NCBI GenBank assembly: GCA_030390025.1
Contig: CM059431.1
Location: forward strand, 112,284,001-112,348,000
Direction of reading: 5' to 3'
DNA length: 64,000 nucleotides
From: Squalus acanthias
Lineage: Eukaryota
Shown here: positions 1-64,000 of the stretch, one piece after another
How the letters are laid out: each line of letters starts with the position of its first letter
Position numbering within the stretch: position 1 is the stretch's first letter
Program-made: the position numbers and the translations under genes
Notes under the pieces: generated by a model
Databases searched by the model: none
What the model saw: only the letters and a program-made list of their open reading frames with translations
What the model was told of the DNA's origin: nothing

Positions 1-268
1 ACCCGCAAGCACAGGTGCACATAACTAGCTTTGGCAAGCAATCAGTATGTTCAAGGTTTCTATTCCCAAAGGAGACTGTGAAACAGACCTAATGGCAAGA
101 TACAGTATGCGAATGCCTGACTAATCATTATGTTGGATGGTCCTATGGAAACACCCCATCACAGTATGTCATGCTTTAAATAGCTATGCATAGGAACAGA
201 GGCGTGGCTAAAGAAAGAAATGAGAAGTCGCACAACACCAGGTTATAGTCCAACAGATTTATTTAATT

Positions 269-307
269 TTACAAGCTTTCGGAGCTATTCGCTCCTTCCT
301 CAGGTAA
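269..307 (-). ncRNA. Minimal type I hammerhead ribozyme motif (family A, inverted copy)
   Basis: Exact reverse complement of 472-510. Confidence 0.8.
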
Positions 308-471
308 GTTAGCAGTGAGAGAATCTCCCAGAATTCACAATTTAAACACAGACAAAATCTATTCAAATCTTTCCCTACATCAAAGACTTGTGTCTTTGAT
401 GTAGGGAAAGATTTGAATAGATTTTGTCTGTGTTTAAATTGTGAATTCTGGGAGATTCTCTCACTGCTAAC

Positions 472-510
472 TTACCTGAGGAAGGAGCGAATAGCTCCGA
501 AAGCTTGTAA
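472..510 (+). ncRNA. Minimal type I hammerhead ribozyme motif (family A)
   Basis: TTAC-CTGAGGA-A-GGAGC(GAATA)GCTCC-GAAA-GC-T-T-GTAA: CUGANGA and GAAA cores, helix I TTAC/GTAA, 5-bp helix II, palindromic AAGCTT helix III. Confidence 0.8.
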
Positions 511-967
511 AATTAAATAAATCTGTTGGACTATAACCTGGTGTTGTGCGACTTCTCATTTTTGTCCACCCCAGTCCAACGCCGGCATCTCCACATCATA
601 AAGAAAGAAAGACCAAGTTCCATCTGGTTCGCCTTAACATCCTGATAATCACATGATACAACAATAATGGAGTTTCTGATTTATCATGGTAATCAATCTC
701 TATCAATTAGTCTACAACAGACCCAGACATGAGGCGAGGAAAACCCCCAGTGGTGGAAAGATTTGGAAACCTTAGGACCAGAGTCACCTGTTCCTCCCAA
801 GCACGTAACACATGTCATATTTCAAATTACTTGTATACTGTATTGCAAAGTATTATTTTCTAAAAGAGATCTATCTAATTTGCATTTGAATGAATTAACA
901 ATGTCTGCTTCCACCTTCTCCCTATGGAGCCTGTTTCATAGATTTCCCACTCGCTCACTGAAATAAT

Positions 968-1438
968 AAAAGAAAGACTTGCATTTATATAGCGTCTTTC
1001 ATGACTACTGGATGTCCCAAAGCGCTTTACAGCCAATGAAATACTTTTTGAAGTGTGGTCACTGTTGTAATGTAGGAAACACGGCAGCCAATTTGCGCAC
1101 AGCAAACTCTCACAAACAGCAATGTGATAATGACCAGATCATTTTTTTTACTGATGTTGATCACTAGGGATAAATATTGGCCCAGGACACTGGGGATAAC
1201 TCCCCTGCTCTTCTTTGGAATAGTGCAATGGGATCTTTTACGTCCACCTGAGAGAGCAGACGGGGCTTCGGTTTTAACTTCTCATCCAAAAGACGGCACC
1301 TCTGACAGTGCAGCACTCCCTCAGCACTGCACTGGAGTGTCCGCCTAGCTTTATGTGCTCAAGTCTCTGGAGTGGGACTTGAACCCACAACCTTCTGACT
1401 CAGGCGCGAGGGTGCTACCAACTGAACCATGGCTGGCA
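968..1438 (-). mobile_element. Full-length tRNA-derived DeuSINE (SacSINE1-like)
   Basis: tRNA-like head (TGGTTCAGTTGG, GGGTTCAAGTCC), Deu-domain-like core (GGTGCCGTCTTT..GGATGAG..AAAGATCCCA..CCAGTGTCCTGG), L2-like tail CGCTATATAAATGCAAGT(CTTT)n. Confidence 0.85.
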
Positions 1439-2673
1439 CTAATGCATGGAAGAAGGCATACCAGATTGATCGACAACCAACATTCCTTGATTGGTCATGC
1501 TCACCAAGATGTGATCAATCATACTTTCAGTCACTGTTGCACCTACCTGCCAATGACCCCATGGAAATTTCTTCACCAGGTGCAGAGCTGTGTTTTCTAG
1601 TGCTTTCACAGCCAGTGACTGGCTCAAGCCTATCCCCAACTCATCCCAGGCATACTGCGATGCTGACCTATACGGCTGGTGCCATAGAATAGTAAACAAG
1701 ACCGCCCTGCTCACAAAAACCTCTTGAAGTGGAAGTGGCACTGCAAGAGTTGTTAAAAAGAGGTTGGTTCCTAGGCTGCCCCATGGTTTGCCTGCAGATT
1801 CATCCCTGCACATTGGGTTTCCTTTTTCTTCGGTTTGCCTGCTATTTCTTTCCTCTGTCCCCAGTTAGACTTGAAAAAGGATGACAATGGATTGAGATGC
1901 CTTTTGAGTCTTTCCAAAAGCTGTGTTTTTTTTAAAAAAGCCTCTTCTCTATTCTTCCACTTTTCTCTAATTGTCTAGATCCCTTTAAATTTTACTTAAA
2001 TGCAATTTTCTGCTTCCACCGGTAGTGCACTCCTTGCATCTGTCCAAATCTGTCCCTGGAACTGTGAATAATGATACAAATAGCCTAACCCTAGACAACT
2101 ACTAATATGTTACCATTCTGGCCAGATTTTCATCTATTCTTAACCTTTTAGAACCAACTTACACCATTGCATAAGAATCAACCCCATAATAGGGTCAGTA
2201 AGGAATAGTAAATCAGATGCTTAAGCATATCCTTGCACAATGCTCATTACCAGTGACTGAGAGCATACCCTGAAATACAGTAGCTGTATTCCATCACCAG
2301 TGGTAATAGGGGGGGGAGTTGATTTCCGGTTGAAGATGAACAAATTATATTGGACACCTTTCTTGCACCTGACATATAATGCAATCCAAACAATAATAAT
2401 AGAAATGTTCAGATTAATCCTTGAACCAGGGATCGCTTCTTTGCACAGATGATTCAGGATGCTATAAATATTTTAACTGAAATGAGTTCAGTCCTGCAAG
2501 CCACAGTAATCTTTGTTATCCTTTGATAGTTCACTTTCTAGGGGGTTGTGGTACACAGTTTTGTATCTTAAGTGCACTCCATATTCAAACTGCTCCTCAT
2601 TTTCAATGGCTCACTAACTTTCTTTAATAAGTTCACTTTTCCTGCTTATTTTATGTCTTATTATATATCCGAA

Positions 2674-2696
2674 TGTGTGTGTGTGTGTGTGTGTGT
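2674..2696. repeat. (TG)n microsatellite
   Basis: About 11 perfect TG units. Confidence 0.95.
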
Positions 2697-2720
2697 CAGT
2701 AGGTTATCCAATATTCAGTA

Positions 2721-2872
2721 GGGCAGAAATTGTAAAGCTCTGCTTCCTGCGTGGAGCCTTGTCAGACACAAGGGAGCACAATCGGGGCTTACAGTGATAT
2801 TGCCCTGTCTCATACCCAGGCTCACACCTAGCAAGGCTTCAAGCAGGCAGCAGGACTTCTCAATTTCTACCC
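2721..2872. mobile_element. Small MITE, PIF/Harbinger-like
   Basis: Terminal inverted repeats (TIRs) GGGCAGAAATTG / CAATTTCTACCC; flanks GTA/TTA. Confidence 0.6.
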
Positions 2873-2969
2873 TTATATTTAACACACACTAGCTACATTC
2901 AACAGCTTGTGTCTTTAATGCCACAGAAAGAGAAAATTTAAAGTAAACGAGGGTTGAGTTGAGTTCCTG

Positions 2970-3120
2970 AAGGTAATTTTGACTCCAAGCGATAGTGTAA
3001 AACGGGTGATAATGAGTCGGCAGTCCGTTTTACATGTCTCTCAATTTTTATTGCCATTGAAGTCAATATCAAGTGTGCCTTGGGCCTGATTATCATTAAG
3101 ACCGCGAGCTGCGGACACCT
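2970..3120. mobile_element. MITE fragment, same family as 52458-52581
   Basis: Shares AGTGTAAAACG.GTGATA.TGA.TCGGC.G.CCGTTTTACAT..TGAAGTCA with 52458-52581. Confidence 0.6.
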
Positions 3121-4010
3121 AGGCCGGAATTTTCCCATAAAAAAACAGATGGGTTTGGAGCGTGGGGGCAGTTAAATTGTTAAGTGTGAATCCCGACCTG
3201 ATCCCGCCTCCAACCCGTCCACTTCTGGTTTTAGCAGAGGCAGAATGGGGGCGGGCGACCAACCTGCTCCCAGGGGGCGGAACATCAATTTAAATATTGT
3301 AATGAGACTGGAAGCCTCTTTCTCCCCGTCCATTTTGAATTTAACTGCCTGTGGACGGGTTTCACACAATTCGTGAAACTCGGCAGTTAAAGCGAAGTGG
3401 GGACTGCTGCATCCAGGAGGCAAGTGGCTTTATACCTACCTCCTGGATCCAGATTCCCTACCTAACCCACCCCCCCGCGATCAGAGACCCCCCTCGAGAG
3501 GCCTCCGATCCCCAGCATGAGGCCTCTCCACCCCCTCACAGCCCACCGATGATGCTGAGGCCAGCCACAATCCTGGACAAATACACAAAACCCGGCCTCC
3601 CTGGTTTCCCACCCACCTCTGAGGCTCCCCACCCCCAACCTGCCCACCTCCAGAAAATTCCGGCCTTCATGGTCACCCCCGGGCAGCTCGCCGGCGAAGA
3701 GGACTTTGAAGATTGGGCCGTTGCAATGCCAGCAGTGGTTCTCGGGTAAGCTCTTAAGGGGGGCAACCAGGAATGGGGAGCGATCCAGTCAGGAGGTTAG
3801 CGATGGCCGGGAAGGGTGGGTCGTGGTTGGCGACAATCAGGGAGGGCAGAGGCTGGGATCGGGGAGGGGGGTGGGGATAGTGGCGGTGATCGGTGGGGGG
3901 GGGGGGGGGGAAGGAAGTGATGGTTGGCAACGGCCCACGTGATATTGTGGGGTCGGGAGGAGCAGGATTGCCCTTATCGAGAGGGCAAGGAGGTGACCAA
4001 TTTCTAGGGC
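3121..4010. mobile_element. GC-rich non-autonomous DNA element (Harbinger-like MITE)
   Basis: Starts AGGCCGGAATTT and ends near CAATTTCTAGGGCC; CpG-rich interior resembles 10520-11145. Confidence 0.5.
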
Positions 4011-4951
4011 CTCAATCAATGCCACTCCTACATTTCTTCTTTTATGGTAAAATTTGAGCTCATCAAAGTAAGAGATGTTAATGTTGAATATTTCTCACTG
4101 TTTATACTGAAATGAGCTTCAAACATCCTGAATCAGATATGGCGGTGGGGAGGGGTTCAGAGAATGACACAAAGCCGATTCTGCTTATCCATAGCAACGC
4201 GATTTAATGCCAATATCAGAAGTGTCGCTTTCCATTTGAGTTGAAGGGAAATTCTAAATTTTTATAGAATAAACATAAACCTCAGAATAAAATGCACATT
4301 TCTTACTGTAAGAAATAAATATTTTTTTTTTAATCCCTTAGTGTTTGATTTATAATTGAAAAGCAGAACAAAAATATATTTGCTGTAAAATATTAAACAA
4401 AACTGTTCATCCTGGAAAATGTGTTAAGGAGTATAATGGATGATCCGACACATTCCCTGCTGCAACAGGGCAAATTGAGTCAATTAATGTACTTTGCTCT
4501 CATCTCCTGCCTTGATTAGCTCTCTGCTAATCTAGCATACATCATGCTGGTTCATTCACTGCAGCCTTATTACAACTCCGACTTCCTGCATGAAATTTAT
4601 TAGAGTAATGATGTTTCTGATAACAGTGTTATTTTTGTTACTCATGCAACTGATGAATTGGAGATGACTGATTAATAGAGAAATCGATCTTTGAAATTTT
4701 CTTGTGGACAGTGACAAATCAGCAGGAATGAAGTAGACATAATGAGGACCCTGTTAATAGTACTTGGTTGCTGCAGATTTTTAATTAATTCCCTTTAGAA
4801 TGAATTCATTTTTCGTATTAGTTTTTTTTTTACCTTGGCTATTATGTCCGCCAATTTTATCTTTTCTCCTGAACACCATACCTTGTTGATGCCTCATCTA
4901 AGTGACTGTTATTCAGGTATGAGTTTTGACAGTGAGCCTTTGCAGGTAAAA

Positions 4952-5324
4952 AACATAAGAACATAAGAACATAAGAAATAGGAGCAAGAGTAGACCAATC
5001 GGCCCCTCGAGCCTGCTCCGCCATTCAATAAGATCATGGCTGATCTGGTCCTAACCGCCAATCTACTATCTACTATCACAGAACCATCTCCTGCATCTAA
5101 CAGAATTGCACGCACGAAATAGGAGCAGAATCAGGCTACACGGTCCCTGGGCCCGCTCCACTACCCACAGGGCCATGACCGATCCGAACCTAGACTCATG
5201 TCCAAATTCCTGCCCGCTCCCCGTAACCCTTAATGCCCTTTACTTCTAGGAAACTGTCTATTTCTGTTTTAAATTTATTTAATGATGTAGCTTCTACAGC
5301 TTTTTGTGGCAGCATATTCCATGG
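4952..5324 (-). mobile_element. CR1 LINE 3' end, young family with doubled 3' module
   Basis: Near-identical to about 47750-48112; (TTCTTATG)n tail. Confidence 0.9.
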
Positions 5325-5431
5325 GGGTACCTAGCCAAGCTTGATCCTGCTCTCGCCCAATGGCCGCAGGGGTCATTGGATAATTATTAGGAGTAGGAAA
5401 CTGGAATGATTTCTGTGGGATTGTGGTGTTC

Positions 5432-6302
5432 CATGGCCTCCCTATCTCTGTAACCTCCTCCAGCCCTACATCCCTCCGAGATTTCTGCGCTCCTCTAAGT
5501 CTAGTCTCTTGAGCATTGGCGACCGTGCCTTCAGCTGCAAAGGGCCTAAGCTCGGGAATTCCCTCCCTAAACCTCTCCGCCTCTCCCTCTCCTCCTTTAA
5601 GATGCTCCTTAAAACCTACCTCTGTGACCAAGCTTTCAGTTATCTGCCCTAATATCTCCTGATGTGGCTCATTACAGGTCACCACATTACAGGAAAGATG
5701 TGATTGCACTAGAGAGGGTACAGAGGAGATTTACAAGGATGTTGCCGGGAGTAGAGAACCTTAGCTATGAGGAAAGACTGGATAGGCTGGGTCTGTTTTC
5801 CTTGGAACAGAGGAGGCTGAGGGGAGACCTTATTGAGGTGTATAAAATTATGAGGGCCATAGATAAAGTGGATAGAAAGGACCTATTTCCCTTAGCAGAG
5901 GGGTCAAAAACCAGGGGACACAGATTTAAAGAAATTGGGGGAAGGTTTAGAGGGGATTTGAGGGGAAATTTCTTCACCCAGAGGGTTGTGGGGGTCTGGA
6001 ACTCACTGCCTGAAAGGGTGGTAGAGGCAGGAACCCTAACCACATTTACAAAGTACTTGGATGTGCACTTGGGATGCTCTAACCTGCAGGGCTATGGACC
6101 AAGAGCTGGGAAGTGGGATTAGGCTGGATAGCTCTTTGTTAGCCGGCGTGGACACGATGGGCCGAAATGGCCTCCTTCCGTGCTGTAACTTTCTATGATT
6201 CTATGAGTGTCAAATTTTGTTTGGTAACGCTCCTGTGAAGTGCCTTGGGGACATTTTGCTACATTAAAGGCGCTATATAAATGCAAGTTGCTGTTGTTGT
6301 TT
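5432..6302 (+). mobile_element. L2-clade LINE 3' end, split by a CR1 insertion at about 5671-6206
   Basis: CATGGCCTC..CCCTATCTCTGTAACCTCC..GGAATTCCCTCCCTAAACC; tail AAGGCGCTATATAAATGCAAG(TTG)n resumes at 6207. Confidence 0.85.
5671..6206 (+). mobile_element. CR1 LINE 3' fragment (ORF2 C-terminus)
   Basis: ORF 5664-6122 SPHYRKDVIALERVQRRFTRMLPG..FFTQRVVGVWNSLP; (TTCTATGA)n tail. Confidence 0.92.
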
Positions 6303-6457
6303 CCTAACATCACCTCAGCCAAGATCAGCTAACTGTGCACAGTGATGACAATGGGACCTCACTACTCTGTATAGCACACCACTCAGTGGGCCAATGACTG
6401 ACTGAACCATTGGGGTATTCTTTATACATTACATTTACGTTATATTTATCTTGATCA

Positions 6458-8445
6458 ACCATGAATATAGGAACAGGAGTAAGGTATTCAGCCCCTTGAG
6501 CATGTTCCAGCATTTAACCAGATCATGGCTGATCTGTTCCTCACCCCCATTTACCAGTCTCACTCCATAATCCCTTAATACCTTTGCCTAGCAAAAATCT
6601 ATCGATCGCAATCTTGAAAATTTCAATTGGCTCAGCACCTATAGCCTTTTGGGGGAGAGAGTTCCAGATTTGCACTACATTTTGTGTCAGGATTTAACTC
6701 CTGAATGGCTTAGCTCTAATTGTCCCCTTGTGCCAGATTTCCCTACCAGAGGAAATAGTTTCTCTGTATCTACCCTATCAAATCCCTTTAGCATTTTAAA
6801 GACCTCAATTAGGTCACCCCTCAACCGTTTAAACTCAAGGGAATGCAAACCAAGTTTATGAAACATGCCCTCATTATGTAACCCTTTAAGCCCCGGTATT
6901 ATTCTGGTGAATCTGCACTGCATCTTCACCAAGGCCAATACATCCTTCCTGAGATGCAGTGGCCGGAACTGGAGGCAGTGACTCCAGATGGCATCTGAGC
7001 AAGGCTCTGTATAACTGAAGCATAACTTCCTACCCTTTGTATTTCAGCCCCGTTGAGATAAATGCCGATATTCCATTAGCTTTTTTGGTTACTTTTTGTT
7101 CCTGTGCACTAGCTTTTAGTGATTTTTGCACATAGACACCTAAATGCCTTTGCTCCTCCACAGGTTCTAGTCATTCATCATTAAGTAAATATCGGCCCGG
7201 AATTTGCGGTCAGAGGCGTACCTCCTGAGTACGCCTCTGCACCGCAAAATATTTCCGTACTTACCTCCTGGCTCCACAGCTACAGAGACTTCACTTCTCG
7301 AGCCTGCAGACGTACGCCTGCGTAAAGGCTCACGGATCACGGGGCGCACGCGGTTCGCAAGCATCCCTGGGATCGCGTGGGCCCGGTCAACCAATCAAAA
7401 CGGGGGGATTCCTATGATGCTTATGGGGATTGTATTTACGTACGGAATCCCCATAAGCATATTAGAAATCCCCAAATAAATAAGAATTCGTGCGCGGAAA
7501 CCCGGAACTTGCGATCTGTCAAGTTTCGCATTGACAGATCCTTCGCATCCACTACAAAATCAATTTTGCTGGCGTAGAGTTGGGCTATTTGCCCAGCGAA
7601 TGCCCATGAAACCCCTAAATAAAAATAAATGATTACGTGTTCAAAATTAATTAAAAGACCCTTTAATTAAGCATTTAAAATAAAAAATTTGATTTTTTGA
7701 AAAATAAATGGAAACATTTTAAAACGGGCCAAAATGTACCTAAACTAAATTTAAATGTATGTATATGTTTTAATAATTAAATTTAAATTTTTTTAACCCT
7801 TACACTGGTAAAAGGAGGCCTTGCGCCTGCTTTTACCAGGCTTAGGGGTTTCGTGGGCATTCGCTGGGCAGTAGTTGGGCAAATCGCCCAACTCTGCACC
7901 AGCCAAAATGATTTTGTCGGGGATGCGAAGGATCTGTCAATGTGAAACTTGACCGGTCGCAAGTTCCGGGTTTTCGTGCGTGCGCAGCGCAGGCGGGAAC
8001 CCGGAACTTGCGGGGTCTTTCTGAAGGCTTCCGCGTACGCTGTCAAAAGCACAGTAATTTCTGGCCCATTCTGATTTGTCATTCTTGAATCCAAAGTGGA
8101 TGACCTCACACTTCCCCACATCGAACTCCATCTGCCACAGTTTTGCCCGATCACATAATTGGTCTTATCTCCCTTTTGTAACTTCTTGCTCCCATCTGCA
8201 CAACTTACTGTGTCTCCTAACTTGGATATACAAATTTCTATATATTTCATCCAAGTCATTGATGTATATGGTGAAAAGCTGAGATCCCAGTACATATCCC
8301 CGCTTGTCATATCCCGCCACCCAGAGTATATTTCCCTTTATCCCTACTCTCGGTCTCCTTACTCCAAAGCAATTTGCAACCCATGTCAAAAGGTTACCTC
8401 CAATTCAGTTTGCTTTTATTTTTGCTAATAATCTCTTGTGTGGAA
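6458..8445 (-). mobile_element. Decayed CR1 LINE (RT to 3' end), interrupted by a MITE
   Basis: ORFs with RVGIKG..VLGSQLFTIYINDLDE, MEFDVGKCEVIHFG and FTRIIPGLKG..RLRGDLIEVFK. Confidence 0.88.
7194..8067. mobile_element. PIF/Harbinger-like MITE with internal inverted repeats
   Basis: TIRs GGCCCGGAATTTGC / GTAATTTCTGGCCC; 3-bp flanks ATC/ATT; inserted in a CR1. Confidence 0.75.
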
Positions 8446-9069
8446 GCTTAGAAAATTTATATAATGAATCTGGGAATGTGTTTCAGTAATATCTTTTAAG
8501 ATAACGGAGCTGATAATATCTTCAATACTTGTAGCTCTGCTGTGCATGAAGTGCTGGCTGTCTGCATTATGGATGCCTCCTCTGCCCAGTAAGTACCTAT
8601 GGTGCTTGCAGCCGCGTACCTATTGTGTCCAAGGCTCCTTAAGAAATATGTAAGTAACGGCTAGGCCCCATAATGTGTTTGGAATGCTTCAGATGCTCAT
8701 CTCCTGTACAAAACAGTTGTTTAATGGGACAAATGTTCCCTTCATTTGGGTCCTTAGTGTTAATGGTGTTATTTGTTGATTTCTGTATAGCCGCTTGTCA
8801 TTCAGAGCTTCTGTGCTATATTTCTGCTGTGGGAGAAAGGGAGAGAAGCTTATTGAAATCTTACTGATGGCGTCTTAAAGCTGAACCAATGTTTCCCCAG
8901 GGAACAGTGCTTTATGCTGCTTTGAGAGGGTTATGGGTATCCTGGGAATCCCTCTTTAATTGCAAGTTCTAGATGAGGAGAAGGAAGCATGCCATAAAGA
9001 TGTATTTACACCTCAGGAGATCAATGAGGACCTGTCTTTAGGCCACCTGCTACGTATACAGGCTCAGAC

Positions 9070-9530
9070 ATTTGTACTTGATGTGTCAGGTGAAAGCTGT
9101 ATACGCAGGTGATGTTTCCTCCCTAGAGGCTTTCGCTGAACTTTGCACACTCCAGCATCGAGGCCTACAAACCATTTCAACAAATGGGATGACTCTGCTA
9201 GTCGCAGTCCAAGTGACCTCAGCCTTGATACCTGACAAATCACCCAATCTGCTGAGTACTGTTGTATCATGCACATCACTGGTGCATTGATTGTCCAGGC
9301 CTCTCCTTTCATCAGCTTACCCATGGAAAACATGCAGCAACATGACAGCCCTGTATTTTTATTGTCTGGTTGAATGCCCCAAAATGCAAGCATTATTGAT
9401 GGCATTCATGTGACCAGATGGACCTCGATCTCCAATGCCACCCCTTTCATGAACAGAAAAAGGCTCACTCCATCAATGTGCAGCTGGTCTGCGATCAGGC
9501 AGCAAATAACGCACCTAAATATCACGGTAG
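9070..9530 (+). pseudogene. Decayed PIF/Harbinger (HARBI1-like) DDE transposase
   Basis: Frameshifted pieces EAFAELCTL..LLVAVQVTSAL, ITQSAEYCCIMHITGALI, MPQNASIIDGIHV..PFMNRK and HSINVQLVCD match HARBI1-family motifs. Confidence 0.75.
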
Positions 9531-9571
9531 TTGCCAAAATTAATTCATTTTATGGCAATCTATGGTTCCAA

Positions 9572-10515
9572 CATTATTTGACCATTGACCAGAAAATGAA
9601 CTGGATCGTCTACATAAATGTCGTGGCTGCTAGAGCATGTCAAAGGCTGGGAATTCTGTGGCTCACCTCCTAACGCCCCAAAGCCTCTCCACCACCTACA
9701 AGGCACAAGTCAGGAGTGTGCTGTAATACTCTCCACAGGTGTCACCTCTGGCTCAGTGGGTAGCACTCTCAACTCTGAGTCAGAAGGTCGTGGGTTCAAG
9801 TCCTGTCCAGAGCCTTGAGCACAAAATCCAGGCTGACGCTCCAGTGCAGTGCTGAGGGAGTGTTGCTCTGTTGGAGGTGCTGTCTTTCAGATGAGACATT
9901 AAACTGAGGCCCCATCTGACCTCCCAAGTGGACGTAAAAGATCCTATGGCACCTTTCAAAGAAGACCAGAGGAATTCTCCCCAGTGTCCTGGCCAATATT
10001 TATCCCTCAACTAACATCACTAAAAATATTATTTGGTCAATATCACATTGCTGTTTGTGGGACCTTCCTGTGTGCAAATTGGCTACGACATTCCTACATT
10101 ACAACAGTGACTGCACTTCAAAACATACTTAATTGGCTGTAAAGCGCTTTGGGACATCCTGACGTTAGGAAAGGCGTTATATAAATGCAAGGCTTTCTTT
10201 CTTTTGTTTCTTGCCTGGATGGGTGCAGCTTCAACAACATTCAAGAAGCTCGATACCATCCATGACATGGCAGTCAATTTGATCTGCATCCCATCCACTA
10301 GCTTAAACAGCCACTCCCTCCACCATCAGCATACCATGGCTGCAGTTTGTACCATCTACAGGATGCACTGCAGCAACTCGCCAAGGCTTCTTCGGCAGCA
10401 CCTCCCAAACCCGTAAACTAGGAACACCATCACTTCCATGTTCCCCTCCAAGTCACACACCATCCTGACTCTCAGACATATAATACCATTCCTTCATTGT
10501 CACTGGGTCAAAATA
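9572..10515 (+). mobile_element. 3' part of the LINE family seen at 21033-24020, interrupted by a DeuSINE
   Basis: LTIDQKMNW..INVVAARACQRLGILW and AWMGAASTTFKKLDTIHD..CTIYRMHCSNSPRLLRQHLP. Confidence 0.85.
9739..10210 (+). mobile_element. Full-length DeuSINE (SacSINE1-like)
   Basis: TGGCTCAGTGGGTAGC A-box, GGGTTCAAGTCC B-box, Deu-like core, (CTTT)n tail. Confidence 0.85.
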
Positions 10516-10519
10516 ACAC

Positions 10520-11145
10520 ATCCAGTTTTGGTCCCCACATTACTTTACTCCGTCTCCAGATTGACGGGCTGGTTGGCTGCCAGGCGGGAAAATCAGCAGT
10601 AGAAGGCCGCAGCCAGGGACCATTGGGGACTGTCCCTGGCAACTGGGAAAGAACGGGAGTTGGTGAGGTTATCGGACCGGCAATCAGGAGGGTGGGAGGG
10701 TCTGGGAGAGATTACGGGGCTGAAGGGTTGGGGGTTAGACTGGCAATCGGAGAGATTGCGGATTTGGATGGGGAGGTCAGTCGATCGCGACAGAGGATTT
10801 TCTTGAGGGGGCCGGGGGGGGGGGAAGCACTCCTGCTCCTCCTGGCTCATAAGCGGTGCTCTTAAAAGTACTTACCTGCTGGATCCGGCTGCCCCCCCAT
10901 CTCCATTTAGCTGTCGGTGTTAAATGTAAATCAGGCTCCCAACTGCACCATGGGAGCCCGATTTAAATATTATAATGAGGTGTCCCACCTCTCGAGAGCG
11001 GGACACAGACACACTATGCAACTTGCCGGCGTAAAAATGGCGGCAGGCGCATACGTGGCTGGTTGAGGTAGCGTTATGCGATTTTAATTTTTACCCCTCT
11101 CCCACCCGTCATGGGGTGGGGGGGGGTGATAAAATTCCGCCCCCG
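10520..11145. mobile_element. GC-rich Harbinger-like MITE fragment
   Basis: Ends AAAATTCCGCCCC; shares ATTTAAATATT.TAATGAG and CpG-rich blocks with 3121-4010. Confidence 0.5.
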
Positions 11146-11750
11146 CCCCCCCCCCCCGATAGTTTCTGAAGGGTCTACAGACCATAATCTATATCTTTCT
11201 TTCTTGCTTTGATTATTGTATCTGGTTTGCAGTCACTTTGGAATGTTTTGTGTGTTGCCATCATGGTTAGATGTTTCCTGTCAGCGGCAGCAGCCGTCAG
11301 GGGCGATACCAACTGCAGAAACGATCTTGTATGTGTCTGGATGTGGTAAAGCGTGAAGTACCAGCAGGCATGTGGTTTTCAGCACCATCAGCAATGGCAG
11401 AATTTCAACTGGAGTCAGGGAAAGAGCGGGGTGACTTTCTCTGAGGTAACTACTTTTTTTTTTAAATGAATAAAATTTAAGTTACATATTTTCCAAAACT
11501 GTTTACCTAATTGTCTAATTACGGAATTGGCAAACTGACTGCGGAGTTCTCGGAGGACCCATTACTTTGAGGACCTCAGCGGCGTTCCACTCTGAGGTAA
11601 CACTCTCTCTGAGGAGTCGCGCATCAGCCTCAGTGGAACCAAGGGGCTTCACAATCCTTTGCAGTCTGATCTTTGATGGTGTTGAGAAAGATCTGAGCAG
11701 CTACACATCCCAGAGCAGTGAGGATTTTTTTTTTATTGGTTTCTAACACA

Positions 11751-11982
11751 AAAATAAAAACCAAAATGGAAAATTCTGGAAATGCACAGCAGTCAGTGTC
11801 TGAAAAGAGACAAGCAAGGTTAATAGTTCAGATAGTTAGTTATCCTTTGATGAAGTTCTGTCAAAGAGTTGACACCTTAAAAAGTGATTTGTCTTTTCTC
11901 CTTTGATGGCATGTTGATGGAACTGCCGTGTATTCCTAAATGTTTTCTGATTCTATTTCGGATTTGCGAGCATTTGCAGTTT
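11751..11982. mobile_element. Highly decayed inverted pLTR pair of Penelope-like family B
   Basis: Left arm AAATTCTGGAAATGCACAGCAG..GAGACAAG..TTAA; right arm TTGTCTTTTCTC..GATG..GTGTATTCC..TTTTCTG; matches the 35111-35215 family in both orientations. Confidence 0.5.
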
Positions 11983-13195
11983 ACACATTAAACACAGAGC
12001 CAGGCTGCTCCACTGCTTTGCAGAATGTGATACAATAATGCCATAATTTAAACAAGTTTGATGGTTCCCCTTTGTTTTAACTGGGTGAAACCAGACCTCA
12101 GAGCGTCAAGGTTTTCCATTGTTTACTTTATCTGTCACACTTCAGGCGTCACAAGTTTACAATTTTGCAAATCCTGTGTTACACTTGCATCTGATTGGCT
12201 CAAATTCTATATTCAGAACTCAGTGACAAGTCACAGCTGAAGGAATAGACGGGCCCTAATATTTTTTTTCCATCAGAGGCCTGCGCCCTATCTGATTCAA
12301 TCTGCCATCAATTCGATTTCATCTTGAGCAACGCAGCAAAGCAGAGATTGCCACATTGTATGTCTATTCCGGTTAGATCCGTGCTGAAGTCCTGTTGGTA
12401 CCGGGTTTCAAACTGACCTAAGAAACTGCTTCATTTATGACCCCCGCCCCTAGCCTTCAGTGGAAAAGGAACTGCGTCTGGTTCATTTTCAGACTGCTGT
12501 CTCCTGATCTGGAACAATGGTTTTAAACAGTGTCCTCGTGCATTGAACTGTTTGCTACCCTACATACATATTCCTTCTAAAACTGAAAGTTGGCTTTTAG
12601 AATTTCTGTTAGAGGTTGTCTCTTAAGTTGCTTTTGTTTAAAGATAATTCAGCAGTGTTCTGGTAACTCATTTTCAATCTACAATACTTGTAGACAAATT
12701 ATAGTTTCTATCTAACTTCATTTAGCAGGGAATTCATTATTATGTTAAGACAATACTTTATCTTGAAGTGCAACTCTCGAACACAAATTAAGGTCAATTA
12801 TCCTTTACTGAAAGTTTTACTTAAAGAGCAGTCCTCAAGATCACTTTGCTGGACACCTTTAAGACATGAAGAAAAGAGAAAAATATGCTGCTATCCTAAG
12901 GAGCCAAGCTATTTATAAGCTGTTCAGCAGGGAATGTTTATATATTTTTCCACAAATGTAACGGATTATCAATATCTAGCACATGATGAAGCATGTGTCA
13001 TGCAGATGTTTATCTAAGGCCATGTAACATTGAACATTAGTATTATTATCTTCTGGGTGATTGTTAATTAGGACTTTTCATCCACCCTGAACAAGAAAGC
13101 TTCAAAGACTCTGAAGCTAGGCCACACCTCATAAATGCTCCATTATAAAGCAGCAGAAAACTGGCTCTAAAAATCAGATTACAAGCGTTTACAAT

Positions 13196-13410
13196 TACAT
13201 AGAAGGTACAGCACAGAAACAGGCCATTTGGCCTAACTAGTCCATGCTGGTGTTTATGCTCCACACGAGCCTCCTCCCACCCTACTTCATCTAACCCTAT
13301 CAACATAGCCTTCTATTCCTCTCTCCCTCATGTGTTTATCTGGCTTCCCCTTAAATGCATCCATGCTATTCGCCTTGTAGTGAGTTCCACATTCTAACCA
13401 CTCTCTGGGT
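13196..13410 (-). mobile_element. CR1 LINE 3' end (second family)
   Basis: CATAGAAGGTACAGCACAGAAACAGGCCATTTGGCC..TTCCACATTCTAACCACTCTCTGGGT. Confidence 0.75.
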
Positions 13411-13494
13411 GGTATATACCCAAGAGGTCCCTGCTCCTCCATCCCTTGATTTATTCTACATTGGAAGACAGTCAGAATTTCAACTCTGTGATAT

Positions 13495-14450
13495 ATAAGA
13501 ACATAAGAATTAGGAGCAGGAGTAGGTCATACGGCCCCTCGAGCCTTGACCATTCAATAAGATCAAGGCTGATCTTCGACCTCAACTCCACTTTCCCATC
13601 TGATCCTCATATCCCTTGATTTCCCCTTGAGTCCAAAAATCCATCAATCTCAGCCTTGAATATATTCAACAATTAAGCATCTACAGCCCTTTGGGGTAGA
13701 GAATTCCAAAGATTCGCAACCCTCTGAGTGAAGAAATTCCTCCTCATCTCAGTCTTAATTGCCCAACCACTTATCCTGAGACTATGCCCCCTAGTTCTAG
13801 ACTCTCCAGCCAGGGGAAACAACCTCTCAGCATCTACCTTGTCAATCCCCCTCAGAATCTTGTATGTTTCAATGAGATCACCTCTCATTCTTCTAAACTC
13901 TAGAGAGTATAGGCCCAATCTACTCAATCTCTCCTCATAGGACAACACTCTCATCCCAGGAATCAATCTAGTGAACCTTCGTTGCACCGCCTCTAAGGCA
14001 AGTATATCCTTCCTCAGATAAGGAAACCAAAACTGTGCACAGTACTCCAGGTGTCGTCTCACCAAAGCCCTGTACAATTGTAGCAAGACTTCCTTACTCT
14101 TGTACTCTAACCCCCTTGCAATAAAAGCAAATATGCCATTTACCTTCCTAATTGCTTGCTGTACCTGCATGCTAGCTCTTTATGTTTCCTGTACGAGGAG
14201 ACATAAATCTCTCTGAACACAAATATTTAATAGTTTCTCACCATTTAAGAAATATTCTGTTTTTCTATTCTTCCTACCAAAGTGAATAACCTCACATTTC
14301 CCCACATTATACTCCATCTGCCACCTTATTGCTCACTCACTTAACCCGTCTATATCCCTTAGCAGGTTCTTTGTCCTCCTCACAGCTTACTTTCCCACAT
14401 AGCTTTGTATCGTCAGCAAACCTGGATACATGAATACATTACACTCGGTG
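13495..14450 (-). mobile_element. CR1 LINE 3' fragment
   Basis: ORF 13673-14170 KEVLLQLYRALVRRHLEYCAQFW..FFTQRVANLWNSLP; FADDTK upstream. Confidence 0.92.
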
Positions 14451-15602
14451 GACAAGGTTCTGCTTCTTCTTGCTTTCTATTATTTCAACAGCACAAACCA
14501 GTTTCAGTTATTGCTCCAAAGATTAGACAACACGCAGGATTAATCAGTGGACACAAACCAGCTCTGTGTTTAATGTAGTATAAATCAACAGGGAGGGAAA
14601 CTTGCCAGAACCAGAGCACTACTGATGTGATGAAATCGATTGTACATCAAAAGCTTTTCCATTGTCTCTTCTATGAAATCAGTTCATGCCTAACTATTCC
14701 ACACACCAGCCTAACATCTCTGGTTCGTGGGGATCAGATTATTTCTGAAACCAGCACTTTTTGATTCTTGATATTGTGTGAAGCACCTCATGATACATGT
14801 AGCTGTGACCTGATTTTAAGAATCGGTTCTTTTGCTGTTTTATTGTAGAATATTCATGAAGTGTGTCCCAGTTTCAGAGACACTGGGGCTGTCTTGTTCA
14901 GGAAGGATTGAAAATCCTGATTAACTGTCATCTAGACATAATATGCGCTATGCATACACACGTAATAATGGCAACATTTTAAACTGACCTCTCTCCCACC
15001 AGCATTTTTTTTCTTAACCAGTTACAATTATTTAATCTTTGCTATAGTGTACTATAATCTTGAAGATTACTAGTACTTTTATATAGTTTGACACTAAATG
15101 AGTTTCTATGCGCCCCCCCCCTTCCCCAGTATGCATGGCAATCATAATAACAACAACAACTTGCATTTATATAGCATCTTTAATGTAGATAAAAGTCCCA
15201 AGGTCCTTGACAGACCCGTCACAATGAACTCTCAAACTATTCCGCAATCTGTATCATGGGCCCACGTCTGGAATGGTAGGTTTCCACAGATTACCATGAT
15301 GCATCAATCATTAGATAAACTCTTAAAATGGCACAATGTGCGGTGTAAACAAGATGTGTGATTCAACTCCGTGGTTACCAAAAGAAGGAAGCTGCCAGCG
15401 ATTGGGGCTCGGATAAATTCACAAGTTATGCGGCTGATGCAAGATTTGTATTCTGGGAAGCCGCTGATACCCAGAATTTTTCCGTTGCTTCTTCAAAGAA
15501 TCCCAGAACTGAGGTGACGGCCAACGGAAATGGTAGTGTGATCGAAGGGTGGCTCTCGGAAACTTTCTGCAGCATTCTCATCAGCATTTCAAAACATCAG
15601 AC

Positions 15603-16108
15603 TTTGGACCAGTAGTTTAGAGTCTTGGACTAATACATCAGAGACGTGCGTTCAAATCCCACCGTGGCAGCTTATGAATTTGAAATTGAGTTTAACTAAG
15701 TAAATCTGTAATAAAAAGCTGGTAATAGTAAAAGTGACCATTAAGCTGTTGGATGTCATAAAAATCCAAATGGTTCACTAAAGTCCTTTAGGGATAGAGA
15801 CCTGCCATCCTTACCCAGTCTGGTCTATATATGACTCCAGTCCCACATCAATGTGGTTGATTCTTAACTGCCCTCTGTTGTATCAAACCACTACAAATAG
15901 TATCTCCTCCAAGTCACACACCATCCTGACTTGAACATATATCGCCGTTCCTTCATCCTTGAACTCCCTACCTAACAGCACTGTGGGAATAACTTCACCG
16001 TTCAGACTGCAGTGTTTCAAGAAGAAGGCTTACCACTCCTTCTCAAGGGTAACTAGGGATGGGCAATAAATGCTAGCCATGCCAATATCCCAAGAATTAT
16101 TTTTTTTA
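15603..16108 (+). mobile_element. tRNA-headed bipartite SINE related to the LINE at 21033-24020
   Basis: Head with GTTCAAATCC B-box (about 15650); body AGGGA..CTGCCATCCTTACC..TGACTCCAG..AATGTGGTTGA.TCTTAACTGCCCTCTG; tail CAAGGG.AA.TAGGGATGGGCAATAAATGCT. Confidence 0.75.
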
Positions 16109-16659
16109 AAAGCTCAAGTTCTTAAGAGGATTTGACATGTGGAAACCAGATGTCTGTAGTGAACCCCCTGGGCTTTGCTGTTGTGATTTCTGATGCCATC
16201 TAAATGCAGTTTGGAAATTACTGCCATGCAACAATTTCTGATATATTCACTAGAGGATATATTTTTGTGCACAACAGATGCAAACTGGGTGGTAAGTTAG
16301 GGCAAAAGCCGAGCGTCCAAAATGTGGTGGTAGTGCACGGCCTAGTATTTCTGACCGGGCAATGCTGAGTGAACAGGACATTTGTGCTGCTCCAGACTTT
16401 AATTTTATGGATTTAGAGGCAACACCTCCCTGCCCAGTATTTTGTACTTTTTGGTGCCAATACTGCAATGTCATTAATGTGCCAGAACCATATTACAGGC
16501 ACAGAGCCAGTTACATTTTGTGGCATGTAATCTTTTGGTGATTCATGAGATGTTTGGTACCGTTGCATAGTCCTTCCTTGCCAGATTCCTTTAAGTGTGC
16601 CATCTTATACATCTGTTCCCAGGTCCTGCAAGTTGTGTACACTGTGTTGAACCTAGCTA

Positions 16660-16876
16660 AAATTCCCTCCCTAAACCTCTCCACCTCTCTACCTCACTCT
16701 CCTCCTTTAAGACGCTCCTTAAAAGTACCTTTTTGACTAAGTGCTTGCTCACCTGTCCTAATATCGCCTTATGTTGCTCGGTGTCAAATTTTGTCTGATA
16801 ATGCTCCTGTGAAGCGCCTTGGGACGTTTTACTACATTAAAGGTGCTATATAAATCCAAGTTGTTGTTGTTGTTGC
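16660..16876 (+). mobile_element. L2 LINE 3' end
   Basis: AATTCCCTCCCTAAACC..AAGGTGCTATATAAATCCAAG(TTG)n. Confidence 0.85.
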
Positions 16877-16929
16877 CAGCTGCTGCCAGAAATGGTGCCC
16901 TGCTGTTTTCTATGTAGTGAAGTGCAACA

Positions 16930-17340
16930 CAGAGTAACACTCCTTACATCCACCTTTTCATCCTATGTGCAATCGTTAACATTTGCAAGCAATGAATTTC
17001 ATCTCCCATCGTTCTGCCCAACATACATATTTTGCCCAATACATTCTGAAATTTCTGAGCTGTCTCCTTTGATGCCATTGCTCCTCCTCTTTCAGTATCA
17101 GCTGCAAATTAGATGAATTTGCAATGAGTTTCTGAAACCGTTAATCTAAATTAGAAACAGTGGTGGTTCTAACACAGAGCCCCGGGGCACCCGGCTCACA
17201 ACTTCGCCCAGCCGCCAAAAACTCCTCTAACAAATAACCGTTGTTCTGTGCCCTTCAGCCAATTACTCATCCATTCCTAAGATTTACCCTGAACCCCACA
17301 GCTTCGAGCTTTACAAGTAGCCTTTTGTGTGGAACTTTGT
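16930..17340 (-). mobile_element. Old CR1 RT fragment
   Basis: The reverse complement gives EVVSRVPRGSVLEPPLFL and FAADT-like motifs. Confidence 0.55.
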
Positions 17341-17782
17341 CCTTTGACCTACATTGGCTCCCGGTCTGGCATCACCTCAATTTTAAAATCCTCATCCTTG
17401 TTTTCAAATCCCTGCATAGCCTCACCCCTCCCTATCTCTGTAACCTCCTACAGCCCTCCGAGATCTCTGCGCTCCTCCAAATCTGGCCTCTTAAGCATCC
17501 CCTGATTTTAATCACTCCAGCATTGATGGCCGTGCTTTCAGCTGCTGAGGCCCTAAGCTCTGGAATTCTCTCCCTAAACCTCTCCGCCTCTCTATCTCTC
17601 TCTCTCCTCCTTTAAGATGCTCCTTAAAATCTACCTCTTTGACCAAGCTTTTGGTCATCTATCCCAATATCTCCTTATGTGGTCTGGTGTCATATTTTGT
17701 TTGTTAACGCTCGTGTGCAGCGTCTTGGGATGTTTTACTACGTTAAAGGGGCTACATAAATGCAAATTGTTGTTGTTGTTTG
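17341..17782 (+). mobile_element. L2 LINE 3' fragment
   Basis: DLHWLPVWHHLNFKILILVFKSLHSLTPPYL; (TTG)n tail. Confidence 0.9.
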
Positions 17783-18414
17783 TCAGATGCCATTTTAGAA
17801 GTCTAGGTGCATGCACACATTCCTTAAATTTTGGTGGCTAGCTTTTCTGCTTCCTCCTGTATAGGCCCAAATCTCCATTGGCAGCTCTGCATAATTATTC
17901 AAATGAGCTGAAGGAAAGAAAATGGGGGCAGTCAATTCACGGCGCTGCTGGGTAGTTTGCTGCGGCAATACAGCGCTTGTACCAGTAGCGGACAACGTCC
18001 GTTATCAGAACAGTCCACCCTCTTGTGGTTTGTTGTGTGTTAAGAGAATTCCTGGCCTCAGTAAATGCAAGATCACTCCACCTTTATGCCTGGGACAGCC
18101 CGAGGCTCAGAACACTGCAGTCGCTCACTCAGATTACATGATTCAGCAACATCGGTCCCAGTCTGTCTTCATTCTTAGGCATGCAGAGCTTCCCATGTCC
18201 CTACATTGGTCCTGTTATCTTTTCTGACTGCTGAAAGTCGAGTCATATCCTCCAGTGTAGTAGAAGGATGTCATAAACAAAGGAACTCCTGCATACAAAG
18301 TAAGTGCTGCCAGAAGTCACTCAGGCCACGTAGATGAATCCCACCAAGCACGGTATATTTGTTGAAATGGAAGTGCTGCAAGACTTTCCTCACAATGCTA
18401 TGGAAGGCTATGCA

Positions 18415-18775
18415 CAGAATCATAGAATCTTACAGCACAGAAGGAGGCCATTCAGCACATCGTGCCTGTGCCGGCTCTTTGAAAGAGCTTTCCAATTAGT
18501 CTCACTCCCCGCCCTTTCCCCATAGTCCTGCAATTTTTTTTCCTTTTCAAGTATAGATCCAATTCCCTTTTGAAAGGTATTATTGAATCTGCTTCCACCA
18601 CCCTTACAGGCAGCGCATTACAGATCATTAACAACTCGCTGTGGAAAGAAATTGTCTCTTCATCTCCCCCTCTGGTTCTTTGGCCAATTATCTTAACTCT
18701 GTATCCTCTGGTTACGGACCCGCCTGCCGCTGAAAACAGTTTCTCCTTATTTACTTTACCAAAATGCTTCATAAT
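18415..18775 (-). mobile_element. CR1 LINE 3' end
   Basis: KVNKEKLF..TRGYRVKIIG..CNALPVRVVEADSI..KRELD. Confidence 0.85.
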
Positions 18776-19204
18776 TGAGAAATGTGGTCTCTCACAGCAA
18801 ACAAAACCGGCTCGCAACAGGTTTGGCAGACTTTGCATTACAGGAGTAACACCAGAACTCCATTAAACAAAATGATGTGGATGAGGCTGCTTGCATTGTT
18901 AGCTCATCTATTTATACCAGCATAAGTCAGCTGCTTCAGGAGAGGGGAGGGCTAAAAATATTTAATGGGGTTCAGGATGAGACCTGTAATACAGAGCCAT
19001 CAAAATCTGTTTCTAGCTGCTTTCATTTTCTCCCTTGTGCAAGTCCAGTAATCTATGCACAGCCATCCACAAGATTGTGGGGTGATTTGTGTAACATTGC
19101 CATGTGGCATGCTTGGTAACAAATTGTGTGCTTTGTCCACACCAGCAGGAAGTTAATTGGATGAAAAAAGGAAGCTCTTGAAGACAAGACTTTCTTCTTT
19201 TCTA

Positions 19205-19510
19205 ACAGCAACTTGCAGTTACATAACGCCTTTAACATAGTAAAACATCCTATGGCGTTTCACAGGAGCGTTATCAGACAAAATTTGACCCTGAGCCACA
19301 TACAGAGATATTTGGACAGGTAGCCAAAAGTTTGGTCAAAGTGGTAGGTTTTAAGGAGCGTTTTAATGGAGGAGAGAGAGGCGGCGAGGTTTAGGGAGGG
19401 AATTCCAGAGCGTAGGGCCTAGGCAACAGAAGGCATGGCTGCCGATGGTGACGCGACTAAAATCGGGGATGCGCAAGAGGGCAGAATTGGTTCCAGATTG
19501 AAAAATGATC
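19205..19510 (-). mobile_element. L2 LINE 3' end
   Basis: LLRIPDFSRVTIGSHAFCCLGPTLWNSLPKP. Confidence 0.85.
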
Positions 19511-21032
19511 ACATGGTGAGATATTGGAAGTCTGCTGGCATCCATAGAATTTTTTTTTTTGTTTGGCTGGGTGTGTAAAATGTGCAGAACCCATCACCAT
19601 ACTTAAAAGTCTCAAGTTACTGAGAAAGTCATGCACCTGGAGTTTCTGGTGGCCCAATATCCAATGCACACCCTCTTGTAAGCCTAGAGAATTTATGCCC
19701 AGGCTTGGGGACCTAGCCTGGAGTTAAGTTGGATTAATTCTATACCTGTTGGGACCTTGATGCGGTACGTTTTGGTTGCATGAAATACTGACTAATTACT
19801 AAAAGAGCAGTAGAGAGAGGACACTCCTGTTTGGAACTGCAATTGCTCAGTATAGACAATATTCGAAATGGGTGGGAAGAAAGTGAAAAGCCTTTCCCAG
19901 ACAGGCAGCAGTGTTAATTCTGAAGTCAAATGCTCAGTTGTGCTTTGCCTCACTTGAGGCTCCGTTAGGGCGCAAAAAAGGGTCGTATTATTGTAAAGTG
20001 TCTTCCCGCTGCAGCAGTATTTACTCCGAAAGAAGTGCATAATTTTTCCTCTCTGCAGCAGATGATTTTTATTTTTAGCCGACAAAAATATTGTTGTGGT
20101 TCCCTGAAGGGGAGAGCAAATGCCGGCTTAACCAAACTATTTTCAGCAAACTATCAAGTGATATTTTCAAGGTTCTTCATTTACATTTTTTTTGCTGACA
20201 AAAAAGCGACATGAAGTAGCAATGCAGAGTTTACTTTACTCATTCTAAAGACCAGTAACTCCTGTGGGGATTATGCGTTTGCGACGTTCACAGCCATTAT
20301 TAAACTCCACAATCTTTAATATTACAGTGAGACTACCTACAAGTCAGCCACCTTGGTTTGTGCCTCGACCAGTTTGAATCTATATGACAAAATAGGAACT
20401 CTATTTCTTCTGGCCTATTTGCAGGCGTTCAGTGTTTTGTGGTATTGAAAGAATTTACTGGCATTGGTCAGAAAACCTCTGGATATTGACTAATTCTGGA
20501 ACTTCCTGAATGACATCTGGTATATGCATGAAGCCAGAAAACCTCAGCAATAGCACTCCAAAGAATATCTGCCTATTTGCTTAGCAGCTTATTTTCAAGG
20601 TTTATTGGCACTAAGTAGATGGTAAGTATCCATCTTTTGCCACCAAATGTTTTGTGATGAATTTTAATAATTTGTCAAGGAAGTAATGATTTAATTATCC
20701 ACTGATGTTGCATCTATTTGTCCAATGAACTAGTTATTAAAACGTCAAAATGAACTGACAAATTCATTACAAGGTAATTTGTCACAGCACAATTTCCTGT
20801 AAATAGCTTCAGTGAGCTCATCATAAAGGCATACACACAGCAATAGAGTGAGTTATGAATAATGTCTCCTGCATCACCCAGGCCTGTGATTGTTCACACT
20901 TGCTGCATTCTGCTTTCAATCCCCTTTTTATGCGGGAAACATTCTACTTAAAACAAATTAATATTTACAATATTCTTCCAAATTCCTAGCCTATCTTTCA
21001 GAATTAAATATAGCCATCATTGAATTTAAATA

Positions 21033-24020
21033 TTTTTTTATTCGTTCATGGGATGTGGGCGTCGCTGGCAAGGCCAGCATTTATTGCTCATCCCTAATTG
21101 CCCTTGAGAAGGTGGTGGTGAGCCGCCGCCTTGAACCGCTGCAGTCCGTGTGGTGAAGGTACTCCCACAGTGCTGTTAGGGAGGGAGTTCCAGGATTTTG
21201 ACCCAGCAACGATGAAGGAACTGCAATATACTTCCAAGTCAGGTTGGTGTGTGACTTGGAGGGGAACTTGGAGGTGGTGGTGGTGTTCCCATGCACCTGC
21301 TGCCCTTGTCCTTCTAGGTAGTAGATGTAGTGGGTTTGGGAGGTACTGCCAAAGAAGCCTTGGTGCGTTGCTGCAGTGCATCTTGTAGATGGTACATACG
21401 GCAACCACGGTGCGTCAGTGGTGGAGGGAGTGAATATTTAAGGTGAAGAATGGGGTGCCAATCAAGCGGGCTGCTTTGTCCTGGATGGTGTCGAGCTTCT
21501 TGAGTGTTGTTGGAGCTGCACTCATCCAGGCAAGTGGAGAGTATTCCATCACACTCCTTACTTGTACCTTGCAGATGATGGAAAGGCTTTGGGGAGTCAG
21601 GAGGTGAGACATTCGCCACAGAATACCTAGCCTCTGACCTGCTCTTGTTGCCACGGTATTTATGTGGCTGGTCCAGGTAAGTTTCTGGTCAATGGTGACC
21701 CCCAGGATGTTGATGGGGGATTCGGCAATGGTAATGCCGTTGAATGTCAAGGGGTGGTGGTTAGACTCTCGCTTGTTGGAGATAGTCATTGCCAGGCACT
21801 TGTGTGGCGCAAATGTTACTTGCCCCTTATCAGCCCAAGCCTGAACGTCATCCAGGTCCTGTTGCATGTGGGCATGGACTGCTTCATTATCTGAGGAGTT
21901 GTGAGTGGCACTGAACACTGTGCAGTCATCAGCGAACATCCCCATTTCTGACCTTATGTTGGAGGGAAGGTCATTGATGAAGCAGCTGAAGATGGTTGGG
22001 CCTAGGACGCTGCCCCGTGGAACTCCTGCTGCGATGTCCTGGGGCTGAGAGGGTTGACCCCCAACAACCACAATCATCTTCCTTTGTGCCAGGTATGACT
22101 CCAGCCAATGGAGAATTTTCTCTCTGACTCCGGAGCCAAGTGGTCCTGGCGGAACCCAAACTGGGCATCTGTGAGCAGGTTATTGGCGAGTAAGTGCTGC
22201 TTGATGGCACTGTCGATGACTCCTTCCATCACTTTGCTGATGATTGAGTGTAGACTGATGGGACGGTAATTGGCCGGATTGGATTTGTCCTGCTTTTTGT
22301 GGACAGGACATACCTGGGCAGTTTTCCACATTGTCGGATAGATGCCAGTGTTGTAGCTGTACTGGAACAGCTTGACGAGAGGCACGGCTTGTTCTGGAGC
22401 ACAAGTCTTCAGCACGATAGCCGGGATGTTGTCAGTGCCCATAGCCTTTGCTGTATCCAGTGCGCTCAGCTGTTTCTTGATATCACGTGGAGTGAATCGA
22501 CTTGGTTGAAGATTAGTTTCTGTGATGGTGGGGACCTCAGGAGGAGGCCGATATGGATCATCCATTCTGCACGTCTGGCTGAAGATGGTTGCAAACGCTT
22601 CAGCCTTGTCTTTTGCACTCACATGGTGGGCTCCACCATCATTGAGGATGGGGATATTCATGGAGCCCCCGCCTCCCGTTCGTTGTTTAATGGTCCACCA
22701 CCATTCATGACTGGATATGGCAGGAGTGCAGAGCTTTGATCTGATCCATTGATTGTGGGATCTCATAGCCCTGTCTATAGCATGCTGCTTCTGTTTTTTA
22801 GCATGCATGTAGTCCTGTGTTGCAGCTTTCCCAGGTTGGCACCTCTTTTTTAGATAAGCCTGGTGCTGCTCCTGGTATGCTCTTCTATACTCTTTATTGA
22901 ACCAGGGTTGGTCCCCTGGCTTGATGGTAATGGTAGAGTGAGGGATATGCCGGGCCATGAGGTTACAGATTATGGTGGAATACAATTCTGCTGCTGCTGA
23001 TGGCCCACAGCGCCTCATGGATGCCCAGTTTTGAGCTGCTAGCTCTGTGCTGAATCTATCCCATTTAGCACGGTGGTAGTGCCGCACAACACGATGGAGG
23101 GTGTCCTCGGTGTGAAGATGGGACTTCGTCTCCACAATGACTGTGGTGGTCACTGCTACCAATACTCTCATGGACAGATGCATCTGCGACAGGTAAATTG
23201 GTGAGGACGAGGTCAAGTAGGTTTTTCCCTTGTGTTGATTCTCTCTCCACCTGTCGCAGGCCCAGACTGGCAGCTATGTCCTTCAGGACTCGGCCAGTCA
23301 GGTCAGTAGTGGTGCTACCGAGCCACTCTTGGTGATGGACATTGAAGTCCCCCACCCAGAGTACATTCTGTGCTCTTGCTACTCTCAGTGCTTCTTCCAA
23401 GTGGTGTTCAACATGGAGGAGTACTGATTTCATCAGCTGAGGGAGGGCGGTAGGTGGTAAATCAACAGGAGGTTTCCTTGCCCATGCTTGACCTGAAGTC
23501 ATGAGACTTCATGGGGTCCGGAGTCAATGTTGAGGACTCCTAGGGCCACTCCTTCCCGACTGTATACCACTGTGCCACCACCCCTTGTGGGTCTGTCCTG
23601 CCAGTGGGACAGGACATACCTCGGGATGGTGATGGAGGAATTTGGGACATTGGCTGAAAGGTATGATTCTGTGAGTATGACTATGTCAGGTTGTTGCTTG
23701 ACTAGTCTGTGGGACAGCTCTCCCAATTTTGGCACAAGTCCCCAGATGTTGGTGAGGAGGACTTTGCAGGTTCGACTGGGCTGGGTGTGCCGTTGTCATA
23801 TCCGTAGCCGGTGTCGAGGTCGATGCCGGGTGGTCCGTTCGGTTTTATTCTTAAGTGTTTCGTAGCGGTTTGTTACAACTGAGTGGCTTGCTAGGCCATT
23901 TCAGAGGGCAGTTAAGAGTCAACCACATTGCTGTGGGTCGAGAGTCACATATTGGCCAGACCAGGTAAGGATGGCAGATTTCCTTCCCGACAATCCGATA
24001 GTTTCATGGTTACCATTACT
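21033..24020 (-). mobile_element. Near full-length APE-RT non-LTR retrotransposon (CR1/L2 super-group, Crack/Daphne-like), frameshifted, no ORF1 seen
   Basis: Endonuclease motifs KVLLTNIWGL, DIVILTESYL, WVGDFNVHH, LDLVLT, SDH; RT motifs NYRPISL, QFGFR, GVPRGSVLGP, FADD; deletion near 22130 removes the AFD motif; A-rich 3' end. Confidence 0.9.
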
Positions 24021-25491
24021 GGCTGCACCCAGGTTCTCCCATGACTCCCTCCATATGCTTATGGAGGGAGTCACAGCACACAGGGAGGTCCTCTTCCCTT
24101 CTCATGGGTGGAAGAGACCTCCCTAGGAGATCAACACAGCCTGGTTGCACATTACAGAGGAGGGCACAAGCAGGGATGTGGTCAGGAGGACCAGGCTGCA
24201 GTGGTGCAAACCTTTCAAAGATCTCAGTAGATCACGAAATGTTACTGCAAAGCCACACTCAACCTCATCCTGCTGTGCCTCTCATCACATCCCCACCACT
24301 CTGCCTTCCCTACCCTACTCCTGCACATCCTTACTCACACCAACTTACCTTGCACCTCCACCCATCCCTCTCTATCTACATTATCACATCCCCATCTCAC
24401 TAGCCACTCCTCACACTCACCCTCATCCTAGTGCAATCATACCAACTAACAACACACAAGGGTAGGCACTTGGGTGTTTTATGCAATGTTCATGTAAAGT
24501 TTCTGTTAATGTACTGTCAAACATTGAAATCTTTATTTTCAACACTTTGTGTTCTTGGACAGATTTGTGTGCACCTTTGGATGGGGCTTAGTGAGCTGCA
24601 GTGAATGGTGAGACATAACGGTACCCCCCGCAATGCTGATGAGTGTGAAAGGAATGACTTGGGCATTGTAGGGATGCTTTATGTTGTTGGTGTGGGGTGG
24701 TGCCAACCTGGCACATCATGTGGCAGCCAGGGTGTACAGCATCAAGTGAAGTAAATGTGGCTATGGTGAGGCCATCCCTGGCCTCCCGGGCAGCAGTGTG
24801 GTCGGATGCTGATGCTTTGTGTCCTGTGCAGCATCAGGTGATTGCGGAGAAGGTTGGTGTTGTTGTTGTTGCTGCTGGTGTGCCTGGTGATGCTGGTGTT
24901 GGGGCTGATCGTGGTGGGATTCTGAGGACCAAGGTGAGAGAGTTTCAAGGGCACCCATGCTGATGGAATAGATAGCAAGTGAAGTAGAGATGACAGAAGT
25001 GATCTGTCAATGGTGGGAGAGGTAATGAGGTTAGACTGGATGGAGACTTGTGTAACGACTTGCAGCTTCCTGAATCTGTAGTGGAAATGCAGTTTAGAGA
25101 AGCTAGTGGTTAAGGGAACATGTCTCACTCAGCTGGGAGCTTTGACTTGACATTTGAAGCTGTCAACTCATCAGCTGATTCAATGACCACTGACCTTCTG
25201 CCTCGGCTTCACAGACGAGGTCTAGGCACAGTGGGAAACTGGTGGGCGACCTGTCAAATTCAAGAAGCAGGAAAAAACCATTGATAAGTGGCTGTTAACA
25301 AGCCACTAATAATTTTAATTGCCTCCCCCACCACTGCGTGTCGGGTCTGCTCAGTGCTGACAGACCCGACATCGGGAAAGTCCAGTGTGCATGTTTTGAC
25401 TGCGGGTTCCCGACCCGCTGCCAATCATTTTAAATTTAACAGCTGACCCACCACCCATCCCGTCTGCTGAGCGCCGGCAACATTCTGGCCT
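24021..25491. mobile_element. Internally deleted PIF/Harbinger element
   Basis: Myb/SANT remnant on +; convergent transposase-like N- and C-terminal scraps on - (MG..QQQ.., AAREARDGLTIATF); right end CATTCTGGCC. Confidence 0.6.
24022..24234 (+). pseudogene. Myb/SANT-like DNA-binding domain remnant (Harbinger partner protein, NAIF1-like)
   Basis: AAPRFSHDSLHMLMEGVTAHREVLFP..*EINTAWLHITEE..VRRTRLQWCKPFKDL, with one stop. Confidence 0.7.
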
Positions 25492-25574
25492 ATGTCTTTG
25501 GTTCCTGCCAAAAACTATGTTTCCTGACCACTGACCATCTCTCTCCCTGGCCACTGTCTGAGACCATTCGCAAC

Positions 25575-26286
25575 CTTGGCGTCCTATTTGGCCCTCAGCT
25601 CAACTTCTGACCCCATACCCTTTCCATCACCGTCTTCTTCCAGCTCCATAACATCACCTGTCTCTGCCCCTGCCTCCACTCATCTGCAGCTGAAACCCTC
25701 TTCCATGCCTTTTTTACCTCTAGACTTGACTATTCCAATGCTCTCCTGGCTGGCCTCCCACCTTGCACCCTCTGTAAACTTGAGATCATCAAAAACTCAG
25801 CTGCCAGTGTCTTAACTCGCTTCAAGTCCCTGTTCACCCATCACCCCTGTGCTCAATGACCTACATTGGTTTCCTGTCCGGCAACACCTTGATTTAAAAA
25901 TTCTCTTCCTTGCGTTCAAATTCCTCCATGGTGTTGTCCCTCCCTATTTCTGTGACCTCCTACAGCCCTCCGAGATCTCTGCGCTCCTCCATTTCTGGCC
26001 TCTTGCACATCCCCGATTTTCATCGCTCCACCATTGATGGCCGTGCCTTCAGCTGCCTGGGCCCTAAGCTCCGGAATTCCCTCCCTAAACCTCTCCGCCT
26101 CTCTACCTTTCTCTCCTCCTTTAAGGCGCTCCTTAAAACCTGCCTCTTTGACCAAGCTTTTGGTCACCTGTCCTAATATCTCCTTATGTGGCTCGGTGTC
26201 AAATTTTGTTTGAAAACGGTGGTGTGAAGCGTCTTGGGATGTTTTACTACATTGAAGGTGCTGTATAATTGCAAGCTGTTGTTGTA
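25575..26286 (+). mobile_element. L2 LINE 3' fragment
   Basis: LDYSNALLAGLP..QNSAA-like, DLHWFPVRQHLDLKIL, GRAFSCLGPKLRNSLP. Confidence 0.9.
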
Positions 26287-27029
26287 AACATAGAACTAAA
26301 GAACACAAACACAAAATTAACAAGTCTCAAGTGAGCCTAAAGGTTAGAAAGTTTTATCCTTCACTGTAACGGAAATGGATTCTCAGAAAAAACTTGTATT
26401 GCTGTTTCAAATATCCCCTTAAAGAAACTTGGGTGAATATTGTTAACAAGAATGACTATAGGCAGAGGTGATCAAATGCCACCATAAATCATGATAGGAG
26501 GTGGAAAATGTATACTATTCATTGACTCCTGCTGGTTACGTGCCTGTGTGGATATTGAGTTAGGATTGATCTTTACTGTAATGGCTTTTCTAGACTCTCA
26601 CTGGCCATATGCACACACATGATGAATGGTCATTTTAGCAAGATACCAGAGGACCATGTTGCTGTGGAACTGTACCCCAGTGTAAGTCACTGATCTCAGG
26701 AGAAAAAAATTGGAGGAGAGGGGATAAAAAAAGCTGATGTCTTTTTAACTACGTTTTTGAGTTTCTCAGCCTTTGTTTTGTATTGATCCTACTATTGGCC
26801 AAAAGCTCTCCAGGCAACACCTCTGGTTTCAATGAGAAAAGGTTGCAGAGGAGGTTCAATGCCAGGGGCTTGGCTCCAAGACAATACTATAATGCACTTA
26901 ACAGAGTAAGTACCTTTTTACTAAGATTTATGTTCCTGCATTGCCAATCAACATCTCCAACACAGAAAGGGAACAATTTAAACTGTGAAGTCTCATTCCT
27001 ACAGGTAGTAAATTGTAAAAGATTTAAAA

Positions 27030-27357
27030 AAATGTAATTTGATTTTTTTTTTAAATGTTCTTACTTTCCCATTCTGTCTCTTTTTTTTCTCTCTCTCTCA
27101 ATCCAGTCTTTCGTCCCCTCTTTATTTCTCTTTCTGTACCTGATTTGACTCTAATTCACCCTATTTCCTTTTCCGTCGTTCCCCTGTTTCTTTCTCAATC
27201 CTTAAATCTCATTGGTTAAGGTGATAGACTGTTGGTCATGCCGTTCACTCAGGTCCCAGATGCCCCCGTTATCAGCTCGCACTTCCAGCAAGATACAGGA
27301 AAAAGTCTAACTGACGGAGTATGCTGCAAGATGCCCCACTCCAGCAAATTCTGGGCC
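27030..27357. mobile_element. Right end of a Harbinger-like element, same family as 44821-45037
   Basis: Shared CAATCCTTAAATCT.ATTGGTTAAGG..CGTTATCAGCTCGCACTT..GGAAAAAGTCTAACT..CAAATTCTGG.CC. Confidence 0.65.
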
Positions 27358-28329
27358 AATATTTATTCAGATGTTAATTGAATAATACAATGCTTGTCTC
27401 TTTATTTTGTCCTGAATATGATAACTCACTAGAATTACACAGAAACCTCTTTGACTCATTTGCTGTGTTTGCCATTGAGAAATCCATTCTTCAAGGTCAC
27501 AGTGTTGAAAACTAAAGTCAGAAGCAATTAAAAAAAAATCAGATGGCCAGTAATTGCACAGAATTTTTTTCATACTTGCAGTATCAATTATCCCAAACAT
27601 CATTGTAAACAGAAGTAATTGGTCTTATTTATAGTTTCATTCACATTCCCTGCCCTTGATCTTGTGATTTGAGTTGTGCATCAGCTGTTTTTAAAAAAAA
27701 AATTATACGTCTTTGGTGGTTGTTATAACAAATATAATTTGTTGCTTGTAAAATTGTCGTGATTCATTGGCCTGTTGTTTTAATTTGTTAACATTTTTAT
27801 GCAGTCAGCACTAACAGCTACAGCTTAATTTACAACTGCTGTATGTCTACAACTTTTTTTGTATGCCTCAGTTCTATCCTCACCTGTTAAATTGAAGGGT
27901 AGTGTCTAAGCTTCAAGGAGGCTGGAAAGCTTCATATGCGAGTTATGCTAACTGTATTGATATGTAGTAGGTTCTCCTTCACATCAACATTAAATCTGGA
28001 GTGGAACTTCAGCATGGAGTTGCTCAAATTGAATTTAGACCAACGGTGTGATAACCTATTAAGGAGATAGTATCACCCTGCTTTACATTAGTTGCAGTTG
28101 TACTTTTAAGATCTGATTCAGCAATTTCAGCCAACGTCCCTCTGAGATTGTGACACGCTTATAGGCTTCCATGCCCATGGAGAAGAGCGCTGACGTAGCT
28201 GGATTCAGCAAAAACTTCCAATACCACTCGGGGCTTACGCATCGAGTGCAATTACGTGGATAGCCTCTGAAGTTGGCTAGCATGTAGGCTTAAAGGCTTG
28301 CAGCTCACACTTAAGGTATGCTGACACTT

Positions 28330-28870
28330 AAGAACATAAGAACATAAGAAATTGGAGCAGGAGTAGGCCATTCAATAAGATCATGGCTGATCTTCTACCT
28401 CAAATCCACATTCCTGCACTATCCCCATATCCCTTGATTCCCTTACTATCCAAAAATCTATCGATCTCTGTCTTGAATATACTCTGGGGTAGAGAATTCC
28501 AAAGATTCACAACCCTTTGAGTGAAGAAATTTCTCCTCATCTCAGTCCTAAATGTTCGACCCTTATTCTGTGACCCCGTGTTCTAGATTCCCCAATCAGG
28601 GGAAACATCCTCCCTGCATCTATCCTGTCAAGCCCTGTAAGAATTTTATATGTTTCAATGAGTTCACCTCTCATTCTTCTAAATTCTAGGGAATATAGGC
28701 CTAGTCTACTCAATCTCTCCTCATCGGACAATCCCCCCATCCCAGGAATCAGTCTGGTAACCTTTGTTGCACTCCCTCTAAGGCAAGTATATCCTTCCTT
28801 AGGTAAGGAGACCAAAACTGTGCACAGTACTCCAGGTGTGGTCTCACCATGGCCCTATATAATTGCAGTA
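28330..28870 (-). mobile_element. CR1 LINE 3' fragment
   Basis: LLQLYRAMVRPHLEYCAQFWSPYLRKD..; (TTCTTATG)n tail. Confidence 0.9.
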
Positions 28871-29281
28871 AGGTCTGTGGACAACTAGGCAAAGCACTGC
28901 TTCCTCTGACGCCATGGGTTGGTGGCTGGTGAAGTGGACCTGCTGTTGCATGAGGCGGGTGTGAGGACAGTTGCACAGCTTGGCACGCCAGGGCATCCTC
29001 TCATGAAGATGGCAGTGCAGCATGCCTGGCAGTTGGAAGCACAGATGAAGCATCTATCTCTCAGGACAATGCCACATGCAGCCAGCCAAGCTGGCCCCCT
29101 CATAGAACTGAAAAAGTACCAGTAGGTAGGCAGGAGCAGACCACCAGTACAGGATAAGGACTGCTGCCAGCAAATCTGGGCCATCTTATGACCCACTACT
29201 TAGAGATAGAGGGCCATGTCTACCCCATGAAGATCAGTAGCCAGCCACCACACTCACTCCTCCCACCTAAAGGAGCAGTAG

Positions 29282-30008
29282 ATGTTGAAAGTGGCAGGGC
29301 AGGTTGAGAAAGCGGTTAAAAAAGCATACGGGATCCTGGGCTTTATAAATAAAGGCATAGAGTATAAAAGCAAGGAAGTTATGATGAACCTTCATAAAAC
29401 ACTGGTTCATCCTCAACTGGAGTATTGTGTCCAATTCTGGGCACCGTACTTTAGGAAGGATGTGATAGCCTTAGAGAGGGTGCAGAAAAGAGAGGGTGCA
29501 GGAAAGATTTACAAGAATTGTTCCAGGGAGGAGGGACTTCAGATACGTGGATAGACTGGAGAAGCTGGGGTTGTTCTCCTTAAAGCATTGAAGGTTGAGA
29601 GAAGATTTGATAGAGGTGTTCAAAATCATGATGGGTCTAGACAGAGTAGATAGAGAGAAACTGTTCACATTGGCGGAAGGGTTGAGAACCAGAGGATACA
29701 GATTTAAGGTGATTGGCAGAAGAACCAAAGGCGACATGAGGGAAAACTTCTTTACGCAGCGAGTGGTTATGATCTGGAATGCACTGCCTGAAAGGGTGGT
29801 GGAGGCAGATTCAAAAGGGTGGCTTTCAAAAGGGAATTGGATAAGGAAACAAATTGCAGGGCTACGGGGAAAGGGCGGGAGAGTACGGGGAAAGGGCAGG
29901 GGAGTGGGACTAGCTGAAGTGCTCTTGCAGAGAGCCTGCACGAGCTCGATGGGCCGAATGGCCTCCTTCTGTGCTGTAACCATTCTATGATTCTGTGATT
30001 CTATGATT
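29282..30008 (+). mobile_element. CR1 LINE 3' fragment
   Basis: KKAYGILGFINKGIEYKSKEV..LEYCVQFWAP; FFTQRVVMIWNALP; (TTCTATGA)n tail. Confidence 0.9.
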
Positions 30009-30474
30009 AGGTTCCATCCACTATCACCAAGGCAAAGAACCAGGGTGTTAAACGTTCAAACCACAAACACTATTCATTTGCAGGTAAATAAAATAATTAG
30101 ATTTTACTTCAACTTAATACAGAAAGGTTGCATATACTGGACTATACTAAAGTAGCAGCAGGTGGTGGGATGGGCATGCACAGTAGTTGAGATAATGAGA
30201 GGTTTTGGTATTTATTGGGCCGTTGTATGGTGTCAACTCATGCAGATCTGGTTGGGTAGGGATTGACTTAGTCACTTAGATGAATGTACCAGTGACTGGT
30301 GTGCAAGTCTTCCTGGTTGCAAGATGCCTTCATCCACTTATTTCTCCTCTGCCAAGGGTTGGGATTGGGCCCGCTCAGCTTTCTGTTGCATTCTAAAAAA
30401 TGTGCAAGGTGCAGCAAGTGGCTATGATTCTGGCGATCCTGGCAGGGCTATATAGCAGGATCCTTCTCCCAAAA

Positions 30475-30858
30475 ATCTAGGCTGACCGTCCAGTGCAGTG
30501 CTGAGGGAGTGCTGCACTGTCAGAGATGCCGTCTTTCATATGAGACGTTAAACCGAGGCCTTGTCTGCTCAGGTCTCAGGTGGACCTAAAAGATCCCATG
30601 GTACTATTTCGAAGAAGAGCAGGGAGTTCTCCCTGGTGTCCTGGCCAATATTTATCCCTTAATGACATCATTAAAACAGATGATCTGGTCATTATCACAT
30701 TGCTGTTTGTGGGAGCTTGCTGTGCACAAACTGGCTGCCGCGTTTCCTACATTGCAACAGTGACTACACTTCAAAAAGCACTTAATTGGCTGTAAAGCGC
30801 GTTGGGACATCCTGAGGTTGTGAAAGGCGCTATATCAATGCAAGTTCTTTCTTTCTTT
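30475..30858 (+). mobile_element. DeuSINE, 5'-truncated
   Basis: Deu-like core and tail as at 968-1438. Confidence 0.85.
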
Positions 30859-32149
30859 CCCCACCCGCCCAAATACCAATCGATCCAAGCAACTGAATCT
30901 TTGCTTCAGCAGAGATTCTGGTTGAAGCATGTGCTGCATTGTATTTGCAATCGGGGGGCATTCTGTGGTTTCTATGGGGTGATTAGTCAAGGCTGAAGAG
31001 GGTAGCCCTGGGCTCTGGGGAGCCATTGGTTTGATCTCCCTCGGGCCGATTACCCCCAGTGAGGAGGTATAAAGCAATTTGTTCTGTAAAAAATCATGAG
31101 ACGTTTAAAGGCGTTCTCTAAATGCAAGTTGCTTATTGAAAAGGATCGGGGGTGGGGGGGTGGGTGGGGGGAAACAAGTTTGCAACTGCAGGAAATGATA
31201 CAACAATTAAAATGCAGATATCCAAGCAGCAGAAAAAGCCTTTCAGATCCAAGAGTAGGACAACAAAAACACTTTTTAGAAGTGACCTCTGGAAGGCCTG
31301 AGCAGCAAATCCCTCCAGTGCCTATTCAAAATGGACAAGCAGTGCTAATGTGAGTAATCAGTTGGAAAAGAAATCGCTGCCTCCAGTGTGAGATCAATTT
31401 GCATGCGATTGACTTAAATTAGTGGGTATTACGAGGCTCTTGCATGCTGGCAGGCAAGCCTCCAAAAACTTAGGAAAACTTCAAACCACTGATCCAACCC
31501 GCTCAGTTGATTTTGTGAGGGGTGATCCCTGAATTCACAAGTGCGCTCCCGGAGCATACCATCACTCACCAGAAGAAATTTTTCACTTTTTGGTGTTAAG
31601 TGAAGACAATAAAAATGGAAGCAAGCACTTGTTTACAAGTCCCGAGTTCCAGTTTGCCTAGACAGTGACTGGTGTGGAGGTGCTAATTTGGGGTGCGCCT
31701 GTTTGCTTTGCTCTAAGGAGGTAACAGTCTCAAACCAGTGCCTGCAGCATAACAACATCCTTATGCGGTATCAAAACACTTCACGTTTCTTAAGCCTCTT
31801 ATGCAACAAAGTCCTTGCTTTTAAATTTGTTTCATGCTGAGTTACAAGAGTTAATTCAAAAGGATTGCTTCTAATGGCACGCAGGGTAAAACCTGGGCAT
31901 TGGTAAGAAATTGAATGAAAAATAGATGGCAGCGGGTACTTGGCGCAGGAGTTATGCTAGGGCTGGGGCACCTCACTGTTTCTTACTAACTTGGGTTCAG
32001 AAGTTTAATGGCGATCGAGCAATGTACAAGGCTGTAACATCGTAGTGTCAATTCCTGACCTGTGCTCCCTTCAAAGTATGTAAGATAGTAAACGGTATAG
32101 AAAAAGCAAATCTAGAACACCACTTTAAGCAAAACATGACCGCAGGACA

Positions 32150-32690
32150 AGAGGACACAGGTTTGAAAAGGCAAATTGAGGACTGATATCAGAAAGTTCT
32201 TCACAAAAAGAGGGCTCAGCACGTGGAATGGACTTCTGGGTAGGGGAGTGGAGTGTAAATGCTGGAATCATTTAACAAGCAGTTGTACTGGGGGAGCGTA
32301 GAGAAGGCTTCTTCGGCAGCACCTCCCAAACCCGCGACCTCTTCCACCTAGAAGGACAAGGGCAGCAGGCGCATGGGAACACCAGCACCTCCAAGTTCCC
32401 CTCCGAGTCACACACCAGCCTGACTTGGAAATATATCACCGATCCTTCATCGTCGCTGGGTCAAAATCCTGGAACTCCCTCCCTAACAGCACTGTGGGAG
32501 TACCTTCACCACACGGACTGCAGCGGTTCAAGAAGGCGGCTCACCACCACCTTCACGAGGGCAATTAGGGATGGGCAATAAATGCTGGCCTTGCCAGCAA
32601 CGCCCACATCCCATAAGTGAATTAAAAAAAAATAATAATTCTGAATGGATGAGCAAAGATAGGGAAAAATGGCCTCCCCCAACTGTTTTG
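32150..32690 (+). mobile_element. Old CR1 3' end hosting a younger LINE tail
   Basis: GAGGACACAGGTTT..AGGACTGATATCAGAAAGTTCTTCACA..GTGGAATGGACT (RGHRF..FFT..WN). Confidence 0.55.
32303..32632 (+). mobile_element. 3' end of the 21033-24020 LINE family
   Basis: AAGGCTTCTTCGGCAGCACCTCCCAAACCC..GGGCAATTAGGGATGGGCAATAAATGCTGGCC..poly(A). Confidence 0.9.
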
Positions 32691-33650
32691 TGATGTTTTA
32701 ATAACGAGAAGTCAACAGACTGCTGAATCAGTTGACTGGCTGATTCTGGCTTTTCTTCAGTTGATCATGATTATGTTTGCTACGTTGTGAGCTATTTCAA
32801 TAGAATTCAGGTCAATTTCAGTGGCTTCTCTTTTTTTTCCTTTCACTGGTGATGTTAAACCGGAAAGCTTTTTGAATGAGGCACGCTGTCAGCAGCTCGC
32901 CAGCACATCTTTTTTGAAAGCAAACGCAGTGTTTGAAAGGCTAATATATGAATATAGTGTTGTCCAAGAGCTGTAAAGTTTCATTAGGTGGTAGAGGAGC
33001 TTTCCATTTATAGCCCGTGTCACATTTATTTTGATTTACTGATCCTATTTTATCTCTTCTATGCCAGCCATTTCCTGTTAATTAAAGGTCTCCGAGTTTC
33101 TCTAAAGTATGTGAGTTGCCTTTGATATTTCCGCCATGTCTTGGCTGATTATTTTAGAATGTTTGTCCAATGGGGAATAGAAACACACAATGTAAATGTG
33201 ATTGCAGCAGCACTGTATTGTTTCATGTACATATGTAAATAGCAATTGTTGATTTGGAAAAAAAAATCTTTTATTATTTAATACTGACCATAAATTTAAA
33301 AAAAATCTCAATCATGGTCTACTTTTCCATTTCCCCAAATCTAATCCCAGCCAGTTCAAACTAGCTAAAGCAGCCATGAGGGCCTTTTGAAAAAAGATAT
33401 TTCAGTGGGTGAGCAATCTTGATTTCTCAATAGTACTCTAGTGAGCAGGAGTGGTGTTGCTGCCAGAAATGGCACATTACTCAAAGTATTCATATCGCAC
33501 TTACACATTTTTTTTCCTTTATGTTCATGCTCGCTGTCTTAACACAACCTTCTCATCTTTTTGTTTGCCTCCACTCGCTCTCAAATTTTACCACAATATT
33601 TCAGTGCCAGGAATTATGTTGATATTTTCTCTGCGCCTCTCTCTTCGAGG

Positions 33651-33905
33651 GGAGTTCTCCCCGGCGCCCTGGCCAATAATTCTCCCTCAACCAACAGCAC
33701 AAAAACAGATTATCTGGGCATTTTCACATTGCTGTTTGTGGGAGCTTGCTGTGCGCAAATTGGCTGCCGTGTTTCCCACATTACAACAGTGACCAGTACT
33801 TCAAATGACTCCACTTCAAAAAAAGTACTTCATTGGCTGTAAAGCGCTTTGAGACGTCCGGTGGTCGTGAGAGGCGCGATATAAATGCAAGTCTTTCTTT
33901 CTTTC
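33651..33905 (+). mobile_element. DeuSINE 3' half
   Basis: GGGAGTTCTCCCCGG..GCGCAAATTGGCTGCC..ATAAATGCAAGT(CTTT)n. Confidence 0.85.
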
Positions 33906-34264
33906 ATCAGCCCTTGCCTCTTTTCCGTCAGCGCCTATCATTTTCTTTCCGTCACTGACTGAGATTTGGACCTCTCAAGATTTTCAATCAGTTGGTTCTC
34001 TGCTTGTGTTCATCGTTCTGAACGTGCAGTAATTGAATCAGCGAGAAGCATAATAATTTGCAGGAAATGTTTCTCTATTGTGCCACTCATTATCACAGGC
34101 AGCCGGATAAATTGGAGAGGGGCTTTGGCTGACTATGTATTAATATAGCACTGTCCATTTTAATATGTTAGACTATGCATGCACTTCACAACTAATTTAA
34201 ATATTCCTTTCAATTTTTTTATTGCAGTGCTTTTCTGTGTTAATTTTTTTTAGACAATGAGAGG

Positions 34265-34843
34265 GCGTCATTCATTTCTAAATATTCTAGCGCACTCTTG
34301 GCTGGCCTCCCACGTTCTATCCTCCGTAAACTTGAGGTCATCCAAAACTCTGCTGCCCGTGTCCTAACTCGCACCAAGTGCCATTCACCCATCACCCCTA
34401 TGCTCGCTGACCTACATTGGTTCCCAGTTAAGTAAAGCCTCAATTTTAAAATTCTCATCCTTGCTTTCAAATTCCACCATGGCCTCGCCTCCTCCCTATC
34501 TCCGTAATCTCCTCCAGCTCTACAACCCTCCGAGGTATCTGCGCTCCTCCAATTCTGGCCTCTTGAGCATCCCCGATTTTAATCGCTCCACCATTGGTGG
34601 CTGTGCCTTCAGCTGCCAAGGCCCGAAGCTCTGGAATTCCCTGCCTAAACCTCTCCGCCTCGCTACCTCTCTTTCCTCCTTTAAACCTTAATACCTACCT
34701 CTTTGACCAAGCTTTTGGTCATCTGTCCTAATATCTCCTTATATGGCTTGGTGTCCAATTTTATTTGATAATCGCTCCTGTGAAGCGCCTTGGGACATTT
34801 TACTATGTTAAAGGCGCTATATAAATACAATTTGTTGCTGTTA
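34265..34843 (+). mobile_element. L2 LINE 3' fragment
   Basis: ALLAGLPRSILRKLEVIQNSAARVLTRTK..PITPMLADLHW. Confidence 0.9.
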
Positions 34844-34959
34844 AATAAAACCACATTCTGTTGTAATGAAATAATTTTCTTTCATAAATTAGAATTGTAA
34901 ACTTGTAAAATTTCCTTTTTTTCCAAATAGACTTAGCAGCTGTTAATGATTCTGCCATC

Positions 34960-35215
34960 CCCATTTGCAACATTATTTCTCCTGCCTTTCATTCTAGCAC
35001 AGACCTTCCCTTTAGTTCCTTCCTCCCCTCCCATCCCCCCCCCCCACCCCCACCCCCCCCTTCCCTGCCTCTGCACCTGCTTAAAACCTGTTACATCTCT
35101 AACTTTTTCCAGTTCTGACGAAGGGTCACAGACCTGAAACATTAACTCTTTTTCTCTCTCCACGGATGCTGCCTGGCCTGCTGAGTGTTTCCAGCATTTT
35201 CTGTTGTTATTTGAG
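34960..35215 (+). mobile_element. Penelope-like family B pLTR fragment
   Basis: TGCTTAAAACCTGTTACATCTCTAACTTTTTCCAGTTCTGACGAAGGGTC..GATGCTGCCTGGCCTGCTGAGTGTTTCCAGCATTTTCTG. Confidence 0.75.
35111..35147 (+). ncRNA. Minimal hammerhead ribozyme motif (family B)
   Basis: AGTT-CTGACGA-A-GGGTC(ACA)GACCT-GAAA-CA-T-T-AACT; the helix III palindrome is broken by CG>CA. Confidence 0.7.
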
Positions 35216-35253
35216 AAAAACATGTTTGACACTCTTCCTTTTCCTCTCTGAAT

Positions 35254-35457
35254 GTCAGCCGGCTCAGTTTGGTAGCACTCTTGCCTCTGAAGATTGTGGG
35301 TTTGAGCTCAACTACAAACTTGAGCACATAATCCAGGCTGACACTTCAGTGCAGTACTGAAGGAGTGCTGCATTGTCAGACATGCCTGTCTGCCTACTCA
35401 GGTAGATATAAAAAATCTCTCAGCACTACTGGGAAGAGGGAGTTCTCCTGGTGTCCT
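35254..35457 (+). mobile_element. DeuSINE 5' part, internally deleted
   Basis: GGCTCAGTTTGGTAGCACTCTTGCCTCTGA..CAGTGCAGTACTGAAGGAGTGCTGC. Confidence 0.75.
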
Positions 35458-35984
35458 GCGGAGAGGAGAACTGCTATCAGCCTCCTGTGAACTTTGGCAG
35501 TGTAAGTGCTGGCGTTCTTTGCCCCCCCACCCTGGATTTTCTAGGCCACAATTTGCACATTCCTTTGCTCTTTTAATATGTTTCACTGATTATCTTTCAA
35601 ATGATCAATTAATTTTCTGTTAAGCAGTTTGCGGGTCATTCATTACACACTCTCTTTGTGATCGGTGTATGTATTGATCTCTTCCTATCCCCTTCCCCTT
35701 TTTTTCTCATTCAATGTTTCCCAATCTTATTAAAATGCCTGTTTACCTTTCAGTTAAGACCCATGAAGGGTTGCAAATCTGCAATGTCACAACTTGTCTT
35801 TTCTCTTTACAGATGCTGACACATTTAGTGTTTTTATTTCCGGAGCGAGATACTCCCTGGCTGGCACTGATTCTGCAGATCCTGGTCTTCGACTGGTAGT
35901 TACAATGCAAACAGACTCAAAAGTTCTCTGGAATTATTTCAAGTCTGTTTCAGACAGCTGATGACTCCTAGAATTCTCTGGAAC

Positions 35985-36170
35985 TCTCTTCCGTCAAAAG
36001 GCTGTGGATGCTGGCAGAATTGGAGCTTCCTAGGCTGAGATCGTTAGATTTTTGTTGGGTCCGAGTACCAAGGGATATGGAGCTAAGGCTGGTAAATGGA
36101 GTTGAGATACGGATCAGTCATGATCTAATTGAATGGCTCAAGGGGCTGAATGACCTACTCATGTTCCTAT
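35985..36170 (+). mobile_element. CR1 3' end fragment
   Basis: GGAACTCTCTTCCGTCAAAAGGCTGTGGATGCTG..ATCAGTCATGATCTAATTGAATGG. Confidence 0.7.
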
Positions 36171-36399
36171 CCCACAGGCCAGAAGCAGAACCTAGAACAG
36201 AAAGCGGATAGCATGGAGGACATCTCCATGTCAGGAATCTCAGCACAACCACCTCTGAAAGTGCACAACGTGAGTGAAGCTTGACCCGTCAAAAAGAAAG
36301 AACCAATTAGTCACCTAAACCCACGTATCGCACACCCAGAGACAGCTGGAAACAGGGAGTGCCTCGTAAACACTGGTATTGTGGATTGTTACTGTTTAA

Positions 36400-36852
36400 T
36401 TTACAAGACTGCTTCCTGGGATGAGGGACTTCAGTTATGTGGATTGACTGGAGAAGCTGGGGTTGTTCTCCTTAGAGCAGAGAAGGTTGAGAGGAGATCA
36501 TGTGGGGTCTATACAGAGTAGATAGAGAGAAACTGTTCCCATTGGCGGAAGGGTCGAGAACCAGAGGACACAAATTTAAGGTGATTGGCAGAAGAACCAA
36601 AGGTGACATGAGGAAAAACCTTTTTACGCAGCAAGTGGTTAGGATCTGGAATGCACTGCCTGAGATGGTGGTGGAGGCAGACTCAATCGTGGTTTTCAAA
36701 AGGAAATTGGATAAGTACCTGAAAGGAAAAAAATTTGCAGGGGCTACGGGGAAAGGGCGGGTGAGTGGGAATAGCTGAAGTGCTCTTGCAGAGAGCTGGC
36801 ACAGGCTCGACGGGCCGAATGGCCTCCTTCTGTGCTGTAACCATTCTATGAC
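36400..36852 (+). mobile_element. CR1 LINE 3' fragment, followed by a SINE tail to about 36917
   Basis: RVDREKLFPLAEGSRTRGHKFKVIG..WNALPE. Confidence 0.88.
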
Positions 36853-37004
36853 TCCACTTCAAAAGTACTTCATTGGCTGTAAAGCGCTTTGGGGCATCCT
36901 GAGGTTGTGAAAGGCGAATGGAGAATGGATTCTGCTTGATTTAAATCTAGTTGACCCAAAGGTGACTGCCAGAGGCAAGTCCATCATGCTGTGTGTAATA
37001 ATAT

Positions 37005-37741
37005 GGGGCTAGAAATTCGGTGCCTTAGCGCCTCCCGTTAGCGTCTCTGGGGGGCAATAACAGGGCGCTAAGGACTTACCGCCCGGGCGCGGCGATGTTA
37101 CCGCCGCCCGCGAAATTCACCTGGCGGTTTGCAACGGCGGTAACCCCTAGCACCATGATCTCCTACGCCCGGAGATCGTGACGTTATCCGGCTGCGCATC
37201 GCCCCGGGAGCGCCCCTGACCCAAAATTCATTTCCGCCCCCTGCAGCATCGCCGGGCGATGACACCAACAGCTGCAGGAGGCGTTGATCGGGAGGCCGGC
37301 CGCTTCGGGGGCCATACTTAAAGGTGAGGTGGCCGAGGCAGGTTAAAAAAATATCTGAAATGCTCTTTGTGGTTTTTTTTTGTTTTGTCGCCAGCCATCG
37401 ATCAGCCCGGCTCTCTGCTGCGGTGCCTCGGGCTGATCGGGCCGCATCGCGGCTGCCGTCGGGGACCAGGTAAGTTTTTTCCTTGTAGAGCCTGCAGCGA
37501 TGGCCCTTCCCTTTTAAGGGAGGGAAGGAGCCTTCCAATGGTGCAGCACTGCACAACTACCGCCCTGCCTGCTGCCTCTTGCGCTCCAGGAGTGAAGTGG
37601 AGGGCTTGATTTAGCTCCATTTCCTTCCTGGAGCGCAAAACCAAATTTTTGTAAAGTTGAGAAACGAATCCCTGGCGCTAATTTTCTCAACTTTTCAAAA
37701 AGTTAGTGCCCCAAACGGGGCGATAATGAATTTCTCTCCCA
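37005..37741. mobile_element. CpG-rich PIF/Harbinger-like MITE
   Basis: TIRs GGGGCTAGAAATTC / GAATTTCTCTCCCA; flanks TAT/TAG; subterminal GCGCCTCCCGTTAGCG shared with 44181 and 57234. Confidence 0.75.
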
Positions 37742-37823
37742 TAGTACGTACGTATATGAATTAACAACAGAAAACGCTGGAAAAACTCAGCAGGCCAGGC
37801 AGCATCCGTGGAGAGAGAAACAG

Positions 37824-37860
37824 AGTTAACGTTTCAGGTCGAAGACCCTTCGTCAGAACT
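37824..37860 (-). ncRNA. Minimal hammerhead ribozyme motif (family B) in a Penelope-like fragment at about 37763-37870
   Basis: Reverse complement: AGTT-CTGACGA-A-GGGTC(TTC)GACCT-GAAA-CG-T-T-AACT; palindromic AACGTT helix III. Confidence 0.8.
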
Positions 37861-38114
37861 GGAAAAAAGCAGGAAATGAAATAGATTTAATACATATATG
37901 AATGTTTTGGTACTTCCCATTTGAAAGCTTACTTTAGAGATGTTGCCTGAACAATCAGTATGCAGCAATCTACCAGTTAGGCAATCAGTTTGATTCGGTC
38001 TAAAACAGGGAGTCTGGAAGATGCAGTTTGTAAGCAAAGGCTTCGCTGCTGCATAGAAAGCTGTTAACAATATGAATAGTGTTATTCTTTTTTCACTCCA
38101 TCTTGAATCACCAT

Positions 38115-38530
38115 GAACAACGCCTTGCCTTTATATAGCATCCCTCACATCAGAAAGACATCTCGGGGAATTAAATAGGCATCGAGTGGGTGGGAAAAGA
38201 ATTGACAGAATGGAGTCAAGTGGCAGGACTGAAAGAGCAAGTGAAGAGAAAAGTTGTTGGTGGGTTTCTGAAAGCAGGAAAGGAGGAGGTAAGGCAGAGG
38301 GATTTCAGGAGGGAGCTCCCGAGGTCAGGGACCTGGTGGCTGAAAGAGCAATGGTGGAGCACAGAGGACAGGGAATGAGGAGTGAAGAGTGTGAGCAGGG
38401 GCAGAGGCTGTCGGAGAACACTCTGGTCAGCAGCGCTGAGGCTGTGGAGGCAACTGAAGGTGAGCATAAAGATCCTACAATTGATTCATAAGGGCATGGG
38501 AGCGAGTGAAGCCTAGCTAGGTTTAGGACA
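38115..38530 (-). mobile_element. Old L2-like 3' fragment
   Basis: TTGCCTTTATATAGCATC tail; GGGATTTCAGGAGGGAGCTCCCGAG (WNSLP-like on the minus strand). Confidence 0.5.
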
Positions 38531-39469
38531 TTGGAAGCCAAGATATGTGTAAAGTCACTGACTACACAGGGGAACATTTCCATTTATTACTTCAACACAT
38601 GAATGAGAGTGACATTTCTCCCATGACCAGAAGGATAAATTCACCAATAGAGCATAATCCCCACCCAGGAGAGTATTGTGCCCTGTGTGTCAAGGAGCGG
38701 CTTCAGTACAGAATAAGGAATAACAACATGAAAAAAAGGCTCCGTAATTAAAGTTAATTCCTGAATAAAGCTGGAAGGAAGCTTCAGCTTTCTCCTGATG
38801 TTCTAATGCTGGGTAATTAAAATGGCATTGTTAATGTTTTTAATCAGCCTAATTGTGAATGCGATTCTCGTTAAAGTGTTGTGACAGATTCGCAATCAAT
38901 CCGGGCAAATGAACTGGCACAAAAATAAATTCAGCAGAAGTATAAAACACCCCAAAAGACTTTGCTTCCCAGACCCGGTGACCCTATTAACAGCAAAAAG
39001 GGGCTGTGCAAGCAGAGAATAGAGATAAAAGACTTGCAATCTAGAGGAAATGATAGCAATCAGACCAGCACGCTGTCCTTTCACCTCCAGTCTGCGTTCA
39101 AAACCAACCCAGATTGGTGGGATGAATTTCAATCTTCTCTGCTGGCCGTAAGCATTCCTAAGTTAAATGAGTAGTTGGTCTCAACCCAGGAGCAAGATAG
39201 AGCAAGTACAAAACTGCATCTAATTTGGCACAAGCTGCCATTAAATCGCTTATTTGCTCAGAGGCCATAAGGACAATTCAGATATAAGTTAAAGCCGCTC
39301 AAACCAATTTAGTACAAGTTACTGTTGAAGTATGTGCTTTTTTTTGTGTTGTGGACTTATAATCTAGGCAATTGTTCGCGAGCAAAGGTGGAAAAATGTA
39401 GGTATTTGGGTGAAATTATTTGACATTCACTGAAAGTATCTGGCCAGTGTTAAAGTTATCAACAGGCGA

Positions 39470-40059
39470 CTAGACTTGACTATTCCAATGCACTCCTGGC
39501 TGGCCTCCCACCTTCTACCCTACGTAAACTTGAGGTCATCCAAAACTCGGCTGCCCGTGTCCTAACTTGCACCAAGTCCCGTTCACCCATCACCCCTGTG
39601 CTCGCTGACCTACATTGGCTCCCGGTTAAGCAACGCCTCGATTTCAAAATCCTCATCCTTGTTTTCAAATCCCTCCATGGCCTACCCCCTCCCTATCTCT
39701 GTAATCTCCTTCAGCCCCACAAACCCCCCCTCCCCCCCGAGATATCTGCGCTCCTCTAATTCTGCCCTCCTGAGCATCCCTGATTATAATCGCTCAACCA
39801 TTGGTGGCCGTGCCTTCTGTTGCCTGGGCCCTAAGCTCTGGAATTCCCTGCCTAAACCTCTCCGCCTCTCTACCTCTATTTTCTCCTTTAAGATGCTCCT
39901 CAAAACCTACCTCTGACCAAGCTTTCGGTCATCTGCCCTAATTTCTCCTTATGTGGCTCGGTGTCAAATTTTTGTCTTATAAAACTCCTGTGAAGCGCCT
40001 TGGGATGTTTTACTACGTCAAAGGCGCTATATAAATACAAGTTGTTGTTGTTGTTGTTG
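39470..40059 (+). mobile_element. L2 LINE 3' fragment
   Basis: RLDYSNALLAGLP..QNSAARVLT..; (TTG)n tail. Confidence 0.92.
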
Positions 40060-40677
40060 AAATAGCTACTCAAATGCAGCTCAAGCTTCACACTGGGAAT
40101 GCAAATTCACAAAATTTACCCTATGATGTGCAGTTTTAGTTCCCCGCTTTGAAAAGCACATCGATGCATTAGAGAAGCTTTCAAAAATTGAGAATGATAA
40201 TTCAGGACTGAGGGCTGTAAGTTACCAAGGGCGATTCATAGGACGGAACTCTCTTTTTTTTTGGTTAAAGGAAAGATTGAGATGCAAAGTAATCCAGATC
40301 TTTAAAATGCTGGGAGGAATCAACAATGTCGGTGCAAGCAGTTTACTTTATTTGGATCGTGAGCACAGAACCGGCACACAAATGCAAAATTTAGGTGTGT
40401 GGATTTTGCAGTACCTGCATTCCTGGCCTGGGAATGGTGCACAACGGGTCGTCCTCCCAACTACTTCCACATGGCCATGACCACTGAAACTTCCAGGACA
40501 CTCTAATTATGTGTCCTATGTAAACTTTTGATCAAACTGTGGCCTACCACGCAGAGCTCAGGCAATAGGAAAGGGGATCTTCTGTGCTGGTTAAAGAGCT
40601 GCACTAGCTATTTAAAAGGGAAGTGGCTATTTAAAGTGATGTTTCTATTGTACAGAAGGAAAGGAGCGCCTGATCAA

Positions 40678-41045
40678 TCATAGAATCATAGAAGATAGGA
40701 GCAGGAGTAGGCCATTCGGCCCCTCTAGCCTGCTCCGCCATTCAATGCGATCATGGCTGATCATCCAAATTCAGTACCCTGTCCCTGCTTTCTCCCCATA
40801 TCCCTTGATCCCTTTAGCCTTAAGAAATATATCTATCTCCTTCTTGAATCTATTTAATGAATTGGCCTCTACTGCCTTCTGTGGCAGAGAATTCCACAGG
40901 TTCACCACTCTCTGGGTGAAGAAATTCCTCCTCATTTCTGTCCTAAATGGCTTTACCCCTTATCCTTAGACTGTGACCCCTGGTTCTGGACTCCCCGACC
41001 ATCGGGAACATCCTTCCTGCATCTAGTTTGTCCTGTCCTGTCAAG
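40678..41045 (-). mobile_element. CR1 3' end
   Basis: GAATTCCACAGGTTCACCACTCTCTGGGTGAAGAAATTCC; (TTCTATGA)n tail. Confidence 0.85.
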
Positions 41046-41104
41046 TGATGAAGTGGCACATCAGAAGATCACCTTCTTTACAGATGCAGCAGGGGGTATG
41101 CTAT

Positions 41105-41471
41105 CCCTATCTCTGTAAGCTCCTCCAGCCCCACAACCCTCAGATATCTGCGCTCCTCCAATTCTGGCCTCTTGAGCATCCCCGATTTTAATCGCCCCCA
41201 CCATTGGCGGCCGTGCCTTTAGCTGCCTTGGCCCTAAGCTCATGAATTCTCTCCCTGAACCTCTCCATCTCTCTACCTCTCTCTCCTCCTTTAAGATGCT
41301 CTTTAAAACCTACCTCTTTGATCAAGCATTTGGTCATCTGCCCTGATATCTCCTTACGTGGCTCGGGGTCAAATTTTGTTTGATAACGCTCCTGTGAAGT
41401 GCCTTTTGACGTTTTACCACGTTAAAGGTGCTAGGCAAATACAAGTTGTTGTTGCTGCTGCTGCTGCTGCT
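41105..41471 (+). mobile_element. L2 LINE 3' end
   Basis: Same tail family as the other L2 copies; ends in (TTG)n/(CTG)n. Confidence 0.88.
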
Positions 41472-42114
41472 GGAAGTGAGTGAAAGGATCATTGCCCAAT
41501 TTGTTACCCTCCCCTTTAGGGTGTATCTGGGAGGAGGTGATGGCAGGAATAAATGCCATTTGTACCAGCTACAGGACATGGGAGCAATTGAGAAAGAAAA
41601 TAGCAGATCTTAAATAGCTGCAAGGTAAGGCCGACCCAACATTTCTTTCTACCAAGTAGGTGAGCACAGTCTGCATGCCACAATTCATCTCAACCTGATG
41701 CACATTGACTGCTGCCCCTGCAGAGCACTCACTCAACCTGACAGCTCTGTTAATTAGAACTTAATGGGTAGGAAACGGTGGGGCTGCACACCTGGCACAT
41801 GCCGGCATGCTGTATATGCACTCTGAGCATGTGAAGCCCTCCACCAAGAATGCTAAAGATGAAAATGTAACCTAATGTCTCTTGTGCGCGCTCATGGCAC
41901 ACTTGCGTTTCTAGCTAGTCAGAAGTTTCTGCAGCAAAGTTCTCTTGGTCAGTGTGTGCGTTATTCTCCGGTCTTGCTGGTGGGATGGTTTCCTCCTCCT
42001 CCTCCTGCATATTTAGTGCTCTTTCTATTGCAAATTTGTGGAGCATGTAGATCATGATGAGCTTGGTGACCTTGGTGAGCTGTACTGCAAGGAATCCCCT
42101 GATTATTTTTTTTT

Positions 42115-42890
42115 ACATAGAAATTACAACATAGAAATGTATCATTCGGCCCACCGTCTTGGTGGCTATCCTCCGCACAAGCAATGGTCCTAATTTTATG
42201 TACCCATCGCGTTCCCATATCTCCCTTCCCTTCAATCACCTATCTACCTATCTTTAAGTGTTGCCATGGTCTTTGCTTCGGTCACTAACTGTGGTTGTGC
42301 ATTCCACAGCCTCACAACCCCCTGCAAAAAATGTTCTTCCTGCTCTCTGTCCTAAGTTGTATTAATCGTACATTTATGACTCCTCATTCGAGACTCCTCA
42401 ATCACTGGAAACAGTCTGTTACATTTACATTGTCCTATCCCGCCATCATTTCAAACACCTCTATGAAATCACCTTGAAATCTCCTCTGTTTTAATGAAAA
42501 CAGACCCAATTTTCCAAGTATGTCTTTGTATTTCACACCTGGCAGCATCCTCGTGAATCTGTGCTGTACTCTCTCTCTATTGCTTCAACATCCTTCCTAT
42601 ATGTGTGAAGCCCAAAACGGGATACAGTACTCCAACTGTGGTCTTAGTAAAGTTTTATATGGATTCACCATTACGGCTCAACCTTTATATTCTACAGCCA
42701 GTATTTCATTTGTTTTTTGTATGGCCTTATCCATTTGAGGTGCTGCTTTTAATGTCTTGTGAACCTGAACCCCCAAATCCCTCTGTTCTTCCACATCACC
42801 CAATTTTCCCCATTCAATGTATAATTATTACTTTAATTTATTTTACCAAAATGTGCCGTCTCACATTTACTGACACTGAATTCCATGACA
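42115..42890 (-). mobile_element. Old CR1 3' fragment
   Basis: CAGTACTCCAACTGTGGTCTTAGTAAAGTTTTATAT (YKTLLRPQLEY on the minus strand). Confidence 0.65.
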
Positions 42891-42899
42891 TGTTGAGGT

Positions 42900-43690
42900 A
42901 TATCAATTGTTACTTCGTGATGGGAATAGTATTCTCTAATAATGATCCTGGCAGCTGCATGAGCCTCATTGTATCTATACTCTGCTCAAACCAGGGATGG
43001 TGCTAGCGTGCCATCAGCCATGGCTGCAAATGATCACCTTGGTCAATGAGAAACCGACCCTGCCGTCTACATTCACTTTCCTCATAAGCATGGGACCAGA
43101 TAATTGTCTGAGACTGAAAGCTTCATGGATGCTGTCTGGGAAGTGGGGTCGTTGGTCACTGGTCAGCTGCACATTGAAGAAGTAGAACCCCTATTTCTGG
43201 ATACGTAGGCTACAACATTGTGCAAAAAGGCCTTAATGCGCATATAGGTGCCATCAATGAGGTTGTGAAAAGCACTATTTAAATGCAAGTTCTTTCTTTC
43301 TATCAATGACCCCCTGAACTTTGGGGAGTCCAGCAATGTGGGGAAATTAAGCCGCTGTGTCATGCTGCTGTTGGCAATAGGTCAGGAAGAAGCAGGAATT
43401 GCTGGCCCAGCCGAACAATGTATCAGTCACTTGGTTGATGCATCTGTAGGCAGCAAATTGTCTGAAGTTGCAGGTGATCCTTATGGTAGCCTGTGGGAGG
43501 AAACAGAAGCATAACAGCTGAGGGTGGAGATGACCTTCATTGCCACTGGCGATGCTGTACCTGCAGTGGAGGCTACAGCTCTGCAACTGCCTCCACGCTC
43601 ACTCAAAGCCTATGGAGGCAGTTCCATTTGGTCATCGTCGAGCAGATCTGTCGGAGGCTGCAGATACAGTTTGCGCCTTAATGGTGGGTG
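42900..43690 (-). pseudogene. Decayed PIF/Harbinger (HARBI1-like) transposase
   Basis: SPVAMKVISTLSCYAS, QFAAYRCINQVTDTLF, IAGLPKVQGVID/GTYMRIKA, FNVQL, LQPWLM, RYNEAHAAAR. Confidence 0.75.
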
Positions 43691-44180
43691 TGTAAAGTCT
43701 GGCTCTGTTGACAGCTGATCTCCCTCTTTCATCGTCTTTCATTTCAAGCATTACAAATTGTGTTTGTGTGCTTTAGTAGCAAACCCGAACATTGCTAAAA
43801 AAAAAAATGCCATGGCAAAAAATAACTCTGTTGCTTTTAAAAGCTCCTCTTTCCACGTGTGAGAATTCAGCTGGGGTTTAACACACATTTTGAATGGGCA
43901 GAATTAATGTTGAATGGGACTTCTGCCCATTTTTGGAAAATCCATGGCTTCTGCTCTCATTTGGATACAGTAAGCATACATAATCACACTCTTGCAAATT
44001 CTGGCTGGCCAGAAAATTGTGCGGAGCATATTTGAAATGGGACCTGGCAGAATGTTGGATATAACAGCGCTCGCCGTTCATTGCGTTTACAGCTGCCCAC
44101 AGTCTTTTCGTGGGCTTTTGCACGGCCACTTATGGTCATTGGGAGGGGCTCTGTGGCGTGTGTGAGCAGAGCAAGCAACA

Positions 44181-44820
44181 GGTGGCTAGAAATTCGGTTC
44201 CTTTGCGCCTGCCGTTAGCTCCTCCGGGGGGTGCTAATGAGGCACAAAGAGCTTATCGCCGGGGGGGGGGGCAAAAAAAGTGACCCGAGAAATTTGGCGG
44301 AGCGTTGCTAAGGCGCTATCGAATAGCGCCGCGCCCCCGCTGGTAGCGCCCTGGGCCGCTGCGTCGCTGGCGATGATGTCATCGCTGAGCGCCGCGACCC
44401 CTTAGCGCCCCGCCGCATCCCCGTGGCAAATATTTGCCTTGCGCCGTGAGGCTGCTGTGGGTGATGTCAGGTCAGCCCTCCTTGGTGGGCTGTGGCGTGG
44501 TCCTGGCCGCAATCACGCAGCCCGGCATCGCGTATCGGTGCCGGGCTGCAGCCAGGGCACCACGCCGCCCTGGTGGCCTAGTTGGGGCCATTGGAGGTCC
44601 TGCAGAGTGCGCTGCGGCCCTCCCCTTTAACTGAAGGGGAGAGGCGTTGAAACGTGGGGGAGCGCTGCCGATCGCGCCCCAACATCACCTCGGTTATTGC
44701 CCCACCAGGAAGTGAAGCGCCCGATATTGCGCTCCACTTCCTGGGCGGAGCGGTAAGCCGAATTTAGCGGCCGGGGTGGTACTTCCGCGTCGAGCGCTAA
44801 ATATCCGGCCTTAATTCGGT
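44181..44820. mobile_element. CpG-rich Harbinger-like MITE, family of 37005-37741
   Basis: GGCTAGAAATTCGG..GCGCCTGCCGTTAGC left end. Confidence 0.7.
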
Positions 44821-45037
44821 CTCAGTCCTTCCTGCATTTATTTCCCAATCCTTAAATCTGATTGGTTAAGGATATACACTGTTGGTTGTCCTGTTCACTC
44901 AGATCCCAGAGGCCCTGTTTCCGTTGCTGCACCGTTATCAGCTCGCACTTTCAGCAACTTTGTGGGCAAAATTCTTTTGAGCTGAAGGGTGCAGGAAAAA
45001 GTCTAACTAGATGCCCTGCTGCGGCAAATTCTGGCCC
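44821..45037. mobile_element. Right end of a Harbinger-like element, family of 27030-27357
   Basis: Ends CAAATTCTGGCCC; shared internal blocks. Confidence 0.65.
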
Positions 45038-45552
45038 ATGACTGTTTGGGAGTGACGAACAAGGCTGCAATTCAAATTTAATGTTCTGATGATGGGGCTG
45101 ATTTTCCTGACATTTGCCTCCAGGAAATGCCTATTTCATGGGTACAAAGTGTTGGATAAGTCCTTTACCCTTTAAACAGATTCATAAAGCTAGAGATAGT
45201 AAAAGTTTGATAATTTACTTTGTTTATTATTGATAAAACATTAATCTTAAACACCATAAACAACCATACAGAGCAACGCACACTAGCCTTACATCTGATC
45301 ACTTACGTGCATAGATTTTGATGAGGAACTGTGAAGATGGCTTCTCCAAGCTTATTCACATCACTGGGTCTCGAAGGTAGCAAAAAGCTTTTCTTTCTTT
45401 CTAAGTAAAAACATGACATCTCTTTTTCTTTTATGGCTCTCTTCCTGCTGAATGCGACCCTCTCTGATGTTTTATGAGCACTTAGTCGTTCTAACCAATC
45501 ATCGTGAGAAGTCTCACAACACCAGGTTATAGTCCAACAGCTTTATTTGAAA

Positions 45553-45589
45553 TCACAAGCTTTCGGAGCACTGCTCCTTCGTCAGGTGA
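45553..45589 (-). ncRNA. Minimal hammerhead ribozyme motif (family A)
   Basis: Reverse complement: TCAC-CTGACGA-A-GGAGC(AGT)GCTCC-GAAA-GC-T-T-GTGA. Confidence 0.8.
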
Positions 45590-45674
45590 AGTGAAGAGAT
45601 GCATATAGGCACAGCATATATAGTCAGAGAACACTACTGACTATATATGCTGTGCCTATATGCATCTCTTCACT

Positions 45675-45711
45675 TCATCTGATGAAGGAGCAGCGCTCCG
45701 AAAGCTTGTGA
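45675..45711 (+). ncRNA. Minimal hammerhead ribozyme motif (family A)
   Basis: TCAT-CTGATGA-A-GGAGC(AGC)GCTCC-GAAA-GC-T-T-GTGA. Confidence 0.8.
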
Positions 45712-47375
45712 TTTCAAATAAAGCTGTTGGACTATAACCTGGTGTTGTGCAACTTCTCACATTTGTCCACCCCAGTCCAACACCGGCATCTCCACATCAT
45801 AACCAATCAAACAGTGATGAGAGGACCCATGCCTTTTCACACCATATTGTTACTTTCTGTCATTGCTTTTCCCCGAGCCATAGCTTTGTTATAAACCAGC
45901 CTTTGATGCACGCTTCTCATAGCAGCATATTGCCTTGTATATTTCAGCAATCTCCTGTGCTTGCACTACCTCCGCTGTAATGTGTTGTCAGCATCATTGA
46001 GGAGGAAAAGACAAGCTTTTCAAGAACATGATTTAAACCAATGCTGTCTACATTACTGTTTTGTATTTGTTAGAAACAAAAGTAATGTAAAAACATATCG
46101 ATATCCTTACACAAAGATCTGGAAATAGGGAAATAGGGAGCAGAGATCTGTTTCATTGCATCACCACCCATTTTTTTGTCCTGGCCCCGAATTTCCAGGG
46201 CTTTCCTTGTGGTGCAGAGGTGGACCTGTGGCCTGCAATGGGTACAGGGTCCATCGCTGTAATGTGAATGTGGGAGGAGGGGGTGTTACTGGTCTCCCAC
46301 CTCTCTCTCCTGTTGTTCATCTGTAAGACATCCAAATACAGGTGCATCCCACCAAACTAGAATTGGGCTTGCACTGGGAATTCCTCTCGCACTGGAGGAT
46401 CTGCGGGAGCCTGGAATGTGGCTGAATTTCCTTCCTCTTTTGCCAGTGCTAGGCCCCGCCAGAGGTTGGGCATGCACTGGGAGTGCCCCTGCACCATGTT
46501 AATGCCCAGACAGGTGCTCCTGGGCATAGACAGGTACAGTGTACTTTAGATGCATTTATCCAGTGCTGGGGCTGAGGGGGACCAGAAAAACCGGTAGGAT
46601 GTCTTCTAAAATCCCTTGTTTAAATCACAGTTTTATTGCTCACTCTCACTCAGAAATTATATATTTTTCTATATTGCAGGTATTTGCATGAGGCATTTTC
46701 ATCCCAACTGTATAATCAGGTCTGTAATTTGAAAGGGGATGAGAAAATCTAAATGAAGCTTACTGTTCTACATATTTTTAATTTATAAATATTTAATTCT
46801 ATTAAATTGTTAATATGTCTTTTTGTAATAAAATAACCAAGAGTGCTGTCTAAAATAATCACTACCAAGAATATTTTGGGTAATAGATAGCCTGTCAGCC
46901 ACATTACTAAATCACATTAATAATTTATTACTATTCATGTGGTGAGGGAAAGTGTCTGGTACATTTATATTAGTGTGAAAAAAAACTGTGAAGTAGTAGA
47001 AATTTTTAGTGTTCCAGTAACCAGATCTGCAAGAAGATCTGGTCTGTCCATGTGTACACCGTCAATTAGTTCACACTTTATCTTCCTGATCTCCCAAACA
47101 GCATTAAAACTGTTCACCGATTTTGACTACTTTATCGCACAGGTAGAAAGGAAATGTTGGACCGCAAATGAAAGCGAAGACACGATGGGGGGGAAAAAAA
47201 AGTGAATGAGAACAACGCCATAGGGGGAAAAAAATCCATTGAGAGAGCAACGGAGAAACAGGAATAGAAAAGAAGAAAGAATAATCAGAATGAGAGCAAA
47301 CCGTCAAATAGGAACGAATGAAAATAATAGGAATATGGGAAAAACAAAGGATCAAACAGTGAAATGAGAAGAAGA

Positions 47376-49732
47376 AAAGAAAGACTTGCATTTATATAGC
47401 GCCTTTCATGACCACCAGACATCTCAAAGCGCCGTATAGCCAATGAAGTACTTTTTTTTTTGACGTGTAGTCACTGTTGTAATGTAGGAAACACAGCAAC
47501 CAAATTGCACACAGCAAGCTCCCACAAACAACACTGTGACAATGACCAGATTATCTGTTTTTGTTATGTTGGTTGATAAATAAATATTGGCCAGGACACC
47601 GGGATAACTCCCGCTGCTCTTCTTCGAAATAGTGCCATGGGATCTTTTATGTCCACCTGAGAAAGCAGACGGGACCTCAGTTTAATGTCTCATCTGAAAG
47701 ACGGCACCTCCGACAGTGCAGCGCTCCCTCAGCACCACACTGGACATAACATAAGAACATAAGAAATAGGAGCAGGAGTAGGCCAATCGGCCCCTCGAGC
47801 CTGCTCCGCCATTCAATAAGATCATGGCTGATCTGATCCTAACCGCCAATCTACTATCTACTATCACAGAACCATCTCCTGCATCTAACAGAATTGCACA
47901 CACGAAATAGGAGCAGAATCAGGCTACACGGTCCCTGGGCCCGCTCCACTACCCACAGGGCCATGACCGATCCGAACCTAGACTCATGTCCAAATTCCTG
48001 CCCGCTCCCCGTAACCCTTAATGCCCTTTACTTCTAGGAAACTGTCTATTTCTGTTTTAAATTTAATTAATGTTGTAGCTTCTACAGCTTTTTGTGGCAG
48101 CATATTCCATGGACCTACCACCCTCTGAGTGAAGTAGTTCCTCCTCATCTCAGTTTTGAAAGAGCAGCCCCTTATTCTAAGACTATGTCCCCTAGTTCTA
48201 GTCTCACCCGTCATCGGGAACATCCTCCCCGCATCCACCCGATCCAACCCCTTCACAATCTTATATGTTTCAATAAGATCGCCTCTCATTCTTCTGAACT
48301 CCAATGAGTAGAGTCCCAATCTACCCAACCTCTCCTCATATGACCACCCCCTCATCCCCGGGATTAACCGAGTGAACCTTTTTTGCACTGCCTCGAGAGC
48401 AAGGATGTCTTTCCTTAAGTAAGGACACCAAAACTGTATGCAGTATTCCAGGTGCGGTCTCACCAATACCTTGTACAACTGAAGCAATACCTCCCTATTT
48501 TTATATTCTATCCCCCTAGCAATGAAAGCCAACATTCCATTTGCCTTCTTAATCACTTGCTGCACCTGCATACTAACCTTTTGAGTTTCGTGCACCAGGA
48601 CCCCCAGATCCCTTTGCACTTCAGTACTCTCCAGTTTCTTGCCATTAAGATAATAAATTGCTCTAGGATTTTTCCTGCCAAAGTGCATCACCTCACACTT
48701 TCCAGTGTTGTATTCCATCTGCCAAATCTCTGCCCACTTACTTAGCCTGTCTATGTCCCCTTGCAGGTTTTTTATGTCCTCCTCACTCACTACTTTCCCT
48801 CCCATCTTTGTATCATCTGCAAATTTTGATATGTTACACTTGGTCCCTTCCTCCAAATCGTTAATATAGATTGTAAAGAGTTGGGGACCCAGCACTGACC
48901 CCTGTGGAACACCACTAGTTACTGATTGCCAGTCTGAGAATGAACCATTTATCCCAACTCTTTGCTTTCTGTTGGATAGCCAATCCTCTATCCATGCCAG
49001 AATATTACCCCCAATCCCGTGATTTTTTACCTTAAGCAATAATCTTTTGTGTGGCACCTTGTCAAATGCCTTTTGGAAGTCTAAATACACTACGTCCACT
49101 GGTTCCCCTTTATCCACTCTATATGTTACTTCCTCAAAGAACTCCAGCAAATTTGTCAAACATGACTTCCCCTTCGTAAAACCATGCTGACTTTGTCCTA
49201 TTAAATTATGATTATCCAAATGTCCTGTTACTGTTTCCTTAATAATGGACTCCAAAATTTTACCTACCACAGATGTTAGGCTAACCGGTCTATAGTTACC
49301 AGCCTTCTGTCTACTGCCCTTTTTAAATAAGGGTGTTACATTAGCAGTTTTCCAGTCTGCCGGGACCTCAGCGGAATCCAGGGAGTTTTGAAAAATTATT
49401 ACCAATGCATCTACAATCCCTACCGCCACTTCCTTCAAGACTCTAGGATGTAAGCCATCAGGTCCAGGTGATTTATCCGCCTTGAGTCCCATTATTTTAC
49501 CGAGTACCACTTCCTTAGTGATTTTGATCGTGTTTAGCTCCTCTCCCCCTATAGCCCCCTGTTTGTCCAGTGTTGGGATATTCTTAGTGTCCTCTACTGT
49601 AAAGACTGATACAAAATATTCATTCAGTGTTTTTACCTAGATTTTTGTGCTCAAGTCCCTGGAGTGGGATCTGAAACCCACAAACCTCCTGACTCAGAGG
49701 CGAGGGTGCTACTCACTGAGCCACAGGCTGAC
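47376..49732 (-). mobile_element. DeuSINE split by a CR1 insertion (SINE parts 47376-47744 and 49626-49732)
   Basis: SINE sequence stops at CACTGGA (47744) and resumes AGTGT..GTGCTCAAGTC..GAGGGTGCTACTCACTGAGCCAC. Confidence 0.85.
47745..49625 (-). mobile_element. Young 5'-truncated CR1 LINE with an uninterrupted RT frame
   Basis: ORF 47984-49510 (508 aa) SPGPDG, NYRPVSL, YLDFQKAFDKV, PQGSVLGP, FADDTK, through to its natural stop; no endonuclease domain. Confidence 0.95.
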
Positions 49733-51074
49733 ATGAGGGGGAAAAGAAGAAGCAAATAGGAATTGGGAGAAAAAAGCAAAATGAAGAAGCAGGCAGGAGA
49801 AGCACACTGGCATAGAACAGGTTATGAATGCTGAAATTCTTCTCTCCGATGTTTTAGCAGAGGTATTAACCCATTTATTTTAAACAGGCTAGCACTTCCA
49901 CTAAAGAGGAAGGATGGCAACTTTTGTGTGTTTTGTTTGTGTTGGTGGGACTAGCTGCCTTCACAAACATTCAGTAAGTTTACTCAAAGCACCATCCAAT
50001 CCAGGGTGACAGTCATTTCCCTGAACCTGCTGACAATCCAGTAATTATATTTTTGCCTTTTGTACAGTACAACCTTGGCTATTGGTTCGAAAGTATCCTA
50101 GTCAGTTTGTCTTTGGTATTATCCTATAATTTCTCAGAGAAAATGTAAGTTCTTATACAAATAGTCAATGCAAGCCAAAATCCATGACGCTTCGATAGTA
50201 TAATTGTGTCACTGAGGGTGAAGCCCTGAGCTGCTTTTTGAACAAACACAGTATTACACACAAGATCTGTAATTATAAAAGGAGTCAAGGTCTTTGGTAG
50301 AGAAAGATTTCCAGATAATCCAAACCTCACACTATAGCAACCAGCTCAGTAGATGCAGATTACACAATAAAGATAACGGCTGTTCATGTTGTGCAATTGA
50401 TTGTTCAATGTGCAAGTTAACTTATGTTGGTCAGGTCAATATGTGCATTGAAATTCATTTGAAATTAAGCATTTCTCAAACAGAATATCAAAGCATCACA
50501 AGGATTTCAAATTATGGGGTGAAATTCCTCTGTTGATAACAGTAGCCAAAAATGTCTGTGAGAACAAAATGGAAATTTGAGAGGAATTGGTATCCTTTCC
50601 ATTGCTCTTTTTAATCTTGCTATTGAATGAATCAATAGCCATATTGATCTTTTGTGATGGGAATTGTACTCAGAAAAAACACAACAGTTTTGCAGAAGGA
50701 AAGACAAACACATTAATAGTATTCTACATGACACCAGATGATGAGTCTGTCATAAACATTTCAATAAGATGATTTGAAGAGGTTATACAGTATATTTTTC
50801 AGGTATAGAAGCTTTGCTATGAAGACCCCATTGTTTGACCTACCTGAATGCAGTGTTATTAAGCATATAGTACACTCCCACGCCAATGTAATGTTGGATA
50901 GAATTAGCACTCTTGGTCACACGTTCAGATACTTTGATAAGTTATTATAATCATTTACCATTCTATCTTCCCTTGCACAATGGCAATCTTGCCTCTAACA
51001 GGAAATAGAAGCAAACCATTTTAAGAATTGAATTCATTGTTACATTTTTGTTTAGCATTTCTCTTTCAATTACT

Positions 51075-51243
51075 TTTTTAAATATTCATTCATGGGATGT
51101 GGGTGTCACTGGCAAGACCAGCATTTATTGCCCATCCCTATTGCCCTTGAGAAAGTGGTGGTGAACCACCTTCTTGAACCGCTGCAGTCCGTGTGGTGAA
51201 GGTACTCCCACAGTGCTGTTAGGGAGGGAGTTCCAGGATTTTG
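51075..51243 (-). mobile_element. 3' end of the 21033-24020 LINE family
   Basis: CATGGGATGTGGG..GCATTTATTGCCCATCCCTA.TGCCCTTGAG. Confidence 0.85.
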
Positions 51244-51389
51244 TACAATTGGATGTAGTATCATTGTTATTTAAAAATAGTGCAGCCTTGTAAAATTTGT
51301 GTTCTCACCTTCTTTCAAATGTTAAAGGAAATAAAATGAGATTTCTGATAATTCTCAGTTTGTGGATGGCATGATTATTGCATGCACGG

Positions 51390-51665
51390 TAAGTGAATCA
51401 TGTTGGATGTTGAAGATTTCATGGCATTTTCTGAAAAGAGCAGAGAGTTTGCTCAGTATCCTGGCTAGCATTCCCCACTCAAGCAATTGCATCAAAAACA
51501 GATGAACTAAGCAGTGCTGTTTTGGGGTACTTGTGCACAAAATGGTGGCTGCATACATCTATGCAACAGTAGCTGCACTTCAGAATAACTCATGGTACGT
51601 GAAACACTTTTGAGATGTTTCTAAAAGATGTGATGAAGCGAAATATAAAGGCAAGTTCTTTCTTT
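51390..51665 (+). mobile_element. Old DeuSINE-like 3' half
   Basis: GTGCACAAAATGGTGGCTGC..ATATAAAGGCAAGTTCTTCTTT. Confidence 0.6.
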
Positions 51666-52426
51666 ACAATTAATCCCACCCAATTAGGAGACTTGCGTGG
51701 TGATTCCTCTCTTTAAAATAGGAAATCAGAGAGATGCCAAGCAACTGTGGGAATCATTCTACTTCAATGTCCAAGCAGTGTGCATGCCAAGATAAAGAAC
51801 ACGGAGATTGTGGAGGATGATTTGACAGCTCTGAAACACTAAGATTAATAAAATGTGAACTCAAAAAATCAGCATTGGTTTTATAGGCCTTGAAAAGCTT
51901 CGATCTAGCCTTTTAAATCACTTGTGCCTATGTGTTAGAGGCCTAAGACATTGCTAACCCGCTCCCAAGAACAAAGGAGTCTAATTATAACATGTAGGAT
52001 TTGTGTTGTTGTGACTGTGGAACTCAACCAACAATGTGTCCAGCCATCACTTGAAGTTCTGTTTCTGTCGATATTATATATGGGCTACATCAGCAAGTGT
52101 AGTAAAGGGTGGCGGTGAAGGACTTGAGGGTTCGAGTTTTTCCTGTTTCTAAAATGTGCAGATGAACACATTATTTACAAACAAACCTCCGGGATTGAAT
52201 TCACCTATTCAAAGCCAAATGCACTCCGAACATACAAGTATTATCTCAGACTGAAGTGCCTAAGTGACTGAAACGTCAGTACTGTGCCTGGAAGTGCTGT
52301 GTGATGGAACATTTGAGATGCAGATGTAATATAATTACTGCAGTAACAGATTGTGTTTTAAGTTTATCTTATTGCCTAGTACAGTATATTCCACTTAAAC
52401 AAAGACTTGATAAGTGAACAGAGATA

Positions 52427-52670
52427 AAATGCTGGAAATCTGAAATAAAAACAGAAAGGGGTAGATCTTGATTTTGTGCGACAGTGTAAAACGAGTGATA
52501 GTGAATCGGCGGCCCGTTTTACATCTCTCCCCATTTTTATTTCCTTTGAAGTCACTATCAGTCAAAGTCAAGATTTATCCCAAAGTGTTTGAAATGCATA
52601 GCAGGCTGGTCAGCATCTGGAAGAGAAAGAACATAGATTAACATTTGAGGTTGGGATCTTCATCAGAACT
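52427..52670 (-). mobile_element. Decayed Penelope-like family B fragment with a degenerate hammerhead, split by a MITE
   Basis: AAATGCTGGAAATCTGAAATAAAAACAGAAA..CAGCATCTG..TTAACATTTGAGG..CTTCATCAGAACT. Confidence 0.65.
52458..52581. mobile_element. 124-bp PIF/Harbinger-like MITE
   Basis: TIRs GGGGTAGATCTTGA / TCAAGATTTATCCC (12/14); AAA on both sides. Confidence 0.8.
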
Positions 52671-52786
52671 AACATAGTACGGCAAGAGAGCCGCTTGATA
52701 GCGCTGACCAAAACAACGAGGGCAGGAAAGAGCAACATGTAGAAATTAAAGCCCCAAAACTGCAAGGTTCCAAGTCTAGAAAAGGG

Positions 52787-55700
52787 AGTCAATGAGACAG
52801 AATTAATAAATGATCTCATAGTAAAGGATCCTCTAGGAAAGAGTGATCATAGCACGGTTGAATTTCAAATTCAGTTGGAGGGTGAGAAAGTTGCATCTCA
52901 AACCAGTGTCCTGATCTTAAACAAAGGCAATTACAATGGCATGAGGGCAGAACTGGCTAAAGTGGACTGGAAAAATAAATTAAAGGGTAAGACAGTTAAA
53001 ATGCAGTGGCAGACATTTAAGGAGATATTTCATAACTCTCAACAGAAATATATTCCAGTGAGAAAGAAAGATTTTAGGAGAAGGGAGCACCATCCATGGC
53101 TAACTAAGGAAGTAAAGGATGATATCAAATTGAAAACGAAGGCATACAATGTTGCCAAGATTGGTGGGAGACCAGAGAATTGGGAAATTTTTAAAAACCA
53201 GCTAAGGATGACTAAAAAAATAAAGAGAGAGAAGATGAATTATGAGAGTAAACTGGCAAGAAATATTAAAACAGATAGTAAGAGCTTCTACGGGTATATA
53301 AAAAGGAAGAGAGTAGCTAATGTAAACATTGGTCCCTTAGAGGATGAGACTGGGGAATTAATAATGGGGAACGGGGAAATGGCAGAGACTCTGAACAAAT
53401 ATTTTGTATCTGTCTTCACGGTAGAAGACACGAACAACATCCCAAAAATGGATAATCAAGGGGCCACAGGGAGGAGGGAACTAAAGACAATCACTATCAC
53501 TAAGGAAATAGTACTCGGTAAAATAATGGAACTAAAAGACGACAAGTCCCCTGGACCAGATGGCCTGCATCTGTAAGGGGGACGTGTCTCAGACGGTGCT
53601 GGTGCGGGGTTAGGCCTTCGTTGCCTAATACTATTGCTTGCTCTGGTCTCCGGCCAGCCTTTTTGCAATAAGCACCTGTGAGTGGTTCGAAGCACCTGAG
53701 AGTGGTTCGACCCACTCGCCCTTACGGTTCTAACACTGGACTTAGGTGCAAGGAGCTGTAATGCAGAGAAAACTCAAATAGACCCGGTTGAATAGTACGA
53801 AATGGAAATCTTTATTGCATGGCGTCTAAAATCATGAAATACATGTCATAGGCGCAAATCAACGATAGTACAAGTATACATACATTCATAAAGCTTGGTC
53901 TGTGGAAATGGAGAACACACGGCACATCGTAGAAAGGGGAACACATTATACCTTAACCTTATTAAAAACCACCCTCCCTTAACATTGCCTACACTACGTC
54001 TAGATTTGTAGGATCAGAAAACATGCTCACCACTCGTGTTACTTCGGAGATTTTAAAGTGGGGCACTCAGCTCGTTTCGCTGCAGCGCCTGACTGTCACG
54101 TGTTTGGAAGGGTCTCTGCACCCCACTTGTTTATTTTCGCTGCTGCGACAAGCAGGCCAGACTCCCTGTTGTCATGAAGAACTTGACGGACCTCGGACAC
54201 AGTTCAAAGAAGAGTCTTCCTGTGCTCGATACAGGTTGTCGGTAGAACTCAAAGAAAAGTTCTTTATTTATATTTTCAGGCGCGGTCGGGGTTTACTGAC
54301 CGTGGCGGCACGTGGATTCTTCTCCTCTTCTTCTCGTCTCTTCGGGCCTCCGGGTCCAGTTACCGACACTCAGGATGGTGTACCCTGTTACTTGCCCTTG
54401 TCGGGGCGGCTCGTTCCGATTGAGCTCCACCCAACACTCGCATAACTGACCAGTACGGCTAAGAGTCAAGAGTCAACAAAGTCCAGAGAAACACAAAGTC
54501 CAGCCCTAAGGAAAAGCTTCAGCAAGGGTCCGCCGAGAGATAAGAGAATAAGAGTTCAGCAGTCAGCAGCGAGATAAGAGCCCGATGGACATTTGTTCTC
54601 CATAGTTATAGTGATGTGTCCGCTTATCTCCCGCTCAAATCTTAATGTTTGTCCTTTGTGTAATATTGGCGCTCAAAACTCCCAGCATGGGGCGGTTATC
54701 TTCCTTAACGGGTTTCGGTAGCACCTGAAACTGGCCAACTATCCGTTAATGTTTTCCCCATTGTTGACCCAGCCAGGATGTGTATGAATCGTCTCCCTGA
54801 CTGGTTTTGGGGGCCCCCGAATACTTGCTTAATCACCCGTCAATGTCTCTCTCATTGTAGAGCCGGGGGGGTATTTGTGTATTGATGTGTCTGGATGGGC
54901 CTTCGATTGCCCACTACAATGATCCTTTCTGTGCATAGGAAAACGATTCCAGCATTTATATCTTTGCTATTGTTCCAAATGCAAACGGGTTGTATCCTGT
55001 CTTTATCAGTGTTTACCGAGTATAATCCAATCTTATACGGAAATGTATATTCGACGCCATCTTGTCTGCCCACTGTGATTCTGGAAGCTTCTGCCACGAT
55101 GCGCAGCGGCCATTTTACAGGCTTCTGTGTCCTTTATTATCAGGACAGCATTTTGTTTAATAAAACTGATCAAACGAATCTGCTTCTCTTATGTTATTTT
55201 GAATCGCGATAATTGCGAAACTTTACACATCCCAGGGTCTTAAAAGAAGTGGCTGCAGAGATAGTGGATGCATTGGTTGCAATATATCAAAATTCCCTGG
55301 ACTCTGGAGGTGTCCCAGCGGATTGGAAAACCGCAAATGTAACACCCCTATTTAAGAAAGGAGGGAGACAGAAAGCAGGAAACTATAGACCAGTTAGCCT
55401 AACACCTGTCGTTGGGAAAATGCTGGAGTCCTTCATTAAGGAAGCAGTAGCAGGGCATTTGGAAAATCATAATGCAGTCAAGCAGAGTCAGCCTGGTTTT
55501 AGGAAAGGGAAATCATGTTTAACAAATTTGCTGGAGTTCTTTGAGGATGTAACGAGCAGGGTGGACAAAGGTGAGCCAGTGGATGTGGTGTATTTGGATT
55601 TCCAGAAGGCATTCGATAAGGTGCCACATAAAAGGTTACTTCATAAGATAAGAGCTCACGGAGTTGGGGGTAATATATTAGCATGGATAGAGAATTGGCT

Positions 55701-56779
55701 AACTAACAGAAAGCGGAGAGTCGGGATAAATGGGTCATTTTTTGGTTGGCAAATGGTAACTAGTGGGGTGCCACAGGGATCAGTGCTGGGGCCTCAGCTG
55801 TTTACAATCTACATTAATGACTTGGATGAAGGGACCGAGTGTAATGTAGCCAAGTTTGCGGACGATACAAAGATGGGTGGGAAAGCAAGTTGTGCAGAGG
55901 ACTCAAAGAATCTGCAAAGGGATATAGACAGGCTAAGTGAGTCGGCAAACATTTGGCAGATGGAGTATAATGTGGGAAAGTGCGAGGTTATCCACTTTGG
56001 CAGGAAAAATAAAAAAGCAAATTATTATTTAAATGGAGAGAGATTACAAAATGTTACAGTTCAGAGGGACCTGGGGGTCCTTGTGCATGAAACAAAAAAA
56101 GTTAGCATGCAGATACAGCAAGTAATCAAAAAGGCAAATGGAATGTTGGCCTTTATTTCAAGGAGGTTGGAGTATAAAAGCAGGGAAGTCCTGCTATAAC
56201 TGTACAGGGTATTGGTGAGACCACACCTTGAGTACTGCATACAGTTTTGGTCTCCTTATTTAAGGTAGGATATACTTGCAGTGGAGGCAGTTCAGAGACG
56301 ATTCACTAGGTTAATTCCAGAGATGAGGGGGTTGACTTATGAGGAAAGGTTGAGCAGGCTGGGCCTATACGCATTGGAACTTAGAAGAATGAGAGTTGAT
56401 CTTATTGAAACATATAAGATACTGAGGGGGCTCGACAAGGTAGTAGCAGAGAGGATGTTTCCCCTCGTGGGGAAATCTAGAACTCGGGGGCATAGTTTCA
56501 GAATAAAGGGTCGCCCTTTTAGAACTGAGATGAAGAGGAATTTCTTCTCTGAGGGTCGTAAATTTGTGGAATTCTCTGCCCCAGAGAGCTGTGGAGGCTG
56601 GGTCATTAAATACATTTAAAGTGGAGATAGATAAATTTTTGCAAGATAAGGGAGTGAAGGGTTATGGGGAGCGGGCAGGGAAGTGGCTTTGAGCCCAAGA
56701 TCAGCCATGATCTTATTGAATGGCGGAGCAGGCTCGAGGGGCCAAGTGGCCTATTCCTGCTCCTATTTCTTATGTTCTT
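52787..56779 (+). mobile_element. CR1 LINE (end of endonuclease, RT, 3' UTR), split by a solo LTR
   Basis: LGKSDH..SPGPDGLH|PRVLKEVA..FADDTK..; (TTCTTATG) tail; AAAGGG at 52781-52786 and 56780-56785 as probable TSD; late stops near 56197 and 56266. Confidence 0.93.
53572..55227 (-). mobile_element. 1656-bp solo LTR (retrovirus or LTR retrotransposon)
   Basis: TGTAA..TTACA termini; exact 4-bp TSD CATC (53568-53571, 55228-55231) inside the CR1 frame; minus-strand CCAAT, AGATAAG, TATAA (54606-54610) and AATAAA (53811-53816); CpG-rich. Confidence 0.88.
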
Positions 56780-57233
56780 AAAGGGTAGCCAGCACCAGCT
56801 TCCTCCCATACAAGGAGTTATGATAATTAAGCCCCACCCCAAAATTCATGTCATTTGGGCAAACTGCACTCTGGTGCTCAACTCGACCACATAAAATGGT
56901 TAAGCCACTGGTGGGGCCTGTCGAAATCGGATTTGTAAGATTCTCAAAATTCACAGATCCCCCAAAACTCGAAGACAAACCCTAAGGAAAAAGACTTGGG
57001 ACTCTTTTTCTAACTATTTCAGGGTGGTGAAATGCATTGGGCCTAACCGAAGGACATTTTAGAGCAAAAACCAAGATTTGGTATTTTAAAAGACATGTCT
57101 GGACTTGTAAGGGAGAAAAGGCTGTAAAGGAAGGTGGGTTCAACCTCTGTAAAAACAGTTTGGAGTTAATGTAAACTGTCTGGGGAACCGCATGACCTCG
57201 CTGGGAGTTAAATCGGCCCCTATCAGACATTAA

Positions 57234-58128
57234 GGGGTAAAAATTCAGTTGGTTGCGCCTCCCGTTAGCGCCTTAAGAGGGCGCTAATGGGGCACAAAGC
57301 CGCTAACGCCCGGGCGCAGCGATGTTTGCGCCGCTCGGGAACTTAACTAGAGATTGTGCGGCGGCGCTAAAACTTACCGCTGCGACCACCTGCGCGCGCA
57401 GATTGTGACGTCATTCCATGGTGCAACGCCCTTGTGGCGCCCCGGAGCGGAAATTGAGTGGCGCCCCCTGCCTTACCGCCTGGCGCATCCAATAACCGGA
57501 AGACTGGAACGCTATCAATCGCTGTGGGGCTGGGGGGGGCGCTATTTAAAGGGGGCCTCTTCCTGTCTTTTATTGTTGGTGGCATTTTTGAACTATGCAT
57601 TCTGAGAGAGAGAGAGGGAGAGACTTCTGGAGAGATTCAACGTTGTGTGAAGGAGTTTTGGGTACTGAGCAGCACTTTGCAGGTTCATTTTGATTTGCCA
57701 TTCCTTGTATCGATTTAGCAGAGACTGTGGGAGTTGCACTCTGAGCTCTTTGCCTGGTACTCTCCATTGTTCTTTCCAGCACATTTGATGTGCAAGTCTC
57801 TCCAGGCCGAGATTCAAGGCTGCAATGAACAGGATGTGGATGGAAAGCAAGATTAACCATCCCCTTTAAGAACTGGCCCGTGCCATTGTGTGTGTGTTCC
57901 ATTGCTGACTGACATTACATGAGCTTCGCCAGCGCTCTGAGGTAGCGCCTCACTCCTTGGCCTTTGCGCCTTAAGACAGGTGTGCAGCGCCTGATTTAGC
58001 ACTCCACTCACCTCCCGGGGCGGTAAAAGTGAAGTTTCCAGTCAGTGCCGATAATTAGCGCCAGGCGCTAATATTTGCGTCCAGACGATATTTGCGCCCC
58101 AAATGGGGCGCGACCTAATTTTTACCCC
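57234..58128. mobile_element. 895-bp PIF/Harbinger MITE
   Basis: Perfect 12-bp TIRs GGGGTAAAAATT / AATTTTTACCCC; exact TAA TSD (57231-57233, 58129-58131). Confidence 0.9.
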
Positions 58129-59547
58129 TAACATCCTAACAATAAACCCGAGGAAAAGCAGTCTCCACCCAAATTTACAGAGCCCATCAAAACATGCATA
58201 AAACAGATCACTTCGGCCTACTCTGTAGAAATCCCAGGCCCAGTCAAGAAACTCACAACTTGGGAACAATCAACTATGATTAAGTGGCAGATCGACAGGA
58301 TGGAGCCATCCCGAAACCACTTCACACATTAATAAACAAGTTACCATTAACGAGCCCGCCAGGATCTGATTTGGCGCACAGATAAGGAAGCTTCAATTAG
58401 TATAATTGAAGGCCCGTTCTCAACCTGAAAAAAAAGGAAGAAGGACAAGTTCATCCACGGAGGCATTCACCGCAACACAGTTCTCCAGCACCACCGTTCA
58501 ACGTTCCATGTCCAGCCAGGAGGTCGACAGCTCGAAGACCAGACCATTCAGCAAAGGAGGCCAACAGCTCCCGAAGTAGGCCGACACATGGAAGAAACCA
58601 GAGCGACCGCCTCAGTGACCATCGGACACCTCGCGGCAACAAGGGCCTCACGAAAACAACCAACCGAACATCACCACCAATATTGGGCCACCGCGACCAA
58701 AGAAGACCAACTCTGAGAAAATCCGAAGATCCGCAAAGTTTCCACTCTACAATCTACTCCTGACTTACCCCTGGGTAAGATTTTCCCCAAAGACTCTAAA
58801 CCCTACTTCTAAACCAAAGAAAAGTGGGTACTCACCTGATAGATCCAATACGCACCCTACCGCATCAGCGGACTCGAAGACTGACCAGCTAAGCAGTTGA
58901 AGTCCTCTACCACGTATGGGGTACGGCAGACACCAACCAACATATAGAGCGAACCCCAAAACCGCGAACTAGCCCAACTGTCAAGGATTCTGGTGAGTAT
59001 CATCCCTGGTCCTCTAGAGTCCAGATTGGGAGGGGTGAAGTATTCTTCTAATGTTATTTCCATCGTTTCTACCGAAGTGTTCCCAACTTTATTAGAGTGT
59101 TAAGAGTGTTTGTGTTGTGTTTTACTCTCTTGAATAAAGATCAAAGTTCTTGCATCAAAACCAGTTGTCTGCTGCACTTTTTGTCATAACCCCCAAATAA
59201 GTCCAAGGTCTAGAACCCAGGGAGTGGGAGCGATTCGAACCGCTCAGAAGTCAGAGGTGAAGCTGACACAAACCACCACCCCAGCAGGCCAACCATTCCC
59301 AAGGTTATATCAAAACTTGTGTCTTTTTGGAAAAAGCATCAATCTTTGGTTGCATTTCAATCCCTGCATGAGTTTTCTTTGTGTGGAGGGTGTCAATTTT
59401 ACACCGTAACATTGTTTGTTATACTTTCTTACAGTATTATTGACTGTTTTAGCAGAAGAACTTGCAGTGAACAAAATGCCGGGAAGGGAATTCCTCTGGG
59501 AATTCCTATTGTACTCCTATCACTAGCTCAGGACTCGCGTTTATAGA

Positions 59548-59975
59548 CCCTGGCACTCCTACCTGGACATGTCAGAGGAAATCTGTCGCTGCCATCTCAG
59601 TTTCACAAGAGAGGCCATTGCTGAGCTATGGCATCTAATCTGGGCTGAACTGCAGACAGGTTGCGTAGCTGCGAAGGTTATTCTTTAGTGATTCAGATCC
59701 ATCCGAGGCACTGCAGGTGACATCTGCTGGCTCATTGGTATGCTAAAGCAAAGGTTATGTTGTTGGAGCACTTAGGTGGGGTGCTTCCTTGCAAAGGTTC
59801 CTAAAATAATAAAAGTCTGCTGCATGTTGCATAACTTCACAATCCAAAGATGAGTCTTCATGCAGCAGGATGGAGAGAAGATTTCCAGAGCAATAGTAGC
59901 AGAGGAGAAGGAAATAGTATTTCAGCCTGAAAGATTAGTGCAGCAGAATGTCATTCATAACTGCTTTCAGCAGTT
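59548..59975 (+). pseudogene. Internally deleted Harbinger transposase remnant
   Basis: YLDMSEEICRCHLSFTREAIAELWHLI and VCCMLHNF motifs. Confidence 0.65.
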
Positions 59976-61047
59976 TCTAGATATAGCCCTGAATAAGTAG
60001 AGCAGACCAATAAACCACTGCACTCTACATTTTCATCCACTGTAGCTTAAATGTCATCTTTCACCATCCTATCACTTGGAGTCTTAACATGATCCTTCCC
60101 AACAGAAGCTGTCTGCACTGAGAAATAAAATATTCCAAATTTATTAGGTGATGTTTAGATATTGACTACTGCCAACTGCTGACTTCCGCTCAGTGACCTT
60201 TTAACATGTGTTTTTTTCTAGAGCCTACCCTGCTACTACATCTACGTGCTCGCTGGGTGGGAAAAGCAAGTCTGGCGACTGGCTGCTGTTGGTCAGTGTG
60301 GACCTCAAGGAATGAAGATAGCACTGTATTTCTGGATGCAGGGTCATTAGATGGCCGTGCTACAGATGGTGCCGCATCCGGGAAGGCAGTGGCTGTCAGC
60401 ATGAGCCTGCTAAGTGCCACTTCTTCAATCCTTTGAGAGGGAGCACACTGGATGGACCGCTGTGCGGCTACCTTAAGAGGAAGTGTGTCCTTGATCCTGC
60501 CACGCTCCAGGTGTTGGGCATCCCTGCAGGATGCGTGAGAGCCTAACACTGAGGGGTGTCCAGCTGATCTACAGCCTATCAAATCTGGAAGACATATAAA
60601 CTCCTGGAAGTTGGAGCTCCAAGTTTCCAGCCTGTCTCGGTTCAGGCACAAAAATTGGTGGAGGAAAGCTGGAATGACCTGGCCCCAGGATGTTTTGTTG
60701 GCATAGCTAAAAGGCATTTTAAAACCATCACCAATAAAAAGCCAGACTCGAGTCGTCGTTGGCTTGTTCACAGATGTGATTTCCAGTAAAGTAAAAATGT
60801 TAAAGTTTATGGTTTTCCATACAGACTGCAGCATTTGACACATTAGACCCCCTGTAACCCCACCTCATTGTCTCAGTTGTATCTTGCTATGTCTTTGATG
60901 TGGTGCCTTCCTGGCTGACCTGATTGTTTCTCTGCCGAGGTGTGACGAAAGGCAGTCAGCAGGATTAAATGTAGTCGTCTGACATTGTACGCTACACATG
61001 CATTGTTCTCTATCTATATATGCTTTGTCGATTCGTATTCCTTTACT

Positions 61048-61085
61048 TCACCTGACGAAGGGGCAGCAGCTCCGAAAGCTTGTGA
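61048..61085 (+). ncRNA. Minimal hammerhead ribozyme motif (family A) in a single pLTR at about 60990-61133
   Basis: TCAC-CTGACGA-A-GGGGC(AGCA)GCTCC-GAAA-GC-T-T-GTGA, followed by the conserved CTGTTGGACTATAACCTGGTGTTGTGCGACTTCTCA. Confidence 0.8.
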
Positions 61086-61640
61086 TTTCAAATAAAACTG
61101 TTGGACTATAACCTGGTGTTGTGCGACTTCTCAATAAAAATCTGAGCAGCGCTTCGATTTCAGAGAATTCACAATGCTGGCTTCAACCATGCATTTGAAA
61201 GAATGCAGCGTAATTTGCGCAGGACCTCAATAAAACTAATGTCATTCCTCACTCTTTCCTATTTGTGAGCTTAATCAGACAGTTCCAAATGAGTTCCTTT
61301 AACAGGCAGTCCTTGAATAATACAATTTTGATCTTATTGATATTTGCTTATGTAGGAAGTAGAGTTGAAAATAATTGATTTTTTTTTTTAAAAGACTTTT
61401 TCTCAGGTTTTTCCACGTAAACAGGTCCACTGGAAAAGTAGCTTTGGGGGAGCATCAGATTTTCAACGCGAGTCAAGAGTTACAGGATCCTTTAGAATGT
61501 CAGTCTTGACAGATATCGATCAGTAATAGCTGTGAAGGTGACCGCACTCTTCACTCTATATGTTAATGGCTTATTTCAGACACCGGCAAGTAACATTTCT
61601 GGCATCAGCCAGCCATATCCAGTTGCATTATTCAAAGAGA

Positions 61641-61830
61641 GAAAGACTTGCATTTATATAGCGCCTTTCACGACCATCGGACGTCCCAAAGCGCTTTACA
61701 GCCGATGAAGTTCTTTTTGAATTGTAGTCACTGTTGTACTGTAGGGAACGCGGCAGCCAATTTGCGCACAGCAAGCTCCCACAAACAGCAATGTGATAAT
61801 GACCAGATCATCTGTTTTAGTGATGTTGAT
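61641..61830 (-). mobile_element. DeuSINE 3' end
   Basis: GAAAGACTTGCATTTATATAGCGCC..GACCAGATCATCTG. Confidence 0.85.
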
Positions 61831-61982
61831 TTACAAGATGCAGGTATGTTGGTCAAGATAGGATGTCAGTAAATCTCCTTTCCGACTGCAGCAAAAGACG
61901 TTACTGTGAGTTCTGCAGGATTTATATATGTATGAGGGTCTCTTGAATGTAGATATGATTTAGGGATTTCTCTAACATACAA

Positions 61983-62494
61983 GGGCAGATTTTTACTGCA
62001 CCCCCCCACCCTCGGCCTTGTCACTGGACAGGGAACCCCAACCAAAATGCACCGCCCCTATCCAGATCCAGAAGCACCGGGATTTCCCGGAGGCACTGTT
62101 GGTGCAGCCCTTCCCCCGTCAGGGCCTAGCATGGAAGGGAATTAAAGTTCCAGCTGTCGGTGCAGGTCCAACGTAGAGTTTGCCATCTTCTGGCTGCTGA
62201 TGGAGGTCCCTATTACTTGTAGACATCTTGGAGTGGTTAGAAATTAAAAACTACAGCAATCCCTCAGGAAAATAAGGCAGGAGGTCAGTCCCTACCCTGC
62301 CACATAACTTGCGTCGCTCCATATAGTAGGTGTAGAGGCAGCTGTGCCTCTGCAGGAAAATCCTGGAAGTCCTGAGGGAATGTAAAAGGGGCGCAGACTC
62401 ATCAATACCAGTTCCCCCTCCCCTTTTATTTTGATGTGCTTCACGCCTGGGAAAATGAATGTTCCTCAGTAGCAAGGGTCAGGAAAATTGTCCC
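61983..62494. mobile_element. Possible Harbinger-like MITE
   Basis: Imperfect ends GGGCAGATTTT / AAAATTGTCCC; GC-rich; no TSD. Confidence 0.35.
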
Positions 62495-62739
62495 TACAGT
62501 ATATTCCCTTAGCAATGGCTTGTCTTGTTCTCTTCCTTTTTTTCTGTACTGACATAAATATTCAAAATATTAAATGGATGCTATTCATTTTCATCAAAAC
62601 ATTGATTGTAGGATTGTTATGTTTCGACGCACAGTGCACTGGAAATGGATCTAATTATCTACAGCATCCTTCTGAGAGGGAACTTGCATTACATAAACAT
62701 TCCATGGGTTAGGTTAAGTAACATTTGTAGTCTGTGGGG

Positions 62740-63150
62740 GTGTCAGCTTTGCTCAGTTCTGAGTCAGAAGATTGCGGGTTCAAGCACCAGTACAGGTTTG
62801 AGCGCTTGCGTCAATGCAGCACATAGGGAGTGCCACCTTTATAAATGAGGGATTTAACCAAGGCACTGTATGCCAGCTCAGGTGGATGTAAAAGGTCCCA
62901 TGCCACTATTCTAAGAAGAACAGGGAGTTTTCCTGGTATCCTGGCCATTATTCCTTCCTCAACTAACACAAGCAAAAAAAAAATCTGGCTATTGCTTTGC
63001 TGTTTATGGGACCTTGCTGTGTGCAAAATGACTACCATATTTATTGATATAATGATATAATACGAGTGACTGCACTTAAAAAGTAATCCATTGGTTGCGA
63101 GCCACTTTTGGATATTCTGAGGACATGATAAAGTACAAGTTCTTTCTTTA
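62740..63150 (+). mobile_element. Old DeuSINE
   Basis: GCTCAG..TCTGAGTCAGAAG..GGGTTCAAG head; CAGGTGGATGTAAAAGGTCCCATG core. Confidence 0.75.
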
Positions 63151-64000
63151 CTTTATATCTGCAGCTCAGATTTAAAGAGATGTGGGCACTTAAGAGCAAT
63201 TGGCCATGTGTGAGAGCAAGAAGTCTATAAAAGTTAACAACTGATTTTAAATAGTAGTTTTTGCAAAGGCTGTATGGGAGAGCGAAGGAGACAAAAAATG
63301 TCCAGCAAGAACAAAATGAAGGCAAACCCAACATGGAGGCAGAAATTGAGTCTGTGGGCAAGTGATGGAGTCACGCAAACTCCTGTTTTCTGGACAAGTG
63401 GCCTGCTGCTTGATGTGGGTGCAAGATTGGTTGCCCTGTTCGGCACTCTCCCGGGGGGATGACAGTGCGCCATGCCAAGTAGGAGGTGGTAGCCAATCTC
63501 AGTGGTTGGCATGCTATTTCCATGACCTAGGAATAGGTATAGGAGAAGATAATACACTTTAAGGAATTATGTAGAGTAACAGTAGCATGTATTAGTTAGA
63601 TAGCCCAAGCCTGCATGTCACAAAGCCTTGCCTGTCAAGTTCCACATTTACTGCTTGCACATACCAAGCCTTCACATGATCTTACAACTCTTTCATTGCA
63701 TCTTATGCACACCCATATTTCAGCAGGACACACAATCAAACTGCAGTTTGCAGTTCAAAACCTTGCTATACTTAAAACCTTTGCAGCACAATGTAACTGC
63801 CTGATGCATGGTTACTTAATGATGTCTGAAAGATGGGCACATCTGGTACTACCTCCTTAAGCTCACTAATTAAGTCCTCTGAGATGGGAGTACCTGACTA
63901 GCTAACTTTATTGTATGTGTGTGAGTGAGAGAGACAGAGACAGAGACACACACGCAGGAAGTTGTGTGCTGTCTTGTTCTGGGCCTCTAGCAGTTTGGCT

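What the first reader, a model, noticed from the sequence alone, without database searches (positions are those of the whole stretch)
269..61085. Seven minimal hammerheads in two families with covarying helices
Seen: all copies fit N4-CTGAnGA-A-[5-bp helix II]-GAAA-NN-T-T-N4. Helix I is TTAC/GTAA (269, 472), TCAC/GTGA (45553, 61048; TCAT at 45675) or AGTT/AACT (35111, 37824). Helix II is GG(A/G)GC/GCTCC or GGGTC/GACCT with variable loops. Helix III is a self-complementary hexamer, AAGCTT or AACGTT. Known: minimal hammerheads with palindromic helix III cleave as dimers. Unusual: the predicted triplets are CUU and GUU rather than GUC/GUA, and an extra A follows the CUGANGA box. Inference: structure is under selection across several shark Penelope-like subfamilies whose upstream sequences differ.
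Basis: partly seen in the sequence, partly recalled or inferred. Interest (0 to 1): 0.7.

Follow-up and report, generated by a model that had tools for sequence, protein, structure and literature searches.

The report
Minimal hammerheads in Penelope retroelement stumps
The seven small ribozyme motifs are real, but they are the ordinary hammerheads carried at the ends of Penelope-type jumping genes, left here by five truncated insertions, and the two features flagged as unusual are part of the published pattern for these elements.

Summary
All 7 motifs match the published minimal-hammerhead (min-HHR) descriptor of Penelope-like elements (PLEs); 500 shuffles gave 2 hits. They are five insertions: 269/472 and 45553/45675 are each one head-to-head fold-back, with a ~40-nt one-sided tail and a 12- or 10-bp target duplication, the described PLE anatomy. 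The 'unusual' traits are published. The extra base after CUGANGA is in 54 of 56 rows of Cervera & De la Peña 2014 Fig. S3, GUU is the commonest triplet (15 of 56), and the turtle row has the same CUU core. At 35111 helix III is not palindromic. Covariation within a family is one pair. Genomic copies decay: catalytic G12 changes about as often as its CpG partner (5-11% of depth), and four more family-B-like copies have broken cores. Best reading: a weak, dimer- or protein-dependent ribozyme selected in active parent elements, mostly inert here. No PLE ORF was found; cleavage and the 'shark' label are untested. The scan already reported this kind on other DNA, including this genome.

The parts
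221..598 (.). Family A fold-back insertion 1: inverted tail-less arm 221-387 (-), 4-nt centre 388-391, direct arm 392-558 (+), ~40-nt tail 559-598
   Evidence: arms identical over 167 bp
209..220 (+). Target-site duplication, left copy (12 bp; right copy 599-610)
   Evidence: random control max 7 bp in 400 trials with smaller search boxes; the repeat is low-complexity
599..610 (+). Target-site duplication, right copy
269..307 (-). min-HHR, family A (C3 303, N17 273, triplet CUU)
472..510 (+). min-HHR, family A (C3 476, N17 506, triplet CUU); helix I U-A variant of the C-G pair
45504..45799 (.). Family A fold-back insertion 2: inverted tail-less arm 45504-45627 (-, probably running on to 45636), direct arm 45637-45760 (+), tail 45761-45799
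   Evidence: loose ends before 45637 resemble the reverse complement of 45628-45636
45492..45501 (+). Target-site duplication, left copy (10 bp; right copy 45800-45809; 2 extra nt between it and the arm)
45800..45809 (+). Target-site duplication, right copy
45553..45589 (-). min-HHR, family A (C3 45585, N17 45557, CUU)
45675..45711 (+). min-HHR, family A (C3 45679, N17 45707, CUU); private C>T at 45678 gives a U.G pair
61004..61133 (+). Solo tail-less family A end; 5' boundary uncertain, no convincing TSD
61048..61085 (+). min-HHR, family A (C3 61052, N17 61081, CUU)
35111..35147 (+). min-HHR, family B (C3 35115, N17 35143); helix III palindrome broken, triplet AUU; shared family sequence runs to ~35212
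37762..37894 (-). Family B solo insertion with candidate 9-bp TSD (37753-37761 and 37895-37903)
   Evidence: control max 8 bp in 150 trials
37824..37860 (-). min-HHR, family B (C3 37856, N17 37828, GUU)
52570..52670 (-). Decayed family-B-like copy: CUGAUGA box intact at 52666, G12 replaced, helix II damaged
11768..11967 (.). Two decayed family-B-like copies head to head (11768-11846 -, 11853-11967 +), cores broken; probably an old fold-back
   Evidence: nhmmer E 1.1e-6 and 1e-3
35749..35820 (+). Decayed family-B-like copy, core broken
   Evidence: nhmmer E 3.2e-6

Best explanation
These are the 3' pseudo-LTR (pLTR) ends of two families of endonuclease-bearing Penelope-like retrotransposons, left as heavily 5'-truncated insertions. 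Each end carries the minimal type-I hammerhead typical of PLEs: helix I 4 bp, CUGANGA plus one extra base, helix II 5 bp, GAAA-NN-U-H. Helix III exists only when two copies pair through the 4-nt palindrome at 15.1-16.1. Mechanism (inferred from published PLE work, not shown here): in the RNA of a full, partly tandem parent element, two pLTR hammerheads fold as a dimer, probably helped by the element's own protein, and cut slowly after N17. Selection on the fold acts at that level and new copies inherit it. The element's endonuclease nicks an AT-rich target and reverse transcription starts at the tail end. In two cases here the truncated cDNA folded back and was copied as far as the tail-less end, giving head-to-head arms, a one-sided tail and a 10-12 bp duplication (inferred). 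After insertion the copies decay without selection. In the fold-back loci the hammerhead is buried in a 124-167 bp duplex with its own antisense copy, and solo copies lack a partner, so the copies in this window are most likely inert.
For: Shown: 7 of 7 match the published descriptor, 2 hits in 500 shuffles. Palindromic 15.1-16.1 in 6 of 7. Inverted arm plus one-sided ~40-nt tail plus TSD at two loci, as described for PLEs (30-40 bp tail, inverted 5'-truncated copy, 8-10 bp TSDs, self-priming proposed for head-to-head junctions). The arms' 5' ends lie 4 and 9 nt apart. Family A is a very abundant repeat: 12,347, 5,167, 27,800 and 1,603 contigs laid in 4 of 4 runs from 3 organisms. Loose ends cluster at two 3' termini, 45749-45764 and 45796-45802, like the two RT starts bounding the tail in Anolis Poseidon. 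N7 varies three ways, while no other core position except CpG-linked G12 has a row at >=4% (40 of 41 rows shown). G12>A is 4.9/11.0/8.3% against C11.1>T 5.6/11.2/9.3% in X1/X6/X9. Four more family-B-like copies have broken cores. Whole fold-back loci fold as one hairpin, -230 to -317 kcal/mol. Published: monomers inactive and dimers weak; the Anolis PLE hammerhead cleaves only with protein and is not needed for insertion in vitro.
Against: No PLE RT or GIY-YIG remnant was found near any copy: 0 of 150 short ORFs tested, of 155 listed. A 41-aa frame through the tail found no protein homologue. The PLE assignment therefore rests on RNA motif and insertion anatomy. Family B has no tail or intact fold-back shown here. 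The active-type dimer is not the predicted minimum: -15.9 to -19.9 against -26.5 to -33.2 kcal/mol cofold for family A, and -8.5 against -22.9 for 37824; this model does not score the core's non-canonical contacts. Laid contigs must be >=80% alike, which favours intact cores, and summed depth is not a copy count. Published data leave the role of cleavage open: no RNA ends at the cut site in Anolis; 1 of 9 Xenopus dimers cleaved.
Confidence: 0.85

Rival explanations
1. One reading: the copies in this window are themselves kept under structural selection and cleave host transcripts in vivo.
For: 65 of 66 cells of the named structure pair (98.5%), with 7 of 11 pairs changed on both sides; slid controls reach 0-2. 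In run X15 (RNA by guess) G12>A is 0.03% against 4.9% in DNA run X1 of the same organism.
Against: Six of the 7 double changes separate family A from B and were aligned on the structure. G12 changes as often as its CpG partner. X15 also lacks changes at the loop-II CpG (0.0% against 1.6-4.7%), so it reflects young copies rather than core selection. 4 of 11 recognised copies have broken cores and a fifth has lost the palindrome. Fold-back loci bury the motif.
Confidence: 0.06
2. The stumps are a non-autonomous family in their own right (non-LTR retrozyme or SINE-like) that replicates from short hammerhead-processed RNAs using PLE enzymes.
For: Copies are short and very abundant. Non-LTR retrozymes are derived from PLE pLTRs and were found in one chondrichthyan genome.
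Against: No head-to-tail tandem of hammerhead units in the window. 5' ends differ between insertions (84 and 42 nt upstream of C3). The 3' ends lie at the PLE tail sites, 51-93 nt past N17, not at the cleavage site.
Confidence: 0.1
3. The motif is a structural or protein-binding signal of the PLE RNA and cleavage is incidental or lost in these families.
For: Hammerhead mutants do not affect insertion by the Anolis PLE in vitro. Naiad PLEs thrive without canonical hammerheads. U17 triplets are not the fastest class (one search names GUC and GUA as fastest).
Against: All catalytic core positions are kept in both families while N7, loop II and helix sequences change. U17 is in 24 of 56 published min-HHR rows.
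Confidence: 0.2
4. Chance matches, or assembly artefacts (fold-back chimeras).
For: The arms at 221-558 are identical over 167 bp, as an artefactual fold-back would be. No laid contig spans the tested stretch.
Against: 2 hits in 500 shuffles against 7. TSDs flank both fold-backs. The second pair has 5 arm differences, three of them CpG-type.
Confidence: 0.02

Closest known systems
Minimal hammerheads (min-HHR) in pLTRs of metazoan Penelope-like elements (Cervera & De la Peña 2014, PMC4209133)
   Same: Matches the paper's descriptor exactly (7 of 7). Extra base between 9 and 10.1; G10.1-C11.1 in family A; palindromic 15.2-16.2; helix I 4 bp; mostly solo copies, with some pairs close together on opposite strands. 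The painted-turtle row has an extra A and the same G-C-U-U core end as family A, and the lamprey row has the same helix I as most A copies.
   Different: No cartilaginous fish among the 56 rows of Fig. S3. Both family B copies have G10.1.U11.1. Helix II (5 bp) is shorter than in the Schistosoma families (7-8 bp). No link to an ORF is shown in this window.
Inverted-pLTR plus tail insertions of EN+ PLEs (Arkhipova et al. 2013, PMC3846280; Craig et al. 2021, PMC8557442)
   Same: Head-to-head inverted copy at the 5' end, 30-40 bp tail on one side, 8-10 bp TSD, palindromic junction (passages).
   Different: Here the insertions are truncated inside the pLTR, so they are ~300-380 bp hairpins with no ORF. 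TSDs are 10 and 12 bp.
Poseidon element of Anolis carolinensis, PAc (Frangieh et al. 2024, PMC11167929)
   Same: pLTR hammerhead; two 3' termini a tail-length apart (here ~45760 and ~45800); AT-rich targets.
   Different: In PAc the ORF starts in stem II and RT starts 111-118 nt into the ORF. In family A the tail ends at a possible ATG (plurality of loose ends, agreement 0.35-0.42). Clade (Poseidon or Neptune) was not determined.
Non-LTR retrozymes of animals (Li et al. 2026, bioRxiv 10.64898/2026.07.22.740005)
   Same: Type I hammerhead, derived from PLE pLTRs, present in one chondrichthyan genome.
   Different: Defined by at least two consecutive head-to-tail units with complete hammerheads; none in this window.

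Membership tests
PLE min-HHR (Cervera & De la Peña 2014) | Published descriptor: stem I 3-7, ^cuganga (7-8 nt), stem II 3-7, loop 3-10, gaaannuh$, GU allowed | tested here: met
   7 of 7 copies; 2 hits in 500 shuffles
PLE min-HHR (Cervera & De la Peña 2014) | [quoted passage not shown] | tested here: met
   A in 7 of 7; for the two B copies a register without it also fits the descriptor
PLE min-HHR (Cervera & De la Peña 2014) | G10.1-C11.1 pair | tested here: inconclusive
   G-C in the 5 family A copies, G.U wobble in the 2 family B copies
PLE min-HHR (Cervera & De la Peña 2014) | Palindromic 15.2-16.2 | tested here: met
   6 of 7; lost at 35111
PLE min-HHR (Cervera & De la Peña 2014) | Families with compensatory changes | tested here: inconclusive
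   1 double change within family A, 6 between A and B on a structure-led alignment of 6 rows from 5 insertions; no R-scape run
Hammerhead ribozyme | Site-specific self-cleavage 3' of N17 | not testable with these tools
   Only contigs were available, which cannot show RNA ends
EN+ Penelope-like element | ORF with PLE-type RT and GIY-YIG endonuclease adjacent to the pLTR | tested here: inconclusive
   None in the window near the copies (150 of 155 ORFs), as expected for stumps; no genome held; protein search empty
EN+ Penelope-like element | Inverted pLTR copy at the 5' end with a one-sided 30-40 nt tail | tested here: met
   Family A at 221-598 and 45504-45799; two 3' termini among laid contigs. 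Not shown for family B.
EN+ Penelope-like element | Short target-site duplication | tested here: met
   12, 10 and candidate 9 bp at 3 of 5 insertions; none convincing at 35111 and 61048
Non-LTR retrozyme | At least two head-to-tail units each with a complete hammerhead | tested here: not met
   Pairs are inverted, others solo
Rfam hammerhead families | Match to a curated covariance model | tested here: not met
   No hammerhead family among 19 matches at E<=10

The most novel reading that the evidence does not exclude
Family A is so abundant that solo copies in different host transcripts, or one copy plus the element's protein, could assemble an active hammerhead in trans through the fixed 4-nt palindrome. 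The invariant slow U17 site and the antisense arm of fold-back insertions would then act as brakes. Dispersed PLE stumps would form a genome-wide, conditional RNA-cleavage layer in this lineage.
Probability: 0.04. Interest if true: 0.55.

Novelty: new member of a known kind. Interest (0 to 1): 0.12.

Why it matters
Little on its own. It adds two more vertebrate families to a class described in 2014, apparently from a lineage absent from that paper's alignment. Two uses remain. The identical-armed insertion at 221-598 is a young, compact example of the PLE fold-back product. A very high-copy family with a uniform core is good material for the open question of whether PLE hammerheads cut in vivo and whether the element's protein is needed.

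Tried and rejected
No whole genome is held, so no genome-wide alignment or R-scape test was possible. Rfam at E<=10 gave only hairpin-type miRNA and sRNA models far below gathering score; rejected. Exact-pattern scans for family A found 0 matches in viral, metagenome and genome contigs, and for family B 0 in metagenome and viral contigs. No RNA holder listed. All runs were contigs, so the empty table of molecule ends says nothing on cleavage. Pfam on 16 long ORFs found RT or AP-endonuclease domains in 5, none next to a hammerhead. Pfam on 150 of 155 short ORFs near the copies gave one sub-threshold DUF7101 match and no PLE domain. A protein search with the 41-aa frame through the tail, longer proteins only, found no candidate; weak evidence. 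A covariance model from 6 rows recovered the 7 copies (57-71 bits) and nothing else above 14 bits. TSD candidates at 61048 and 35111 were rejected as chance or internal. Twin priming by two independent cDNAs was considered for the inverted pairs and ranked below fold-back, because the two 5' ends lie only 4 and 9 nt apart. Look-ups of earlier notes by sequence were empty; the one nearby note concerns an unrelated LINE. Lünse et al. 2017 is not held. Searches for a paper on shark PLE hammerheads listed none.
Full report
Observation. All seven motifs are present at the stated coordinates, four on the plus strand and three on the minus strand. My strict descriptor found these 7 and nothing in 200 block-wise dinucleotide shuffles. 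The descriptor printed in Fig. S7 of Cervera & De la Peña 2014 found the same 7, against 2 hits in total in 500 shuffles. A covariance model built from six of the copies scored the seven at 57-71 bits and nothing else above 14 bits. The predicted cut positions 506, 45707 and 61081 are N17. One detail is wrong: at 35111 the hexamer is AACATT, so helix III cannot form as a homodimer and the triplet is AUU. Rfam listed no hammerhead family among 19 matches at E<=10.

Five insertions, not seven. Copies 269 and 472 are the arms of one head-to-head inverted repeat, identical over 167 bp around a 4-nt centre. Copies 45553 and 45675 are another, with 5 differences in 124 bp around 9 nt. In both, only the plus-strand arm continues into a ~40-nt extension, 559-598 and 45761-45799. 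The units are flanked by direct repeats of 12 bp (209-220, 599-610) and 10 bp (45492-45501, 45800-45809). Random control pairs gave at most 7 bp in 400 trials, with smaller search boxes than I used for the real loci, and the 12-bp repeat is low in complexity. Copy 61048 is a solo end without the extension. Copy 37824 is a 133-bp solo insertion with a candidate 9-bp duplication (control max 8 bp in 150 trials). Copy 35111 has no convincing duplication. An inverted 5'-truncated copy, a one-sided 30-40 bp tail and 8-10 bp duplications are the described anatomy of endonuclease-bearing PLEs (passages of PMC8557442, and PMC3846280). The latter reads head-to-head junctions as self-priming on an antisense strand.

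Family-wide view. No genome is held, so I laid contigs of 4 of 22 listed runs on 45630-45900 at 80% likeness. They gave 12,347 (X1, organism A), 5,167 (X6, organism B), 27,800 (X9, organism D) and 1,603 contigs (X15, organism A, RNA by guess). Summed depth falls by three to four orders of magnitude past 45810. The tool warns that depth is no copy number, so I conclude only that family A is a very abundant repeat shared by three organisms. Loose ends (24 rows shown, 598 not) cluster at two 3' termini: 45749-45764 (42 contigs in X1, 78 in X9) and 45796-45802 (141 at 45800 in X1, 69 in X6, 362 in X9). This fits Anolis Poseidon, where the tail is the stretch between two RT start sites (PMC11167929). 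Within the ribozyme, rows at >=4% of depth (40 of 41 shown) fall at 45678, N7, loop II with its CpG, and the CpG at C11.1-G12. G12>A is 4.9, 11.0 and 8.3% in X1, X6 and X9, and C11.1>T is 5.6, 11.2 and 9.3%. The general base is thus lost about as often as its CpG partner, which is what unselected decay gives. The likeness filter favours intact cores, so these figures are lower bounds. Profile searches found three more family-B-like copies in the window besides the one at 52666; all four have broken cores. The seven are the survivors among eleven recognised copies.

The 'unusual' traits. [quoted passage not shown] I counted by eye the 56 rows of their Fig. S3 in machine-read text. The extra base is in 54 of 56 and is A in 30. 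Triplets are GUU 15, GUC 14, AUC 9, AUU 5, CUU 3, GUA 3, others 7, and U17 is in 24 of 56. The painted-turtle row has the extra A and the CUU end of family A. No row is a cartilaginous fish.

Covariation. On six rows (269 left out as identical to 472), 65 of 66 cells pair and 7 of 11 pairs change on both sides; slid controls give 0-2. Only one of the seven, C-G to U-A in helix I of 472, lies within a family. The other six come from setting family A against B, which share no BLAST match and are aligned on the core. That in-family variant has no row at >=4%, so its subfamily is minor or poorly laid. Among the three independent A insertions the ribozyme varies at 9 of 39 columns and the last 34 nt before the tail at 1 of 34. 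'Upstream differs' holds for 472 against the rest; 45675 and 61048 are homologous upstream. The pattern fits selection in parent elements but is too thin to test here.

How it works. Shown: motif, anatomy, abundance and decay. From the literature: min-HHR monomers do not cleave and dimers cleave weakly. The Anolis hammerhead cleaves only with the element's protein, is not needed for insertion in vitro, and leaves no RNA-seq ends at its site. One of nine Xenopus dimers cleaved. Inferred: two pLTR hammerheads in a tandem parent transcript pair through the 4-nt palindrome and cut after N17, probably with protein help. Insertion starts at the tail end, and the truncated cDNA sometimes folds back to give the inverted arm. 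In the fold-back loci either strand folds into one hairpin of -230 to -317 kcal/mol that buries the motif. Against activity even in dimers, the active-type dimer is 9-14 kcal/mol above the best cofold for the six palindromic copies, though the energy model ignores core contacts.

Gaps. No PLE protein remnant was found: 0 of 150 short ORFs tested near the copies, of 155 listed, and no homologue for the frame through the tail. Membership in PLEs therefore rests on RNA motif and insertion anatomy, and is stronger for family A than for B. The five ORFs with Pfam domains are RT or AP-endonuclease pieces of ordinary LINEs away from the hammerheads. 'Shark' was not tested. PLEs are reported in the whale shark genome (passages), and earlier AI notes call this genome shark-like.

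Papers seen. PMC4209133: parts 1-2 of 4 of the text and all three parts of the supplement PDF as text, no figures. PMC11167929: parts 1-2 of 4. bioRxiv 10.64898/2026.07.22.740005: parts 1 and 3 of 5 and passages; its supplements are closed and may name the chondrichthyan family. PMC8557442, PMC3846280, PMC6765202, PMC6155905, PMC3138052, PMC8455134 and bioRxiv 10.1101/443036: passages. Lünse et al. 2017 is not held and is known to me only from recall and from its citation; it may include shark examples. Four searches listed no paper on shark PLE hammerheads.

Earlier notes. The scan has reported hammerhead-bearing Penelope ends and fold-back stumps in this and other genomes. One note describes an intact element with both pLTR hammerheads in this genome; I could not check it or tell whether it is the same family.

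Verdict. Real motifs, correctly spotted, of a kind described in 2014. New member of a known kind; interest 0.12.

Noticed in passing
window 221-598: The two arms are identical over 167 bp: a very young insertion, arm homogenisation, or less likely an assembly fold-back. Its upstream pLTR part is unlike that of the other family A copies.
   Followed up: partly
window 45799-45801 and loose ends: The tail ends at A-T, and the plurality of loose ends continue with G in 4 of 4 runs, giving a possible ATG. The frame from 45712 is open through the tail in frame with it. Agreement is low (0.35-0.42) and a protein search was empty.
   Followed up: partly
window 11768-11967: Two decayed family-B-like copies head to head, probably an old fold-back insertion, which would extend the fold-back habit to family B.
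   Followed up: partly
run X15 against X1, window 45694-45700: CpG-type changes are nearly absent in the run guessed to be RNA (0-1.6%) but 1.6-5.6% in DNA of the same organism, hinting that transcribed copies are the young ones.
   Followed up: partly
window 47984-49636 (-), 55213-56199 (+), 21415-23508: LINE fragments with RT and AP-endonuclease domains; a 550-aa open RT frame at 47984-49636. About 19.7 kb of the window is repeated within it.
   Followed up: no
window 7404-7979: Nested inverted repeats (7404-7473; 7492-7618 with 7842-7979) unrelated to the hammerhead families, possibly a non-autonomous DNA transposon.
   Followed up: no
window 60193-60864 (-): A 224-codon open frame just upstream of the 61048 copy with no Pfam match.
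   Followed up: partly
window 45808-45897: A separate lower-copy repeat begins right after the target duplication; contigs of all four runs align there.
   Followed up: no

Follow-up and report, generated by a model that had tools for sequence, protein, structure and literature searches.

The window analysed here is a stretch of 64,000 nt from the Squalus acanthias contig CM059431.1. It carries two CR1-type LINE frames that are 79% alike and inverted relative to one another (47984–49636, minus strand; 52743–56700, plus strand), and inside the second of these lies a solo LTR of 1,656 nt with TG..CA ends and a 4-bp target duplication (LTR-A, 53572–55227, minus strand). A further solo LTR follows on the plus strand (LTR-B, 56934–59282); at its 3′ end it lacks the last bases found in other copies. 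LTR-B is interrupted at about 57234–58128 by an insertion of ~895 nt with 12-bp terminal inverted repeats and TAA at both sides, which by its features we take to be a PIF/Harbinger-like MITE; a 97.7% identical copy sits at another position in a different LTR-B copy (L053). The poly(A) signals AATAAA are found at 53811–53816 (minus) in LTR-A and at 59133–59138 (plus) in LTR-B.

The original prediction had drawn attention to a short cassette after these signals, made up of a half resembling an A box or D arm and a half resembling a B box or T arm, and had read it as an undescribed U5 element acting as a tRNA mimic, Pol III unit or TFIIIC insulator. Both strings on which it was based are present (53700–53744, minus, and 59198–59245, plus), at 66 nt from AATAAA in LTR-A and 59 nt in LTR-B, as is the 19/20 tandem duplication of 20 nt at 53671–53710 (minus), which is private to the window copy (1 of 30 family-A copies). 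The two LTRs are not the pair belonging to one element; they are solo LTRs of different high-copy families, A and B, for which a first look at the 3.7-Gb genome gave 4,914 and 4,741 candidates, respectively, with 40 of each being scored. They are poorly alignable, as had been claimed (best blastn match with word size 7, E = 0.3), and the motif is real and stands out from these unalignable flanks; the compound motif arose in none of 20,000 order-1 Markov resamples of one LTR-B copy. Within each family its conservation is equalled by 10% (A) or 34% (B) of windows of the same length, the sequence between AATAAA and the motif is as conserved as the motif itself, and the position of the motif is constant. 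In conservation within families the motif does not exceed the neighbouring R/U5. In metagenomes, 120 stretches matched the compound motif; these had no LTR similarity, hairpin stem or PBS, and so are chance matches of a loose pattern. The motif is borne out as a conserved and, we believe, functional tRNA-related element of U5.

Element families and their primer

Full-length relatives of families A and B carry an identical 18-nt primer binding site (PBS) just after the 5′ LTR. It is the complement of the 3′ end of a host tRNA (433 genomic matches against none for the control), and all three of the PBS-matching tRNA copies retrieved were tRNA-Arg(TCG). This primer is common to all ten families compared. 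A variant of the PBS occurs in 389 elements, and the five of them retrieved (L220–L224) have a family-A U5; the variant presumably corresponds to a second tRNA-Arg(TCG) isodecoder, and priming appears, from these sequences, to alternate between isodecoders. Long tandem arrays with a period of ~1.6 kb on C26 (39.0–42.2 Mb) match the 3′ end of tRNA-Arg(TCG), and the two C26 copies of this tRNA that were retrieved are intron-containing genes.

One copy of family B codes for a Gag that has a zinc knuckle, followed by a frame that looks protease-like by eye, RT, two RNase H domains and integrase. The order in its Pol is tether-type RT_RNaseH (E = 2e-19), RNase_H (E = 3e-11) and rve, that is, in the domain search a tether and a second RNase H lie between RT and IN, as in lokiretroviruses. 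The best solved-structure match across both RNase H regions was MLV RT/RNase H. The Env of lokiretroviruses is related to the fusion glycoprotein of Mononegavirales and has a basic cleavage site. In the present Env an R-Q-R-R site is seen together with putative F-protein-like features, with no Pfam matches; a feature search gave 0.95 for Baculo_F clusters and 0.91 for Fusion_gly F0, with a low recognition score. The nearest RTs are from shark, frogs and coelacanth (48–66% identity, the closest being a shark RT at 66%) and the closest named Gag relative is from skate (62%). Lokiretroviruses were described as carrying gag, pol and env between LTRs, with the Pol order PR-RT-tether-RNase H-IN and an Env that resembles F proteins and contains an R-X-R-R site (Wang and Han, PMC7947760), and the present elements are like them in gag-pol-env order, tether Pol and Env cleavage site, and possibly in the F-protein-like features of Env. 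A lokiretrovirus-like affiliation fits these elements, which are placed here by their domain layout.

The start of the PBS is overlapped by an ATG in frame with gag in families A, B, B′ and C, so that the PBS itself would code for the first Gag residues, and a skate Gag protein begins likewise; the ATG of families E, F and K is ~55 nt further downstream. The Gag of family E is 34% identical to that of A and 52% to that of B. Between A (L006/L061) and B (L045/L043) the Gag N-terminus is 42% identical and Env 79% identical over 204 aa, a contrast hinting at recombination, which could also lie behind the sharing of a U5 hairpin (see below) by A and B when it is absent from E, the closer relative of B in Gag. 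The env region of one family-A copy (L061:4041–6043) contains a Myb/SANT-like frame, probably a Harbinger-type insertion, and the L061 frames scanned gave no pol domains.

The predicted U5–leader helix and the junction strand

The half of the motif that had been likened to an A box or D arm is, judged from sequence comparison, one strand of a long predicted U5–leader helix, the partner of which (PBS end plus leader) is present in full-length elements only. The eight bases before AGAACC, designated octamer X (53732–53739, minus, in LTR-A; 59203–59210, plus, in LTR-B), complement the last three bases of the PBS and the next five, giving a proximal U5–leader stem that in the full-length family-B relative L045 is Watson–Crick at 8/8 positions. 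X is preceded by TAAGT (53740–53744, minus; 59198–59202, plus), a candidate internal-loop strand that is kept in families A, B, B′ and C and is a weak complement of the primer anticodon arm. In the folds further helical segments continue on the 5′ side of TAAGT, in the direction of the poly(A) signal. Its distal 5′ strand maps to 53748–53794 (minus) in LTR-A, from folds and duplexes of full-length relatives, and to 59161–59192 (plus) in LTR-B, from L045, and the partner, ~6–50 nt after the PBS, is missing from the solo LTR. In fold models the helix amounts to ~35–40 bp and reaches over the start of the gag frame. A full-length stretch folded at z −2.80 (1 of 200) and the solo LTR of the window with its LINE flank at z −1.37 (17 of 200).

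Pairing of X was followed in a sample taken from genome-wide searches with leader variants (first 100 places of each search), from which 46 small stretches were chosen with rare variants included. Among recurrent variants X pairs at 8/8 positions in A (three leader variants), B and B′, and at 7/8 with a U-U mismatch in one A variant and in C. The pairs seen are A-U or G-C at position 3, G-C, A-U or G-U at position 4 and, depending on family, U-A, G-C or A-U at position 5. Over 34 elements representing 15 distinct X/partner combinations, positions 3–5 pair in a fraction of 0.76 as compared with 0.55 ± 0.05 for shuffled partners (2 of 10,000). The exceptions among the 34 are five picks of rare leader variants that break one to four pairs, five elements with the U-U mismatch, two with a one-base bulge and two with an interrupted leader. 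The letters of the supposed D arm covary with the leader and not with each other.

When each U5 was paired with its own and with foreign leaders in a matrix of ten families (one copy per family), the means were −37.4 kcal/mol for own leaders versus −26.0 ± 4.8 kcal/mol for foreign ones. The own leader was best in 7/10 rows and 8/10 columns, a result equalled in none of 100,000 permutations, although as the families are related and not independent these permutation counts overstate the significance. An earlier ten-row matrix also had the own leader best in 7/10 rows; there family F, for which L217 with its interrupted leader was used, yielded no signal (4 of 60 shuffles). For the final matrix L228 was used for F and L220 for A, two A subfamilies were dropped, and K and M were added. 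In L216–L218 the leader is broken up by ~57-nt tandem repeats of a unit made of LTR end and PBS. Family E retains the helix despite a stop in the frame through its PBS, which argues that the pairing is not a by-product of coding. Four contig runs on L006 gave letter changes compatible with pairing in both strands of the helix; these were unphased and their RNA status was guessed, and no weight was placed on them. Overall the predicted helix is supported by covariation.

Beside X lies the junction strand (AGAACC, 53726–53731, minus, in LTR-A; TAGAACC, 59211–59217, plus, in LTR-B), in which GAACC is the complement of primer T-arm positions 52–56. This candidate PAS- or U5-TΨC-like contact, site 1, would amount to 4–5 bp (−7 kcal/mol). 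A blind search with one copy per family took the best U5 match to the PBS end and found GAAC(C/T) within 1–3 nt after it in six of the ten families; GATTC or GAATC directly followed the best match in two more, in family K the search picked another site and the X-GAAC layout was recognized by eye, and in family M the layout was absent. Next comes segment Y (53719–53725, minus; 59219–59227, plus), predicted to form a U5-IR-like stem with the 3′ end of the LTR (53573–53579, minus, in LTR-A; the C-rich end near 59273–59282, by reference to L045, in LTR-B). There are 7/7 pairs in A-type LTRs and 8–9 pairs in B-type LTRs, A spacers scored −11 to −13 with A ends versus −7 to −8 with most B ends, and the stem is predicted to vary in step between the two types. 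The hairpin comes last, so that the order of the cassette is helix strand, single-stranded anti-T-arm site, LTR-end stem, hairpin. Three-strand ensembles with unmodified tRNA placed the T arm differently from copy to copy and site to site (P from 0 to 0.95). Site 1 was paired with P 0.57–0.73 in L006, three other A copies made little use of either site (at most 0.18 for site 1), site 2 (in the hairpin) was paired with P ~0.95 in B and ~0.75 in B′, and in families C, E, G and H the probabilities were low or the T arm went to other places. We infer that the GAAC sites may pair with the T arm of the annealed primer.

The hairpin and rival explanations

The hairpin (53700–53717, minus, with loop TCGAAC; 59228–59245, plus, with TTCGAAC in the loop) is present in five of the ten families, and its stem closes a loop of 6 nt in A or 8 nt in B, unlike the 5-bp stem and 7-nt loop of the T arm to which it had been compared. 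The compensatory change noted between A and B was confirmed and a second one distinguishes K from A, the changes falling at two stem positions. In the loop TCGAAC is fixed save for CpG-type changes and the two 5′ letters vary; a pattern that matched 75 of 100 loci (missing the six B′ copies and all the hairpin-less families) gave T in 75, C in 71 and G in 72 of these for the TCG letters. The loop constitutes site 2, a 7-bp complement of the primer T arm. Loop and T arm pair at −10.7 and −11.2 kcal/mol, compared with −9.2 and −6.3 for the hairpin itself and −3.7 and −5.1 for the self-duplex. The hairpin is probably a second or regulated primer-activation site, partly masked by its own stem, and this is the weakest step of our interpretation. 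After the hairpin, B-type LTRs have AGTCAGA (within 59250–59267 of the window), the complement of the 5′ strand of the primer anticodon stem, which is paired in a local hairpin; it is absent from family A.

The reading with which the motif had first been presented, an independent tRNA mimic or Pol III gene, and its own suggested alternative, an inserted SINE head, retain next to no probability. By eye the halves do resemble D and T arms, and the GCACCT/AGGTGC pairing pointed out earlier can close a local stem in the family-A cassette (z −1.70), but it has no counterpart in family B (partly by eye), where the cassette alone is unfolded (z +0.86). ARAGORN found no tRNA gene in the window, and Rfam gave no match at the gathering score in the window nor at E ≤ 1 in seven full-length loci. 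In a type 2 Pol III gene (tRNA, VA or BLV-miRNA type) an A box would stand ~30–60 nt before the B box on one and the same strand. Neither strand has a strict A box (the one loose match, in LTR-B only, lies partly beyond the LTR end), and the letters of the ‘D arm’ covary and pair with the PBS end and leader. A SINE head is also at odds with a position that is fixed in the family. The tRNA likeness appears to be mostly complementarity to the primer T arm. The B-box consensus is GWTCRANNC, which the second half fails in LTR sense in both LTRs but satisfies in antisense, at 53705 (plus), 53685 (plus, in the duplicate copy) and 59240 (minus). The hairpin sequence might accordingly act at the DNA level, as an insulator or extra site for TFIIIC, given the perfect antisense GTTCGANNC core in LTR-A and LTR-B and the coincidence of the two variable loop letters with the NN positions of the B box. 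We regard this as quite improbable, because, besides the missing A box, two compensatory stem changes are needless for DNA binding, and site 1, which is more widely kept, fails the consensus. Moreover the CpG in the family-B hairpin departs in 0.111 of copies versus 0.067–0.093 at other CpGs; a motif no better kept than R/U5 with ordinary CpG decay speaks against selection on inserted copies as TFIIIC sites, although such decay does not argue against use of these sites during the life cycle of the element.

Other explanations accept an RNA role for the motif. It is unlikely, though compatible with a role in primer binding, that the R/U5–leader helix serves mainly for packaging or translation control with the GAAC sites kept for contact with a protein. 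HIV-1 U5-AUG pairing is a comparable precedent, the ~35–40 bp helix covers the gag frame start and an in-frame ATG overlaps the PBS start in A and B, but the conserved unpaired letters are the T-arm complement, at the junction facing the PBS, in eight of ten families. A palindromic kissing loop for genome dimerization seems highly improbable: U5 occurs once in genomic RNA, and families B, B′, C and K have the 6-nt palindrome TTCGAA, but in A the palindrome is 4 nt only, with the weaker of the self-duplexes (−3.7 kcal/mol), and conservation is one-sided, the 3′ side being fixed and the 5′ side variable. The hairpin could also be an anticodon-like element whose UCG loop frees the primer by binding arginyl-tRNA synthetase, in the way that the HIV-1 tRNA-like element (TLE) acts on LysRS (PMC5113203). 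In favour of this are the U5 site near the PBS and TCG in the loop of nearly all of the 75 matched copies; however, the loop is of 6–8 nt, not 7, G precedes UCG in 40 of the 75 copies, so that there is no U33, and the invariant letters run on to AAC, as fits anti-T-arm pairing and not anticodon mimicry. We consider it very unlikely, and because all families share one primer an anticodon role is inseparable from T-loop complementarity. A combined function, in which the hairpin would be a primer-handling device that presents the anticodon of the primer to arginyl-tRNA synthetase while keeping a 7-nt complement of the T arm masked, with handover of tRNA-Arg from the synthetase and a switch between two primer-activation sites, is an unlikely proposition; if true, a TLE-like element would exist for a second time, independently, in a lineage that is sister to retroviruses.

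A candidate initiation domain for reverse transcription

We consider it likely, on the sequence evidence, that the motif is the U5 side of a reverse-transcription initiation domain in lokiretrovirus-like elements primed by tRNA-Arg(TCG). In the genomic RNA of full-length copies, a long helix with interruptions would join R/U5 to the ~50 nt that follow the PBS; its top, supported by covariation, would consist of octamer X with the PBS end and five further nt. A second stem is predicted between segment Y and the LTR end, which would leave GAAC(C/T) unpaired between the two stems and facing the PBS. Once the 3′ end of the tRNA had annealed, the freed T-arm strand GGUUC could pair with GAAC(C/T), as in the ASLV (avian sarcoma/leukosis virus) U5-TΨC and HIV-1 PAS contacts. 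The hairpin, in which a longer stretch complements this T-arm strand and is partly hidden by stem pairing, would probably have a related role. A solo LTR has lost the partner strand, and its remnant therefore looks like half a tRNA.

The layout known from avian sarcoma/leukosis viruses (ASLV) has three parts, a U5–leader stem, a U5-IR stem and a U5-TΨC interaction. The present elements are like ASLV in having a U5–leader stem after the PBS, an LTR-end stem and an unpaired T-arm complement between them. They differ in the primer, which is tRNA-Arg(TCG) here and Trp in ASLV, in the helix, which extends much further, in the direction of the poly(A) signal, and in the extra hairpin with a second T-arm complement in five of ten families. 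The U5-TΨC contact itself exists in avian sarcoma virus (PMC3185550), and HIV-1 has been reported to possess a primer activation signal (PAS) that is masked and is claimed to occur in all retroviruses (PMC11181671, PMC1865047). According to the same two sources, the HIV-1 PAS and three-way junction share with our model a T-arm complement in U5, masking by pairing and a need for sequences 3′ of the PBS for the U5–leader stem to fold (PMC11181671, PMC1865047). The HIV-1 PAS is however 8 nt long and masked in an extended PBS stem (PMC11181671, PMC1865047), whereas here the 4–5 nt of site 1 would lie unpaired at the junction and the 7 nt of site 2 would be masked in a local hairpin. Like the HIV-1 TLE (PMC5113203), the hairpin is in U5 near the PBS with the primer anticodon triplet in its loop, but there is no U-rich loop or U33 and the triplet is also explained by T-loop complementarity.

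Most likely, then, the motif matches a known device, the retroviral initiation domain, in a little-studied lineage, rather than being a tRNA mimic or a gene for a small RNA in its own right. Neither the literature listings nor the main text of PMC7947760 yielded a description of such a structure for lokiretroviruses. Term searches of that main text found no mention of tRNA or PBS, and its table has a Chondrichthyes row of three genomes with no hits (PMC7947760). In the part of its supplement that was searched, the PBS had no full-length match, shorter pieces of it matched internally only, and TCGAACC occurs at 35 places (PMC7947760).

These results also carry a warning, as a T-arm complement reads as a B box on the opposite strand and the partner for pairing is gone from solo LTRs, so that such motifs come to look like tRNA mimics. 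Ten diverged families in one genome offer support from natural covariation that is not easily obtained for HIV or ASLV, where the T-arm contact has been debated. If our interpretation is right, the U5–leader stem and T-arm contact of bird and primate retroviruses would extend to the lokiretrovirus-like lineage, suggesting that the design is an old one.
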